Of a stretch of 64,000 nucleotides of DNA, positions 1 to 64,000 are shown piece after piece. The notes under the pieces are model-generated. The model was not told the DNA's origin. It ran no database searches and saw nothing but the letters and a program-made list of their open reading frames with translations. Every line of letters starts with the position of its first letter. The first letter of the stretch is position 1. The stretch is taken from positions 5,056,001 through 5,120,000 of the forward strand of contig OZ245838.1 of assembly GCA_965228735.1 (NCBI GenBank), given 5' to 3'. Both the position numbers and the translations under genes were made by a program. The DNA comes from Planctomycetota bacterium. Its GTDB lineage: Bacteria > Planctomycetota > UBA1135 > UBA2386.

Positions 1-8
1 AAGCCGCT

Positions 9-296
9 ATGATAGGCGGCCTCGGCGAGATGAAGAACGCCATCAGAATTGCCTTGGGCTTGACGGCGTCGGTCGGCTGGCTCGTGCCAGCGTGGCTGGC
101 GGTTTCCGAGATGGAGCGAAGACCGTTCGACTCGGACTATGTGATGACGTGCGCAGTCGTGTGTGCTTGGTGGTTCAGGGTTGCCTCTTTGTGTTGGCTG
201 GTCGCCTTCGGGGTGCTCGTTGTGCGATTTGTTCGCGCGTGGGTCTCTGCCCGTGATCGTCGGGAGGCAACGGCGGCCGGGATCAGCGAGTGCTAG
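9..296 (+). CDS. Small hypothetical membrane protein (start may be ATG 30)
   Basis: 95-aa ORF with two hydrophobic segments. Confidence 0.5.
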   Translation: MIGGLGEMKNAIRIALGLTASVGWLVPAWLAVSEMERRPFDSDYVMTCAVVCAWWFRVASLCWLVAFGVLVVRFVRAWVSARDRREATAAGISEC

Positions 297-356
297 ATCG
301 TATGCCGCCTGCGGAATCAGGCATTTCGGCAAGCCACCGAACGCAGGCAGCAGACG

Positions 357-384
357 ACGTGCGACAGGGGTTCAAGTCGCACGT
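357..384 (-). repeat. 28-bp dyad site, copy 1 (ACGTGCGACAG-GGGTTC-AAGTCGCACGT)
   Basis: Perfect 9-bp arms; 26/28 identical to the reverse complement of 3600-3627. Confidence 0.8.
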
Positions 385-430
385 GCGCGTTCGGCTCCGC
401 CGGCGCCCTAACCGATCGCGCCAAGGCGAG

Positions 431-973
431 CTAACTCGACGAGCCGGTTTGCCCGTCTTCGCGGCTCTCCCGTTCGCGTTGTGTTTCCAGGGCTTCTAGA
501 TGGCACTCGGTCATCATCCTGGCTGAGTAGCGATACGCGTCCATGGACATGATTCCTGGCGGCAGCTTCGGAGGGGCAACACCCTTCGGGAAAGCGCAGA
601 CACCTTGGAGCAGGAGTTGCATCTCCTCCCGGTCGCTCGTGCAAACGAATTGCTCCACGCGACTCAGCGTAGTAACGCGCGACGTCTGGCCGGCCGGGTA
701 GACCAGCTTTCCGACCTCTGCAAGCCGAAAGAGCCGCACCGCTTCTTCTGGGTGCTGAAACGTGACCCTGAGCCAGAACGACTGGAGCTTGGCGCAGAAC
801 ACGATGCACCGGCCCCATTGCAGAAACCCTGACTGAAACGGCTTCTGCATGAACGACTGGACCACTTCGAGCTCGACTCCGTCGGGCACGACCCCCCGAC
901 GTAGGTCCGCGACCATGCCCCGATAGAGTGCGAATTGCTCGCTGGAGAGCCGGCTGCGCCCCAAGTCGCTCAC
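431..973 (-). CDS. Hypothetical protein
   Basis: 180-aa ORF, GTG start after GAGGA, protein-like composition. Confidence 0.55.
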   Translation of the reverse strand: MSDLGRSRLSSEQFALYRGMVADLRRGVVPDGVELEVVQSFMQKPFQSGFLQWGRCIVFCAKLQSFWLRVTFQHPEEAVRLFRLAEVGKLVYPAGQTSRVTTLSRVEQFVCTSDREEMQLLLQGVCAFPKGVAPPKLPPGIMSMDAYRYSARMMTECHLEALETQRERESREDGQTGSSS

Positions 974-1340
974 GGCCCCATCCTCTCAAAGAACTGAAGG
1001 TCAGGAAAGTCGATAGGCGACGAGTCCCAAGGGCCGTCGGGTGGCCAGCGCAGGGTCGCCACCGGTCGCGAGTTCACGCAATGCGCTTGCAGATGCGCGC
1101 ACTTGGCAAACGCGTTTGATCCCATGCGCCTTCAGGTTGGCGGCTCCAGGCATCAAGTTCGAGCGCGGCCATCGGAAGGGCTGGTCACAAGTGGCTAGCC
1201 GAGGGGCTCCGCTCGCGATTCTTTCTGCAGTTGTCGTCACCTCGCCGATAGAGTTGTAAGCATCCTTCGGCATGGCGGGCGCTCGGTCTGTCCTGGCCGA
1301 TTCCGTTGCGGCCAATCCAGGACGGTTGGAGGAGAGCACG

Positions 1341-1877
1341 ATGGCATTCGATTTCAAGAATCTCGACGCGGTGACCCGGAAGCAGATGGTTAGTGAAATC
1401 GACTTGGACGTGTCACAAGGCAAGCTCTACTTGAGCAAGCACTTCAAGGACGATGTTGCCGACCAGTATGAGTCCTTGATCCGGGAAGCCGCCGAGAGTC
1501 ATGACGAGACCTGGCTAGCCAACGAGATTCGCAAGCTTGGCCTGCTCAAGACTCGGACGATGGCGAAGCACCCGAAGAAGGACACGATGATCGAGAAAGC
1601 GGTCCCAGTGACCGCAGCAGACACCTTCGCTGAGGGGGAGTTCAATCGCTTCTACGCTCGCGGCCTCTGTCAGCGGGCTGTCGCGGAGGGGATTCCAGAG
1701 GTGGAGGTTTATCGTGCGAAACAGGTGATGAACGCACGTTCGGCCTCCGAGGAGATGATCGGAAAGCGCCTCGAAGCACGGGCGCTGCTGGCCGATCTCC
1801 GGACGTCGCTTGGCGTCGACACGGCCCTTCAACTGCCGCCGGGCCCAAACTCCGGTCTCTCGGTTTTCCTTCCCTAG
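1341..1877 (+). CDS. Hypothetical cytoplasmic protein (island cargo)
   Basis: GGAGGAG RBS before ATG 1341 (MAFDFKNLD); globular composition with motif-like segments FAEGEFNRFYARG and PGPNSGLSV. Confidence 0.8.
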   Translation: MAFDFKNLDAVTRKQMVSEIDLDVSQGKLYLSKHFKDDVADQYESLIREAAESHDETWLANEIRKLGLLKTRTMAKHPKKDTMIEKAVPVTAADTFAEGEFNRFYARGLCQRAVAEGIPEVEVYRAKQVMNARSASEEMIGKRLEARALLADLRTSLGVDTALQLPPGPNSGLSVFLP

Positions 1878-1937
1878 GCGAGGGTTTGCTCGTGCGGCAA
1901 GCCCGTTCGAATTGGCGACTAGGGCGCTCTCACGCCC

Positions 1938-1965
1938 ACGTGCGACTCGGCGTGTTGCCGAACGA
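1938..1965 (+). repeat. Degenerate 28-bp dyad site (ACGTGCGACTC-GGCGTG-TTGCCGAACGA)
   Basis: Left arm 10/11 and right arm 8/11 to the consensus, same spacing. Confidence 0.45.
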
Positions 1966-2217
1966 TCAGTGTCGCTGGAGCACTTGGAACGGCGAATCCA
2001 CCAGGTGGCGGCGCGCCGGTCTACCGTAGTTGCATGCTTCCTGCGCCTGCCGCACAACAAGTGCGACGACATGTCGCGATTAAGTCATCGTCGACGACGG
2101 GGGTTGGCGTCAGCATCGTCGGCTGATACGAAGGCAGATGGAGCGTCCTCGGGATTCAGCCAGGTGGGTTGCGCCCCGGCAGGAAGTTCCTCCACGAACC
2201 TCTGAGAAGGAAACGAG

Positions 2218-2772
2218 ATGAACCTATCGAGTTTGTCCGCTGCTGTGCTTGCGTTCTTCGTAGTCGCTGACGAGACGCTCTCTCCCACCCCTCCGTTTGA
2301 CTGCGTCTGCGCTGTGCTCAACTCGATCAGCACGACGACGAGTTCAGGCTCGTGCACGACGGGCGGAGCCAGCGTTCCGTGCTTCTCGGCTAGCACGGTT
2401 ACGTATCCGCAGGGTGGTGAACCATCCGACGGAGAATGCCACGACTTGCCGGCCTGCAGTGGGCCGAACGTTTGCACCTACAAGAACATGCAGGTCACAG
2501 TCACGATTGCACCGTGCGCAGCGAGTTGTGGCGTAAAGGCGACTGTTCCATTCGAGGAGCGGCACCCGGAGGCGCCGACACACAACCTGAACGGGACACA
2601 GGCCGTGGGGACGTCTGCTCCCTACGTGTTCAAGCCGCACGGCATTTCCCAAGACTGCGGAACGGGCCAAAAGACCATGTATATCCGCTGGCTAAAGAAG
2701 AACGGCCTCAACGCGTTCGAGCTGACTGGGAAGTTCGGTTGCGGTGACTGCGACGTCGGGGGCGACATCTGA
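2218..2772 (+). CDS. Secreted cysteine-rich protein
   Basis: Hydrophobic N-terminus, 12 Cys in 184 aa, AAGGA before ATG. Confidence 0.7.
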   Translation: MNLSSLSAAVLAFFVVADETLSPTPPFDCVCAVLNSISTTTSSGSCTTGGASVPCFSASTVTYPQGGEPSDGECHDLPACSGPNVCTYKNMQVTVTIAPCAASCGVKATVPFEERHPEAPTHNLNGTQAVGTSAPYVFKPHGISQDCGTGQKTMYIRWLKKNGLNAFELTGKFGCGDCDVGGDI

Positions 2773-2808
2773 GGCACCCACCCGACTTCACTCCATCCGA
2801 GATAAGAA

Positions 2809-3600
2809 GTGAAAGCTCTCCTCGCACTCGGGTGCCTCGCTCTCGCGGGCACGCTCTGGCTCATTTGCTGTAATCCCGATCGAGGGCCTGTGCCGACCCC
2901 TACAGGTGTTGGTGGGGAGGCGCATCCTGATCCAAGTCAGAAGCATCCCGAGCGTGAAGGCGCCCGCGTCGACGCCAACCCGACAGTTGGTAGCAGGCAA
3001 GAAGGACCACTCTCGCCGCTTGATCGACTCGCCAGCATGCACATGCAGCCAGCGCCTCACGAGTTGCAGCAGTCCTACGCAATCGTCGCGGCGCGGGAAA
3101 CCGAGAGCTTCCAAGAAAGGGCCGACGCCCTCGCGGCCTCACAGGACGACGGAATCGACTCATACCTGGCGTTCCTTCTCGCGAAACGACAGTGCATCGT
3201 TCGTAAGCTCGGTGAAGAGGCGCTCAGACGGAACGAAGGAGTCCTGGCTTTCGAAGGACTTGAGGCCACGAGTGTGCCGAAGGATACTCCCGTCATTCGA
3301 TACCTCGGTGTCACCACCGAGTTTGGACGAAAAGCCGACTTGCTGGTAGTCGTGGGGCGCGAGGAGACGGCCGAAAGTCGGACTGTGACAGAGTTGTCGA
3401 ACGGGATAATGGACGTAGCCACCTCGCTTCTCCGGGAGCGGATAGCTACTTTCAACTCGCTTTCCGAGAGTGAGCGTCGCGATGCGTTCGCACGAGAAGC
3501 GAAGGGTGAAGCTCTGCCGGGAATCACTGACGACCTCCTTCACCTTGTGGGGCATCGAATTGTGAGCTACAAGGAATCCGCTCTGCTCGGAATCAAGTGA
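2809..3600 (+). CDS. Hypothetical exported or membrane-anchored protein
   Basis: Signal-like N-terminus, Pro-rich linker, helical domain; co-oriented with the upstream gene. Confidence 0.7.
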   Translation: MKALLALGCLALAGTLWLICCNPDRGPVPTPTGVGGEAHPDPSQKHPEREGARVDANPTVGSRQEGPLSPLDRLASMHMQPAPHELQQSYAIVAARETESFQERADALAASQDDGIDSYLAFLLAKRQCIVRKLGEEALRRNEGVLAFEGLEATSVPKDTPVIRYLGVTTEFGRKADLLVVVGREETAESRTVTELSNGIMDVATSLLRERIATFNSLSESERRDAFAREAKGEALPGITDDLLHLVGHRIVSYKESALLGIK

Positions 3601-3627
3601 GGTGCGACTTGAACCGCTGTCGCACGT
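3600..3627 (+). repeat. 28-bp dyad site (AGGTGCGACTT-GAACCG-CTGTCGCACGT)
   Basis: Inverted near-identical copy of 357-384; starts on the last base of the upstream stop codon. Confidence 0.8.
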
Positions 3628-3641
3628 AGGCCCTTTGTCGA

Positions 3642-4214
3642 TCACTCTTGCACGACCCATGAGGCTGTTTCGCCGCCCGGGTTGAAGACCGCGACGAAGC
3701 CCTTCTTTCTCACGACTCCCATCGCTGCCCGCTGTTTTCCATCCGCATCATCGAACCGGATGAAAGGGTTGTCGGCCGAGATGGCGACACCACGCTTCCC
3801 TTCGGCGGACTGCAGCAGGTCGAAGCTGGTCCCGCTGTTGAGCGTGAACTTGGCTTTGCCGCTGGTGAGGATGCCTCGCTCCTTGGCGGCGGAGGTCAGC
3901 GTTAGATCGCCCATCTCGACGCCGATCCTCGTCCCTGGCTGAGATTCCCCCACGGGAGAGTAGAGCACCAACTGGCCTGACTTGCCCTCTTCGCACGAGC
4001 CCAGAACTGCGACTGCGCGGCCATCTTCGCGAACGATCGACAACGACCGCACTCGCAGATCCCCCTTCACTGGTGGGCCTTGCTGGCAGGCGAGCAAGAT
4101 CGCCGCGGTCGCGCAGATACCGACCGCGACTGCTACCACTCGCCACAATCGAGTTTCAGCTTCGAGGCGGGCAAGGCGAGATTCGAGGCGCTGATTTGAC
4201 AGAGTCGCTTGCAT
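3642..4214 (-). CDS. Hypothetical membrane-anchored protein (coiled coil, TM helix, beta-rich domain)
   Basis: LESRLARLEAE heptad, TM segment, repeated beta-hairpin motifs. Confidence 0.75.
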   Translation of the reverse strand: MQATLSNQRLESRLARLEAETRLWRVVAVAVGICATAAILLACQQGPPVKGDLRVRSLSIVREDGRAVAVLGSCEEGKSGQLVLYSPVGESQPGTRIGVEMGDLTLTSAAKERGILTSGKAKFTLNSGTSFDLLQSAEGKRGVAISADNPFIRFDDADGKQRAAMGVVRKKGFVAVFNPGGETASWVVQE

Positions 4215-4216
4215 GG

Positions 4217-4244
4217 CGCCACCGAACTTATAAGTTCGGTGGCG
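4217..4244. promoter_or_regulatory. Perfect 28-bp palindrome CGCCACCGAAC-TTATAA-GTTCGGTGGCG between divergent genes (operator/promoter or recombination site)
   Basis: Exactly self-complementary; fills nearly the whole gap between ATG 4214 (-) and GTG 4244 (+). Confidence 0.75.
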
Positions 4245-4432
4245 TGAAGTCGATCACCATGGAGGCCCTCCGGCACGATCTCACGGTCGTCCGGAAGTCC
4301 GTAGAGAAGGACTCCGACAGGTGGATCGTCACGTTCCGCGACTCGCCGAGGTTTGCGATTGTGCCGTTGGCAGATCTGGAGCGACTCCGGAGAGCCGACG
4401 CACGCGCGAAGCCGGCACGCCGTCGGAAGTAG
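4244..4432 (+). CDS. Phd/YefM-family antitoxin-like DNA-binding protein
   Basis: MKSITMEALRHDLTVVRKSVEKDSDRWIVTFRDSPRFAIVPLADLERL fits the Phd beta-alpha-alpha-beta-beta pattern; GTG start. Confidence 0.7.
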   Translation: MKSITMEALRHDLTVVRKSVEKDSDRWIVTFRDSPRFAIVPLADLERLRRADARAKPARRRK

Positions 4433-4521
4433 CTCTTTCCCCGTTCCTTGAAGAAGCGAGCCCCGCCGGCGCTGGAACGCCGACGAGGCTCTTGGCACCC
4501 CCTGCAGAACCAGGAGGCCCC

Positions 4522-5523
4522 ATGACAGCTGCTGTATCCCTTCCCGCAGTCGCGCACAACAGCGCGCGCCTGCCCGCGCTGCGACCCGTTGCCGCAGCTG
4601 CTCTCGACGTCGATCCGCGCACGATCATCGAGCGCTGGCTCGCGGCCCTCTCTCCAAGCGCGCGTCGCTCGTATCGTCGCGGGCTCGCACGCTTCGCCAC
4701 CTGGGCGTTGGCTGACGACGCGCGGCCCGAACGTGCGCTGGAAGCCCTGTGCGCGATGACCGTCGGCCAAGCCGGGGAGATGGTGCGGCGCTGGCGCGAC
4801 GAGTTGCTCGACGAGGGGCTGGCGCCTGGCACTGTCGCTGGCGCGGTCACGAGCATCACCTCCCTGCTCGCAACGTGCCGCCGCGCTGGGCTCGTGTTGT
4901 GGCGCCTCGAGAGGGTCGCCCCGCGCGCCGAGCGGCGCCTGGACCGCAGTGGCCCGCGCCGCGGCGACGTCGAGCGCCTGTTCGCCACGATCGACGACGC
5001 GGCCGACACAGGCGACCGCCAGGCGATCCGCGATGCGGCGCTGCTGCGGGTGCTCTACGTCGGCGCTTTCCGAAGGGCCGAGGTCGTCGGGCTCCGGTTC
5101 CCCGAGGACGTCAACCTTGAGGCCGCCGACGGCCCGGTCGTGCGCCCCCGTCGCAAGGGGCATCGCGAGCGGAAGGACGTGCTGATCTCAGCCCGCTGCG
5201 CACAAGCTCTCACCCGGTGGATCGAGGTGCGCGGCGCGGATCCCGGTCCCCTGTTCCGTCGAACGCGCGCGGTCGACCCGAGCGTGCCGTTGAGCGGCGA
5301 GTCCGTGCGGCGCGCACTGCGGCGCTGGGCAAAGGCCGCCGGCATCAAGGCCGCCGTTCGCCCTCACGGGCTCAGGCACAGCAGCGCGACGACTGTCGCG
5401 AAGCGCGGCTCATTGGCCGAAGTCATGGCGATTGGCGGCTGGTCGAGCTTCTCTTCGGCCGAGCGTTACCTGGACCGTCGAACCGAAGAGCGGCGCACGG
5501 CGCTAGCGCTGGTGGACGTCTGA
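4522..5523 (+). CDS. Tyrosine recombinase, XerC/Cre-like, without arm-binding domain
   Basis: AGGAGG RBS; catalytic R (GAFRRAEV), K (RRKGH), HGLRH, W (GGWSS), Y (AERYL). Confidence 0.92.
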   Translation: MTAAVSLPAVAHNSARLPALRPVAAAALDVDPRTIIERWLAALSPSARRSYRRGLARFATWALADDARPERALEALCAMTVGQAGEMVRRWRDELLDEGLAPGTVAGAVTSITSLLATCRRAGLVLWRLERVAPRAERRLDRSGPRRGDVERLFATIDDAADTGDRQAIRDAALLRVLYVGAFRRAEVVGLRFPEDVNLEAADGPVVRPRRKGHRERKDVLISARCAQALTRWIEVRGADPGPLFRRTRAVDPSVPLSGESVRRALRRWAKAAGIKAAVRPHGLRHSSATTVAKRGSLAEVMAIGGWSSFSSAERYLDRRTEERRTALALVDV

Positions 5524-5525
5524 TG

Positions 5526-5553
5526 GCGTGCGACTTTGCGACCTGTCGCACGA
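5526..5553 (+). repeat. 28-bp dyad site just after the recombinase stop (GCGTGCGACTT-TGCGAC-CTGTCGCACGA)
   Basis: Same arm cores as 3600-3627 with a different central hexamer. Confidence 0.75.
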
Positions 5554-5699
5554 ACCAGCTGGATCTTCGCAGCGCGTGCGCGAAACTCGACACACCGGGC
5601 AACGGTCGGGTTGATCCCCCGGCCGGCGCCGACTCGAACGAACTGCCCGAAGGCGGCGCAGCCCGGCATCTTCAACCTTCGGGCCGAAGGCAGTTCCCG

Positions 5700-6509
5700 A
5701 TGAGCGACGAAACGGCGCGGGCGCCGGAGGAGCCGCACGGTGACCCGGTTGCCGTCGTGCGAGGGTTCCAGGCATGGCTCTTGCGGTTGCGGTGCAAGGC
5801 CCGGATCGAGCAGGTCGGCCACGCGCGACTCGACGATCTGAGATCGTTGCTTGCGGCGGTTCACGCAAACCCCAAGAAGGCCCCGGCGTTCGGGCAGGCG
5901 TTCGTAGCGTCTTACCGACGCCTGAAGGCTGAGATCGCGAACGATCTCACTGCGACCGAGGATCGTGTCGGCGATATCCTCGACGAGTGCTTCGACACAC
6001 AGTGGAGCACGCTCCAACACGCATTCGACGGTCGCGAGCCTGGGACTCCAATGGGTCGAATGCTCACACTCTCGCTCGTCAACGAGCGAGAGCGCCGAAC
6101 TCTGGACCGGCTTGGCCTCAAAGTCCGGCGTCGTGAGTTCGAGAAGCCATTGGTAGCTGGCGCCATCGACCTCCTCGAAGAGGCCGAGGCGGCGACCATC
6201 GCAGTGATGCGGCGGATTCCGCGCGCGGCGGAAACGCACAACGGCGAGATGGTCGTCGCTGATGCGGCGTTCCTAGCCGCCGAGCAACTCGGTGACGACA
6301 CAATCACTTTCGACGCGGTTCGTGGCTGGACCAGGCGCAAGGACGATCCGCTCCCACACACAAAAGCCGGCCGCAAGACGTTCGTCAAGCTGAGCGACGT
6401 GCTCACCGAGGCGATCCGCAAGGGCAAAGGGCGACCAAGAACGACCAGAGCCGACCAAAGCCAACCACTGCGACCAAACGACGAAACCTCCGTCGCTGAC
6501 GAAACGTAA
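5700..6509 (+). CDS. Hypothetical protein with C-terminal Xis/MerR-like winged HTH
   Basis: C-terminal FDAVRGWTRRKDDPLPHTKAGRKTFVKLSDVL; ATG 5700 in frame with the 5217-6509 ORF. Confidence 0.65.
   Translation: MSDETARAPEEPHGDPVAVVRGFQAWLLRLRCKARIEQVGHARLDDLRSLLAAVHANPKKAPAFGQAFVASYRRLKAEIANDLTATEDRVGDILDECFDTQWSTLQHAFDGREPGTPMGRMLTLSLVNERERRTLDRLGLKVRRREFEKPLVAGAIDLLEEAEAATIAVMRRIPRAAETHNGEMVVADAAFLAAEQLGDDTITFDAVRGWTRRKDDPLPHTKAGRKTFVKLSDVLTEAIRKGKGRPRTTRADQSQPLRPNDETSVADET
6432..6486 (+). repeat. Phased CGACCA direct repeats with about 10-bp period
   Basis: Units at 6432, 6442, 6452, 6462 (CAACCA), 6471 and 6479 (CGACGA). Confidence 0.6.
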
Positions 6510-6517
6510 GTGGTCAC

Positions 6518-6724
6518 ATGAACGCTACCGAATCCCGGCTGCTGACCACCGACGAACTGGCCCGACGGCTCCATGTCGGCAGCGCAAAGATTCGTGATCT
6601 GGCGCGCGCGGGCCGTATCCCGAGTATCCGAGTCGGCAAGGCTCTGCGGTTTGACTGGCGCGAGGTGGTCACAGCCTTGCGGACCAAAGGCAACGCGGAG
6701 CGCGAGGAGGCGCGGTCGGCATGA
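6518..6724 (+). CDS. Excisionase-like HTH protein (HTH_17 type)
   Basis: LLTTDELARRLHVG...IRDLARAGRIPSIRVGKALRF. Confidence 0.88.
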   Translation: MNATESRLLTTDELARRLHVGSAKIRDLARAGRIPSIRVGKALRFDWREVVTALRTKGNAEREEARSA

Positions 6725-7020
6725 GCGATTTGCCCGCAAGTCGCACGCCCGACGCCGGTCGGATGCTGAACGTCCGCGACCTGGCGCGGGACGTTGGCAT
6801 GCAGCCGGTGGACCTCGTGCGCGAACTCGTCGCCGATGGCGTCGCCGTCGCGCAGGTGACCGCGCGCGGCTACCGCGTCGCGTCGGCTGACTGGAACGAT
6901 TGGCTCGCGCGCCGGCAGCAAAGGTGCGCAGCGGCGTTCGAGCAGCGCGAGCGTCGGGCCGACTACGTTCGCGACCGTGAGGGCGAGCCGCCGAAGCGGC
7001 GGGCGGTGTTCACGCGATGA
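6721..7020 (+). CDS. Second HTH/Xis-like small protein
   Basis: MLNVRDLARDVGM...GYRVASADWNDWL; ATGA overlap with the upstream gene. Confidence 0.65.
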   Translation: MSDLPASRTPDAGRMLNVRDLARDVGMQPVDLVRELVADGVAVAQVTARGYRVASADWNDWLARRQQRCAAAFEQRERRADYVRDREGEPPKRRAVFTR

Positions 7021-7025
7021 CGTTG

Positions 7026-8315
7026 TTACTGCGCGACAGCCTTCGGCCGCTTGACGCTCGGGTCGACCATCCAGAGCAACGGATCGAGTGCGCGAGCGGC
7101 GTAGTGGCGGACGTTCGTCGGCGTCGCGTGCTCGTAGCCGCGGCCGACTGTGCTCGGCGCATGGTCGGTGATGGCGTCGCGGACGTGCTCCGGCACGCCA
7201 GCATCGGCGAGAATCGTGCGGAACGAGTGGCGAAGTGCGTGCGGATGGAACCTGGCTCGGAGCCGCTCGGGCAGATCCTCCCGGCAGCGCCGGAACACGC
7301 GGTCGATCGTGCCCGTTCGGCGTTCGGTGTCCGTGCGCGGGCGGTTGCCGGGTTTCCGCGGGCCGCGAGCGGCACCGCATGGGATCAGGTGGCCGGTTTC
7401 ATCGGCGCTCTCGCGGAGCACGGAGAGCGCGTATGCCAACGGTGCGGCAATCGGCACGCGGCTGCTCTCGGATCGCTTCTGCGCGAGGTCGCGAACGAAG
7501 CCGGCCTGCTCGTCGATGTTCGCCACCGTGACATGGCACAGCCCCTCGCGGCGCAACCCCGAGAAGAGCAGCGCTCCGACGACTGCCGCATCCCAATCGG
7601 CCGCTCGAGCCGATCGCTCGCGCAGCGCGGCGAACAAGTCGCCGAGTTCGTCGATGTCGAACACGTCGCTCGATTTACGCTTCGCGCGAGGTCGCTCCAC
7701 GCGATCCAGCGGGTTCGCGCCGGCGAACCGGCCGCGCCTGATCGCGAGCCGGAACACCCGGTTGAGTGCGCCGAGGCCCTTTCGGATGCGTGTATCGCTT
7801 GGCGGCTTCCCGCGGACGCGCGCGGCACGGCGGGCGGTAACGAACTCGTCAATTCGGGTAGCCGTGATCGCGTGCAGCGGGGTGTCCGGACCGAAGAAGT
7901 CGCAGATCGTGACGAAGTGCTCGTGGTAGCTGCGCCAGGTGCCGTCGTTGCTGTTCACGGTGTCGAGCACTGCCTGGCAGGCTTCCTGAAGCGTGACGAA
8001 CTCGATGCCCTCTCCGGCGTCTCGGCGTTCGCGCATCGCAGCGGCGTCGCGTTTCGCCTGTTCCCTCGTCGTCCACGTGCCGACCTTGACCTTTCCGGCG
8101 ACCTTCATCCGCGCGCGGAAGCGCCAGCCGTCGTGCGAGAACCAACGGTGCTCGCAGCCAGCGACTTTGGCCGGTGCCTTCGTCTTCCGGAGGCGGCGTC
8201 GTTGGGGGGAATCCGCCAGTTTCGCGGGGTTCGTGTCACCCAAAGTGTCACCGCGCCGCAGATCGCTCTTTCGGGTCATGCCGTCCATTTGGCCATTGGA
8301 GGGCAGGAAGCGCAA
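7026..8315 (-). CDS. int: Phage-type tyrosine integrase (true start possibly ATG 8288 or 8279)
   Basis: N-terminal arm-binding-like domain, SGLRREG, HALRHSF, DH...GYEH catalytic motifs; adjacent to tRNA att. Confidence 0.93.
   Translation of the reverse strand: MRFLPSNGQMDGMTRKSDLRRGDTLGDTNPAKLADSPQRRRLRKTKAPAKVAGCEHRWFSHDGWRFRARMKVAGKVKVGTWTTREQAKRDAAAMRERRDAGEGIEFVTLQEACQAVLDTVNSNDGTWRSYHEHFVTICDFFGPDTPLHAITATRIDEFVTARRAARVRGKPPSDTRIRKGLGALNRVFRLAIRRGRFAGANPLDRVERPRAKRKSSDVFDIDELGDLFAALRERSARAADWDAAVVGALLFSGLRREGLCHVTVANIDEQAGFVRDLAQKRSESSRVPIAAPLAYALSVLRESADETGHLIPCGAARGPRKPGNRPRTDTERRTGTIDRVFRRCREDLPERLRARFHPHALRHSFRTILADAGVPEHVRDAITDHAPSTVGRGYEHATPTNVRHYAARALDPLLWMVDPSVKRPKAVAQ
8233..8252. 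repeat. GTGTCACC direct repeat, putative integrase arm-type site
   Basis: GTGTCACC-CAAA-GTGTCACC about 100 bp from the att core. Confidence 0.5.
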
Positions 8316-8354
8316 CTAATCGGAGATTGGAGAATGAGCCGATGCCTCGTAACA

Positions 8355-8405
<51 letters not shown>

Positions 8406-8408
8406 CAC

Positions 8409-8456
8409 AAACCCCTCAGGACGGCCGACTTGGCTGCCTGAGGGGTTTCTCTTTGG
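8409..8456 (+). terminator. Intrinsic terminator-like hairpin of the original tRNA locus
   Basis: AAACCCCTCAGG / CCTGAGGGGTTT inverted repeat ending in a T-rich tract. Confidence 0.7.
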
Positions 8457-8575
8457 GGGCTCTTCTTTGGGGGCTTCTTCGGGCTTTGGCCCAGGGCCGT
8501 GAGGCCACCTCCCCCGCCGTTCCGCGGTGGCCGAGCTATGCTCCGGGGCCGATCGCTGATCGCGCATCCACGTTC

Positions 8576-9679
8576 ATGGCCATCACCGCGACCAAGCTCT
8601 GGTTCTTCCGGCTCGGTGCGGCCGGTCTGGCGGCGGCGGTCGCCGGGGCGGTCGCGGTCCTGATCTATCGCGCCCAGACCGAGCAGGTCGTGGTGGTGCG
8701 GACCGCCGAATCGGACGAGGAGCCGTTCCGCAACGGGGCGATGGCCGTCGACCCGTATGTCGGACACCGTGTCGCCCGCAACGCGACGACGCGGTTTCGC
8801 CTGGGCCCGATCGGCGGCGAGCCGATCGCGATCGACCGGCACTCCAACAACCACGGGTTCATCAGCAACGAGGATCTGCCCGAGGCGATTACGGGACCGC
8901 GCGTCGTGATCCTCGGTGACAGTCACACGATGGGCGTGGTCAGCACGGAGGACAACGTCGGTCCCGTCCTGCAGCGCCGCTTGCGCCGCGATGCAGGCCA
9001 CAGCACCGCCACGGTGATGAACGCCGGGGCCGGGTTGTACAGTCTCTACCAGTATCTGCTGCGCGCCCGGCAACTGCTGCCGCGCTATCGCCCGCAGGCC
9101 CTCGTGGTCGTCGCGTTCCTCGGCAACGACCTGCTCAACCTCGAAGACGTCCGGCGGCCGCACTTGACCGACGAGCTCGTCGAGTCGCCGGCCGACGAGG
9201 ATCCGCCACCCGAACAGACCACGGCGCGGTTCGAACGCCTCGAGCTCCCGCCGGGCGGCAGGGCGGCGTTCTGGCAGGGGCTGCACCAGGCCGAGTACTT
9301 CCGCGCGCAGCCGCAGCGTCGGCCGCCCATGTTGCGCAAGTCGGTGTACACGCTCCGGGCGCTCGGCGAGTTGTGCGATGAGCACGATTGCCGGCTGTTC
9401 GTCGTGCTGTTGCCGTCCTTCGATCTCGTGTTCCCGGAGCACGCCGGTCTCGCCGGCCCGCGGGTCGTCGAACTCGTCGAATCGGGTGTGCAGGCCGAAC
9501 TCTACGAATCGTTCCGGGCGCAGGTGGAACGCCTCGGCATCGCGCACGTCGACCTGCTCCCGCGCTTCTTGGCCGATGGGCGCGTCGATCTCTACGCGAC
9601 GGACATGCACATCTTCGTTCGAGGTCACGCGATCGTCGCGGAGGTGATTCATGACCACCTCGCCGGCGTGCTGCGATGA
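8576..9679 (+). CDS. SGNH/GDSL hydrolase-family protein with N-terminal membrane anchor
   Basis: VILGDSHTMG, NAGAG, FLGNDL and DMH blocks. Confidence 0.85.
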   Translation: MAITATKLWFFRLGAAGLAAAVAGAVAVLIYRAQTEQVVVVRTAESDEEPFRNGAMAVDPYVGHRVARNATTRFRLGPIGGEPIAIDRHSNNHGFISNEDLPEAITGPRVVILGDSHTMGVVSTEDNVGPVLQRRLRRDAGHSTATVMNAGAGLYSLYQYLLRARQLLPRYRPQALVVVAFLGNDLLNLEDVRRPHLTDELVESPADEDPPPEQTTARFERLELPPGGRAAFWQGLHQAEYFRAQPQRRPPMLRKSVYTLRALGELCDEHDCRLFVVLLPSFDLVFPEHAGLAGPRVVELVESGVQAELYESFRAQVERLGIAHVDLLPRFLADGRVDLYATDMHIFVRGHAIVAEVIHDHLAGVLR

Positions 9680-9744
9680 CGGGCCAAGATCAGTTCGCGG
9701 TGATTTCCTGAACCGCTCGTCCTCGCTCAGGACTCCAGTTCGAC

Positions 9745-12700
9745 GTGACCCCGAACCCCGAAGCCGACCTGCAGGCGATGCTGCAGCGCGAGTTCCGCTG
9801 GCTGCAGCGGATGACGCGAGGGCTGGCCGGGAACGATTCCGCGGCCGGGGACGATCTGGCGCAGGACACGTTGTTGTGCGCGCTCGCGCAGCCGGCCACC
9901 GTCGTCCGACGGCCACGGGCGTGGCTGCGCACGATCGCGGCCAACCTCTGGGCGCGGCAGCGGCGGCGCGAGTCGCGGCGGCGCGACGTCGAGACGACCG
10001 CGGCGCCCGAGGCCGACGGCGCGGCGAACGCGCCCGACGAGATCGTCGCGCGCACGCAGCTGCTCGGCGTCGTCGTCGAAGAGCTGCTCGCGCTCGGCGA
10101 GCCGTACCGCACGGCGCTGTTGCTCCGCTTCCAGGAGGGGCTGCCGCTGAACGAGGCGGCAGCGCGCCTCGGCGTGCCGGTCGAGACGCTGCGAACGCGA
10201 CAGAAGCGCGGGCTCGCGCAGCTGCGGCAGCGACTCGATCAGCGGCACGGCAATCGTACCGGCTGGGTCACGGTTCTCGGGCCGGCGTTTGCCGGTCGAT
10301 TGCCGTTGTCTGCTGCGGCCCTGCCGCTCCTCGCCATGACCCCCAAGCTCGTCGTTTCTCTCGCAGCCGCAATCGTCGCAGTCGGTGTGGCTGCCGTTCT
10401 CTGGCAGGGCTCGGACGGCGCTCCGGTCCCGAACGAGACGGGTGATGCGACAGCGGGTCCGGTTGCACCGTCGAGCGGCGCGATGCCGGATGGGGGCGTA
10501 CCGGTGCCGACCCGCGAGGTCGTCGCCGCAGAAGACGACAACGACCCGGAGTCGAGCCGGGTGCAGCTCCTGGTAACCGGGCAGGTCGTCGATGAAGAGT
10601 CGGGCAGCGCGATCGCCGGCGCGACGATCTCGTGGCGACGCGGGACGTTCGCGGACCACGATGCGAGCGCGGAAACGGTGACGAGCGGCAAGGACGGTAC
10701 GTTCTCGCTGCCGTCCACGGCCAGGGACGCCGCGCGGCAGGAGCTCGTCGTTCACAGCACGGATCACGCGCTGTTCGTGCAGCGGCTCGGCACGGTGCCG
10801 GAATCGGCGGCTGCCGATCAGCCACCCGTTCTCGACGTCGGCACGATCGAGCTGCCGCCCGGCACGGGCGTGCACGGCGAAGTCGTCGACGCGCGCGGTC
10901 AGCCGGCCGCGGGCGCCGAGCTGTTGCTCTGCGTCGATCCGATCTGGACGACCAACGGGCAACGGCGCATGCAGCTGCCGCGCGCCTTCCCGCAGGGGCG
11001 CACCGACGGCGCGGGCCGGTTCACGCTGCCGAACCGCGTGTGCGATCGCGGCCCGACGTATCAGCCGCTGCTGATCGCGCGTGGCGATGGCGGGCTCGGC
11101 TGGGCGCAGCTCGAGGTGCGTCGCAGTCGGCACGAGAGCCGCGACATCCGAATCGCGCTGTTGCCGAGCGCGCGGTTGCTCGTTCGGGTCGTCGACGAAC
11201 GGGGCCAGCCGTTGGTCGGTGCGCGCGTGACTGCCGAGCCGCGGTTCCCGCCGATCGGGCAGCGCGCCGACTTTCCGCTGCCCCTCGGCCCGCTCGAGTC
11301 GTTGTTCGCGCGCATCACCGGCGCCGCTGGCGATGCGACGTTCGACCTGCCCCTGCCACCAAACGTCGAAGCGCCGGCATACGCGCTGCGCGTGACGGCG
11401 ACCGGTCGGGCCGACCTGCTCGAGCGCGAGGTCGAGCTCGATGTCGAGCGGGCGATGACGATGACCCTGACACTGACGACGAGTCGCTCGGTCACCGTGC
11501 GCGGTCGGGTCGTCGACGACGGCGGCGAACCGATCGCCGGCGCGCAGGTCGCCGTCAGCGGCGTGGAGCCGGTGCTCGTACAGACGGACACGCGCGGCGA
11601 CTACGTAGCCACGACCGTGGTCGATGGCGTCAGCGTCGGTGTTCGCGCGACCGCCGCCGGCCATACGACAGCGGACGATCGCCTCGCGATCGAAGCCGGC
11701 AGTTCCGAGCTCCGGAGCGACTTCACGCTCGAAGCGGCGTTGCCGCTGCACGGCGTCGTCGTCGACCAGCATGGCGAGCCGATCTCGGCGGCCGCGGTGC
11801 ACGTCGCGAACCATCTGTACGGCCACGTGAAGACCGACGGCGCGGGCCGATTCGAGGTTGCGGGCGTCCCGGCAGCGCGCGCCGCGTCGATCCACATCTA
11901 CCCGCCGAACGGCAGCAATGCCTACGTCGGTTCGGTGTTGCACGCGGCCCGACCCGGCGCAAGCCCGCTGCACATCACGCTCGAACGCCTCGCGAGCGGG
12001 CGTTGTCGTCTCGACGTCGAGCTCGTCGGCGCGAGCGGCGAACGCCTCGAGATCCAGCGCCTGCAGCTCCTGCACCTCGAACGCGCGGACGGCCTGTCGC
12101 ATCCCGCGACTCCGACGCTCGGCGCGATCACGGCGACGGGGTTACGAGCCGGCCGTTGGCGACTGGACGTGCGCGCCGTCACGGGTCCGAGCCTCGTCGA
12201 GGAGTTCGTGATCGCGCCTGGGCAGGAGCGTTGTGAGCTGCGGCTCGTGCAGGCCCAGGGTGTGGGGCTCGACGTCGTGTTCGCGCTGCCCGACGCCGCG
12301 CAACTGCCTGACGGCATCACACTCCCCGAGTCGGTGTCGCTGCGATTCGCCGGCACGGGTCAGAGCGCACGCTTGCAGCTCGCCGATGGCTCCATGTCGC
12401 GGCGGGTGCAGGTCGATCCTCGGGAACGTTCGGCCGTGCGGGTGATCGACGTCGATCCGGGGCGCGGGCTCGTGGTGACGGCCGAGGCCGACGGTTGGGT
12501 GGCGCGTCGCCACATCGCGCCCGGCGCCGTGGACGGCGGCGAGGTGCGGCTCGAACTGGCGCGCGCCGCAGCCGTGCGCTTCGCGAGCACCGCGCCGTGG
12601 CCGTTCGACGGCTTCGTGCTGCAGTTCCGCCACGGCAACGAACCCTGGGGCGAACGCATGCAGTTCTCCGGCATGCAAGGCGCGACCGATCTCGTGCGCT

Positions 12701-12846
12701 GGCCGCTCCCCACGGGCGCGACGGAGTGGCAACTGACCGAGCCGACGTCGGGCGCCGACAACCGCGGAGAGCCGCGCGTGCATCGCGGCGCGGCCGATCT
12801 GCAGGCCGGCGAGACCGCGCCGATCGTGATTCGGCCGGGGCGGTAG
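9745..12846 (+). CDS. ECF sigma factor fused to a TM helix and carboxypeptidase-regulatory-like repeats
   Basis: Sigma region 2 (DDLAQDT...AWLRTIAANL), region 4 (YRTALLLRFQEGL...AAARLG), repeated GxVVDxxGxPIAGA units. Confidence 0.9.
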   Translation: MTPNPEADLQAMLQREFRWLQRMTRGLAGNDSAAGDDLAQDTLLCALAQPATVVRRPRAWLRTIAANLWARQRRRESRRRDVETTAAPEADGAANAPDEIVARTQLLGVVVEELLALGEPYRTALLLRFQEGLPLNEAAARLGVPVETLRTRQKRGLAQLRQRLDQRHGNRTGWVTVLGPAFAGRLPLSAAALPLLAMTPKLVVSLAAAIVAVGVAAVLWQGSDGAPVPNETGDATAGPVAPSSGAMPDGGVPVPTREVVAAEDDNDPESSRVQLLVTGQVVDEESGSAIAGATISWRRGTFADHDASAETVTSGKDGTFSLPSTARDAARQELVVHSTDHALFVQRLGTVPESAAADQPPVLDVGTIELPPGTGVHGEVVDARGQPAAGAELLLCVDPIWTTNGQRRMQLPRAFPQGRTDGAGRFTLPNRVCDRGPTYQPLLIARGDGGLGWAQLEVRRSRHESRDIRIALLPSARLLVRVVDERGQPLVGARVTAEPRFPPIGQRADFPLPLGPLESLFARITGAAGDATFDLPLPPNVEAPAYALRVTATGRADLLEREVELDVERAMTMTLTLTTSRSVTVRGRVVDDGGEPIAGAQVAVSGVEPVLVQTDTRGDYVATTVVDGVSVGVRATAAGHTTADDRLAIEAGSSELRSDFTLEAALPLHGVVVDQHGEPISAAAVHVANHLYGHVKTDGAGRFEVAGVPAARAASIHIYPPNGSNAYVGSVLHAARPGASPLHITLERLASGRCRLDVELVGASGERLEIQRLQLLHLERADGLSHPATPTLGAITATGLRAGRWRLDVRAVTGPSLVEEFVIAPGQERCELRLVQAQGVGLDVVFALPDAAQLPDGITLPESVSLRFAGTGQSARLQLADGSMSRRVQVDPRERSAVRVIDVDPGRGLVVTAEADGWVARRHIAPGAVDGGEVRLELARAAAVRFASTAPWPFDGFVLQFRHGNEPWGERMQFSGMQGATDLVRWPLPTGATEWQLTEPTSGADNRGEPRVHRGAADLQAGETAPIVIRPGR

Positions 12847-12944
12847 GCCACTGTCGCGGCGCGAAGTGCAAGCCGTCGCGGCGGGAGAGCTCGACGAGGT
12901 CACGATGCGGCCCGCGGAGAAGTAGTTGCGGCATAATGGTCGGC

Positions 12945-13499
12945 ATGGCTCGTCCTGCCGGAATCCTCGCGTTGGCGCTCTTCGCGACCGCATGTGAGTC
13001 CACGCCGGAGGTTCGACCCGCCGACGCGATGTCGAGCGCTCGCGCGACCGCGGGGCGCTACACGTTGGCGGAGCGCGCGATGGAACACCCGCCTTCGGGT
13101 GAGCTCGAGCTGCGCCGCGACGGCTCGTTCGCCCTGGAGGTCCGATGGCCACCGCCTGCGGCCGTCACGTTCGGGGCGTTGGTCGGCGAGCCCGGGACCA
13201 TGACCGGGAAGTGGGTCGGTGACCTCGGTGACGAGGGGCTCGTGCACCTGTTCGTGCACCGGGACCCGGATGCGTCCGACCTGGTGTTGCTCACGTATCT
13301 CGACGGTGCGACGTTTCATTTGCCGCAGCGCGTCGTGAGCGCGGTGCCGTGCGGAACGCGCTCCCACCGGTTGTCCCGAAACCGGCTGATCGTCCTGTGG
13401 CTCGGCGACAGCCCGGCAGCGATCACCCGGAAGGCCACGCTGTCCTCGACCTGCGCAGCAATCTTCCGCGAGGCAAAGGTGCCAGTGCAGTACGCGTAG
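12945..13499 (+). pseudogene. Lipoprotein probably truncated or fused at the IS remnant
   Basis: Lipobox-like FATAC; the frame runs antisense into the transposase fragment after about 13365. Confidence 0.5.
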
Positions 13500-13705
13500 A
13501 TCAGCAGCGCCAGCATCACGCGCGGCGGGTAGGCCTGCTCGCCTTTGCCGCAGGCGCGGTACTTCTGCAGCAGCTTTTCGATGTCGAGCTGATCGACAGC
13601 GTCGATCACGAACCACGCGAGGTGGTTGTCCGGGAGCCAGTCGCTCGGCGACGGCGGCAGCAGGAAGCCCTGACGACGATCCTCTTGCTTGCGAAACGAG
13701 CCCAT
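13316..13705 (-). pseudogene. IS1182-family transposase N-terminal fragment (DUF772 region), DDE domain lost
   Basis: LLPPSPSDWLPDNHL, AYPPRVMLALLIYAY...SRKI, PSHRTISRFR, then an early stop. Confidence 0.88.
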
Positions 13706-13733
13706 GCCCTACCTACGATAGGGCATGGGCTCG
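13697..13733 (-). promoter_or_regulatory. 15-bp hairpin covering the transposase start codon
   Basis: CGAGCCCATGCCCTA-N7-TAGGGCATGGGCTCG perfect inverted repeat over ATG 13705. Confidence 0.7.
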
Positions 13734-13790
13734 CCGGGTTTTCCTTCTACGGAACTTCAGCGCTTCATGGCCGTCCCGTGGCGCAAATTC

Positions 13791-14903
13791 CTAGAGCCCG
13801 AGTCGTGCGCGCACGACAGCGACGACCTGGTGCGCGCGGTCTCTCCGCTTCACCGGGACGCGATCCGGAAGCTGTTGCACGGCTTCGAAGTGTTCCGGCT
13901 GCGCGAGTCGGATGATTGCGTCGAGATCCTCATCGTCGAGGTGGGTCGGGTATTGGCACAACAACGGCACAGCGGCGGCGCCGTTCAATCGCGCGAGGTG
14001 CCGGCCGTGGAGAAGGTGTTGCTTCGCTTCGGGAACCGCTAGCAGCGCCGCGCGCAAGTGCTGCGGGTCGCGGTACTGCAGGCGGTGAGCCGCGAGCCAG
14101 TCGCAGTGTGCAGACTCAGCCACACACCGTGCCAATGCGGCGTCGGCAACGGGTCCTCGGAGCTCGCCGATGCTCACGGCGGCCGCCAGGCTCGCCCTGC
14201 GGTTAGGGCCCAATGCGATCTCGGTCAAGCGGCTGAGCGCGCGGTAGTGTCCGGCGACTCCCGCAGCGCGGATCGCCCATCGCGTTCGGCGGTGGCAGGC
14301 GTGTGGGATCGGCTGCTCCAGCACCGAGTCCACGACGCTCGGCGAGAATGCGGCACGAAGCCGCATGGTCGCGGCGGCGAACGTCGGGCCGTGCGGCCCG
14401 AGTTCGAGACTGCGCAGCGTGCGCCACTGCCGGTCCACGCTGTGCGGGGCGCCGACGCGCATCAGTACGGCGAGGGCCCGCAAGCGGATCAGCGGATCTT
14501 CGCTGCCGAGCCCCGTGGTGACCCAGTTCTCCGCCGCGGAGCCATGGGGAACGCAGCCGGTGCGGACCGCTGGCCGCACCCTGGGGTTGGCGATGAAGCG
14601 CCGTACCCGTTCGTCGAACTCGCGAAACGGGTCGCTGAAATCGTGCAGCGCATCGTATCGCTCGAAGTCGGACTCGATGTCGTACTCCCATGCCGGGATC
14701 GCTGTCGCACCGCGTTCGAAGACGGCGATCGCGTGCGCGATCTGCTCCTCGATGCCGCACTCGTCCGAAGCGGTCGCTGCGGCCGCCGGAGCCGTCGGCT
14801 CGTCGGTTGTGGGCTCGACCGTTGCGGTTGCCGGCGTTCCCGCCGTGAAGTCGGCGCAGGCACCGAACGACAGCGCTGCGAGGATCACGACGGGCCGGGG
14901 CAT
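13791..14903 (-). CDS. HEAT-repeat lipoprotein
   Basis: Lipobox FGAC; HEAT-like units (DPLIRLRALAVL, AAAVSIGEL). Confidence 0.7.
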   Translation of the reverse strand: MPRPVVILAALSFGACADFTAGTPATATVEPTTDEPTAPAAAATASDECGIEEQIAHAIAVFERGATAIPAWEYDIESDFERYDALHDFSDPFREFDERVRRFIANPRVRPAVRTGCVPHGSAAENWVTTGLGSEDPLIRLRALAVLMRVGAPHSVDRQWRTLRSLELGPHGPTFAAATMRLRAAFSPSVVDSVLEQPIPHACHRRTRWAIRAAGVAGHYRALSRLTEIALGPNRRASLAAAVSIGELRGPVADAALARCVAESAHCDWLAAHRLQYRDPQHLRAALLAVPEAKQHLLHGRHLARLNGAAAVPLLCQYPTHLDDEDLDAIIRLAQPEHFEAVQQLPDRVPVKRRDRAHQVVAVVRARLGL

Positions 14904-14955
14904 ACGACCAAGGAACGCGGCGACGCGGCGCCGGGTTCACGCGTTGGCCGCGACC

Positions 14956-16233
14956 TCACGCTTCGCGGGATTCGTCCGCCGCGGACACGAGCGCGTCCTG
15001 CGTGTCGCCGTCGAACACCGGCGAGACGGTCTGCGCGGCCTGCAGCGCTTCCTGGAACGGCACGTGGTCGGCCACCGCGGGTGCCGTGACGCGCGCGCGG
15101 CGCCAGAGGACGAACAGTGCCAGCGCGATCTGCACGCCGGTCGCGAACGCGAACACGACACCCGGGCCCATCACGTCCGCGAGCGCGGATGCGAGCAGCG
15201 GGCCGACGACCGCGCCCGCGGCGTAGACGAGGAGCAGGCCGCTCGACGTCTCGACGAAGTCGGTCGGCTCGGCATGGTCGTTCGTGTGCGCGACACCGAG
15301 GCTGTAGATCGGAAACATCGCGGCGCCCCATGTGGCCGTCGCGCCGTAGAGCAGCCACGGCGCATCGGTCGGCCGGAGCGCGAGCAGCAGCGACGCGCCC
15401 GTCGCGAGCGCGGCCGCGAGCAGGATCACGAGGCGGCGGTCACCGCGGTCCGACAGCTTGCCGAGCGGCCATTGGCCGAGCGCGCCGCCGAGCACCGTGG
15501 CGCTCATGAAGAACGCGATCCCCGAGTCCGCGAGGCCCGCGTCGCGCGCGAACTGCGGGCCGAGGGCCCAGAACGGGCCGGTGCCGAGGCCGGTCGCGAC
15601 GCACGCTGCGACGCCGGCGGGCGATGTGCGGTAGAGCCGGCCGATGCGCACCCTGGTCGACTGGATGGGCGCGGGCGCGGTCGCACCGGACAACGCGACC
15701 GGCACCGCGGCGAGCGAGATCAGGATCGCCACGAGCGCGAACGGTTGCATCTGCCGGGGGTCGTTGAGCGGCAGCAGCAGTTGACCCGCGGTCACGACCG
15801 ACAGGTTGATGAGCATGTAGAGCCCGAGCACGACGCCGCGGGTCGCCTTCGTCGAGCGCTCGTTGAGCCAGCTCTCGATCACCATGTAGAGCACCGCGAA
15901 GCAGAAGCCGGTGCCGACGCGCAGCAGCCACCAGATCGGTGCCGCGACGAAGAACGCGTGCAGCAGCACGATCGCGGCCGCGACCGCGGTCATCGCGGTG
16001 AATGCGCGGATGTGGCCGACGCGCCCGACGAGCCGCGGGCCGAACAGGCAGCCGGTGAGGAAGCCGGCGAAGTAGCTCGACCCGATGAGCGCGATGCCCG
16101 TCATCGAGAAACCCTCGAGCGCGCCGCGCACGGGCAGCAGCAGCCCCTGCAGGCCGTTGCCGGTCAGCAGGATCGCCACGCTGGTGAGCAGCGCGGCGAC
16201 GGGGAGGAGAGCGCTCGAGAGCCTCGGGGTCAC
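14956..16233 (-). CDS. MFS transporter (YcaD-like)
   Basis: 12-TM pattern, GNGLQG, IESWLN, GKLSDRGDRR. Confidence 0.92.
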   Translation of the reverse strand: MTPRLSSALLPVAALLTSVAILLTGNGLQGLLLPVRGALEGFSMTGIALIGSSYFAGFLTGCLFGPRLVGRVGHIRAFTAMTAVAAAIVLLHAFFVAAPIWWLLRVGTGFCFAVLYMVIESWLNERSTKATRGVVLGLYMLINLSVVTAGQLLLPLNDPRQMQPFALVAILISLAAVPVALSGATAPAPIQSTRVRIGRLYRTSPAGVAACVATGLGTGPFWALGPQFARDAGLADSGIAFFMSATVLGGALGQWPLGKLSDRGDRRLVILLAAALATGASLLLALRPTDAPWLLYGATATWGAAMFPIYSLGVAHTNDHAEPTDFVETSSGLLLVYAAGAVVGPLLASALADVMGPGVVFAFATGVQIALALFVLWRRARVTAPAVADHVPFQEALQAAQTVSPVFDGDTQDALVSAADESREA

Positions 16234-16282
16234 GCGGCGCGCAGCGTAGCGTGCGCGCGCCGCGTTTCGAGGCGGCGACCGA

Positions 16283-18193
16283 TCAGCTGTCGATCGTCGC
16301 CTTGCCCGCGTCGGACACGACGATGCCGAGCGTGTTCACCGCGTCGAGCACGGCCCACTGGTGGAACAGCTCGAGGCCGGCGTAGGACGGCGAGTTCGGG
16401 ATCGAGAACTGCGAGCTCGCCGTGCCGTTCCCGGAGGTGAACATGAACTGCGTGACATCGGGCGACGCGTAGATCGAGCAGCCCGGCGCGTTCGGCAGCG
16501 GCGCAGGCAGCGGCGTGCCGTTCGAGATCTGATCGCTGAAGCCGGAGAGGATGAACGCACCCGAACTCGGAGCCGCAGACGACAGCGTCACGTCGTAGCT
16601 GCCGCCGATCTGGGGCAGCCCGTTGTTGCCGAGGGCCGGCGACGCGTTCTGCGTGCTGTTGCAGAGCACGCGCCACGACGGGTTGTCGACGAGGCCGGAC
16701 AGCTGCCACTGCGGCGTCTGGGCGTCGCGCCAGTAGCCGTCGCCCGACGCGCCGCTCGACAACGTCGAGATCACGACGTTCTGCGACGAGCTGTCCATGC
16801 CGATGTAGAACCGGCCGGTCATGTTCACCGGGGCCGCGAAGACGGCCGTGTAGAAGCCCTGGCTCGGGCCGATCGTCATCGTCGTGCTCGCCGTCGGCGA
16901 CGACGCGGGCGTGCCGCCCACGTCGGCGTAGAGGTGGGCGGGGCGCACGACGTTGCCGCCCGTCGACTGGGTGAACAGGTCGAAGCCGACGACCTGCAGC
17001 GTGTTGCCGGCCGGGTTGTCGACCGCGTAGCAGTACTCGTTGTCGCGCGTCGCGCCGGTCAGGTTGCCGCCGTTCGGGTTCAGCTCCGGGCACCCGACGG
17101 TGACCGAGCCGGGGCAGCCCTGGCCGTAGTTGCTGAACGAGGCGTTGGACGGCCGCAGGATGTAGAGGCCGGTCGACTGGTCCGACGCCAGGATGTTGCC
17201 TGACGGCAGGAACGGGTAGACGCCCCAGCAGCCGCCGAAGCCGCCGGCCGGGCCGGGGAACGTGTCATACGACGCGACCTCGACCGGGTTGTTCGGGTCG
17301 CTGATGTCGATGCACTTGTAGCCCTCGGTGTACCAGCTCACGTGGCACTTGTCCCCGACGATGAACGCGTTGTGCGGGATCGTCGCCGAGTTGGGCGTGT
17401 ACTGCCCGAGTCCGATCGGGTTCGTCTTGTCGGTGATGTCCCAGAACTTGACGACGCCACCCGACTGCTCGTCGGTCGTGACGCAGATCGTGCCGGCGGC
17501 GTTCGGCCACGCGTTGTGCGTGAAGTTGCTCGGCGTCTGGCGGCTGCTGAGGCCGGCGGACGGCCACGGCAAGGACGCGGTCGCATCGAAGATGCGCAGC
17601 ACGCCGTTGTAGATCATCGAGCCGTAGGCGTAGCCGTTCTCCACGCACATGTCGTGGAAGTAGTTGCTGTTGCCGGAGCCGCGCGCGAAGCCGAGGAACG
17701 TCGGGTTCGCCGGGTTGGTGTTGAGGTCGTAGACCGGCGTGCCGGTGTTGCAGCCGACGAGGTAGAGCAGGCCCGTGCCGAGATCGACGCAGACGTTGTG
17801 CGCGTTGCCCGAGTTCTGCGTGCCGAACACGCCGACGGCCGTCGGGTTGTTGGGGTTGCTGAGGTCGAGGATCTGGAAACCCGCGGTCGACTCGGTGACG
17901 ACGTAGGCGTAGTTGCCGAACGTCCGGATGTCGCGCCACGTCGAGTTGCCGTAGGGGAACCACCCGGTCTCGATGGGCGTGGCCGGGTTGGTGACGTCGA
18001 CGACGACCGTGCCGGTGCGCGCGCCGAGCAGCGCGTATTCGTCGCCGTTCGGCGCGGTGTAGCCCCAGATGTCGTTGAAGGAGCCGTGGTTGTTGAACGT
18101 GCCGAGCAGCTGGCAGTTGACGCCCTGCGCGGGCAGGGCTGCGGCCAGGCCGACCAGACCGGTGGCCAGGAGGAGGGAACGGTGGATGTGCAT
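16283..18193 (-). CDS. Secreted choice-of-anchor B / LVIVD-repeat protein with shared C-terminal domain
   Basis: NDIWGY, WRDIRT, AHN, HNAW, TTDE, SWYTEG, WGVYPFLPSG; signal peptide ending AQ. Confidence 0.88.
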   Translation of the reverse strand: MHIHRSLLLATGLVGLAAALPAQGVNCQLLGTFNNHGSFNDIWGYTAPNGDEYALLGARTGTVVVDVTNPATPIETGWFPYGNSTWRDIRTFGNYAYVVTESTAGFQILDLSNPNNPTAVGVFGTQNSGNAHNVCVDLGTGLLYLVGCNTGTPVYDLNTNPANPTFLGFARGSGNSNYFHDMCVENGYAYGSMIYNGVLRIFDATASLPWPSAGLSSRQTPSNFTHNAWPNAAGTICVTTDEQSGGVVKFWDITDKTNPIGLGQYTPNSATIPHNAFIVGDKCHVSWYTEGYKCIDISDPNNPVEVASYDTFPGPAGGFGGCWGVYPFLPSGNILASDQSTGLYILRPSNASFSNYGQGCPGSVTVGCPELNPNGGNLTGATRDNEYCYAVDNPAGNTLQVVGFDLFTQSTGGNVVRPAHLYADVGGTPASSPTASTTMTIGPSQGFYTAVFAAPVNMTGRFYIGMDSSSQNVVISTLSSGASGDGYWRDAQTPQWQLSGLVDNPSWRVLCNSTQNASPALGNNGLPQIGGSYDVTLSSAAPSSGAFILSGFSDQISNGTPLPAPLPNAPGCSIYASPDVTQFMFTSGNGTASSQFSIPNSPSYAGLELFHQWAVLDAVNTLGIVVSDAGKATIDS

Positions 18194-18391
18194 GAGTGCA
18201 GGTGCCACGACGGTGCGGTGGCGAATCAGGAGGCGGGCGGGCCGGTGAAGTGTAGAACGACCCGGGCGAAGAGCCCACCCGGGTATTCATGCGCCGCTCC
18301 GCAAGTCGGGGTGTTGGCCCGGCGCGATGGCACGTTGCGTGCCGGCTGGCCCTCTCGCGGGCATCGAGTTCGTGGCTCGTCGCGCCGGTCC

Positions 18392-19468
18392 TTACTGCAG
18401 GACCGAGTGGATCGAGTTGGTTACCCGCGGCGTTCGCGGGGTCAGCCAATCGAGCCCCGCCGTATAGATGTCGAGGCCGACGAGCGCCGGCACGTGCGGC
18501 ATCGGCAGCACGAGGGTCCGGAGCGGGTCGTGGCCGATCGTGGGCATCTCGAGGAACGCGAGCGTGACCGCGGTCGCGAGGTCGATCTGGACGAGGCCGA
18601 ACGGGGTCGCGGTCGGGCCGGGGTCGAACGACGCGGCGAGCGTGACCCCGTCACCGCGCGGGGCGGCGACTCCGAGGCCCCAGGTCGCGCCATGGATCGG
18701 CGGTTGCACCTCGGCGAGGAACGGCAGCCGCAGGATCAGCGGTGCGGGTTGCACGGTGCCGAGGACCTGCGGCGGTTGTTCGTAGGCGTCGAGCCGGATG
18801 ATGCCGGGTGCGAAATCGATCGCTGCCACGAGGCCGCCGGTGTGGATCGTGAGCACGCCGCGGGCCCGCAGCAGGATCGAGCCGGCCGAGCCGTTGCCCG
18901 AACCGAGGAAGCCGGCCCCACCGTTGGCGAGCACCGATCCGCCGGCCCGGACGTCGAGGTCGCCTTCGCAGTCGATCACGATCGTGCCGCCGCCACCGCC
19001 GCCCGCGAACGTGCCGGTCGCCGGGCAGGAGAACTGCATCGGCGCGTGCGTCGTCATGCTGCCCCCCGGGCTGCCGCCCGCGAGATCGAACGGCAAGGGT
19101 GAGCCGTAGACGCCGGCGTGCTGCCCGTCGGTCGCCGGCGCGAACCAGCCGAAGCCGCAGCCTGGCCCTGCCATCGCGGTCGAGCCGTTCGTGCCCGCGC
19201 CGGTCGAGACGTGGCCGGGCCCGCCGTGCAGCGTCGTCCCGCTCACGGTCAACGTGCCGCGGACGTCGGCATCGCCGAGGCAGTAGATCTGCACCGGGTA
19301 GTCGCCGACGAAGTACACCGTCACACCCGTCGGGACAGCGATCGACGAGAAGTACAGAACGCCCTGCGTCGGGTTCACATCGATCGTGGTCGTGCTCGTC
19401 GGGGCCAGCGGGCCTTGGGCCGCGAGTGTGGTTGCGAGCGCCAGGGCGACGACATGGGTTGGGTGCAC
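18392..19468 (-). CDS. Secreted glycine-rich protein with shared C-terminal domain
   Basis: Signal ending LAAQ; GGGGGGTIVI and ANGG motifs. Confidence 0.75.
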   Translation of the reverse strand: MHPTHVVALALATTLAAQGPLAPTSTTTIDVNPTQGVLYFSSIAVPTGVTVYFVGDYPVQIYCLGDADVRGTLTVSGTTLHGGPGHVSTGAGTNGSTAMAGPGCGFGWFAPATDGQHAGVYGSPLPFDLAGGSPGGSMTTHAPMQFSCPATGTFAGGGGGGTIVIDCEGDLDVRAGGSVLANGGAGFLGSGNGSAGSILLRARGVLTIHTGGLVAAIDFAPGIIRLDAYEQPPQVLGTVQPAPLILRLPFLAEVQPPIHGATWGLGVAAPRGDGVTLAASFDPGPTATPFGLVQIDLATAVTLAFLEMPTIGHDPLRTLVLPMPHVPALVGLDIYTAGLDWLTPRTPRVTNSIHSVLQ

Positions 19469-19569
19469 GTCGCCACTCTAGCGTTCTGGCCCGAGGTCTG
19501 CCGGATCGGCGCATCCGGCCGGATGTCGCGTGAGTCGCGGGTGGCGGATCGACTACGATTCGCATCGCG

Positions 19570-20523
19570 ATGACGGATGACGTCACCCAATGTTCTCCCG
19601 TGTTCCGCGTCGGCCTCGACGGCGCGGGCGGCCTCGTCGACGTCGATGACGGCGAGGGCCGCTGGACGCACTACCGGCTCGAGGAGGACAGCGCCGAGTG
19701 GCTCGCCCAAGAGCGGCGCATTCCGCAGCCGGTCGCCGAAGCGTTGCTGGTCGGCGACGCGCGACCGCGGGCGCTGACCGCCGAGGGCGGCCTGCTCGTC
19801 ATCCTGCGCGGCGTGAACTGCAACCCCGGGGCCGATCCCGAGGACATGGTGTCGATGCGCGCCTGGGTCGAGGCCGACCGCATCGTGACGGTCAGCCCGC
19901 GCCGGGTCTTCGCCGTCGAGGACGTGCACGACGTGCTGCAGGAAGGGTGTGGCCCGGTCGATCCCGGCGCGGTGCTCGTCGCGATCATGGACCGCCTCGT
20001 CGACCGCATGCGGCCGATCGTCGACGGCCTCGAGGAGACGGCCGACGACCTGCACGAACGACTCCTGCGCAACGGGCCGGACGACCTGCAGCGACCGCTC
20101 GGCGGGCTGCGGCATTCGATCGTTCTCCTGCGCCGGCACATGGCGCCGCAGCGTGACGCGCTCACGCAGATGTCGCGCAACCGGCCGAAGCAGTTCTCCG
20201 AGGCGTCGCTGCTCGAGCTGCTGCAGATCGCCGACCGGCAGATCCGCTACGTCGAGGACCTCGACTCCCTGCGCGAACGCGCGGGCGTGCTGCAGGACGA
20301 GGTCGAGACGACCGTCGCCAACCGGCTCAACTCCAACATGTATCTGCTGTCGATCGTGGCAGCCGTGTTCCTGCCGCTCGGCTTCCTGACGGGACTGCTC
20401 GGCATCAACGTCGGCGGCATGCCCGGCATGGAGAGCCCGTGGGCGTTCTGGGTCGTCTGCTCCCTGCTCTTCGGGATCACCGTCGCCGAGATCTGGTGGC
20501 TGCGGCGCCGGCGGATGTTTTGA
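19570..20523 (+). CDS. zntB: CorA-family zinc/divalent cation transporter
   Basis: ILRGVN...PEDMVSMR, FLPLGFLTGLLGINVGGMP, two C-terminal TM helices. Confidence 0.88.
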   Translation: MTDDVTQCSPVFRVGLDGAGGLVDVDDGEGRWTHYRLEEDSAEWLAQERRIPQPVAEALLVGDARPRALTAEGGLLVILRGVNCNPGADPEDMVSMRAWVEADRIVTVSPRRVFAVEDVHDVLQEGCGPVDPGAVLVAIMDRLVDRMRPIVDGLEETADDLHERLLRNGPDDLQRPLGGLRHSIVLLRRHMAPQRDALTQMSRNRPKQFSEASLLELLQIADRQIRYVEDLDSLRERAGVLQDEVETTVANRLNSNMYLLSIVAAVFLPLGFLTGLLGINVGGMPGMESPWAFWVVCSLLFGITVAEIWWLRRRRMF

Positions 20524-20551
20524 GCACGGTTCCTCGCGGAGCGAGGCGCTG

Positions 20552-23500
20552 TCAGGCTGACTCCGACGCCGACGAAGTCGGAGTCGCTTTCGACTGACTC
20601 TCCGCACCCGCCGTCCGCATCTCGACCGGCCCGAGCGTTCGCATGTGCACGTCGCGCTGCGGGAACGGGATCTCGATGTCGTGATCGCGGAACGCCTGGT
20701 CGATGGCTTCGTGAAGCTGGTCGACGAGCTGCATCCAGACGTCGCGCGACGCGATGAAGACGCGCAGCTCGAGGTCGAGCGAACTCTCGCCGAAGCGGCG
20801 GAAGATCGAACTCGGCGCGGGCTCGCTGAGGACGTGCTGGTTGGCCTTCGCGGCCTCCAGCAGCAGCTTGCGCGCGAGCTGGGTGTTCGAGCCGTAGGCG
20901 ACGCCGACGGGAATGACGACGCGCGTGATCGGGTCGGTCAAGGTCCAGTTGATGAGGCGCGAGGTGACGAACTCCTTGTTGGGCACGATCATCTCGCGAC
21001 GATCGAAGTCGACGATCGTCGTCGCGCGCATCCGGACCTGTTGCACGAAGCCGTCGACGTCGCCGACGGTCACGAGGTCACCGACGCGGATCGGGCGTTC
21101 GAACAGGATGATGATGCCTGACACGAAGTTGGCGAAGATCTCCTGCAGGCCGAAGCCGAGACCGACGGAGACCGCGGCGACGAGCCACTGCACCTTGCCC
21201 CAGTCGACCCCGATCGTCGAGAACGCGATCACGATGCCGACCATCGCGATGGCGTAGCGCACGAGCGTGGTGATCGCGGCGCGTTCGCCGGCGTGCGTCC
21301 GCAGGCGCTGCAGGATCGACAGTTCGAGCAGGCCCGGGATGTTTCGCGCCGCGGCGAACGTGATCAGCGCGACGAGGAGCGAGAGCAGCAGGTTGCCGAG
21401 CGTGATCGCCGATGGCGCGCTCGTGACCTCGCCGTTCGCGCCCGTCTGTTCGGCCGCGATCTCCCAGAGTTGGATGGAGTCGAGTCCGCGCAGGGCCGGC
21501 AGGGCATCGCTCCAGATGCTCCAGAGCGCGAAGGCGGCGAGGATCAGCAGCCCGCCGCTGAGCAGCTTGCGCCCCTGCTGATCGACTGCCGTCAGGCTCA
21601 CCGTCTCGGTCGGCAGCTGCGGCGCCTCGTTCGCCGCCTCGTTGCCGCCCTCCGCGGCCTTCGCCCTGGCTGCGGCGCGCAACGCCTCGGCCTTCGCCAG
21701 CGCCAGTCGACGCTTGGCCATGAGCATCCAGCGCAGGCCGATCTCGTAGACGATCAGGGTCAGTGCGAGCACGAGGATCGAGTCCTCGAGTCGGTGCAGC
21801 AGCTCGAGCGCGCTGAAGTGGTAGCCCGCGGCGGCGAGACCCGCGAGCGTCGTCGGGGCGAGCACGCCGATCGCGAAGTAGACCCGCCGACGGCCGAGCG
21901 GCGGCGGCGCGTTGCCCTTGGAGAACGCGCCCGTCCTCGGACTGAGGATGCGCGCGAGCCAGACGGCGGTGACGACCAGCACCGCGATGAGCACGAGGCG
22001 CTCGAGCATCGTACTCCACTTGGCGTTGCCGTGGCCGTTCAGGGTGTGCAGGACGAACGTGAGCGGCAGCACCGTCGGCAGGAACCACACCAGGCTGCGG
22101 CGCAGCAGCTTCGAGCGCGACGCCGGCCAGCGCAGGTGGCTCTCCGCGAGGCCGTGCGGTCGCACGACCTGGCGGAACAGCATCGCGCTCCAGAACACGG
22201 CCGCCGCGTGCACGAGCCCGGCGCTGATCGCGGTCGCGAAATCGCCGATGCCCGGCGTCGCCTGCAGTCGTGAACCGACGTGCCATGCCAGGAGCGGGAA
22301 GCCGCTGGCGACGATCACGGTGAGCACCGTCGTCCAGGCGGTCGGCGCGAAGCTCGTCGCGCGGCTGCTCGCGGCCTGTTCGCCGAACGCGGCGATGCGC
22401 CGGCGAGCGCTGCGGCTGGCGAGCATGAGGCCGATCGCCAGCAACGCGCCGATCGCGAACGGTCCGGGGCGGCGATCGAACGCCGTGACGAAGGCCGGCG
22501 GCAGTTCGGCCCAGTGGCGCGGATCGAGCAGCCAGGTCGTGGCTTCGGCGACGTGGGACCAGTTGGTCTCCCACACGGGTGCCGTGCTGCGGATCCACAG
22601 CACGCGTTCGTTGATGTACTCCGAGAAGACCTGCGCGATCTTCGCCAGGGTCGCTTCTTCGCTCGTGAGGTCGATGAGCGCCTTGCGGTAGTCGTCGAGG
22701 TCGACCTCGAAGCGCTTGAAGTAACCCTCCCGCTGCGAGAGCAGCGTCGAACCCTCGGCTTCGATGCGGGCGCGTTCGCTCGCGCGGATGTCGTTCGGCA
22801 ACCTCGCGACCGCCGCGTCGAAGATCTGCTGGCGCGTCTCCTCGAAGGCGCGGATCCGGTCCTGGAGCTCGAAGACCGCGATCTGCGCCTCGGCGACCTT
22901 CGGATAGCGTGCGTCGGCGCGTGCGAGCAGCCGGCGGGGGTTCGGCAGGAGGGCCTTCTCCTGGCGCAACTGCAGCCCGATCACGTCCGTCAGCCCGTAG
23001 CCGCTGATCTTGTCGACCCGGTCCTTGATGGCCGCGAACCGCTTCTCGAGCTGGTCGAGGCGCTTGGTCGTGCGCGTGTGATCGCTCTTGACCCGATCGA
23101 GTTCCGCAATCCAGCCATCCCGTTCCGCGGTCAGGTCTTCGTTGGCTTTCGCGAGCTCGGTCCAGACGCGGTGGGCCTTGTCGGCCTGTTCCGACGCCTC
23201 CTTCGAGTCCTCGGCGGCCTTGTCGCGGCGCCGTTTCTGGGTCGCCTCGTCGAGGATGGTGACCCGTTCGGCCGCGTGTTCGGCGACTCTCGTCAGCCAC
23301 TCGATCTCGGCCGCGATCAGGGGGCGCTCGGCTTCGAGTCGCCGTCTTCGGGCCTCGAGTTCGGTGACCCTGGCCTCGAGCGCCGCGATCTCGGCCGCTC
23401 GATTCAGCTGCCTCGCCTGGGTCAGGCTGCTCGGCTCCCCCTCGACGGTGGGCAGCACCTTGGCGTCGGCTCGGGCTGCGGCCTCGGTTGCCGCGGCGAT

Positions 23501-23959
23501 CTGCTCGGGAAGGCTCGTGAGCTGGGCCGCGCGCCCCTGCTGGTCGTTGCGTTTGCTCTCGAGCGCGGCGGCGGCCTTCGTGCTCTCGGCCTGGGCGCTC
23601 TGGAGCTGCTCCTGGAGCTGCGCGAGCTCGACCGACGTGAGCTCGGCTGGCTTGGGCAAGGCCGGCAGCTCCTCCTCGAGTCGGGCCCGTGCCGCCGCGG
23701 TCTTGTCCGATGCGGCCTCCGTCGCTTCGTTCGCCGTCGTGACGTTCTGGCGCGAGGTCTCGGCTGCCTTCGCGAACGCGATCGCGGCGTCGTAGGCCTG
23801 CTTGGCCTTGGCCTTGTTGTCCTCGCCGAGTTCGGCCGACTGGGCTGCGGCGGCCTGCCGCTGGGTCAGGGCCTCGACGGACAGCGCCGCTTGCTCCTGG
23901 GCCATGAGCGGCGCGAGGAGACCGGAGAGGAGCAGGCCGCAGAGGACGAAGAGCCGCAT
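20552..23959 (-). CDS. mscK: Large MscS-family mechanosensitive channel (MscK/KefA-like)
   Basis: Signal peptide, long coiled coil, multi-TM region, GLGFGLQEIFANFVSGIIILFERP, IPFPQRDVH. Confidence 0.92.
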   Translation of the reverse strand: MRLFVLCGLLLSGLLAPLMAQEQAALSVEALTQRQAAAAQSAELGEDNKAKAKQAYDAAIAFAKAAETSRQNVTTANEATEAASDKTAAARARLEEELPALPKPAELTSVELAQLQEQLQSAQAESTKAAAALESKRNDQQGRAAQLTSLPEQIAAATEAAARADAKVLPTVEGEPSSLTQARQLNRAAEIAALEARVTELEARRRRLEAERPLIAAEIEWLTRVAEHAAERVTILDEATQKRRRDKAAEDSKEASEQADKAHRVWTELAKANEDLTAERDGWIAELDRVKSDHTRTTKRLDQLEKRFAAIKDRVDKISGYGLTDVIGLQLRQEKALLPNPRRLLARADARYPKVAEAQIAVFELQDRIRAFEETRQQIFDAAVARLPNDIRASERARIEAEGSTLLSQREGYFKRFEVDLDDYRKALIDLTSEEATLAKIAQVFSEYINERVLWIRSTAPVWETNWSHVAEATTWLLDPRHWAELPPAFVTAFDRRPGPFAIGALLAIGLMLASRSARRRIAAFGEQAASSRATSFAPTAWTTVLTVIVASGFPLLAWHVGSRLQATPGIGDFATAISAGLVHAAAVFWSAMLFRQVVRPHGLAESHLRWPASRSKLLRRSLVWFLPTVLPLTFVLHTLNGHGNAKWSTMLERLVLIAVLVVTAVWLARILSPRTGAFSKGNAPPPLGRRRVYFAIGVLAPTTLAGLAAAGYHFSALELLHRLEDSILVLALTLIVYEIGLRWMLMAKRRLALAKAEALRAAARAKAAEGGNEAANEAPQLPTETVSLTAVDQQGRKLLSGGLLILAAFALWSIWSDALPALRGLDSIQLWEIAAEQTGANGEVTSAPSAITLGNLLLSLLVALITFAAARNIPGLLELSILQRLRTHAGERAAITTLVRYAIAMVGIVIAFSTIGVDWGKVQWLVAAVSVGLGFGLQEIFANFVSGIIILFERPIRVGDLVTVGDVDGFVQQVRMRATTIVDFDRREMIVPNKEFVTSRLINWTLTDPITRVVIPVGVAYGSNTQLARKLLLEAAKANQHVLSEPAPSSIFRRFGESSLDLELRVFIASRDVWMQLVDQLHEAIDQAFRDHDIEIPFPQRDVHMRTLGPVEMRTAGAESQSKATPTSSASESA

Positions 23960-24063
23960 CGGACCGACCATCATCCACGCCGATCTGCGATCTTCCACCC
24001 GCGAAGCAGCGAACCCTTCGTTCGCGCAAGCGTCGAGCTTGGGCGTGCCTTCGCGGACCGCGT

Positions 24064-25527
24064 ATGGTCGCCGACCCCATGCCGAACCCGTTTCGCGGAA
24101 TCTCCAAGGTGCAGGCCGTTCGCAGCCTCGCGGTCGTGCTGCTCGCCGCGCTCGCCACGAACGTGGCCGTTCGGGCACAGGGCGATGGGCGGCGCCCCAA
24201 CATCGTCTACATCCTGCTCGACGATGCCGGCTGGGGTGACCTCGGTTGCTACGGCCAGCGGCGGCTGGCGACGCCGCACATGGATCGCCTCGCGCGCGAG
24301 GGCATGCGATTCACGCAGCACTACTCTGGCAGCACGGTCTGCGCGCCGACGCGCAGCGTGCTCATGACGGGACAGCACACCGGGCACACGCCCGTGCGCG
24401 GCAACGCCAAGGCAGCCGCCGCGCCCGAGCGCGTGTTCCCGATCGGCGGTGACGTGGTCACCGTCGCTGCGCTGCTGCACGCGGCCGGCTACGCGACGGG
24501 TGCGTTCGGCAAGTGGGGGCTCGGCGGCCCGGGCAGCGACAGCGACGCACTCGCGCTCGGCTTCGACCACTTCGCGGGGTTCTACAGTCAGGCGTTCGCG
24601 CACGACTTCTACCCGCGCTGGCTGTGGCGCGACGGCGAGAAGATCGCGACTGACCGCGCGGTCTACGCCCACGACTTCTACTTCGATGCCGCGCTCGAGT
24701 TCGTGCGCGGCAGCAAGGACCGACCGTTCTTCTGCTACGTGCCGGTGACGATCCCGCACGCCGCGATGCAGGCGCCGGAGGAGTATCACGACCGCTTCCG
24801 CGAGCAGTACCCGCAGTTCGACGACAAGGTCGGTCGCTACGGCGGCGACAGTCGCCGCAGCGAAGTGCAGAACCCGATCGCCGGGTTCGCAGCGATGATG
24901 ACGAAGCTCGACGACGACGTCGGCAGGCTGCTCGCGTTGCTCGTCGAGCTCGGGCTCGACGACGACACGATCGTCATGCTGTCGTCGGACAACGGCCCGC
25001 ACGGTGAAGGCGGCCACGACCCGAAGTTCTGGGACAGCAACGGCCCGTTGCGCGGCAAGAAGCGCGATCTCTACGACGGCGGGATTCGGGTGCCGCTGCT
25101 CGCGCGCTGGCCGGGCCGCATCGCGCCGGGGACGGTGTCGGAGCACATCAGTGCGCACTGGGACATGCTGCCGACATGGTGCGAGATCGCCGGCGTCGCG
25201 GTGCCGGACGAGCTCGCGGTCGACGGCATCTCGATGGTTCCCGAACTCACCGGCGAGGGCGTGCAGCGCGCGCACGGCTATCTCTACTGGGAGTTCTACG
25301 AGGGCAGCGGCAAGCGCGCGTTGCGCCTCGGCCAGTGGAAGGTCGTGCAGAACGGACTGCACGAGCACGAGGACCCGCCGATCGAGCTCTACGACATCAC
25401 GCGCGATCCGGGCGAAGCGACCGACGTCGCGGGCGAACACCCGGACGTGATCGCGCGAGCCCGCAAGCTGTTCGCGGCAGCGACGACACCGAGCCCGACC
25501 TGGCGCTTCCGCCACGGCCAGAAGTGA
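24064..25527 (+). CDS. Arylsulfatase (Cys-type formylglycine sulfatase)
   Basis: PNIVYILLDD, CAPTRSVLMTG, GKWGLG, SSDNG. Confidence 0.95.
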   Translation: MVADPMPNPFRGISKVQAVRSLAVVLLAALATNVAVRAQGDGRRPNIVYILLDDAGWGDLGCYGQRRLATPHMDRLAREGMRFTQHYSGSTVCAPTRSVLMTGQHTGHTPVRGNAKAAAAPERVFPIGGDVVTVAALLHAAGYATGAFGKWGLGGPGSDSDALALGFDHFAGFYSQAFAHDFYPRWLWRDGEKIATDRAVYAHDFYFDAALEFVRGSKDRPFFCYVPVTIPHAAMQAPEEYHDRFREQYPQFDDKVGRYGGDSRRSEVQNPIAGFAAMMTKLDDDVGRLLALLVELGLDDDTIVMLSSDNGPHGEGGHDPKFWDSNGPLRGKKRDLYDGGIRVPLLARWPGRIAPGTVSEHISAHWDMLPTWCEIAGVAVPDELAVDGISMVPELTGEGVQRAHGYLYWEFYEGSGKRALRLGQWKVVQNGLHEHEDPPIELYDITRDPGEATDVAGEHPDVIARARKLFAAATTPSPTWRFRHGQK

Positions 25528-25626
25528 CCCGTACGGAACCTGGTTCATGCTGCCGGCCGCGGGTGCGTTGTCTCGCCGGCGGCGGTTTCGGCGGCCGGCA
25601 GCATGAACCAGGTTCCGTACGGGTCA
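25525..25626. repeat. MITE/REP-like element with perfect 36-bp inverted repeats
   Basis: 25525-25560 is the exact reverse complement of 25591-25626; 30-bp spacer. Confidence 0.85.
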
Positions 25627-27858
25627 GTTGCCCTTCTTCTTGCGCTTGCGCTTGCGGGAGCGGCCGGCGCTGCTGTCGCCGTGGCTCGACGGCAGCTTCG
25701 ACTTCTGCAGCAGGGCGATCTGGCTGCGCAGTGGGGCTTCGCCCTCTTGCGGCTCGATGCGTTCGTAGGTGCCGTCGTGGAGCACGCGGCGCGCCTTCTG
25801 GTTGTCGCGCAGCGACACTTCCAGCACCTCGCTGCGCACGCGCGCCTTGAGCTCGGGGTCGAGAATCGGGAACGCGACTTCGACGCGGCGGTCCAGGTTG
25901 CGGATCATCCAGTCGGCCGATGAAAGGTAGACGAGCGGGTCGCCGGCGTTCTCGAAGCAGTAGATGCGGCTGTGTTCGAGGAAGCGGTCGACGATCGCCA
26001 CGACCTTGATGTTCTCGCTGAGCCCCGGGACACCGGGCCGCAGGCAACAGACGCTGCGCACGCAGAGCTCGATCTGCACGCCGGCCTGCGACGCTTCGTA
26101 GAGCGCGGTGATCACCTGCGGGTCGGCGAGGTTGTTGATCTTGGCGCGGATGCCGGCCGGCTTGCCGGCCTTGTGGTTCTTGATCTCCGCCTGGATGAGG
26201 GCGAGCGTCTTGTCACGCAGCGCGAACGGCGCCACGAGCAGGTGCTCCATGTGCGGCACGCGCGTGTGTCCCGTGATCATGTTGAAGGTCTCCGCGACCT
26301 CCTCGCCGATCTCGGGGTGCGCCGTAAGGAGGCCCGCGTCGGTGTAGAGCCGCGCGGTCGTCGGGTTGTAGTTGCCGGTGCCGAGGTGGCAGTAGCGCCG
26401 GAAGCCCTCGTCCTCGCGGCGGACGACGAGCGTGCACTTGGCGTGCGTCTTGAGGCCGACGATGCCGTACACGACGTGCACACCGGCCTTCTCCATGCGC
26501 CGCGCCCAGAGGATGTTGGCCTCCTCGTCGAACCGCGCCTTGAGCTCGATGATCGCGGTGACCTGCTTGCGTTGCTGTGCCGCCTCGATCAGGGCCTCGA
26601 CCATCGGGCTCTTGCTGCCCGCGCGGTAGATCGTCTGCTTGATGGCCATCACGCGCGGGTCGTGCGCGGCGAACTTGACGAAGTCCTCGACCGTCGCGAA
26701 CGAGTCGTACGGGTGGTGCAGCAGCACGTCGCCCTCGCGCAGGTCGGCGAACATCTCGCTCGCGCTGCCCCATCGCCACGCGCGGCGCGGCTTGGCCGGC
26801 TTGTCCTTGAGCAGCGGCAGGTCGAGCCGGTCGTACAGCTCCATGATGCGGCCGAGGTTGACCGGGCCGTCACAGAGATAGACGTCGTCGGGCTCGAGCG
26901 TGAACGCCTTGATGAAGCGGTCGATGACGTCCGGGTGCGCGCCCTGGTCGATCTCGAGGCGCACGGGTTCGCCGCGGCGCCGCTTGACGAGCTCCTTCTC
27001 GATCGAGCTCATCAGGTCGGTCGACTGGAACTCGTCGACGTCGATGTTGCTGTCGCGCGTGACGCGGAACGTCGTCACGTGCAGCACGTCGAGGCCGGGG
27101 AACAGCTCCTTGAGATTGTCGCGGACGATCTCGGCCGTGAAGACGTGCACGCTCTTGCCGTCGAGCTCGGGCACGCGCTGGATGCGCGGCAACGTGCGCG
27201 GCACCTGCACGACGGCCATGCGTGGGGTGCGGCGCGAGTGCCGCGGGTCGAGCAGCAGGATCGCGACGTTGAGCGACTTGTTGAGCAGGACCGGGAACGG
27301 GTGCGCCGGGTCGACCGCGAGCGGCGTGAGGATCGGGTAGATCTCCGCCTTGAACTGCTGGTCGATCCACTTCTGCTGCTTGCTGGTGAGCTGGTCGATC
27401 GCCTCGAACTCGATGCCTTCCTTGGCGAGTTCGGGCAGCAGCTCGTCGCGCCACGCCTTGTGCATCTCGACGCTGAACGCATGCGCGTCCTTGCGGATGC
27501 GGTCGAGCTCTTCCTGCGGCTTGAGGCCGTCGGGGTTCTCGCCGACGAGACCGGCTTCGACGAGCTCCATGACGCCGGCGACGCGGATCTCGAAGAACTC
27601 GTCGAGGTTGGTGCTCGAGATCGCCAGGAACTTGACGCGTTCGAGCAACGGGTTGGTCGGGTCGCGCGCCTCCTCGAGGACGCGCCGGTTGAACTGCAGC
27701 CACGACTGCTCGCGATTGACGAACAGCTCGGCCCGGTCGGCTTTCGTCACGTCGGGGCCGATGCTCTGCGCGGCCGGCGGGGGCTCCTGACCGGGCTTGC
27801 GGTCGCCGAAGTCGTCGTCGGCGAGGCGGTGAGTCGGGAATCCTGGTGAGTCGGTCAT
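25624..27858 (-). CDS. ppk1: Polyphosphate kinase 1
   Basis: NREQSWLQFNRRVL, HPFP, LHHPYDSF, ELKARFDE, GTGNYN, RFLEHSR, SADWMIRNLDRRVE. Confidence 0.97.
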   Translation of the reverse strand: MTDSPGFPTHRLADDDFGDRKPGQEPPPAAQSIGPDVTKADRAELFVNREQSWLQFNRRVLEEARDPTNPLLERVKFLAISSTNLDEFFEIRVAGVMELVEAGLVGENPDGLKPQEELDRIRKDAHAFSVEMHKAWRDELLPELAKEGIEFEAIDQLTSKQQKWIDQQFKAEIYPILTPLAVDPAHPFPVLLNKSLNVAILLLDPRHSRRTPRMAVVQVPRTLPRIQRVPELDGKSVHVFTAEIVRDNLKELFPGLDVLHVTTFRVTRDSNIDVDEFQSTDLMSSIEKELVKRRRGEPVRLEIDQGAHPDVIDRFIKAFTLEPDDVYLCDGPVNLGRIMELYDRLDLPLLKDKPAKPRRAWRWGSASEMFADLREGDVLLHHPYDSFATVEDFVKFAAHDPRVMAIKQTIYRAGSKSPMVEALIEAAQQRKQVTAIIELKARFDEEANILWARRMEKAGVHVVYGIVGLKTHAKCTLVVRREDEGFRRYCHLGTGNYNPTTARLYTDAGLLTAHPEIGEEVAETFNMITGHTRVPHMEHLLVAPFALRDKTLALIQAEIKNHKAGKPAGIRAKINNLADPQVITALYEASQAGVQIELCVRSVCCLRPGVPGLSENIKVVAIVDRFLEHSRIYCFENAGDPLVYLSSADWMIRNLDRRVEVAFPILDPELKARVRSEVLEVSLRDNQKARRVLHDGTYERIEPQEGEAPLRSQIALLQKSKLPSSHGDSSAGRSRKRKRKKKGN

Positions 27859-28098
27859 CGGCGAGTGCGGCCCCACACTCTAGGGCAGCACATGGTGAAC
27901 TCGCCCGGGGACCGCCCGGACGGGTGAGAATCTTCCGTGAAGATCGTCGCCCGGCGTGTCCCAGCCTGAGCCTCCCGGGGCCGAGACGTTCAGCGGCGCT
28001 CCCGGCGCGGCCGATTCGAGGCGGCGAGAGGGTGGCCGCCAGACGCCTGAAATCGAGATTGCGGCCGGGCTGCCCCAGCGACACGAGGAGGGCCAGAC

Positions 28099-29367
28099 AT
28101 GACGCTACAGACGACGGATCTACTGCACGCGATGGTTGCCAAGGGGGCGTCTGACCTCCACGTCAAGGCGGGTTCACCGCCCGGGTTTCGAATCGACGGC
28201 GAGGTCGAGCAGCAGGTCGAGCACGGGGTGCTCGAGCCGCAGCACACCGCCGCACTGGCGCGCCAGATCATGACGGACGACCAGTGGGAGCGCTTCGAGA
28301 ACGAGAAGGACATCGACTTCAGCTACGCGCTTCCCGGGATCGCCCGCTTCCGCGTCAATGCGCTGCACCAGCGCAACGCCTGCGGCTTCGTCATCCGCGT
28401 GATCCCGGACGAGATCCCGGACTACAACAAGCTCGGCCTGCCCGAGATCTGCCTCAAGCTCGCGGCCAAGCCGCGCGGTCTCGTCCTCGTCACCGGGCCC
28501 ACGGGCTCGGGCAAGTCGACGACGCTCGCGGCGATGATCGACTACATCAACCAGACCGAGGCCGGGCACATCCTCACGATGGAAGACCCGCTCGAGTTCA
28601 TCCACCCGGACAAGAAGAGCTACGTCACGCAGCGCCAGATCGGCCAGGACTGCGCGTCGTTCCGCGAGGGTCTGCGGCGCGCCTTGCGTCAGGACCCCGA
28701 TGTGATCCTGATCGGTGAGATGCGCGACCTCGAGACGATCTCGATGGCGATCACCGCGGCGGAGACGGGCCACCTGGTGTTCGGCACGCTGCACACGACG
28801 AGCGCGATCTCGACCGTCGACCGCATCATCGACGTGTTCCCGACCGACGCGCAGCAGCAGGTGCGCGTGCAGATGGCGAGCACGCTGCAGGGCGTGATCT
28901 CGCAGACGCTCGTGCCGAAGATCGGTGGCGGTCGCGTTGCGGCGCACGAGATCCTGGTCGGCACGGACGGCGTCAAGTCGCTCGTGCGCGAGGGCAAGAC
29001 GTCGCAGATGCTCAACCTCATGCAGACCGGCCGCGCGCACGGCATGCAGACGCTCGAGGATCAGCTCGTCAACCTCTACGCCGAGGGCAAGATCACGGCC
29101 GATGACGCGGTCGCGCGCGCCAACCGCCCCGACGACGTGAGGAAGCGCACCGAGTCGACGCAGGTGCGGCCGTCGGCCGCGACCGAACAACCGGGTGCGG
29201 GCATGGGCATGGCGCCGAAGGCCGGCGTCGGCGCGGGAGCGTCGCGCCGCGACATGGGCGACCCGAGCGGCGGCATGGGTGACATGGCCGGCGCCTCGCC
29301 GCGCCGCCCCGCGACCGGCGGCGGCGTGCAGGGGCTGAAGATGCGGCGGCCACAGAAGCGCCTGTAG
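28099..29367 (+). CDS. pilT: Type IV pilus retraction ATPase, PilT family
   Basis: GPTGSGKST, EDPLE, ALRQDPDVILIGEMRD, AETGHLVFGTLHT. Confidence 0.92.
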   Translation: MTLQTTDLLHAMVAKGASDLHVKAGSPPGFRIDGEVEQQVEHGVLEPQHTAALARQIMTDDQWERFENEKDIDFSYALPGIARFRVNALHQRNACGFVIRVIPDEIPDYNKLGLPEICLKLAAKPRGLVLVTGPTGSGKSTTLAAMIDYINQTEAGHILTMEDPLEFIHPDKKSYVTQRQIGQDCASFREGLRRALRQDPDVILIGEMRDLETISMAITAAETGHLVFGTLHTTSAISTVDRIIDVFPTDAQQQVRVQMASTLQGVISQTLVPKIGGGRVAAHEILVGTDGVKSLVREGKTSQMLNLMQTGRAHGMQTLEDQLVNLYAEGKITADDAVARANRPDDVRKRTESTQVRPSAATEQPGAGMGMAPKAGVGAGASRRDMGDPSGGMGDMAGASPRRPATGGGVQGLKMRRPQKRL

Positions 29368-29396
29368 CTCGGCGCTCGGCCGCGGCCGCCGGCGGC

Positions 29397-29852
29397 TCAC
29401 GGCATGATCGTGATGCTGAGACCGCCGTTCATCAGCACGCACCCCGGGTTCACGGGGTCGTTCGGCTGGGTGCAGCCGTGCTGGAACCAGAACGCGGCGC
29501 CGACGAGCCCCGGGTTGTTGGGGATCGGGAACGGCACGAGGAAGCCCGGGTTGATGAGGATCACGAGCGGATTGCCGTCGACGAGCTGACAGCCCGGGTC
29601 GCACGTGATCGGCGGCAGCAGCGGCGTCGGCGTCGCGGGCATCACGCCCATGATGTCGATGTGCAGCCCGCTGCCGCACGGCGGCAGCGGCGAGATCGCG
29701 AAATTGGTGTTGCCGACCTGCGGGTTGCCACCGCCGAAGCCGCTGAAGCCGGGGAAGCTCGGGCAACCGCCCGGCAGGATGCCGACCTGCGCGGTAGCCA
29801 TCGTGGCAAGGGCGCAGAGCACGAACGCGAGGAATGGCAGAGTGCGGAGCAT
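29397..29852 (-). CDS. Small secreted protein made almost entirely of the shared C-terminal domain
   Basis: Signal MLRTLPFLAFVLCALATMATA|Q; 151 aa. Confidence 0.75.
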   Translation of the reverse strand: MLRTLPFLAFVLCALATMATAQVGILPGGCPSFPGFSGFGGGNPQVGNTNFAISPLPPCGSGLHIDIMGVMPATPTPLLPPITCDPGCQLVDGNPLVILINPGFLVPFPIPNNPGLVGAAFWFQHGCTQPNDPVNPGCVLMNGGLSITIMP

Positions 29853-29999
29853 CGCCGGATTGTAGTCGCCGGTCCCGAGCGGCCCGTTCCCGTTGACCTT
29901 CGGTACACGATCGGCGCAACTCTCTCGCCGCATCCGCAGAGGGGTTTCCGATCGCCGGGTTTTCGTGCGCGAGATCGTCCGTAAGGTGCCGCGCCCGGA

Positions 30000-32201
30000 A
30001 TGTCCGCCCCGATCCGCAACACCTTGCTCGGCCTGCTTGCCGTGCTGCCGTTCGCCGTGGCCGTGGCGGCGCAGGGACCGCGGCTGAAGGACGCGAGACG
30101 AACGGCGGAGATCGGGCGCATCGCGAGCGCGGATGCGCCGCGGCTCGACGGCGTGCTCGACGACCCGTGCTGGCAGAGCGCGCCGGCGATCGGCGACTTC
30201 GTCATGGTCGAGCCGTGGGAGGGACGGACGCCCGACCAGCGCACCGAGATCCGGTTGCTGCACGACAGCGACAACTTCTACATCTACCTCTACTGCTACG
30301 ACGATCAGCCACAGCACATCCGTGCCACCCAGCGGTCGCGCGACGCGCGGCTCGATCCCGACGATCGCGTCGAGTTCATCCTCGACTCGTTCGAGAACCG
30401 GCGCACGGGCTACTTCTTCCAGATCGGCGCGGGCGGTTCGCTCGGCGATGCGCTGATCTCGCAGAACGGCAACGGCTTCGACAAGCCGTGGGACGCGGTC
30501 TGGGATGCGCGCGCGCGCGTCGTGGCCGACGGCTGGGTCGCGGAGGCCGTGATCCCGTTCCGCAGCATCCCGCGGCAGGAAGGGGCGCTGGCCTGGGGTT
30601 TCAACTGCCGGCGCTACCTGCGCGAGCGCAACGAAGAGCACCAGTGGGCCAACGCGGTGCAGAACGTGCCGTTCTTCCGGATCAGCGAGCTCGGCCGCGT
30701 CACGGGGCTCGGTCCGATCAAGCCCGGCATCGGGCTCGACGTCGTGCCCTTTCTCGCGGCCGGGATCTCGCGCGATCGCGCGATCGATCGTGATGACTGG
30801 GACTTCGACCCCGACGCGGGTGGCGAGCTCTACTACCGCATCACGCCGTCGATGACGGTCGCCGCGACGCTGTTCACCGACTTCGCGCAGACGGAGAACG
30901 ACGGCCGGCAGATCAACTTCAACCGCTTCCCGCTGTTCTTTCCCGAGAAGCGCGACTTCTTCCTCGACGGCATCAGCTACTTCCAGTTCGGCGCGCAACG
31001 CGCGGGTGGGACGACGTTCTTGCCGTACTTCACGCGTCGCATCGGACTACAGCGCGGCCAGATCGTGCCGCTGCTCGGCGGCGTCAAGCTGACGGGCGAG
31101 GCGGGGCCGTTCGAGGTCGGCCTCATCGACGTGCAGACCGACGAGACGGCGAGCCTCGACAGCGAGAACCTCGGCGTAGCCAGGCTCAAGTACGCGGCCG
31201 GCGAACAGACGACGATCGGGATGATCGCGACCAACGGTGATCCGACGAGCGCCGGCGAGAACCGGGTCGGCGGCCTCGACTTCTACCATCGCTGGCCCGA
31301 GCTGGTCGGCGACATGGACCTGCAGCTGTCGATGGACGTCGTCGGCTCCACGGGGTCGAGCACCGACGACGACGGCGAGAGCTTCGGCTTCCAGCTGCAG
31401 AGTCGCGGCACCGAGTTCGAGTTCGAGATCGGAACGCGCTGGGTGAGCGACGACTTCGATCCGAGCCTCGGGTTCGTGCGGCGGCGTGGTTCGCGAGCCT
31501 CGGAGATCGAGGCCGCGTATCGCCCGCGGGTGTCGGAGGGCGGCCTGATCCGGAGCTTCAACTTCGCGGTCGACGTCGACCGGCAGGACGAGTGGGACGG
31601 CAAGACGCAGGTGATGAGCTACGGCCTCGACGAGGTCGGCGTGCTGTTCCACAGCAGCGACCGCGCATGGTTCTTCGCGTCCCGCAACTTCGAGTTCGTC
31701 GATCGCGACTTCACGCTGTTTCGCGACTCGACCCCCGTCGCTGCGGGCGACTATTGGGCGACGCGCTACGGCTTCCGGATCCAGACGGGCGATCACCGGC
31801 CGTGGGACGTGCAGCTGACCGCGTCGACGGGCGACTTCTTCGACGGCGAGCGCGATTCCATCGGCGTCGACCTCAACCTGCGGTTCTCCGGGTTGATCGA
31901 GGTCGGCGCCGAGTACGACGTGTCCCTCGTGGACCTCGGGCCGGGCCGGAAGTTCGACGCGCACATCGCCGCGGGCCGGTGCGACGTCCACTTCACGCCG
32001 TTTCTCAGCGTGTTCAACCTCCTGCAGTTCGACAACGAGTCGAACAACATCGGCTGGCAGACCCGGCTGCGCTGGATCTACACGCCGGGCTGCGACTTCT
32101 TCGCCGTCGTCGGCAGCAGCTGGGGACGGGAGGACGACGGCTCGTTCGTGCCGGCCGAACAGGCCCTCAACCTCAAGATCCAGCACCTGTTGCGGTTCTA
32201 G
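30000..32201 (+). CDS. CBM9-like / DUF5916 outer-membrane protein
   Basis: LDGVLDDPCW, WVAEAVIPF, TDFAQTE, FPLFFPEKRDFFL, terminal Phe. Confidence 0.85.
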   Translation: MSAPIRNTLLGLLAVLPFAVAVAAQGPRLKDARRTAEIGRIASADAPRLDGVLDDPCWQSAPAIGDFVMVEPWEGRTPDQRTEIRLLHDSDNFYIYLYCYDDQPQHIRATQRSRDARLDPDDRVEFILDSFENRRTGYFFQIGAGGSLGDALISQNGNGFDKPWDAVWDARARVVADGWVAEAVIPFRSIPRQEGALAWGFNCRRYLRERNEEHQWANAVQNVPFFRISELGRVTGLGPIKPGIGLDVVPFLAAGISRDRAIDRDDWDFDPDAGGELYYRITPSMTVAATLFTDFAQTENDGRQINFNRFPLFFPEKRDFFLDGISYFQFGAQRAGGTTFLPYFTRRIGLQRGQIVPLLGGVKLTGEAGPFEVGLIDVQTDETASLDSENLGVARLKYAAGEQTTIGMIATNGDPTSAGENRVGGLDFYHRWPELVGDMDLQLSMDVVGSTGSSTDDDGESFGFQLQSRGTEFEFEIGTRWVSDDFDPSLGFVRRRGSRASEIEAAYRPRVSEGGLIRSFNFAVDVDRQDEWDGKTQVMSYGLDEVGVLFHSSDRAWFFASRNFEFVDRDFTLFRDSTPVAAGDYWATRYGFRIQTGDHRPWDVQLTASTGDFFDGERDSIGVDLNLRFSGLIEVGAEYDVSLVDLGPGRKFDAHIAAGRCDVHFTPFLSVFNLLQFDNESNNIGWQTRLRWIYTPGCDFFAVVGSSWGREDDGSFVPAEQALNLKIQHLLRF

Positions 32202-32386
32202 GAACGAGCGTCGGCCGTCGTTCTGGCGTTGCCCCCGGTCGTAGCGGGACTACGAGTCCCCTGGCGGAATCCTGAGCGTTGTCCCGCGTCGCGACCGCGG
32301 CCGCGGGGATCGCACCGGGACCGCCACGATCCGGTAGAATAGAATCGCCTCTCTGCGCCACCCCGCAAACCCCGAGAGCTGCCCGA

Positions 32387-33445
32387 ATGCGACTGCACCT
32401 GACCCCGTTCTTCCTCCTCGCCGCGATGGCGTCGGCCCAGACACTCGTCACCGCGCCGACTTCGCCCGCCGGCAACGTCGACCGTCCGTTCGCCGGTGGC
32501 GTCGGTCGCTACCAGCAGTGGTACTCCGCGTTCTCGCTCAAGGGACCGACCGGCTACACCACGCCCGTGCGCCTCGAGCAGGTCGAGTTCTTCGCTGGCT
32601 CGATCCAGTCGTCCAACGCGAACATGATCGACATGGAGGTGATGATCGGGCACGGCAAATCGTTCGGCCTGCAGGGTCTGTTCGGCAGCAACTTCGACGA
32701 CCCGCCGGTGACCGTGCTGCCGCGTCAGAACGTCCAGCTCGCCGCCGGCGCGCCCGGCGCGGTCGTGATGACGGTGCCGTTCGCGACCGAGTTCACGTGG
32801 GACTTCACGCGGCCGATCGTGATCGAGGTCCGGATCCACGGCAACAGCAACGGCAATCAGCCGTTCCAGTACAACAACCGCGGCACCCTGTCGGGTTTCG
32901 GGCAGGCGGCGCGGCTCTACGCGGCTGGCAACCCGAGCGCGACGAGCGGCACCGTGCAGTCCAACATCGGCTTGGTGACGCGCTTCTCCGGCCGCGATGG
33001 CATCGTGCTGCAGTACGGCGCGGGCTGTCCGGGCGAGGGCTTCTTCGTGCCCCAGTACGACGTGGGCAATCTGCCGTGGCCCGGCATCCAGTGGAGTCAT
33101 CAGCTGACGAACGCATCGTCGCAGCGCTTCGCGATCTGGATGATCGGTGACAACCGCAACACGTTCGGCACCGTGACGCTGCCCGTCGATGTCGGCAGCC
33201 TGATCGGCTTCTCGCCGAACGGCTGTCTCTTGCACCAGAACGCGGTCGCGACGGTCTGGGCCAATACGGTCGGCGGCGGTCCGGGTTCGGGCGCCGCGAC
33301 GGTCACCGTCAGTCTGCCGCCCGTCGGCACCTACATCGGCGCGTCGCTGTTCACGCAGTTCTTCGTGCTCGATCCCAACGCGCCGAGCGGCCTCATGGCA
33401 TCGTCGAACGCCAACTGGTCGATCGTCGCCCCGGTCGGCGGCTGA
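32387..33445 (+). CDS. Secreted protein with shared C-terminal domain
   Basis: Signal ending ASAQ; YGAGCPG; terminal LFTQFFVLDP...SSNA. Confidence 0.8.
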   Translation: MRLHLTPFFLLAAMASAQTLVTAPTSPAGNVDRPFAGGVGRYQQWYSAFSLKGPTGYTTPVRLEQVEFFAGSIQSSNANMIDMEVMIGHGKSFGLQGLFGSNFDDPPVTVLPRQNVQLAAGAPGAVVMTVPFATEFTWDFTRPIVIEVRIHGNSNGNQPFQYNNRGTLSGFGQAARLYAAGNPSATSGTVQSNIGLVTRFSGRDGIVLQYGAGCPGEGFFVPQYDVGNLPWPGIQWSHQLTNASSQRFAIWMIGDNRNTFGTVTLPVDVGSLIGFSPNGCLLHQNAVATVWANTVGGGPGSGAATVTVSLPPVGTYIGASLFTQFFVLDPNAPSGLMASSNANWSIVAPVGG

Positions 33446-33475
33446 CACCGGCCCGAGGGTGGCGGTACCGAACCC

Positions 33476-35467
33476 TTGCGCCAGGCGAAGCCTGGACGGG
33501 AGAAATCATGACCTGACAGGAATGAGAACCCCGTATTGGAGTCCCGCGGGTGACGAAACCCGCCCGGCGAAGGCTAGCCACCAGCCGGAAGCGAGTCTTG
33601 CGTGGCGACCGGGTAACCGCCGCTGCGAAGCGTAGACAGCGAGGATGTGGGCGGCGCGACTGAGCCCCGAAAGTACCGACAGCGAGAGAGCCGACGTGGT
33701 GGGTTCATCGGAAGGCAACATGGAAGGGCCGCAACCGGCTTGGCCCGGAAGTCTCTCCGGGGTCCTGAGAACGACCGCACGCATCCATCGGACTCCCCAG
33801 GAACCTGGGATCCCCTCGATTGGTCCGATCGTCAACTCCGGCTGGGGCCCGGAAACCAACTCTCCAGGGCCGCGACGTCGTGTCCGCGTCGGTGCCGTCA
33901 AGGAATCCGGACACACGGCCGGTACCGCCGAGCGAAGGAAACGAAGCGACGCGGGACGCCAACGAGGGAGTCGGAGTGCGTCATAGTACCAAAGAGTCCG
34001 GGGAACCCGCCCCACGGGGACCCGGCGGAGGGAAGGGCGTCACCGGCGACAAGGAACCGCTGGACGGACCGACCACGGAGACGACGGGCTCCGAGCAGGT
34101 CTCCACGAAACTCCGGCGGGTAGCGGAGCTGGCGAGGCAGCGACCAGACCTGGTCCTGACCACACTGGCACACCACATGGACATCGCGCTTCTGCGGGAG
34201 GCGTATCGCCGCACGCAGAAGTCCAAAGCTCCTGGTGTCGACGGCGTCACGGCTCGCGACTACGAGCAGGATCTCGAGGGCAACCTCGCGGACCTGCACG
34301 AACGCGCGAAGTCAGGGCGCTATCGCGCACCACCGGTCCGGCGCGTGCACATCCCGAAAGGGAAGGGTGGCACGCGTCCAATCGGAGTGCCGACGCTGGA
34401 GGACAAGGTCTTGCAGCGGGCGGTGACGCAAGTGATGGAGGCGGTATATGAGCAGGACTTCTTGGACTGCTCGCACGGCTTCCGTCCCGGTCGCTCGCCG
34501 CACACGGCACTGGAATCGCTTTGGAAGCATGCGATGTCGATGGGTGGCGGCTGGCTGTTGGAAGTCGACATCCAAGGTTTCTTCGACAACCTGGAGCCGA
34601 CCCATCTGCGAGCGATCCTCGACCAGCGGGTGCGCGACGGAGTGTTCCGTCGACTGATCGACAAGTGGCTGAAGGCGGGGGTGCAGGAGGACGGTGCGCT
34701 GCATCGCTCTCGCAAAGGCACCCCACAAGGAGGCGTGATTTCGCCGCTGCTGGCGAACATCTATTTGCACGCAGTGCTGGACCGTTGGTTTGTCGAGGAA
34801 GTCAAGCCGAGGCTTGCCGGTCGCGCGGAGTTGGTCCGCTATGCGGACGACTTCGTGATCCTGTTTGCCGTCGAAGCCGATGCACGTGCGATGTCGTCGA
34901 TCCTGGCCCAAAGGCTCGGGCGCTTCGGCCTCACACTGCATCCGGACAAGACCCGGTTAGTCCGCTTCCAACCGCCCGAAGACGGCGCGGCGGGGAGCGG
35001 CACTTTCGACTTCCTGGGCTTCACCCATCACTGGTCACGCTCCCGGCGCGGCCGATGGACCGTGCAGCGGCGCACCACACGACACGTCGTGACCCGTACC
35101 CTGACTGGGCTACGGGATTGGTGCCGTCGCAATCGGCACGACAAGGTCCGCGTCCAGTACTCCACCCTGTGCTCGAAGCTACGGGGGCACTACCTCTACT
35201 TCGGCGTGACCGGCAACTCTGCTGCGTTACGTCGCGTATGGTACGAGGCCCGTCGCATCTGGCATCGGTGGCTGAGCCGGCGCTCGCGGGCGGCCTACAT
35301 GTCGTGGGCCCGCTTCGAGCAACTGCTGCGTGCATACCCGCTTCCTCCGCCCCGGCTGACCCGGTCGGTCTACGCAGCGAGCCCTTGTCGCTGACGAGCC
35401 GGATGCGTTAGCCGCGCACGTCCGGATCTGTGGGAGCCCTGGGGGGAGACCCCCAGGGCCACCCGGC
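33476..35467 (+). mobile_element. Group II intron (class E/F-like, no endonuclease domain)
   Basis: 5' TTGCG; EBS1 GGGTTC (33701-33706) pairs with IBS1 GAACCC; EBS2 GTACCG (33673-33678) pairs with IBS2 CGGTAC; domain V GAGCCGGATGCG...CACGTCCGG; domain VI with bulged A at 35461. Confidence 0.92.
33820..35394 (+). CDS. ltrA: Group II intron reverse transcriptase/maturase (true start uncertain, conserved part begins near 34075)
   Basis: APGVDG, RPIGVP, GTPQGGVISPLLANIYL, RYADD, FDFLGF, X domain LRGHYLYFG. Confidence 0.95.
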   Translation: MVRSSTPAGARKPTLQGRDVVSASVPSRNPDTRPVPPSEGNEATRDANEGVGVRHSTKESGEPAPRGPGGGKGVTGDKEPLDGPTTETTGSEQVSTKLRRVAELARQRPDLVLTTLAHHMDIALLREAYRRTQKSKAPGVDGVTARDYEQDLEGNLADLHERAKSGRYRAPPVRRVHIPKGKGGTRPIGVPTLEDKVLQRAVTQVMEAVYEQDFLDCSHGFRPGRSPHTALESLWKHAMSMGGGWLLEVDIQGFFDNLEPTHLRAILDQRVRDGVFRRLIDKWLKAGVQEDGALHRSRKGTPQGGVISPLLANIYLHAVLDRWFVEEVKPRLAGRAELVRYADDFVILFAVEADARAMSSILAQRLGRFGLTLHPDKTRLVRFQPPEDGAAGSGTFDFLGFTHHWSRSRRGRWTVQRRTTRHVVTRTLTGLRDWCRRNRHDKVRVQYSTLCSKLRGHYLYFGVTGNSAALRRVWYEARRIWHRWLSRRSRAAYMSWARFEQLLRAYPLPPPRLTRSVYAASPCR

Positions 35468-35570
35468 GCTTCGAATCCGCCACCCCTGCACCGCCGTAAG
35501 CAGCCGACGAAAGAACGGGTTAGGGGAGTCCGTGCGCGGCGGATGCGAACCCGTTTCGGTACCGCCAGCC
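35468..35570. repeat. REP/MITE-like inverted repeat unit whose left arm (33457-33475 plus 35468-35483) is split by the intron
   Basis: Rejoined left arm is 29/35 identical, without gaps, to the reverse complement of 35536-35570. Confidence 0.75.
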
Positions 35571-35634
35571 ATCGCGGTGGGGCGTCGGCGGCTCGGGTAG
35601 ATTTGCCGATCCGTCGGAATCCTGGAGGCTTTCT

Positions 35635-35674
35635 CAACTACCGGAGTAGTTGTCGCCGAACTACCGTGGTAGTT
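35635..35674. promoter_or_regulatory. Tandem BlaI/MecI-type operators
   Basis: CAACTAC-CGGA-GTAGTTG and AACTAC-CGTG-GTAGTT upstream of the BlaI-family gene. Confidence 0.75.
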
Positions 35675-35708
35675 GGTGACCGCCGGCTACCCCGGATCGA
35701 GTGCCCCC

Positions 35709-36131
35709 ATGACGACGAACGGACCCCGCAATCTCGGCGAGCTGCAGCTGGCCATCCTCCACGCGCTCTGGGACCGCGACGAGGCGGCCGTTGCCGAAGT
35801 GCATGCCGCGCTGAAAGATCGCGGCCTCGCCGTGACGACGATCGCGACCATGCTCCGCAAGATGGAGCAGAAGGGGCTCGTGACGCATCGCGAGAACGGG
35901 CGGCAGTTCCTCTATCGCGCCGAGGTCCAGCCCGACCTCGTGCAGCGCAACATGGTCGGCGATCTCGTGTCGCGCCTGTTCGACGGTGATCCGCTCGAGC
36001 TCGTGAACCACCTGATCAAGGCCGGCGACATCGAGCTCGACGAACTCGAAGAGCTGCGCCAGCGCGTCACCGACGCCGAGCAGGGCGATGAAAGCCTCGA
36101 GCAGGACGGGCGCAAGGAGGGGCGGTCGTGA
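35709..36131 (+). CDS. BlaI/MecI/CopY-family repressor
   Basis: LGELQLAILHALW...TTIATMLRKMEQKGLV...FLYRA. Confidence 0.93.
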   Translation: MTTNGPRNLGELQLAILHALWDRDEAAVAEVHAALKDRGLAVTTIATMLRKMEQKGLVTHRENGRQFLYRAEVQPDLVQRNMVGDLVSRLFDGDPLELVNHLIKAGDIELDELEELRQRVTDAEQGDESLEQDGRKEGRS

Positions 36132-37708
36132 TCGCGTCGTTCGATGACGGCGCGACGACGGTGGCGGCCAACTGGCTGCTGACGTTCGCGATCCACTCGA
36201 CGTGCATACTCGGCCTCGCGCTCGCCCTGAGCCACGCGCTGCGCGATCGCTGGATCGCGCTGCAAGAACGGTTGCTCCGACTCTCGCTCTGGGCGGCAGT
36301 CGCCAGCACGACGCTGCAGCTCACGTGCGCGCCGACTGCGTTGCCGCTGTCGTTGACGAGCAACAACGAGAACGTCGTCGCGGTCGCGCCGGCGGGCACG
36401 GTGCTCGGGATCGGAGCGGATGTCGGATTCGACGGCGACGCGGGCTACGCGGGCCACGCGGACCACGCGGGCGGGCCGATCACGCTGCAACCGCTCGCGC
36501 CGATGCCGCACGACGCGAAGGTTGCCACCGACGCGGGCGGCGCGTTCCGGTTCGCCGAGCTGTCGAACTGGCCGCTGACGACCTGGCTCACGGTGCTCGC
36601 GGCCATCTTCGGCGGCGCGGGCGCGCTCTGGCTGCTGCGCACGCACCATCGGCTGCGCGCGATCCTGCGCCGGCGTGAGCCCGAGACCGACGGCCGCACC
36701 CTCGCGGCGGCGGCGAGTGCGGCCGGCGCGATCGGCCTGCGGCAGTCACCGCACGTCAGTCGCAGCGACGAGATCCTCACGCCGATCGCGTTCGGTCTGC
36801 TGCGGCCGGAGATCTGCCTGCCGCGGCGCGCGAGCGCGCTGCCGGACGACGAACTGCGCGCGATGCTCGCCCACGAGATCGCCCACCTCGAGCGGCGGGA
36901 TCCCGTCTGGATGTGGTTCGCGGCCGGCTTGCAGGCGGCGTTCCCGTGGCAGCTCCTGACCGTGTTCGTGCGGCGGCGCTGGAGCCACCTCGTCGAACTG
37001 CGCTGCGATGCGGTCGCGGCGGCACAAACGAGCCCGACGGTCGTCGCGCGTTGTCTGCTCGACGTCGCCGAATGGCTGCGCCCGGCCAAACCGATCGCGC
37101 CGCTGGCGCTCGGCATGGCGGCGCGACCGTCCGCGCTGCGGCGGCGCGTCGACGCGGCCCTGCGACGCGGCGCCGCGGGTCGACTCGGCCGCGGCTGGTC
37201 GATCGGGCTCTCCGGCCTGTCGCTGTCCGCGCTCACGTTCGTCGCTCCGGGCGTCCAGTCGGCGCCGGCCGCCAACGGCGACGGGGTCGCGGACTTCCGC
37301 TTCTTCGGTGTGCCGGTCGAGAGCGGTGCCGACCGCGACGCTGGCAGCAGCGACGCTGGAGTTCGCGGCACTGGAGATCGCGCGCCGGGCGCCGGTGACG
37401 AAGCCGAAGCGATCGCGGCCGGCGACGCGATGAGCGACTCGTTCCCGGGTCGTGATCCCGAGCCCCGGAACGCGCCGGCCCCCGGCGAGGTCGAGCTGAT
37501 GATCGCGGCAGCGATGAGTCAGCTCGAGACCGAGCACCACATGCTGGAGCACGAGCTCCAGCGTCTGCGCACCCGGGCGGCCGCCGCGCCGCCCGAACGG
37601 CGCCAGCTCGTCGCCCCGCTCATCGCGGAGATCGAGCAGCGCCTCCTGATCGTCGACCGGTCGTGCGAACGCATACGCGAACTCCTCGACCGCCGTGCGG
37701 GCCGGTGA
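36128..37708 (+). CDS. M56-family (BlaR1/MecR1-like) membrane metallopeptidase
   Basis: TM helices, PIAFGLLRPEICLP, LAHEIAHLERRD, ELRCD. Confidence 0.9.
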   Translation: MIASFDDGATTVAANWLLTFAIHSTCILGLALALSHALRDRWIALQERLLRLSLWAAVASTTLQLTCAPTALPLSLTSNNENVVAVAPAGTVLGIGADVGFDGDAGYAGHADHAGGPITLQPLAPMPHDAKVATDAGGAFRFAELSNWPLTTWLTVLAAIFGGAGALWLLRTHHRLRAILRRREPETDGRTLAAAASAAGAIGLRQSPHVSRSDEILTPIAFGLLRPEICLPRRASALPDDELRAMLAHEIAHLERRDPVWMWFAAGLQAAFPWQLLTVFVRRRWSHLVELRCDAVAAAQTSPTVVARCLLDVAEWLRPAKPIAPLALGMAARPSALRRRVDAALRRGAAGRLGRGWSIGLSGLSLSALTFVAPGVQSAPAANGDGVADFRFFGVPVESGADRDAGSSDAGVRGTGDRAPGAGDEAEAIAAGDAMSDSFPGRDPEPRNAPAPGEVELMIAAAMSQLETEHHMLEHELQRLRTRAAAAPPERRQLVAPLIAEIEQRLLIVDRSCERIRELLDRRAGR

Positions 37709-37782
37709 CGGCTGTCGCCGCCCGACCCATCCCTCCCGAACAACGAGACCGAACCACCACTCCCTACACCCGAGGTGAACCA

Positions 37783-39669
<1,887 letters not shown>

Positions 39670-39693
39670 GCCGATCGGCGGCCGCCTCGGCCG

Positions 39694-40707
39694 CTACTTC
39701 GGCGTGACCGCGGCGGCTTCGTTCGTCGTGACGTCGCGCCCGAACGGGTCGTCCTCGCCGCGCCGCACGCGCTGCAGGACGGCCTTCGCGAACACGTTGC
39801 GCGGGTTGCGTTCCGCCGCCCGCTCGAGCCACTCGATGGCCGCGACGCGCTTCTTGGCCAGGTAGTTGGCCATGGCCGCGAAGATCGCCGGCCGCTCGTC
39901 GGTCGGTCGCTGATCCGCGACGTACTGGAAGTGCTCCAGCGCGCCGTCGATGTCCTGACCCAGGAAGCGCGGCGCCATGAGCTTGCGCACGCCGAGCACG
40001 AGGTGCAGCTGCGGATCGCGCGCATCACGTTCGCCGGCGCGGCCGATCGCAGCGAGGATGTCGCCGTTGTACTTGAGCGCGCTCGCGAGTCCCGTGATGC
40101 GCTGACTCAGCAATTCGGCCTGAACGCGGTGGTGGGCCGATGAATCGTCACCGAGCTCGGCAGCGCGTTCGAGTGCCTCCTGGGCCCGGTCGAGGTCCGC
40201 GAGGATCGGCTCCGGCAGGTCGGTGTAGACCGGGCGGCCGGGCCGCATGCCGCGACGGCAGCCGCGCTCGATGACTCGCTGCAGCAGCGTGCAGGCCAGG
40301 AAGTGCCACGAGGCGGCGTCCTTCGGTGTGGCCGCGACGCGCGCTTCGAGCTGCTGGACGAGCGCGCTGATCGTCGTGGCGGAGTAGCTGCGGCGGGCGG
40401 TATCGAACGTCGCGTCGAGCTCGGACCGGGCCGTGCTCGAGCTGGCGCCCGCCGGATTGCCGTTCTGGGTCGCGCCATCCGCGGCCGCGGGAATCGGGTT
40501 CGAACCGCCATCGGCCGTCGGCGTCGTTCCCGCGTCGGTCGCTCCGGTTGGCGCGGTCGCGCTGCCCGGATCGACTGCGGTACCCATGGCTGGCACGCGC
40601 GCTTTCGGCACGGCGATGTCCGGCTCGCCGCCCGTCAGCATGCTGTAGGCCGTCGCGCCGATGGCGGCGACGCAGCCGATGGACAACAGGGTGATGGCGC
40701 GGCTCAT
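39694..40707 (-). CDS. TPR-repeat membrane-anchored protein
   Basis: N-terminal TM helix, Pro/Ala linker, TPR-like helices (AIEWLERAAERNPRN). Confidence 0.75.
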   Translation of the reverse strand: MSRAITLLSIGCVAAIGATAYSMLTGGEPDIAVPKARVPAMGTAVDPGSATAPTGATDAGTTPTADGGSNPIPAAADGATQNGNPAGASSSTARSELDATFDTARRSYSATTISALVQQLEARVAATPKDAASWHFLACTLLQRVIERGCRRGMRPGRPVYTDLPEPILADLDRAQEALERAAELGDDSSAHHRVQAELLSQRITGLASALKYNGDILAAIGRAGERDARDPQLHLVLGVRKLMAPRFLGQDIDGALEHFQYVADQRPTDERPAIFAAMANYLAKKRVAAIEWLERAAERNPRNVFAKAVLQRVRRGEDDPFGRDVTTNEAAAVTPK

Positions 40708-41963
40708 GGGTGGTCGGTGGCGTTTTCCGGCAGCAGCAGTTCGACGAGATGCCGGACGCGCCCTGAGTGGCCGGTCGCCCTGGCGTGACTGTCGAGCTGC
40801 ATCATGCAACCCGGATTGGCCGTGACGATGAGGTCGGGGCGCGCCCTCTCGATCGATTCGATCTTGCGCCGACCTATTTCCGCGGCGAGGTCACTTTGCA
40901 GCAGATTGTAGATCCCGGCCGAGCCGCAGCAGTCCTCGGGCTTGTCGTGGTCGACCACCCGCAACCCCGGCACCGCGGCGAGCAGCTCGCGCGGCGCCGA
41001 CCGCACCCCCTGGCCGTGGCACAGGTGGCACGGGTCGTCGTAGACCACCGCGACGTCCCGCTCGGCGGGCGTCGCCGACAGCCCCTCGGCCGCGAGGAAC
41101 TCACTGATGTCACGGCACTTGGCCGCGAAGCGCTCGCCGTCGGTCGTGCCGAGCAGGTGGCCGTACTCCTTCATCGCGCAGCCGCACCCGGCCGAGTTGT
41201 TGATCACGATGTCCGCGTCCGCAAACGCCTTCACATTCGCCGCCGCGAGCTGGCTCGCGAGGTCCTTGTAACCGGCGTGCACGAGCAGCGCGCCGCAGCA
41301 GCCTTGCGACTCTGGCACGTCGACGTCGAAGCCGTTCAGCAGCAGGAGCCGCAGCGTTGCGCGGTTGACGTCGCCGAACATCTGCTCCATCACGCAGCCG
41401 GTGAAGAGCGCGACCCGCACGCCGCGGCGGGTCACGCCGGCTGGCGGCGTGTGCAGGCCCGTCGGCAGCGGGCGGCGGCTCGCTGCGGGCGGGACGGGCG
41501 GCGCGAGCCGGTCGACCGCCCGGGGCAGCAGGCGCAGGGCCGCACCGATGCGGCGGAGCCCGAGCATCTCGCTGAGGCGCAGAACGCGAAACAGCAGCCG
41601 CAGGCGGCCCTGGCGTGCGACGACGCGCCACAGCAGCGTGCGCGTGAGCCACGCGACGAAGCCCCGCTGCGGCGCCTTCTCCTGCAGTTGCGATCGCACG
41701 TCCTCGAGGATCTCGCCGTAGCGCACACCGGACGGACACGCGGTCTCGCACGCGCGGCAGTCGAGGCAGCGGTCGAGGAACGGGCGGATCGCGTTCGGAT
41801 CCTCGACGCGGCCCTCGGCCAACGCGCGCATCAGGTAGATCCGCCCGCGCGGCGAGTCGGCCTCGACCCCGAGCACCTGGTGCGTCGGACACGCGGGCAG
41901 GCAGAGGCCGCAGTGGACGCAGTCGAGCGTCCGGGCGTAGGGTCTGTCAGCGGAGTCGGCCAT
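40704..41963 (-). CDS. glcF: Glycolate oxidase iron-sulfur subunit
   Basis: CVHCGLCLPACP, CLDCRACETACP, two CCG domains. Confidence 0.92.
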   Translation of the reverse strand: MADSADRPYARTLDCVHCGLCLPACPTHQVLGVEADSPRGRIYLMRALAEGRVEDPNAIRPFLDRCLDCRACETACPSGVRYGEILEDVRSQLQEKAPQRGFVAWLTRTLLWRVVARQGRLRLLFRVLRLSEMLGLRRIGAALRLLPRAVDRLAPPVPPAASRRPLPTGLHTPPAGVTRRGVRVALFTGCVMEQMFGDVNRATLRLLLLNGFDVDVPESQGCCGALLVHAGYKDLASQLAAANVKAFADADIVINNSAGCGCAMKEYGHLLGTTDGERFAAKCRDISEFLAAEGLSATPAERDVAVVYDDPCHLCHGQGVRSAPRELLAAVPGLRVVDHDKPEDCCGSAGIYNLLQSDLAAEIGRRKIESIERARPDLIVTANPGCMMQLDSHARATGHSGRVRHLVELLLPENATDHP

Positions 41964-43053
41964 CGGGATCGAGCGCGCGTGTGAGTTGTGCCTCGAGCCG
42001 GGCCGCACCGGGGTCGGCCGGAGTGCCGCGGCCCAGCCGCTCCGGCGCGCCCGCGACGATGCAAGCATGGGCGCCGCGGCTCGGCAAGTCGGCGATCACG
42101 GCGTCGGTTGCCGCTGGATTCGGCAGGCGCATCTCGAAGCGGCCGCCGCCGTGCAGCACGAGCACCGGTTTGCGGCCGCCTGGCGCTGCCACGGTGGTCG
42201 CGTGCGCGAGCAGGTCTTTGACCCGACTCGGGCGGACGATGCCGGCGAGAATCTCGCCCCTATTCTCGGACGAAACACTGTTGTCGGCTGAATTCGTGTC
42301 GCCCGCAGGAACGAACGGGAAGGTTGCTCCACTGCGGCCCTCGGGCAGGTCGAGCTTCTGCCGCACCTCGGTGACGAACGACGGCCGACCGGTGAACCGG
42401 CTGATGACCTCGCAGCCGCCGGTCTCGTCGTGCACGAAGTGCAGCGCCGTCGGCGGGGCGGCGAGTGCGCGCAGCTCCTGGAAGCGGGCGAGCGCCCGGG
42501 TCGGGTCCGGCATCGACTCCGAGAACCACAGTGATTCCGGCGGCCGCGGCTTGAGCCGCAGATGCAGTCGCGTCACGGCGAACAGGCGGCCCGCGCTGCC
42601 GACGAACAGTCGGTGCAGATCGAAGCCCGCAACGCTCTTGGTCACGCGCGCGCCGGAACGGAACTCGGTGCCGTCGCTGAGGACGCCCTCGATGCCGAGC
42701 ACGAGCGAGCGTGGTTGCGGGCCGCCGACCGTAACGGCGCCGATCGGGTCGGCCGCGAACAGACCGCCGACCGTGCCGCTGCCGACCCAGGCGCACGGCA
42801 GCTCGAGGTCGTGGCGCCCGACCGCGGCCTCGAGCTCCGCGAGCCCGACGCCGGGCTCGACCGTGCACGTCTGATCGCCGGCGTCGACGCGTTCGATCGC
42901 AGCCATTTCGCCGAACGCGAGCCGCGTCGCGTCGGCCGCGGGCGGCAGCCGGTGTTGGCGGGAGCCGCCGCCGACGAGCCGAACGGCCCCGGTCGTCGCG
43001 CGCAGCGCGTCGACGACTTCGCTGGCGGCCGCGGGCGTGAGTTGCGAACTCAC
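41947..43053 (-). CDS. glcE: Glycolate oxidase FAD-binding subunit
   Basis: GTG start; GTVGG, GARVTKSVAGFDL, ALDPDGRL; lies between glcD and glcF. Confidence 0.85.
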   Translation of the reverse strand: MSSQLTPAAASEVVDALRATTGAVRLVGGGSRQHRLPPAADATRLAFGEMAAIERVDAGDQTCTVEPGVGLAELEAAVGRHDLELPCAWVGSGTVGGLFAADPIGAVTVGGPQPRSLVLGIEGVLSDGTEFRSGARVTKSVAGFDLHRLFVGSAGRLFAVTRLHLRLKPRPPESLWFSESMPDPTRALARFQELRALAAPPTALHFVHDETGGCEVISRFTGRPSFVTEVRQKLDLPEGRSGATFPFVPAGDTNSADNSVSSENRGEILAGIVRPSRVKDLLAHATTVAAPGGRKPVLVLHGGGRFEMRLPNPAATDAVIADLPSRGAHACIVAGAPERLGRGTPADPGAARLEAQLTRALDPDGRLR

Positions 43054-44504
43054 CTGCGGTCCTCCTCGTCGAGCACGCGCGCGACCATCTGCGGCCACTT
43101 CGCCGGTTCGGCGCACGCCGCACGCAGCGGGATCGCCTTGCCGGGGTTGCACCGACCCTCGGGGTCGAACACGTCCCGGACGCGGCCCATCACCTCGAGG
43201 TCCGTCGGTCGGAACATCAGGCCGACGTAATCGATCTTCTCCGTCCCGACGCCGTGCTCGCCCGTGATGGAGCCCCCGAGTTCGACGCACAGTTCGAGAA
43301 TCTCCTTGCCCGCGGCGACGACGCGTTCGACCTGGTCCTTGTCCCTGCCGTCGAAGCTGATGTTGGGGTGCAGGTTGCCGTCGCCCGCGTGAAACACGTT
43401 GGTGAGCACCACGCCGTGGCGCTGCGCGATCCGTTCGATGCCGGCGAGCGCCGGTTCGAGCTGCGTGCGCGGCACGACGCCGTCGAGCACGTAGAGGTCG
43501 GTGTTGAGTCGCCCCATCGCGCCGAACGCGCCCTTGCGCCCCTTCCACAGGCGCTTCCGCTCCCCGGGGTCCGAGGCTTCCTCGAGGCGCAGCGCACCGT
43601 TCTGCCGCGCGAGTTCCGCGACCTCCCTGGCCTCTTCCGTGACGACCGTGGTCGGGCCGTCGATCTCCACGAGCAACACGGCCGCGGCGTCCTCGGGATA
43701 ACCCGCGCGATAGACCGACGCTTCGACGGCTTGAATCGTCTTCCGGTCGAGGATCTCGAGCGCCGCAGGCACGAGGCCGGCCGCGACGATCTCGCTCACC
43801 GTGCGGCACGCGGCTGCCATCGAGTCGAACGACGCGAGCAGCGTGCGCAGGTCTTCCGGGTTGCGGCACAGCCGCACGGTGATCTCGGTCGCGATGCCGA
43901 ACGTGCCCTCGCTGCCGCAGAACACGCCGAGGAGGTCGAGGCCGTGCGGCGCACGCGGACCGGCCGCGTCGCCGAGGCGCGCGATCGTGCCGTCGGGCAA
44001 CACGACGACTGCGCCGAGCACGTGGTCCGTCGTCATGCCGTACTTGAAGCAGTGCGGGCCACCGCTGTTCTCCGCGAGATTGCCGCCGATCGTGCAGACG
44101 GACTGACTGCTCGGATCGGGCGCGTAATGCAGCGCGTGCTCGTGCACGTGGGTCGAGAGGTCGAGGTTCACGACGCCAGGCTGCACGACGGCGTAGAGGT
44201 CGGCGGTCGAGACTTCCAACACCGAACGCATGCGCGAACAGTCGATGACGACGGCGTCCGCGGTCGCGGTCGGGCCGCCGGAGAGGCACGTTCCGGCCCC
44301 GCGCGGCACGAATGGGACCTGCTCGGCATGCAGCAGCTGCAGGACGGCCGCCACTTCGGCGGTCGTCTCGGGCAGGACCACGGCCCGCGGCCGGCTCCGG
44401 TGCACGGTGAAGCCGTCACACTCCCATGCCAACAGGGCATCGGGACTGTGCAGCACGCGCTCGGCGGAGAGGCGCGCTGCGAGGGCCGCTTCGAGGGCTT
44501 TCAT
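43050..44504 (-). CDS. glcD: Glycolate oxidase FAD-linked subunit
   Basis: PRGAGTCLSGG, YAPDPSS, GSEGTFG, HAGDGNLHP, GEHGVG, NPGK. Confidence 0.93.
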   Translation of the reverse strand: MKALEAALAARLSAERVLHSPDALLAWECDGFTVHRSRPRAVVLPETTAEVAAVLQLLHAEQVPFVPRGAGTCLSGGPTATADAVVIDCSRMRSVLEVSTADLYAVVQPGVVNLDLSTHVHEHALHYAPDPSSQSVCTIGGNLAENSGGPHCFKYGMTTDHVLGAVVVLPDGTIARLGDAAGPRAPHGLDLLGVFCGSEGTFGIATEITVRLCRNPEDLRTLLASFDSMAAACRTVSEIVAAGLVPAALEILDRKTIQAVEASVYRAGYPEDAAAVLLVEIDGPTTVVTEEAREVAELARQNGALRLEEASDPGERKRLWKGRKGAFGAMGRLNTDLYVLDGVVPRTQLEPALAGIERIAQRHGVVLTNVFHAGDGNLHPNISFDGRDKDQVERVVAAGKEILELCVELGGSITGEHGVGTEKIDYVGLMFRPTDLEVMGRVRDVFDPEGRCNPGKAIPLRAACAEPAKWPQMVARVLDEEDRR

Positions 44505-44560
44505 CGGCGGGGATGCTAAAGCACGGACCCAGCGGATTCCGATGTCGCGAATACCGACGA

Positions 44561-45631
44561 ATGGAGATCTTGCGCGTCAAGAAGATCGTCGTCGCGTGCT
44601 TTCTCGAGGCCGTGCGGATGACGCTCGACCATCTGGGGCGGCATCGCATGGCGATGGCGGAGGAATGTCCTCCGGAGCTGCCGCAGCTGTACGGCGACTT
44701 TCGTCGGTTGCGCGACTACCTGCAGCGGTGCGCCGGCGCGTTCCAGGACCTCATCGAGCTCGACATGAACGACGACGACCTGCGGCTCCTCGTCGCCGCG
44801 TCGCAGCGCTACGTCGAGGCCGCGGACGCCCGGTTGCAAGGTGCGCTCGACAACGGCGCGCGGTCGCCGGATCCGAAGGAACGCGAGTTCTTGCGCAAGA
44901 AGCAGCAGCTCGTCGCCGACTGGGCCGTCGAGCTCGCGATCAAGCCGCTGTCCGATCTGCCGTTGCCCGCCGTCGCCACCGTTCTCGGCGAGGGCGGCCG
45001 TGCGTTGCGCTTGCGCCTGCAGAAGAAGCTGTTCTCGACGTCCGAGTCGAGCGTGATGCCGGGCGAGATGGTGAACGAGTTCACGGCCATCGAAGGGCGC
45101 CCGGCGCCCGCGCCGGAGCCCCTCGAGCCGGTGCCCGATCTGGCCGCGGCCGAGCCGACGCCGGCCGTCGCCGAAGACGGACTTCTGCTCGACCCGCTCG
45201 CGCTGCATGACCCGCGCCTCCGGGCGCTGACGGGCATGAATCTGCGCAGCCTCGAGACCGCGCTCGCGGCGGAGGATTATCGCGTCGCTTCGTTGATGCT
45301 CTGCGTCGTGCTCGAAACCGCCGTGTTCGACTACGCGTTGCGGCACGGCGACGAGTTGACCCTCGAGGGCGACATCGACAGCTGGGAGGCGCGCGCGATC
45401 CTGAATCAGATCCTCGGTGCGCTCGCGACCCCGAACGTGCGCCTCGCGGCCGACAGCCTGCTCGCTTCGCGGGCGCTGCTCGACCCGTCACGCCAGCTGA
45501 TCGCGCCGATCGTCGTGACCAAGGCGTCCGTCGAGCGCGATCGCCAGTTCCTGCGGTCGATGCTGCAGCGGCTCGGCTTCCTGGCGCAGCCGGAAGAGGC
45601 GGAGCCCGAGCCCGAGCCCGTCATCGGCTGA
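44561..45631 (+). CDS. Hypothetical helical protein, possible degenerate HEPN-like C-terminal domain
   Basis: Long ORF with backbone-like GC codon usage; see findings. Confidence 0.7.
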   Translation: MEILRVKKIVVACFLEAVRMTLDHLGRHRMAMAEECPPELPQLYGDFRRLRDYLQRCAGAFQDLIELDMNDDDLRLLVAASQRYVEAADARLQGALDNGARSPDPKEREFLRKKQQLVADWAVELAIKPLSDLPLPAVATVLGEGGRALRLRLQKKLFSTSESSVMPGEMVNEFTAIEGRPAPAPEPLEPVPDLAAAEPTPAVAEDGLLLDPLALHDPRLRALTGMNLRSLETALAAEDYRVASLMLCVVLETAVFDYALRHGDELTLEGDIDSWEARAILNQILGALATPNVRLAADSLLASRALLDPSRQLIAPIVVTKASVERDRQFLRSMLQRLGFLAQPEEAEPEPEPVIG

Positions 45632-45705
45632 GCTGGGACGCTCGGCGCCGCTTGCCGGCCTCTTGTGCCGCGCTGGTCTTCTTGTGCTTCGCTGGAGCGT
45701 GACGT

Positions 45706-46434
45706 ATGCCTGCGTTCGCCGTGCGATTGTTCGCCATCAGTGACCTGCACCTCAGCCTCGGCGTCGACAAGCCGATGGACATCTTCGGCCCGCAATGGGT
45801 CGATCACGCCAATCGCATGCGCGAGGCCTGGGACGGCATGGTCGGCGCCGACGACTGGGTGCTCGTCGGCGGCGACACCTCGTGGGGACTGAACCTCGAG
45901 CAGGCGCTGCCCGACCTGCAGTGGCTCGGCGAACGTCCGGGCCAGAAGGTGCTCATCAAGGGCAACCACTGCACCTGGTGGCAGTCGCGCAAGAAGGTCG
46001 AGAAGGTGATCGACCCGTCGATCCACCTGCTGCAGAACAATGCCGTGCAGCTCAGCGACGGCACCGTCGTCGTCGGCTCCCGCCTCTGGGATCCGCCCGA
46101 CGTCCCGTGGGCGCAGCAGGAGGCGGCCAAGGTCTTCCCGCGTGAGCTCGGACGTCTCGAGCTCTCGGTCAAGGACGGCAAGAAGCTCGGCGGCTGCGTC
46201 GAGGGCGGAAAGCGCACGATCGCGCTCGTGCACTACCCGCCGCGCTTCAGCGACGGCCGCGAGACGGACGCCGTCGCGATCCTCAAGGACGCGCACGTGG
46301 AGCTGTGCGTCTACGGCCACCTGCACGGCAAGGACCACAAGTTCGGCTTCCAGGGCGAGGCCGACGGCATCCGCTACTACCTCGCGTCGGTCGACGCGAT
46401 CGACTTCCGGCCGATCGAACTGCCGACGGGCTAG
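45706..46434 (+). CDS. Metallophosphoesterase (calcineurin-like)
   Basis: SDLH, GD, GNH, HYPP, GHLH. Confidence 0.92.
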   Translation: MPAFAVRLFAISDLHLSLGVDKPMDIFGPQWVDHANRMREAWDGMVGADDWVLVGGDTSWGLNLEQALPDLQWLGERPGQKVLIKGNHCTWWQSRKKVEKVIDPSIHLLQNNAVQLSDGTVVVGSRLWDPPDVPWAQQEAAKVFPRELGRLELSVKDGKKLGGCVEGGKRTIALVHYPPRFSDGRETDAVAILKDAHVELCVYGHLHGKDHKFGFQGEADGIRYYLASVDAIDFRPIELPTG

Positions 46435-46435
46435 C

Positions 46436-47032
46436 TCAGACGTCGACGTTGGCCGCGACGCGGCGGTGCACCGCGGTCAGCGTGCCGCCGAGGTCGACCT
46501 CGACGAGGTACCGGCGGCCGAGTCGATCCGTGACGTGACAACGCCAGCCCTCTTCGGCGTCGGGGCCGGAGACGATGAGCGCGGTCGTGACCGTGCTGCC
46601 CGCCTGCAGCGCGGCGGTCAGGATCGGTTTCGGGACCTGGCCGATCGGGACCGAATGGGCGCGTTCGAGGACGTCGCCGTCGGGCGCGATGAGCGCGGTG
46701 CGGGTGTGCTCGATCGCCTCGTGCACGTAGCGCTTCTCGATGCGGAAGCCAAAGCCGCGCGGGCCCCATTCGCGGCCCTGGAACGTGACGTCGCCCTGCG
46801 GCACGACGGCGCTGATCGCGGCGCGCACGGGTGCCGGGATCGCCCCCGGTCCGACGGCGACGGCCGCTTGCACGATGCTGCTGCCGGACAGGACGAGGCG
46901 CGCGGGCACGTCCTCGGGCGCTTCGGCAAGGTGGCCCGCGATGCGGTCGGGGAGCGCCGGGGCGCTCGCGCAGCCGCTCGCCAGGGTGGCCGCCAGGGCG
47001 GCGGCGAAACAGGCAGGAACGGGCCGCGTCAT
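46436..47032 (-). CDS. Lipoprotein, PepSY/BLIP-like repeats possible
   Basis: Lipobox LASGC; two similar units (IPAPVRAA and VPKPILTA). Confidence 0.6.
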   Translation of the reverse strand: MTRPVPACFAAALAATLASGCASAPALPDRIAGHLAEAPEDVPARLVLSGSSIVQAAVAVGPGAIPAPVRAAISAVVPQGDVTFQGREWGPRGFGFRIEKRYVHEAIEHTRTALIAPDGDVLERAHSVPIGQVPKPILTAALQAGSTVTTALIVSGPDAEEGWRCHVTDRLGRRYLVEVDLGGTLTAVHRRVAANVDV

Positions 47033-47133
47033 GCCGCCAATCTCCCGCCTCGGCAGACGAGTGCAAGGAGGAAGTCGCCCGGCGATCGATCCGTCCTTGA
47101 TCCGTTCTGGCCGCGGCCGAGACTCGATGGGCC

Positions 47134-47757
47134 ATGATTCAGCAACCCTTCGCAACGCTCGTCGAGCGGCTCGCGGCCCGCACGCCAACACCCGGTGGTG
47201 GCGCGGCGGCAGCCATGGCCGGCTGCCTCGGCACGTCGCTCTTCCTCATGGTCGTGCGGTTCTCGCAGGGCAAGCCCGCAAATGCCGATCACGAGGCCGA
47301 CCTCGCTGCTGCCGAGTCGAAGCTCGCGGGTTATCTCGAGCGGCTCCAGCCGATGGCGGATCGCGATGCGAAGGCATTCGGGCTCGTGAGCGCGGCGTAC
47401 GGGATGGCGAAGGCGACCGATGAGGACAAGGCGTTGCGCAAGAAGGCGATCCAGGAGGCGCTCGTCGGGGCGATGGTCGTGCCGGACGAGGCGTTGTGCA
47501 TGGTGCGCGATGTCTTCGTCGTGATGGCCAGCGTGTCGGATTGCGTCGGCAAGGCGATCGCCAGTGACATGGCGTCCGGCGCGGCGCTGCTGTCGGCGTC
47601 GGCCGAGGGCGCGTTCCTCAACGTGCGCATCAACGCATCGTTCCTCGAGAACCGCGAGCTCGCGGACTCGACGATGGAACGCGCGCAGTCGGTGCGGCTC
47701 GAGATCGAACGCCACCGCGAGCAGCTCGCGTCGAAGGTGGAGGCGCTGCTCGCATGA
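47134..47757 (+). CDS. Cyclodeaminase/cyclohydrolase-family protein (FTCD_C)
   Basis: PTPGGGAAAA, DAKAF, ASD, NVRIN. Confidence 0.9.
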   Translation: MIQQPFATLVERLAARTPTPGGGAAAAMAGCLGTSLFLMVVRFSQGKPANADHEADLAAAESKLAGYLERLQPMADRDAKAFGLVSAAYGMAKATDEDKALRKKAIQEALVGAMVVPDEALCMVRDVFVVMASVSDCVGKAIASDMASGAALLSASAEGAFLNVRINASFLENRELADSTMERAQSVRLEIERHREQLASKVEALLA

Positions 47758-49298
47758 CGGCCACGCGTCCGCCGCTCGTCCTCGCGATCCTCGACGGCTT
47801 CGGCAACGCGGCGCCCGGCCCCGGGAACGCGATCACGGCCGCCGAGCCACGGGTGTGGCAGGAGCTGTGCCAGAAGTGGCCGACCACGGCGCTCGAGGCG
47901 AGCGGCGAGGACGTCGGCCTGCCCTGCGGCCTCATGGGCAACTCCGAGGTCGGCCACCTCAACATCGGCGCGGGGCGCGTCGTCTACCAGGAGATCTCGC
48001 GCATCGACCGCGAGATCGCCGAGGGGCGTTTCGCGCGCAACGCCGCGCTGCTGTCGGCCGTCGAACACGCCCGGCGCGGCGACACGACGTTGCACCTGTT
48101 CGGGCTCGTCTCCGACGGCGGTGTGCACAGCAGCGACAGGCACCTCGACGCGCTGCTCGAGCTCTGCAAGGCCGAAGGGCTGAGCGGTGATCGCGTCGTG
48201 CTGCACGCGTTCCTCGACGGTCGCGACACGCCGCCGCGCTCGGCGAGGGGCTACGTCGAGCAGGTCGAGGCGCGGATGGGTGAGCTCGGTGTCGGGCGGA
48301 TCGGCACCGTGATCGGGCGCTACTACGCGATGGATCGCGACAAGCGCTGGGATCGCGTGCAGAAGGCCTACGACGCGCTCACGCTCGGTGAGGGGCAGCT
48401 CGCGGCGACCGCGCAGGCGGCGGTGCAGGCGTCGTACGATGTCGACAAGGGCGACGAGTTCGTGCTGCCGACGGTGATCGGTTCGCGCGACGCCGGCCGG
48501 GTGCGCGCGGGCGATGCGATCCTGTTCTTCAACTTCCGCACCGACCGCGCGCGGCAGTTGACCGAGGCGTTCGTCAGCCACGAGTTCGACGGCTTCCCGC
48601 GCGCGACGCTCCCGCAGGTGCACTTCGTCACGATGACGCGCTACCGCGAGGACTTTCCGTGCGCGGTCGCGTATCCGCCGCAGAACCTCAACGGCATCCT
48701 GCCGCAGGTCGTCAGCGAGGCGGGGCTGACCCAGCTGCGCATCGCGGAGACGGAGAAGTACGCGCACGTGACGTTCTTCTTCTCCGGCGGCGACGAGCGT
48801 GAGTTGCCGGGCGAACGGCGCCTGCTCGTGCCGAGCCCCAAGGTCGCGACCTACGACCTGCAGCCGCAGATGTCGGCCGTCGAGGTCACGGATGCGTTGC
48901 TCGGTGAGCTCGGCGGCGATCGCCGGCCCGACGTGACGATCCTCAACTTCGCGAACGCCGACATGGTCGGGCACACCGGCGAGATCCCGGCCGCGATCGA
49001 GGCGATCCGCACGATCGACCGGTGCCTCGGCCGCATCGTCCCCGCCGTGACGGACCTCGGCGGCACGATCGCGATCACCGCTGACCACGGCAACGTGGAG
49101 ATGATGCAGGACCCGGAGACGGGCGGGATCCACACGGCGCACACGACCAACCCGGTGCCGTTCGTCGTCTGCGGTGCGGCCGCCGCGGGCAAGCGGCTGC
49201 AGGACGGCGGCCGACTTTGTGACATTGCCACGACTTTGCTGCCGATCCTCGGTCTGCAGCCGGCGAAGGGCATGGAAGGGGTAAACCTGCTCACATGA
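47754..49298 (+). CDS. gpmI: 2,3-bisphosphoglycerate-independent phosphoglycerate mutase
   Basis: ILDGFG, MGNSEVGH, DGRDT, AETEKYAHVTFF, NADMVGHTG, ADHGN. Confidence 0.97.
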   Translation: MTATRPPLVLAILDGFGNAAPGPGNAITAAEPRVWQELCQKWPTTALEASGEDVGLPCGLMGNSEVGHLNIGAGRVVYQEISRIDREIAEGRFARNAALLSAVEHARRGDTTLHLFGLVSDGGVHSSDRHLDALLELCKAEGLSGDRVVLHAFLDGRDTPPRSARGYVEQVEARMGELGVGRIGTVIGRYYAMDRDKRWDRVQKAYDALTLGEGQLAATAQAAVQASYDVDKGDEFVLPTVIGSRDAGRVRAGDAILFFNFRTDRARQLTEAFVSHEFDGFPRATLPQVHFVTMTRYREDFPCAVAYPPQNLNGILPQVVSEAGLTQLRIAETEKYAHVTFFFSGGDERELPGERRLLVPSPKVATYDLQPQMSAVEVTDALLGELGGDRRPDVTILNFANADMVGHTGEIPAAIEAIRTIDRCLGRIVPAVTDLGGTIAITADHGNVEMMQDPETGGIHTAHTTNPVPFVVCGAAAAGKRLQDGGRLCDIATTLLPILGLQPAKGMEGVNLLT

Positions 49299-50668
49299 GA
49301 TCGACCGCCGCATTGCTGTTGCCCGTTCTCTGCGTGAGCCCGTTCTGCGTCGGTGCCGCACCCGCGCAGACCGCGAACGCCCGCGATGCCATTCAGGCGC
49401 GGGTCGCCAGGATGCTCGCCGACGTCGACGCCGCGCGGATCGAGGCGACCGTGCGCAAGCTCTGCAGCTTCGGGTCGCGGCATCCGCTGTCCGCGACCGA
49501 CAGCGCGACGACGGGCACGGGCGCGGCACGCCGCTGGCTGCGGGCGCAGTACGAGGAGATCGTCACGACGGCGAACGGTCGGCTGGCGGTCGATCTGCAA
49601 GAGGTGACGGTGCCGTGCCGGCGGCGCGGGATGCCCGAGGAGATCACGCTCGTGAACGTGATCGCGACGCTCCGCGGCACGACGGATCCCGAACGGGTCT
49701 ATGTCGTGGGCGGGCACTACGACTCGCGCAACAGCACCGGCAGCGATGGCGAAGGTCGGGCGCCGGGTGCGGTCGACGACGCGTCCGGCACGGCGGTCGC
49801 GCTCGAGGCGTGCCGCGTGATGGCGCGGCACGAGTTCGCGGCGACGGTCGTGTTCGTGGCCTACGACGGCGAGGAGCAGGGGCTGCTCGGCAGCAAGGCG
49901 CACGCGGCGGCGCTGGCCGAAGCCGGCACCAAGGTCGATGGCATGATCACGTGCGACATCGTCGGCAACACGACCGGGATGGACGGCAAGACCTACGACC
50001 GCTACGTGCGTTGCTTCAGCTACGCGCCGACCGGGAACGACAGCTTCGGCCGCAGCATGGCGCGCGCGTGCAGCTTCGCGCAGCGGCGGCACGTCGGCGA
50101 CGAGCTGGCCGTCAAACTGATCTACCGCGGCGACCGCTACGGGCGCGGCGGCGACCACCGACCGTTCTTCGACCAGGGCTTTCCGGCCGTTCGCATGACG
50201 GAGCCGCGCGAGGACTTCTCGCGGCAGCACCAGGACATCACGATGCGGGACGGCAAGGAGTACGGCGACCTGCCCGACTACGCGGACTTCGGCTACACGG
50301 CGCGGGTGACCAAGGTCGTCGTCGCCACGCTGGCCGAGCTCGCCTCGGCGCCACCGCCGCCGCTCGTGCGCGGCGCCCGCCTGCGGCGCGATGCGTACGA
50401 CACCGAGGTGTTCTTCGTGCCGCCCGCGGGCGTCACGGACTTCGAGTTCGTGTGGCGCGAGACGACGGCGGCGGACTGGACGCACGTCGTCCCGCGGGAC
50501 GACATCACGATGGGCGAGGGGCGCGGCACGGTGAGCGCGCGACTGCCGGACGTCTGCCTCGACGACGTCGTCGTCGGCGTGCGCTCCGTCGGCGCGGACG
50601 GCAGTCGCAGTCGCGTCGCGACGCCGCCGGAGCCCGACCGCTTCAACAACCGCAGAGGTGGCCGTTGA
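49295..50668 (+). CDS. Secreted M28-family metallopeptidase
   Basis: GHYDS, GAVDDASG, GEEQGLLGS, GGDH. Confidence 0.9.
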   Translation: MRSTAALLLPVLCVSPFCVGAAPAQTANARDAIQARVARMLADVDAARIEATVRKLCSFGSRHPLSATDSATTGTGAARRWLRAQYEEIVTTANGRLAVDLQEVTVPCRRRGMPEEITLVNVIATLRGTTDPERVYVVGGHYDSRNSTGSDGEGRAPGAVDDASGTAVALEACRVMARHEFAATVVFVAYDGEEQGLLGSKAHAAALAEAGTKVDGMITCDIVGNTTGMDGKTYDRYVRCFSYAPTGNDSFGRSMARACSFAQRRHVGDELAVKLIYRGDRYGRGGDHRPFFDQGFPAVRMTEPREDFSRQHQDITMRDGKEYGDLPDYADFGYTARVTKVVVATLAELASAPPPPLVRGARLRRDAYDTEVFFVPPAGVTDFEFVWRETTAADWTHVVPRDDITMGEGRGTVSARLPDVCLDDVVVGVRSVGADGSRSRVATPPEPDRFNNRRGGR

Positions 50669-53331
50669 GTTCCCGGTTTGCGTGGGTCGCGCTCGCGACC
50701 GTTCTCGTGCTCGCCGGCTGCGAAGGCAGCGGCTCGGACATCGGCCCGCGCCTGGCGCCGCTGCCGGAGGCCAGCAGCAAGGTCAGCGTCCTGAGCGACG
50801 GCAACGCGGGCGTCTGCGGCGCGCGCGTGACGATCCTCGGTGCCGGCATCGAAGCGATCACGGGGCGCAACGGCCGCGCCGAGCTGTTCGCGAGCCCCGC
50901 GGGGGATCGCCTCGTGCGCGTCGACGGTTCCGCCGCGGCGGCGCAGGACGGCGATCGACTCGGCACCCTGACCGTCGCGCTGCCGTTGCCGGGCGGCGAC
51001 GTGCCGCGCGCGTTCTTCCTGCCGGATACGAACGCGGGCGGCGCGTCGACGGTCGCGGTCGGCACGCAGGGCACGACGACCAACGTCCTCGCGCCCGCGA
51101 GCATCGGCGGGCAGCTCGTGATCCAGTCGGGCAGCAGCGTCGGGATCACCGGCACGGCCGCGAACGTGACCGTTCGGACCGGCGCGCTCGCGCCGCAGCA
51201 TCTGCCCGGGCAGCTGCCGGCCGGCATCTTGTTCGGTGCGGGTATCTACATCGACCCGCTCGATCTGACGATCACGCCGGGTGCGGATCTGACGCTCGAC
51301 TACGACCTCGGGGCGTCGGGCACCGTGACGTTGTATCGCCTCGACGATGCGACGGGCACGTGGCTCACGATCGGCACGGGAACGGTCGGATCCGGCAGCA
51401 TCACGGCGGCCGGTGCGGTCACCATGGGCGGGCTCTACGCGTTCGGCGCCCCGGTCACGACGGGCACGGTGACGGGGCGCGTCGTCGATGCGGCGAGCAC
51501 GCCGGCGATCAGCGTGTTCAACGCGCTCGTCAACGTCGACGGTCGCTGGGGCACGACGGACGGCAACGGCGAGTTCAGCGTCGCGGGCGTGCCCGCGTTC
51601 GTCGGCGACAACACGACGGCGCGGAGCGCGACCATCGAGCTGTTCGCCGGCGGCACGTGGCTGCCCGCCGTCGCCACGGCCAGCGTGACGATGAACGGCG
51701 CGGGGGAGGCCGATGCCGGCGAGATCGTGTTCGACACGCTGCGGGCCGGCAATATCCGCGTGCAGCAGGTCAAGCGCGCGCGCGCCGAACGGTTCCGCTT
51801 GCAGCGCGTGAGTTCGCTCGACGGCGGGGTCACGCGCGCGACGCTCTCCGACGCGAACGGTCAGGCGATCATCGAGGACGTGCCGGCGCGCTGGTTCGGT
51901 TTCCAGGACGCGTTCGCGAAGGACCGGACGTTCTCGTTCTACTCGCAGGCGACGGGCTTCAACGCGGCGGGTCGTCGCTGGCTCGATATCTTCCAGTTCT
52001 ACGACGAGTTCACGTGGTTCGCCGGGTCGCGCAGCTCGCGCGTCATCATCAGTGACGCGGTCGGCACCGGGCCCGTCTTCGACGCGTCGCTCGTGCGGGG
52101 CAGCATGGCGGGCGAGGGCTTCGCCGGCTTCTCCCGCGAGACGGGGTTGCTGTTCTCGGAGCGCGCGTTCGATGGTCGCGCGACCGCGGTCGTGCGGACC
52201 GCGCGGGAAGGTGTCACCGTCGTTCATGCGCTGTCGATCGTGCGGCCCGACGGCGAGAAGCTCGAGATGCCGCTGCGCCAGGCCTACCGCACGTCGCTCG
52301 GTCGCTTCGATCGGCACGGCCTCGTCGCCGGCACGATCACCGGCGCCAACGGCAGTGCGACGCACGAACTCAGGACCACGCGGCGGTTGCGACTGCGGGA
52401 GTGGTGGGAGGAGGTCGTCGACGGCTTCACGATCCCGTCCGCGCTGCCCGTCGATGTCGATCCAGCAACGACCCACGGTGCATTCCAGGTCGGTATGGAC
52501 AAGGTCGGCGGCAACATCGTGACCGCAGAGCTCGACACGTCGAGCGGACGGCGACTCGACAAACTCGCGGTCGCGACCGGTGTCGCAGCTCAGGAAGGGA
52601 CGGTCACGACACTCGACGTGCCGCTCGATCACGTGGCGAACGTCACGTACACGGCCGCGGGCGCGCTCGCCGCGCTCGAACCGACGCTTGCCGGCGGATT
52701 CGCGGTCGACCTGGCGTTGAGCGATCGCGACGGGTTCGCCGTCGATGTCACGCGGGCGCTCACGGGCAACCACACCGTCAGCGGCAACGACCTCGCGCTG
52801 ACGCTGCCTGCGCTCTCGGGCGGGCTCGCGAACTGGCGCTGGAGCGCCCTCGCGAAGACGAGCGGGACGGTAGCGGGCAACCCGGCGACGCAGGCCGCGT
52901 TCGTGCGGTTCGACAACAACGGGTCCATCGGCGCTCCGACCGTGCTGCCGCTGCCGACGCTGACCGTCGACGGCACGCCGACGACGGATTCGGTCATGAC
53001 GTCGTTCGTGCTGCCGGCCAACACGTTCTACGGCGTGCTGAGCTTGAAGGCGCAGTCGGGCAGCGACGAACTGCTGCTCTGGGACGTCTACCTGCCGCCG
53101 GACGTCACGAGCTTCGAGTTCGTCCGGCTGCCCGATCAGGCCGCGACGCCGCTCGTGCCCGGCCGCGGCTACACGCTCACGCTGACGGCCTACGGCTCGT
53201 CGGGCAACGGCGGCGTCATCGCGCAGTCCGACAACACGTATCGGATCGTGACGACATACCTGCAGTCGATCAGTGCGACCGAGTGGGGGGTGGATGCGTT
53301 CAGCTCCGTGCAGGTCACGTTCTCGCTCTGA
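50665..53331 (+). CDS. Large beta-rich lipoprotein with carboxypeptidase-regulatory-like domains
   Basis: TTG start overlapping the upstream stop; lipobox LAGC; Thr/Gly-rich. Confidence 0.8.
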   Translation: MSSRFAWVALATVLVLAGCEGSGSDIGPRLAPLPEASSKVSVLSDGNAGVCGARVTILGAGIEAITGRNGRAELFASPAGDRLVRVDGSAAAAQDGDRLGTLTVALPLPGGDVPRAFFLPDTNAGGASTVAVGTQGTTTNVLAPASIGGQLVIQSGSSVGITGTAANVTVRTGALAPQHLPGQLPAGILFGAGIYIDPLDLTITPGADLTLDYDLGASGTVTLYRLDDATGTWLTIGTGTVGSGSITAAGAVTMGGLYAFGAPVTTGTVTGRVVDAASTPAISVFNALVNVDGRWGTTDGNGEFSVAGVPAFVGDNTTARSATIELFAGGTWLPAVATASVTMNGAGEADAGEIVFDTLRAGNIRVQQVKRARAERFRLQRVSSLDGGVTRATLSDANGQAIIEDVPARWFGFQDAFAKDRTFSFYSQATGFNAAGRRWLDIFQFYDEFTWFAGSRSSRVIISDAVGTGPVFDASLVRGSMAGEGFAGFSRETGLLFSERAFDGRATAVVRTAREGVTVVHALSIVRPDGEKLEMPLRQAYRTSLGRFDRHGLVAGTITGANGSATHELRTTRRLRLREWWEEVVDGFTIPSALPVDVDPATTHGAFQVGMDKVGGNIVTAELDTSSGRRLDKLAVATGVAAQEGTVTTLDVPLDHVANVTYTAAGALAALEPTLAGGFAVDLALSDRDGFAVDVTRALTGNHTVSGNDLALTLPALSGGLANWRWSALAKTSGTVAGNPATQAAFVRFDNNGSIGAPTVLPLPTLTVDGTPTTDSVMTSFVLPANTFYGVLSLKAQSGSDELLLWDVYLPPDVTSFEFVRLPDQAATPLVPGRGYTLTLTAYGSSGNGGVIAQSDNTYRIVTTYLQSISATEWGVDAFSSVQVTFSL

Positions 53332-53365
53332 AGCCGGCCGGGCTGGTGTCGCCGCTGCGCGCACC

Positions 53366-54631
53366 ATGCTGGCGGTCGCGTTGCTGACGCTCGGCGGCTG
53401 CTTCGCGCCGCCGCCGCCGCCGTCGCGCGAGGAGGTGCTCGCCTCGGTGCGCTTCTGGCTCGCCGATGGCCGGCTCGAACAGGCGGACGAGGCGACGCAG
53501 CGGCTGCGACAGATCCGCCGCGACGACTTCGAAGCCGAGTACTGGAGTTCGGTCGTCGCCGAACTGCGCTGGCAGGACGATCTCGCCGTGCGGCACCAAC
53601 TCGCCGCGATCCGGTGGGCGCGCGCCGCCGGTGTGGCGCCCGACGTCGATCGGGCGCTGCGCGGCCGGCTCGGTGACCTGCTGTTCCAGGCCGGTCGGTT
53701 CGGGGAGTCCGCCGAGCCGCTCAAGGTCGGCGCGGTCGGGCCGGATGCCGAACGTCGCGCCGCGTTCGCCGCGATCACGGGTGCGCTGCCGTTCACCAGG
53801 CAGGTTGCGGGGCCGCTGCTGACGGAGCAGCCGCTGCTCGAGAGTCCGTTCCCCGAGTTCGTCTGTCGGGCCGGCAACCTGCAGCGGCCGTTCGCGATCG
53901 ATACCGGCACGTCGATGACGACGCTGTCGCGTTCGTTCGCCAAGGAGCTCGGCGTCCGCAGTCTGCGCTCCGGTGGCCGCGCGGAGGACAGCGCCGGGCG
54001 CGCGATCGAGATTCAGGTCGGTGTCCTGCCGCGCTTCGCGGTCGGCGACGTGCAGCTCGGCGACGTGCCTGTGCTCGTCGTCGACGACGCGGCGCTCATG
54101 CTGCGGGATCTGCACGGCGGTCCGGACCGGATCCCGCGCGGCGTGCTCGGCCTCGATCAGCTCGGTGCGTTCCGGCTCACGGTCGACCCCGAACGCGACA
54201 GCGTGACGCTCGAACTGCCGCGCGGGTTGCCCGTGCTCGAATCCGTGCAATGCGTGCGAGCTGACGGCCGCTGCCTGCTGCCGGTGACGATCGAGGGGGC
54301 TCGGCTGTGGTTCGTCTTCGACACCGGCGCGAGTCACTCGAGCCTGACGGAGGCGGGCGCGGCCGCGCTGCCACGCGGTCGGCGCGCAACCCCGTCGTTC
54401 CGCCGCGTCCGCACGGTCGGCGGCTCGCTCGTCGCCGTGCGCGAAGTTCGCGGTCTCGTGCTGCGCGTCTCGGACGCGCGGTTCCGCGGCGTTACGCTGC
54501 CGATCGTGCCACGCGGCCCCGAAGGCTCCTTCCCGGTGCACGGGGTGCTCGGCATGGATCTCGTGAGCCGCTGCCGCGTCACCTTCGATCGCGGTCGGGC
54601 TCGCGTCCTAGCGCTCGCCGAATCCCGATGA
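53366..54631 (+). CDS. Lipoprotein with TPR-like region and two retropepsin-like aspartyl protease domains
   Basis: Lipobox LGGC; IDTGT...GVLGLD and FDTGA...GVLGMD. Confidence 0.85.
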   Translation: MLAVALLTLGGCFAPPPPPSREEVLASVRFWLADGRLEQADEATQRLRQIRRDDFEAEYWSSVVAELRWQDDLAVRHQLAAIRWARAAGVAPDVDRALRGRLGDLLFQAGRFGESAEPLKVGAVGPDAERRAAFAAITGALPFTRQVAGPLLTEQPLLESPFPEFVCRAGNLQRPFAIDTGTSMTTLSRSFAKELGVRSLRSGGRAEDSAGRAIEIQVGVLPRFAVGDVQLGDVPVLVVDDAALMLRDLHGGPDRIPRGVLGLDQLGAFRLTVDPERDSVTLELPRGLPVLESVQCVRADGRCLLPVTIEGARLWFVFDTGASHSSLTEAGAAALPRGRRATPSFRRVRTVGGSLVAVREVRGLVLRVSDARFRGVTLPIVPRGPEGSFPVHGVLGMDLVSRCRVTFDRGRARVLALAESR

Positions 54632-55596
54632 CGATCGACGCCACTCCGCCGCTCGACGAACTCCATGAGCCGATCGGCCGGCTCGGCGAGGACGGTACGA
54701 TCGAGCCGTGCAACCGCGCGATGCGCACGTTGCTCGTCGACCTCGGCGCCGCGCGGCTCGAGGACCTGCCGGCGCGGACGCGCACGGCCTGCGGTATCCG
54801 GGTCGTCGAGCACGACGGCGAGCGTTGGGTCCTCGCGCGCGATGTCGAAGCGGGGACCGAGAGGCTCGCGGCCGCGCGGGTGCGCAATCTGGGCTGCCTC
54901 GTCGGCGACATCGTGCACGATCTCGCCAACGTGCTGCACGGCGGGGTCGCGCTGTCGAGCTCGTTGAGCAGCTACGCGCGCGATGACGCCGAGCGCCTCG
55001 TGCTCGAACAGGTCCTCGACGCGGCCCAGAACGGCACCCGCGTCGCCGGCACGCTCGCCAAGCTGCTCGAGACCGGGCCGCGCGAGTGGCGCAACGTGCC
55101 GGCGGCCGAACTGCTGAACGACGCAGCGTCCGTCGTGCAGAAGCACGCGATGAACCAGGGCATCGAGCTCGACGTCGTCGCCGACTGCAACGCGGTCGTT
55201 CGCGGTCCGGATGCCGAGCTCGTGCAGGCCGTGCTCGCGATGATCTGGTTCGCCATACGAGCCGGTGGCTCGCGGGTCCAGGCGAGCGTCCGGTCCCTGG
55301 TGACGAACGAGATCCCGGCGGAACTCGGAGCCGGCCGCGCGTTCGCGCGTTTCCGCTTCGTGGCCGGACCGCTCGATGTGGCCACGGTTGCGGCGCAGGC
55401 GGAGCGGCTGCTCACCGTTCGAGATGCGCTTCGCGGAGCGGCCGACGACCCCGAGTCGAGGAGCTTCTCCTTGCTCGTGACGCAGCTCGTCGTGCTGCGG
55501 CTCGGTGGCCTGGTGCGGGTGGCAAGCGCCGCGGAGGTCGGCGTCGACGAGCTCGCGCTCGACCTCGTGCTGCCGACGGTTCGCGCCCGCGAGTGA
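54628..55596 (+). CDS. Degenerate histidine-kinase-like protein
   Basis: H-box IVHDLANVL present; N and G boxes not recognisable. Confidence 0.65.
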   Translation: MTIDATPPLDELHEPIGRLGEDGTIEPCNRAMRTLLVDLGAARLEDLPARTRTACGIRVVEHDGERWVLARDVEAGTERLAAARVRNLGCLVGDIVHDLANVLHGGVALSSSLSSYARDDAERLVLEQVLDAAQNGTRVAGTLAKLLETGPREWRNVPAAELLNDAASVVQKHAMNQGIELDVVADCNAVVRGPDAELVQAVLAMIWFAIRAGGSRVQASVRSLVTNEIPAELGAGRAFARFRFVAGPLDVATVAAQAERLLTVRDALRGAADDPESRSFSLLVTQLVVLRLGGLVRVASAAEVGVDELALDLVLPTVRARE

Positions 55597-55600
55597 CCGG

Positions 55601-57637
55601 TCAGTCGCCGCCGATCACGAACGGTTCGGTCGCCTCTGCGCTCTCGATGCCACGCATGAGACGCTGCTCACGGTCGTGGTCGAAATCGTAGCCGCCGAAA
55701 CGGATCTCCTGATACGTGCGGAAGGCGTCCGCGACCGCCGGTTCGAGCCGTTGCCGCGCCGAGAGGACTGCCGCGAACTGTTCGAGCGTCTGGCCACGCT
55801 GGCGCAGGTGGCCGCGGTGACCGAGCACTCGCAGGATCCGAACGAGCAATCGGCGCGCGGTTCGCAGCGAGCGCGGCACGACGATCGGCGCTTCGGTCGG
55901 TCGGCCAGCCGGCCACATCGTCGCGGCTATCGCCAGCACGATGACGAGGATCAGGAACCACGGTTGCAGCACGAACTCGAGCAGCCCGGCCCAGAACGAC
56001 CAGGTGCTCGACTCGGCCCCACCGCCGAAGCCGTCGTCCTCGGCGACCGGCGCGAGCTCCGAGGGCATGCGTTGGCCGCGTTCTTCGGGCGGCGTCGGGT
56101 CGAACACGACGTAGCCACGGTCCCGCACGAGGATCTCCACCCACGCGTGCGCGTGCTGCGAGCCGTAGCTGCGGGCTTCGGGGTCGCGCCGGTCCGGGTC
56201 GCCGCCGTAGAGCCCGACGCCGATGCGGCACGGAATGCCGCGCAGCCGCAGCATCAGCGCGGCGGCGGTCGCGAAGTGCATGCAGTAGCCGCGCTTGTCC
56301 CCGTCGTGGAACAGGAAGTTGTCGATCGTGTTGACGTAGGGCCCGATCGGCTCGATGCGGTCGTAGCGGCAGCGGGCGCCGAGTCCGGCTGCGATGGTGC
56401 TCGCGACCTGGTGCACGTTACTGCCATAGGCGCCCCAGTCGTCCATGAGCTGTTCGTAGCGCGTATGCACCAGCGTTTCGGGCAGCTCGAGCAGGCCGAG
56501 TTCACGGCCGAGCCGCTGGTCGATGGTCACGTTGCGCAGCGAACCGAGATGCGTCTGGTAGGAGACGAAGTAGTCGGTCTGCTCGGCGAACTGGCGCTGG
56601 CGCAGCCAGAGCCGCCGGCGATCGATCTGCAGTTCGGGGACGCCGCGGAGCTCGACCGCGTGCGGCGGCACGAACACGAAGTTGCGAGCGCCCTGGAACC
56701 GTTCGATCTCGAGGCCGAGCACCGGGCCGCCCGGGTCGGCGTCCTGGATCAGGTGGTCGGTGCCGCCGGTCGGGGGTGCGGTGTCGACGCGGCCGATGAG
56801 CCACCGTTCCATCTCGGGCACGGCGAAGAAGCCCGAGCGCAGGTAGAGGTCGGTCGGCACCGGGCTGCGATCGTCCGTCCGCACGACGACGAGTTCCTCG
56901 CCGGCCAGATCCGCGAGCACACCGCCGCCGCCGAGGTCGAACGAGTCGTCGAGCCCCGTCTGCGTCTGCCCCTGCGGCTGCGCGGGTGCGCTGGCCGTCG
57001 GCGTGTCATCCGACTGCACGGGCGACGGCACCCAGGCCAACGTCCGGTCGATCGCGAACGCGACGAACAGGCACGGCAACGCGACGGCGAGTCCCGCCAT
57101 CACCACGGGCTGGACCGGCAGGCGCAGCGACGCGGCCGGCCGGTGCCCGAGGGTCGCGGCGCGGGCCGCGAGGTGGGTCTCGAGCCGCAGCGACAGGCAC
57201 GCCGCGACGCCGTAGGCCGCGAGGAGGAGCGGGTTCGCGCCACCGAGGATCACCCCGACGAGCAACACGCAGAAGCTCAGGAACAGGCCGAGTGCGGCGT
57301 CGGAGTCGCGGCGCCGAACGATCACGAACGACAAGGGCGGCAGGATCGTGCACGCGAGCACCGCCGGCCGTGACAGCGAGCCCGCGTACTCGAGCGCGAG
57401 CGCGAACGCGACGATCTGCGCGAGCGAGGCGGCGATCGTCCGCAGCCAAGGCCGGTGCGAGCGGCGCCGCAGGCTGCCGAACAGCGCGGCCGGCAGCGTC
57501 CACGCGAGCAGCCAGCCGGCCGGCAGCTGATCGTGCGGCAGGTTGCCGATCGCGAGGCCGCCACAGAGCAACAGCGCGATGCCGGCAGCGCGGTCGGCGC
57601 GCCGGGCGGTGCGGTGAGGTCGGTCGAACAACGTCAT
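55601..57637 (-). CDS. Membrane transglutaminase-like protein (TgpA/DUF3488 type)
   Basis: Multi-TM N-terminus; GYCMHFA, HAWVE, FDPTP catalytic triad. Confidence 0.9.
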   Translation of the reverse strand: MTLFDRPHRTARRADRAAGIALLLCGGLAIGNLPHDQLPAGWLLAWTLPAALFGSLRRRSHRPWLRTIAASLAQIVAFALALEYAGSLSRPAVLACTILPPLSFVIVRRRDSDAALGLFLSFCVLLVGVILGGANPLLLAAYGVAACLSLRLETHLAARAATLGHRPAASLRLPVQPVVMAGLAVALPCLFVAFAIDRTLAWVPSPVQSDDTPTASAPAQPQGQTQTGLDDSFDLGGGGVLADLAGEELVVVRTDDRSPVPTDLYLRSGFFAVPEMERWLIGRVDTAPPTGGTDHLIQDADPGGPVLGLEIERFQGARNFVFVPPHAVELRGVPELQIDRRRLWLRQRQFAEQTDYFVSYQTHLGSLRNVTIDQRLGRELGLLELPETLVHTRYEQLMDDWGAYGSNVHQVASTIAAGLGARCRYDRIEPIGPYVNTIDNFLFHDGDKRGYCMHFATAAALMLRLRGIPCRIGVGLYGGDPDRRDPEARSYGSQHAHAWVEILVRDRGYVVFDPTPPEERGQRMPSELAPVAEDDGFGGGAESSTWSFWAGLLEFVLQPWFLILVIVLAIAATMWPAGRPTEAPIVVPRSLRTARRLLVRILRVLGHRGHLRQRGQTLEQFAAVLSARQRLEPAVADAFRTYQEIRFGGYDFDHDREQRLMRGIESAEATEPFVIGGD

Positions 57638-58704
57638 TCGGGACCTCCGACGACGCGCACGGCGGCGGGCAGGACCTGGTGGTCCTTGTCCGCGAGGTAG
57701 GAGCCGGCGGGGATCCAGTAGCAGTGTTCGTAGCCGCGCAGGTCGTCGAGCAGGCGCGGCGGCAGCGGTTGGTGCTCCACCGGGCCGGCCTCCGACAGCA
57801 GCGTCATGAGCGCGCGCTCGCGCGCCGGGCTCTGGACGAGCGTGCGGGTCGGTTCGTCGTCGATCACCGCGACGTCGACCTCCGCGCCGCGGCCGCGCAG
57901 CGTCGTGACGAGGGTCGCGCACGCCCCGAGGCTCCACTCGAAGCGGCGGCCGCCGCCGTCGATGCGGCGACCCGGCGGCCGCCGCATGTCGAGGACGATG
58001 CCGACCGTGCGCGGCATGCGACCGCGCGATACCCGGCGCACGAGGGTGCCGAGCGCCGCGCTGCGCAGCGCGTGCACGGCGCGCGCGTCCTCGTCCGCCT
58101 GGTGCTCGCGCAGCGAGTGGAACTCCGGGCCGGGCAGCACGGAACGATCGCGCGGCGCGGCCTCGCGTTCGGCGACCGTCGACAGCACCTCGGCGGACAG
58201 CCGCACGCGCGCGGGCTCGGTGATGAGGTCGGCCGGCACGGCGATCACGGCCTGCGCGCGGAACAGTCCGAGCGGCCAGCCCGAAGCGAGGGTGAGCACG
58301 CGTTCGACGATGTGACTGCGCCGGTTGCTGCGCGCGCGGTAGGTCAGTCGCTGGGGCTCGAATGGGCGCAGAACGCTGACGAGCTGCGGCGGTTCGGTGC
58401 GCATCGTGCGCGGCTCGTGGATCAGGCACTCGCGCAGCGGCCAGCGGCCCTGGTGGGTGAGCATCACGTTCTCGGTGAACGGCGCGCCAGCGATCGTGCG
58501 CCGGGGTCCGATGCGGACCTCGGTCTCGTGCATGCGGCGCTGCTTGGCCACGAAGTCGACGAGCAGCGGCGCCGCGAGCAGCGCCGCCGCGATCCGCGCG
58601 TTGGGGTCCTCGCCGAGCCAGGCCGCAGCGCCTGCGAGGCCGGCCAGCCACGCGAGCACCTTGCCGCGCATCGTGAGCTCGATCGTGCTGTGCGTCGACG
58701 CCAT
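57634..58704 (-). CDS. DUF58 protein
   Basis: PLGLF, EFHSLREH...DARAVH; lies between MoxR and transglutaminase genes. Confidence 0.85.
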   Translation of the reverse strand: MASTHSTIELTMRGKVLAWLAGLAGAAAWLGEDPNARIAAALLAAPLLVDFVAKQRRMHETEVRIGPRRTIAGAPFTENVMLTHQGRWPLRECLIHEPRTMRTEPPQLVSVLRPFEPQRLTYRARSNRRSHIVERVLTLASGWPLGLFRAQAVIAVPADLITEPARVRLSAEVLSTVAEREAAPRDRSVLPGPEFHSLREHQADEDARAVHALRSAALGTLVRRVSRGRMPRTVGIVLDMRRPPGRRIDGGGRRFEWSLGACATLVTTLRGRGAEVDVAVIDDEPTRTLVQSPARERALMTLLSEAGPVEHQPLPPRLLDDLRGYEHCYWIPAGSYLADKDHQVLPAAVRVVGGPE

Positions 58705-59615
58705 CAGTCGGGCAGCGGCGTCTCGGCAAGGACTTCGTGGAGCAGCGCGTCGGTTTCGCCGCCGCTCTGCGTGGTGATCCGGTGCGCCCACGCCGGCACG
58801 ATGAGCGCGCGCACGTCGTCGGGCACGACGAAGTCGCGACCGTGCAGGTAGGCACGCGCGCGGCAGGCGCGATGCAGCGCCTGGGCGCCGCGGGTGCTGA
58901 CGCCGAGCACGGCGTCGCCGGCCGAACGCGTGCGCTGCGCGAGCTCGACCATGAACGCCGTGAGCTCGCGGTCGCAGCGCACCTCGAGCACCTGCTTGCG
59001 CCCGGCGCGCACGTCGTCCGCCGACGCGACCGAAGCGAGCCCGTCGACGATCTCGTGGCCGTCCTCGCGCGCGACGACGTCGATCTCGTTCTCGGTGTCG
59101 GGATAGCCGAGCTGGATGCGCAGCAGGAAGCGGTCGAGCTGGTTCTCCGGCAGGGGATAGGTGCCGGCCGAAGTCAGCGGGTTCTGCGTCGCGATCACGA
59201 GGAACGGATCGGGCAGCTGGTGGGTCTCGCGATCGACCGTGACGCGCCCTTCGGCCATGCACTCGAGCAGTGCGGACTGCGTGCGCGGCGGCGTGCGGTT
59301 GAGTTCGTCGGCGAGCAGCACCGACGCGAAGATCGGGCCTTGCCGGAACGTCAGCTCACCCGTCTTGGGGTGGTAGATCTGCGCGCCGACGATGTCCGCC
59401 GGCAGCAGGTCGGCCGTGCACTGGATCCGCTGGAACGGCAGATCGAGGGCCTGCGCGATCGAGCGCGCGAGCAGCGTCTTGCCGACGCCCGGGTGGTCCT
59501 CGATGAGCAGGTGGCCGCCCGCGAACAGCGTGATCAACGCGTGCTCGATGGCCTCCTGCTTGCCCCTCAGCCCTTGGCCGATCCGGTCGGCGAGCCTATT
59601 CGCGAGTTCTGTCAT
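58704..59615 (-). CDS. moxR: MoxR-family AAA+ ATPase
   Basis: HLLIEDHPGVGKT, LLADELNR, ATQNP, YPLPENQLDRF. Confidence 0.95.
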   Translation of the reverse strand: MTELANRLADRIGQGLRGKQEAIEHALITLFAGGHLLIEDHPGVGKTLLARSIAQALDLPFQRIQCTADLLPADIVGAQIYHPKTGELTFRQGPIFASVLLADELNRTPPRTQSALLECMAEGRVTVDRETHQLPDPFLVIATQNPLTSAGTYPLPENQLDRFLLRIQLGYPDTENEIDVVAREDGHEIVDGLASVASADDVRAGRKQVLEVRCDRELTAFMVELAQRTRSAGDAVLGVSTRGAQALHRACRARAYLHGRDFVVPDDVRALIVPAWAHRITTQSGGETDALLHEVLAETPLPD

Positions 59616-59891
59616 CCTGCCTCGGCAAGCATACGGTCTGCGGCCCGTTCGGGCAGTGTCCCGGAGTGGGTCTGGAGTCGTGCGAGCGCTCCGGCCACGG
59701 GCCCGTCGGGACGATACCGTCGCCGGGATCGGCACGGCGGAGAGAATCCCGACGGTGGCCCGAAGCGAGCCGCTGGTCAATCGTTGCGAAACACCCGGCC
59801 GTGTCTTGCGCTGAGTGGATCGCCTCTGGACAACGGCTGGACCGGCGAACGGTTCAGCCGCTGTCACCCGAACTTCGAAGGAAGGCTCCGT

Positions 59892-60503
59892 ATGAGAACG
59901 TCCAGTATCGTCCGATCGTCCCTGATCCTCCTGCTCGCGTTCGGCGCGGCGTGTCGCGGCACGATCGATCGCCGTGTCGACCCCGACATGGCCGACCCCG
60001 TGGGCGGGGCGAATCTCCGCAGTCAGGACATCCGGTCCATGGCCGATGCGATGGCGCGCGACATCAAGGCGTTCGGTGTCCTCAAGAACGCGCCGCAGGG
60101 TGAGAGCGTCCGGTTCTTCACGACCGGCCTCGTCAACGAGTCGTCGGATCCGATCAATTCGACGATCATCACGACCAAGCTGCGGACCAACCTGTTCAAC
60201 GCGTTCGGCGGCCAGGTCGAGATCCTCGATCGCAGCCCGGAAGCGCTCGAGCTGATCAAGAGCGAGCGCGCGGCGAAGCGTTCCGGCGCCGTCGAGGGCA
60301 ACCCGAGCAAGCAGGGCAACGTCCTCGGCGCCGACTACGTGCTCAAGGGCCGCATCCAGGACCGCGTGCTGCAATCCAGCGACCGCAAGTCGGCCTACTA
60401 CCTCGTGACCTTCGAGCTCACCGATCTCGAGACGTCGCGCCTCATGTGGACCGGCGACTACGAAGCCAAGTTCGACTCCGAGAAGTCGGTGATCGCGCGG
60501 TAG
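59892..60503 (+). CDS. lpoB: LpoB-like lipoprotein (PBP activator / CsgG-like fold)
   Basis: Lipobox GAAC; GADYVLKGRI...YYLVTFELTDLETSRLMW. Confidence 0.7.
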   Translation: MRTSSIVRSSLILLLAFGAACRGTIDRRVDPDMADPVGGANLRSQDIRSMADAMARDIKAFGVLKNAPQGESVRFFTTGLVNESSDPINSTIITTKLRTNLFNAFGGQVEILDRSPEALELIKSERAAKRSGAVEGNPSKQGNVLGADYVLKGRIQDRVLQSSDRKSAYYLVTFELTDLETSRLMWTGDYEAKFDSEKSVIAR

Positions 60504-60507
60504 AGCC

Positions 60508-61713
60508 ATGCGGCGCGGGTTCCTCTCGATGGCCGGCTGTGCGCTGCTCGGCGCCTGCTCGGTCGGCATGCCCGACGTGCCGCTCCGGCGGTTCGTCGCC
60601 GGCGATATCGAGAGCGTGCGCACCGTGCTCGAGGGCGAGCTGCAGAACGGCTACCCCGAGAACGAGGCCCTCGTGCGCAACATCCTCGGGCAGTGCGAGC
60701 TGCTGCTCGGCGACCTCGACGCGGCATTCCGCCACTTCGGGACCGCGGGTCGCATCATGGGCAACTGGTCGACGAGCGGCGGCGAGGAGTTCGCCGCGAT
60801 CGTCGGCAGCGAGGGCAGCAAGAACTACCGCGGCGATCCCTACGAGAAGGGGATGAACGCGTTCTATCTGGCCCTCACCTACCTGTGGCGCGGCGAGTCG
60901 GACAACGCGCGCGCGGCGCTCAAGCGCGGCATCCTCGCGGACGCCGAAGTGGCCGATGAGAAGTATCAGGCCGACAACCCGCTGCTGTTCTGGATGGCCG
61001 GTCGCATGAGTCTGCTCATGGGCCTCGAGGACGACGCCACGGGCTTCTTCGACGAGGCGCGAACGGCCGACGAGTTCGCAGCGCAGCACGGTTCGCGCAG
61101 CGACACGCAGGACGAGGTGATCGGCGCGCCGGAGAGCGGCAACGTCGTGCTCCTGTTCGAGTGCGGACTCGGCCCCGAGAAGATCGCGGCGGGCAGGATG
61201 GGCGAGCTCGCGCGGTTTCGTTCCGTCTACCACCCGGCGCAGCGCGCGCGCGTGACGCTCGACGGCGAAGAGCTCGGCACCTCCGTCGTGCTCTGCGACC
61301 TCGACTATCAGGCGACGACGCTCGGCGGCACCGCGATGGAGGGCATCCGCAAGGGCAAGGCCGTCTTCAAGACGGGCGCGCTCGTCAGCGGCGCGACGCT
61401 GCTGCGCGCGAGCTCCCGGATGCGGGGCGACAAGGCCCGCACCGCGGCGATCGTCGGCGGTGGGCTGCTCGCGCTGTCGTTCCTGACGCGCAGCGAGGCG
61501 GACACGCGGCACTGGCCGACGCTGCCCGGCTCCGTCCAGGTCCTGTGCGCCGACATCGAGCCCGGCGCGCACGACCTCGTCATCGATTTCCTCGACGGCT
61601 CCGGCCGCGCGCTGCCGGACCTCCAGCAGCGCTTCGCGATCGACGTCCCGACGGACGGCGAGAGCTGGTTCCTGTTCCGTTCGTTGCCCGGCCTCGACCG
61701 GATCGCCTCCTGA
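60508..61713 (+). CDS. TPR lipoprotein (COG3014-like)
   Basis: Lipobox LGAC; YRGDPYEK, ADTRHWPTLP. Confidence 0.75.
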   Translation: MRRGFLSMAGCALLGACSVGMPDVPLRRFVAGDIESVRTVLEGELQNGYPENEALVRNILGQCELLLGDLDAAFRHFGTAGRIMGNWSTSGGEEFAAIVGSEGSKNYRGDPYEKGMNAFYLALTYLWRGESDNARAALKRGILADAEVADEKYQADNPLLFWMAGRMSLLMGLEDDATGFFDEARTADEFAAQHGSRSDTQDEVIGAPESGNVVLLFECGLGPEKIAAGRMGELARFRSVYHPAQRARVTLDGEELGTSVVLCDLDYQATTLGGTAMEGIRKGKAVFKTGALVSGATLLRASSRMRGDKARTAAIVGGGLLALSFLTRSEADTRHWPTLPGSVQVLCADIEPGAHDLVIDFLDGSGRALPDLQQRFAIDVPTDGESWFLFRSLPGLDRIAS

Positions 61714-61722
61714 GACAACCCT

Positions 61723-62127
61723 ATGAAGAACCGACTCGCATCGACCCTGTCCCTCGGCCTGCTGCTCGGGCTGTCCGCCTGCGCCGCGCGGCCGTACCCG
61801 GCCTACGCGATCGAGAACGACGCCGAGGCGGTATCCAACGTCGTCGTCAGCGACGGCTCGCTGCAGGACGTCGTGCGCATCGGGCGCGACCTCGTCGAGC
61901 GCAAGAACGACGGCCTGAAGGTCATCGTGCCGGTGCGCAACATCGACAGCGAGGGCATCGAGGTGCTCGCGCAGATCAGCTTCCTCGACGTCGACCGCCG
62001 CCCCGTCGGTGACACGTCCAACCGCCGCGTCGTGCTCATCGGTGCGGGGAGCACGGTCGACATGGAGTGGTTCTCGCTGCGCGAGGAAGCGGCGGACTAC
62101 ACGTTGCGGTTGTCGTGGAACAAGTGA
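61723..62127 (+). CDS. YcfL/DUF1425-like lipoprotein
   Basis: Lipobox LSAC; small Ig-like beta domain; context with the LpoB-like gene. Confidence 0.65.
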   Translation: MKNRLASTLSLGLLLGLSACAARPYPAYAIENDAEAVSNVVVSDGSLQDVVRIGRDLVERKNDGLKVIVPVRNIDSEGIEVLAQISFLDVDRRPVGDTSNRRVVLIGAGSTVDMEWFSLREEAADYTLRLSWNK

Positions 62128-62134
62128 GGCGATC

Positions 62135-62662
62135 ATGGTGACGACGAAGACGACGTTCCTGTTGCTGGGTCTCGTGCTGCCGTTCGCGGCGTGCGTGGGA
62201 CCGTCGTATGCCGAGCGCGGGGATCCCGTCCCGCCGGCCGCGCCGCAGAAGGTGCGCGTCGAGCGTGGCTCCGACCTGCCACCGGCGAACGAGGCCGCGA
62301 CCGAGGCGTGGCTCACGGACCAGATCGAGAAGGCGCCGAAGGTCGAGGAGCCCGAGCGGCCGGAGTTGCCGCCGCTGCGGGATCCGTTCGATGGCCCCGA
62401 TTCCCGGGATCGCTGGGACGAGTTCGGCTACGAGGCCGACTACGGGCCGTATCGCGACCACTACTACCGGCCGGTCTACGGGCGCACGGGCTACTACGAT
62501 CCCTACGGTTACTACGGCCGCCCCTACCGCCGGTCGACGTTCCCGATCAACACCGCGATCGGCGCGGGCGTCGGCGCGATCATTGGCCACCAGCAGGGCC
62601 GGCGCGGCCGCGGCGCGCTGATCGGCGGCGGCATCGGCTTGCTGTTCGACTCGCTGCGCTGA
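62135..62662 (+). CDS. Glycine-zipper lipoprotein
   Basis: Lipobox FAAC; Tyr-rich segment; IGAGVGAIIG...GALIGGGIG. Confidence 0.75.
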   Translation: MVTTKTTFLLLGLVLPFAACVGPSYAERGDPVPPAAPQKVRVERGSDLPPANEAATEAWLTDQIEKAPKVEEPERPELPPLRDPFDGPDSRDRWDEFGYEADYGPYRDHYYRPVYGRTGYYDPYGYYGRPYRRSTFPINTAIGAGVGAIIGHQQGRRGRGALIGGGIGLLFDSLR

Positions 62663-62713
62663 CCGTTCCGCGGTCGAGTTGGTTCCAGGAAGACCCCCTG
62701 CTAGCCTGCGGCG

Positions 62714-63958
62714 GTGAGCAATCCGACCGTCGCCAACTTCGCCGTCCGCGGGCATCTGATCGACTCCGGCCTGCTGTCGGACGCGCTCGAGGCCGTGCAG
62801 GCCGCGGGCGCCACGTATCGCATCGTGCGTCTCGAGATCGGCACCGCGCGCGCCGACGAGAGCGAGCTCGAGCTCGAGGTCACGGCGCCGGACGGCCGCG
62901 TGTTCGAGCGCGCGTGTGACGATCTGATGTCACTGGGTCTGAGCGAGACCGCGACGCAGGACGCCGTGCTCCAGGAGGTCGAGAAGGACGGCGTGGCGCC
63001 ACAAGGCTTCTACTCGACGACCAACATCGCCACCGAGGTGCGGATGAAAGGGTCGTGGGTGGCGGTCGCCGATCAGCGCATGGATGCGACCGTGGTCGTC
63101 GACGAAGCGGCCAGGACGGCGCGCTGCGTCAAGCTGCGCGACCTCGTCACCGGGCAGCGCGTCGTGGCCGGTCACGCTGGCGTGCGCCTGACGCCGCAGA
63201 CGTCGCGCAAGCTGCAGGAGAACAAGTTCGGGTTCATGCAGAGCGAGGCGAGCTCCGAACGGCGCCTGCCCGCGCAGGTCGCCGAGGTCGTCGAGGCCTG
63301 GCGCCGCGTGCAGCAGGAGGGTCGCAAGGTCATTCTCGTCGCGGGCCCGGTCGTCGTGCACGTCGGCGCCGCCCCAGTGCTCGCCGCGATCCTGCGCGCG
63401 GGGCTCGTCGACGGCCTGCTGAGCGGCAACGCGCTCGCCGTCCACGACATCGAGGCGGCCTATTTCGGCACGAGCCTCGGCATCGACCTCGAGACGGGCG
63501 CGCCGGCCGTGCACGGTCACATGCATCACATGCGCGCGATCAACCGCATCCGGCGCGAGGGCAGCATCGCCAACGCGGTGCAGAACGGTGAGCTCACGAC
63601 GGGCGTCATGCACGCCGCCGTCGAGGCCGAGGTGCCGTTCTGCCTCGCGGGGTCGATCCGCGACGACGGGCCGTTGCCCGACACCGAGATGGACCTGATC
63701 AAGGCGCAGGCCGAATACGCGAAGATCGTCGAGAACGCGGGCCTCGTCGTGATCCTGAGCACGATGCTGCACGGCATCGGCACGGGGAACATGATCCCGG
63801 CCGACGTGATGACGGTGTGCGTCGACATCCACCCGGCGGTCGTGAGCAAGCTCAGCGATCGCGGCTCGGCGCAGAGCAAGGGCATCGTGACGGATGTCGG
63901 CGCGTTCCTGCTCGAGGTCAGCAGGCAGCTCGGCGTCGAGGTGCCCGAGCGGAAGTAG
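62714..63958 (+). CDS. TIGR00300-family protein (LOR/SDH conserved domain, ornithine cyclodeaminase-like)
   Basis: GHLIDSG, FYSTTN, SGNALAVHDIE, LAGSIRDDGPLP, VTDVG. Confidence 0.88.
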   Translation: MSNPTVANFAVRGHLIDSGLLSDALEAVQAAGATYRIVRLEIGTARADESELELEVTAPDGRVFERACDDLMSLGLSETATQDAVLQEVEKDGVAPQGFYSTTNIATEVRMKGSWVAVADQRMDATVVVDEAARTARCVKLRDLVTGQRVVAGHAGVRLTPQTSRKLQENKFGFMQSEASSERRLPAQVAEVVEAWRRVQQEGRKVILVAGPVVVHVGAAPVLAAILRAGLVDGLLSGNALAVHDIEAAYFGTSLGIDLETGAPAVHGHMHHMRAINRIRREGSIANAVQNGELTTGVMHAAVEAEVPFCLAGSIRDDGPLPDTEMDLIKAQAEYAKIVENAGLVVILSTMLHGIGTGNMIPADVMTVCVDIHPAVVSKLSDRGSAQSKGIVTDVGAFLLEVSRQLGVEVPERK

Positions 63959-64000
63959 CTCACCGAGAACGGTTTGAGATAGTCCAGGCGGGGCTCGAGT

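Follow-up and report, generated by a model that had tools for sequence, protein, structure and literature searches.

Four Secreted Proteins in the Window End in a Common Domain

The window, a stretch of 64,000 nucleotides from the genome of an uncultured planctomycete, contains four genes for secreted proteins, designated A to D, whose open reading frames were all found at the coordinates and on the strands listed in Table 1. The initial annotation had read these four unlike proteins as sharing one tail domain, and the end motifs and PxxG motifs on which this reading was based are present in all four. Profile searches with the last 150 aa support it, with E-values of 1e-31 for A, 1e-9 for B (1.2e-9), 1e-11 for C and 1e-15 for D; the scores of A, C and D are not independent, because these three proteins seeded the first profile. 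B was lost from the iterated model and was regained only with filters off. It is atypical in lacking both Cys of the domain and a near-invariant Gln, and no paralog of its Gly-rich passenger was found in the genome. Protein C consists, as had been noticed, of little more than a signal peptide and the domain. An organization of the four genes as one operon was rejected; they belong to a family dispersed over the whole genome. In some relatives a PilT-like gene has a domain gene nearby, which we attribute to gene density.

Table 1. Genes and features of the four proteins, with positions in the window.
Feature	Position	Strand	Basis
Protein A, 636 aa: Sec-type signal peptide, choice-of-anchor B / LVIVD passenger, split tail domain	16283..18193	-	TIGR04312, E 6e-59, 200 bits (cut-off 100)
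A, predicted signal peptide, residues 1-22, followed by Gln	18128..18193	-	Sequence reading; heuristic class
A, choice-of-anchor B passenger, residues ~36-347	17153..18088	-	NCBIfam match
A, tail domain, first strand and GxGC, residues ~350-364, Cys360	17102..17146	-	Model strand 352-356, pLDDT ~93
A, inserted Cys-closed beta module of 148 residues (365-512) in the first loop of the tail domain	16658..17101	-	
A, tail domain, main body, residues 513-636; conserved Pro599, Gln612, Ser627, Cys572	16286..16657	-	
Protein B, 358 aa: signal peptide, Gly-rich passenger, divergent tail domain	18392..19468	-	
B, divergent tail domain, residues ~249-358, without Cys pair or Gln	18395..18724	-	E 1.6e-6 and 1.2e-9
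Protein C, 151 aa: signal peptide (1-21) and domain alone (29400-29789)	29397..29852	-	
Protein D, 352 aa: signal peptide, passenger without Pfam or NCBIfam match, tail domain	32387..33445	+	
D, tail domain, residues ~208-352; Cys214, Cys280	33008..33442	+	

A shared GxGC motif and a later Cys had been taken to suggest a disulfide. Across the family the two Cys co-occur in 180 of 292 carriers (odds ratio 17), and this co-variation fits a predicted disulfide. Within the window, B has no pair, and in A an inserted Cys-closed module separates the GxGC from the remaining domain, which follows 148 residues downstream. The same module is found at this position of the tail domain in seven proteins of the genome, A included.

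The Tail Domain Is a Large, Lineage-Restricted Family

A profile built from the four tails alone retrieved 97 ORFs of this genome at E<1e-4, and in 94 of these the match ends 10 aa or less from the stop. The genome-wide count by HMM that had been proposed as a check rose after iteration to 293 ORFs at E<1e-5 (best E in the reversed proteome 0.005). When the search was confined to the C-terminal 150 aa per gene, 353 of 4,906 windows matched, compared to 1 of 2,306 decoy windows from the middle of proteins; all decoy searches gave 0-1 matches. The domain is carried by 311-365 of about 5,300 genes, or ~6% of the proteins. It comprises ~125 residues and is poorly conserved (median identity among copies 24%), and a second copy in the same protein was never seen at E<0.1.

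The description of the domain as apparently unnamed was confirmed by searches of Pfam (window proteins and 59 paralogs) and NCBIfam (window proteins, relatives and carriers from the swap analysis below), which gave no match to it. The PDB sequence search gave no match either (best E 0.26), and a literature search largely restricted to non-subscription journals found no paper on it. The profile matches 29,288 protein clusters, most of those with a displayed name being called hypothetical, and matches in the ESM Atlas were solely unnamed Planctomycetota clusters. All 61 genomes of this class and 60 of 301 genomes of the phylum have the domain, as expected from the lineage specificity proposed initially; single copies persist in outside lineages. 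The tail domain is a real, lineage-restricted family that is named by neither Pfam nor NCBIfam.

Position and Predicted Fold

Among 293 carriers, 273 have the domain at the C-terminus, 9 have a short extension behind it and 11 carry it at the mature N-terminus, directly after the signal peptide. The strict C-terminal position for which a test had been proposed therefore does not hold. N-terminal copies also occur in 3 of 150 top relatives and in 3 of 33 carriers of G177, a genome of another class (86% complete, 2.31 Mb compared). About 8 carriers consist of a signal peptide and the domain only, and two outside genomes have another C-terminal part, of 320 residues, behind the domain. The free position and the insertion in the first loop suit a folded binding surface and not a free terminal signal. 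The C-terminal bias of ~93% also suits an export signal and counts against docking.

The predicted model is all-beta with 9 strands of at least 3 residues, and the fold is predicted to be a hydrophobic Ig-like beta-sandwich. Structure searches matched only generic Ig-like beta-sandwiches (best Z 8.7), and no T9SS tail was among the structural matches listed. The tails stop a few residues past the last strand, and a membrane segment after the signal peptide is predicted in only 4 of 290 carriers.

Carriers Are Exported Proteins of Extracellular-Type Composition

The passengers support the view that the domain is fused to hundreds of unrelated exported proteins. In a Pfam scan of the passengers of 59 paralogs, 13 were Kelch-type, 5 Rax2/DUF5122, 2 FG-GAP, 2 di-haem cytochrome c and 2 DUF7452, with one each of the sortilin, trypsin, sulfatase and beta-lactamase families and no match for the remainder. 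Named choice-of-anchor domains are also found among the passengers.

By our own heuristics for signal peptides and lipoboxes, which left 78 of 290 carriers unclassed (many with mis-called starts), 203 carriers are SPI-like and 9 lipobox-like, most of the latter doubtful, compared to 716 and 256 of the other soluble exported proteins (odds ratio 0.12 for carriers). One lipoprotein without the domain has passenger modules in common with 7 carriers. As carriers are almost never lipoproteins, the domain is likely an alternative to the lipid anchor. A score for extracellular-type composition exceeded 0.15 in 288 of 298 carriers versus 45 of 575 other SPI proteins, 10 of which proved to be carriers in a more sensitive search; the Lys content in the carrier comparison was 0.6% versus 2.8%. 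Carriers thus include most exported proteins of extracellular-type composition, and the domain is absent from periplasmic-type enzymes, as judged by composition. The surface location assumed here is based on this composition and on the type of passenger. Planctomycete enzymes with signal peptides may be periplasmic or extracellular, according to PMC11131199.

The Domain Takes the Place of Dockerins and Occurs in Subtypes

We compared the tails of the 120 best homologs (mostly 65-79% identical) of one passenger, PF28492, which is encoded in a TonB-receptor operon. Of these tails, 34 cluster with the domain described here and 42 with a sister tail, while ~25 end in a dockerin-like repeat as judged by eye; precomputed PF00404 matches were present in 10, and one homolog (P0218) passes NF041540, 'GC-type dockerin domain-anchored protein'. 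Dockerins of other Planctomycetota (GC-type NF041540, type I PF00404) thus occupy the same terminal slot on the same passenger, which supports the view that the domain fills a slot held elsewhere by a named anchor domain. Since the domain stands where related bacteria put a dockerin, it likely holds proteins at the cell surface. Like the domain, dockerins are numerous within a genome and are attached to exported proteins that are unrelated to one another. The expansions of the two do not coincide in the sampled genomes: four of the 43 domain-negative genomes had at least 9 dockerin matches and none of the 32 positive ones did, a difference that with four genomes is not significant. The two differ in build, the domain having ~125 aa and a predicted all-beta structure and the dockerin ~60 aa with two Asp-rich loops. 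Dockerin models did not match the domain carriers.

In one family (f2), 11 genomes with 12-53 or more sister tails have only 4-9 matches to the type-A tail, and two genomes with 61-67 type-A matches have no sister tails. The two profiles align end to end over 119 columns (probability 47%, E 2e-4; reversed control 0.1%); an earlier comparison on full-length rows had aligned only 36 columns (probability 1.9%). The reciprocal switch of subtypes suggests a co-evolving partner.

Search for a Partner

A large surface-type lipoprotein of 940-1,400 aa, whose gene neighbours that of a CPBP-like protease with intact motifs, gave matches at E<=1e-12 in 54 of 59 multi-copy genomes and in none of the 69 negatives; in genome G000 it is encoded at 2569111-2572065. 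It has 1-4 matches per genome versus hundreds of carriers, and five positive genomes (83-93% complete) gave no match. Because kin are not independent, this co-distribution may only mark a clade. We regard the lipoprotein as the leading partner candidate, but consider it quite unlikely that this single candidate is the right one.

The phylogenetic profiling that had been proposed for finding a translocon or sortase yielded this co-distributed lipoprotein. The export machines that were profiled have a much wider distribution than the domain. As exclusive partners we rejected the CPBP-like protease alone (31/32 positive, 2/5 single-copy and 18/43 negative genomes), a twin-secretin locus (31/32, 5/5 and 38/43) and a giant pseudopilin-like protein (31/32, 4/5 and 16/43). 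Exosortase was likewise rejected; it is present in 4 of 5 carrier genomes, and three separate PEP-CTERM matches of this genome can account for it. Cohesin (PF00963) and, above cut-off, PorV (NF033709) were found in 0 of 5 carrier genomes with positive controls. SprA (TIGR04189) and, in the genome scan, TIGR04183 / PF18962 also gave 0/5, and the controls were likewise silent. Carrier genomes have 5-13 secretins; the loci concerned include that of the twin secretins, which also contains MotA/ExbB and ExbD-like genes, and the operon for the pseudopilin-like protein (1,735 aa).

The comparison with G177 yielded 219 reciprocal-best exported candidates, of which 174 were scanned with Pfam and ~45 left out; the screen is partial, as the giant pseudopilin-like protein was the only one profiled of ~30 candidates without Pfam match. 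By our own heuristic no large unknown outer-membrane barrel is common to the two genomes, and the only repeat scaffold in common is one propeller lipoprotein.

The PEP-CTERM/exosortase and MYXO-CTERM/myxosortase systems, the latter using a CPBP protease (PMC11980579), share with the domain the tagging of many proteins by one terminal element, and the exosortase-like gene (4/5 carrier genomes) and the CPBP-like protease next to the candidate lipoprotein resemble sortase systems. However, the domain does not have their design of motif, membrane helix and basic tail, and the CPBP-like gene is also present in the 18 domain-negative genomes mentioned above.

Discussion

The initial annotation had left open whether the domain serves export, anchoring or surface assembly. 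Anchoring or docking fits our data better than a cleaved export tag, and a strictly C-terminal signal like those of T9SS or PEP-CTERM proteins is not supported. We favour a surface-docking handle that binds an envelope partner, and consider the chances of this interpretation about evenly balanced. Passenger and domain would be exported by Sec, and the domain would fold in the periplasm and cross the outer membrane through a general type II-like secretin machine. It would then bind a lineage-specific envelope protein and, probably without being cleaved, hold its passenger at the cell surface, in the manner of the dockerins or lipid anchors of other proteins.

Clearly less probable is an outer-membrane export signal with a logic like that of the T9SS: a type II-like secretin machine would recognise the domain once it has folded in the periplasm and pass the passenger out, with retention separate or absent. 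The T9SS CTD type A of Bacteroidota (TIGR04183 / PF18962), like the predicted fold of the domain, is an Ig-like sandwich; it ends hundreds of Sec-exported passengers, choice-of-anchor families among them, and has no membrane helix. PMC11285876 describes it as a seven-strand 3+4 sandwich, compared to 9 strands in our model. The C-terminal bias, the single copy per protein and the marking of most soluble proteins of extracellular composition agree with such a signal, as do the secretins, the twin-secretin locus and the pseudopilin-like operon. Maturation of haem c is periplasmic, and haem c passengers imply that it precedes export. However, the domain is longer than the T9SS CTD, has a Cys pair and also occurs N-terminally, stand-alone or split by an insertion, and neither TIGR04183 nor PF18962 matched the four window proteins, 84 relatives or 59 paralogs. 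That neither PorV above cut-off in five carrier genomes nor, by our heuristic, a large unknown barrel common with G177 was found, and that domain-negative genomes have the twin secretins and the pseudopilin-like protein, also argues against it.

The domain may instead be an anchor that needs no protein partner and binds outer-membrane lipid, exopolysaccharide or itself, forming a coat with the stand-alone copies as filler, which we consider rather unlikely. The domain is indeed hydrophobic (median GRAVY +0.46 versus -0.09 for passengers; charged residues 7.6% versus 14.8%), and the top Foldseek match is the sterol carrier NPC2 (E 1.6e-4), whose ML lipid-binding domain is also a hydrophobic Ig-like sandwich with Cys; the existence of stand-alone copies and the single copies kept in outside lineages are also in agreement. 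This match is poor, however (TM-score 0.39, rmsd 11), is missing from the first 50 matches of the wide structural search and has no counterpart in sequence. The subtype switch points to a partner, and in the two genomes with the 320-residue part the domain looks as if it were no longer a terminal tag. A passive cap or folding aid that duplication carried from one periplasmic protein to another, without any part in targeting, would suit the generic fold and the low identity. It would also suit the comparison with G177, where 19 carriers have a passenger homolog in this genome and for 7 of them the best homolog showed no domain. This reading is very unlikely given the single copy per protein, the one-for-one swap with dockerin, the absence from periplasmic-type enzymes by composition, the scarcity on lipoproteins and the retention of the domain in the homologs of A, of which 114 of 120 have it and the other 6 look truncated.

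Extending the docking handle, one may speculate, although as a whole this is unlikely, that several Planctomycetota classes have a surface-display system not described so far, whose cargo the domain tags. Its Ig-like handle, placed at one or the other terminus of the cargo or enclosing it, would dock 6% of the proteome on the clade-specific large lipoprotein beside the CPBP protease; its subtypes would switch between lineages, and dockerins would fill the slot in other planctomycetes.

The domain bears on how planctomycetes place proteins on their surface. A single profile labels several hundred probable surface proteins per genome throughout the class (61/61), and the one-for-one swap ties the domain to the 'planctosome' hypothesis, which has been linked to the dockerin tails of Planctomycetota (PMC6461901). 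The subtype switch inside one family offers a route to the partner through comparison of close genomes.

An unnamed domain at the ends of exported proteins

The four open reading frames in the initial annotation (A to D) exist and end as described there, as read from the sequence. They lie in a genome of one contig (7.19 Mb, 69% GC), and the Atlas clusters closest to protein C come from Planctomycetota. A MamK-family actin and excerpts of 10.1101/817700 suggest that the lineage may be the OM190/'Saltatorellota' group. Since the genes between A to D are unrelated housekeeping or mobile genes (some named from their sequence alone), the four are a sample of a dispersed family and do not form an operon. 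An iterated profile of the four tails matched 293 ORFs genome-wide at E<1e-5, the best E for reversed ORFs being 0.005. Among 5,322 genes from our in-house gene caller, a search with filters off gave 311 matches at E<1e-5, rising to 352 at 1e-2. Reversed sequences gave none below 0.1, and no protein had two copies. When C-terminal windows were searched, the tail domain was found in 353 of 4,906 windows versus 1 of 2,306 decoys. About 6-7% of the genes of this genome (G000) carry it.

As the initial annotation had supposed, the domain is without a name in Pfam, NCBIfam and PDB sequences, and none of the papers listed by literature searches dealt with it. Median pairwise identity is 24%; conserved are a Gln (93%), a Pro (92%), two Gly at about 80%, a Ser/Thr-Asn close to the terminus, and a pair of Cys that occur together in 180/292. 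The tail of A is predicted with confidence (pLDDT 90.7) to be all-beta. Structural searches matched it to generic Ig-like folds (Z up to 8.7), the top Foldseek match being NPC2 (TM 0.39).

A strictly C-terminal position did not hold throughout: the domain ends within 10 aa of the stop in 273/293 ORFs, is followed by 16-46 aa in 9, and is far from the C-terminus in 11, all of these non-terminal copies directly following the signal peptide. About eight proteins, including C, are signal peptide plus tail domain only. In A a 148-residue Cys-closed module splits the domain, standing between a first strand with GxGC (356-360) and the body (513-636); seven proteins of the genome have this module at that position. 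In the model predicted for A 345-636 (pLDDT 94), a strand lies at the upstream GxGC segment. Given these arrangements, a passenger (the rest of the carrier protein) can precede the domain, follow it or be inserted in it. At loci L290 and L291 of two outside genomes another 320 residues, for which G000 has no homolog, come after the domain at the C-terminal side and may be a tail specific to that lineage.

Features of the window and of the same genome (G000, contig C1)
Source	Coordinates	Feature
Window	16283-18193 (-)	protein A
Window	18392-19468 (-)	protein B
Window	29397-29852 (-)	protein C
Window	32387-33445 (+)	protein D
Window	9745-12846	sigma-70 regions 2 and 4 joined to several carboxypeptidase-regulatory-like domains; G000 has a cluster of ~52 similar membrane proteins
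Window	30000-32201	CBM9-like/DUF5916 protein between genes C and D, outer-membrane-type C-terminus
Window	33555-35394	Group II intron RNA domain (RF02005) and reverse-transcriptase-like ORF, directly downstream of gene D
G000	2580079-2581296	ORF sharing its ends with that reverse-transcriptase-like ORF
G000	4017108-4019012	swap passenger
G000	2569111-2572065; 2572632-2575679	candidate lipoproteins
G000	2567183-2575679 (also L153:13718-17400; L272)	large, clade-restricted lipoprotein(s) with CPBP-like protease alongside
Window; G000	50665-53331; 2418873, 2655148, 2657890, 2695762, 5166246	other large lipoproteins of extracellular composition, no or weak family matches; possible other scaffold candidates
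G000	996106-1012355	exopolysaccharide locus with exosortase-like gene; only 3 PEP-CTERM matches in genome
G000	6767480-6784599 (also L239, L123)	two large secretins, TPR, MotA/ExbB, two ExbD-like genes; MamK-family actin (NF040964 over cut-off) nearby; possibly a proton-driven secretin machine; secretin in 74/80 phylum genomes
G000	1397583-1412826 (also L240, L133)	type II/type IV-pilus-like operon with 1,735-aa pseudopilin-like protein (no Pfam match); found in 51/80 phylum genomes

Carriers and their passengers

By in-house heuristics, 203/290 carriers have a signal peptidase I-type (SPI) signal, 9 a lipobox (most doubtful), 4 a membrane segment and none a Tat motif; 78 are unclassed, many with mis-called starts. 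Non-carrier soluble exported proteins comprise 716 SPI versus 256 lipoproteins. The tail domain could itself be an export signal, which we hold to be unlikely. Gln is the residue after the predicted SPI site in 197/203 carriers versus 545/716 other exported proteins genome-wide, both fractions being inflated because the classifier looks for Gln first; this Q-rule is described as Bacteroidetes-specific in PMC5837995.

Passengers contain little Lys, Glu and Arg but much Thr, Ser, Gly and Asn, a composition that probably marks extracellular proteins. The threshold of the composition score was passed by 288/298 passengers versus 45/575 other SPI proteins and 27/162 lipoproteins; 10 of the 45 were later recovered as carriers, and about 27 resemble divergent carriers by eye. 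The tail domain itself is hydrophobic with few charged residues. That it is an autonomous anchor, binding lipid or self-assembling, seems to us still less probable than an export signal. A carries a choice-of-anchor B domain as its passenger. Of the 120 best homologs of A, all close kin, 114 keep the tail, with no swap among them. A merely passive cap is very improbable.

Exchange of tails on one passenger

The swap passenger, encoded by the first gene of a TonB-receptor/ExbBD/TonB operon and conserved between G000 and G177 (a genome of another class), carries the tail domain. Of its 120 best homologs, 34 fall in the type-A tail cluster and 42 end in a sister tail of greater length; about 25 show dockerin-like repeats by eye (PF00404 in 10), and others have different or truncated ends. 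One passes NF041540 (GC-type dockerin). P0258, P0259 and P0274 bear another unnamed tail type. Cohesin-dockerin 'planctosomes' in Phycisphaerae are put forward as a hypothesis in excerpts of PMC6461901. In 11 of 13 genomes of one family the sister tail is present in 12-53+ copies, beside 4-9 type-A hits; the same query did not find it in any of 66 further genomes, among them two of that family with 61-67 type-A hits. A later profile search found one in G000. An earlier profile comparison of the two tails was negative; a profile alignment over 119 columns (probability 47%) matches up both Cys, the Gln and the Ser-Asn at the end. Judged from these sequences, homology is likely but not certain.

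Distribution and search for a partner

The tail domain occurs in 60/301 phylum genomes (55 many-copy, 5 single-copy), largely all-or-none by family, and in 61/61 genomes of the class; G177 has 33 carriers in 2.31 Mb. Outside single copies are mostly on passengers known from G000, e.g., a di-haem protein (about 50% identity). Among 39 genomes reached by way of loci with titles, seven close relatives had 55-108 matches each, 16 genomes whose titles place them outside Planctomycetota had none, and of the remaining 16, 13 had none and three had one. A protein library gave 29,288 matching clusters at E<=0.001 (taxonomy not given).

Neither T9SS PorV nor cohesin was found in the carrier genomes searched. 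A search for SprA likewise gave no match in five genomes, its control genomes giving none either. Exosortase, which has few PEP-CTERM targets of its own, and two type II-like secretion loci, distributed too widely, were rejected as exclusive partners. Best co-distributed was a lipoprotein family (940-1,400 aa) with extracellular composition and a partial YVTN-type propeller, present at E<=1e-12 in 54/59 multi-copy, 0/5 single-copy and 0/69 negative genomes, with four weaker partial matches elsewhere. As the positive genomes probably belong to a single clade, we treat this as a lead and not as evidence of binding. By our own count, in 26/32 positive genomes the genes for the lipoprotein and a CPBP-like protease share a strand and are no more than about 5 kb apart. 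This pair, syntenic across classes, is of interest even if unconnected with the tail domain. The CPBP-like intramembrane protease has intact motifs and is present also in 18/43 negative genomes. According to PMC11980579, MYXO-CTERM proteins are sorted by a CPBP protease; their signal has a membrane helix, whereas the tail domain has none.

Proposed role of the tail domain

We favour, at about even odds, a reading in which Sec would export the passenger, which would fold in the periplasm and be taken by a general route to the surface. There, binding of the tail domain to a lineage-specific partner would hold it. The tail domain would work like a dockerin or a T9SS tail, yet it fails the membership tests for both.
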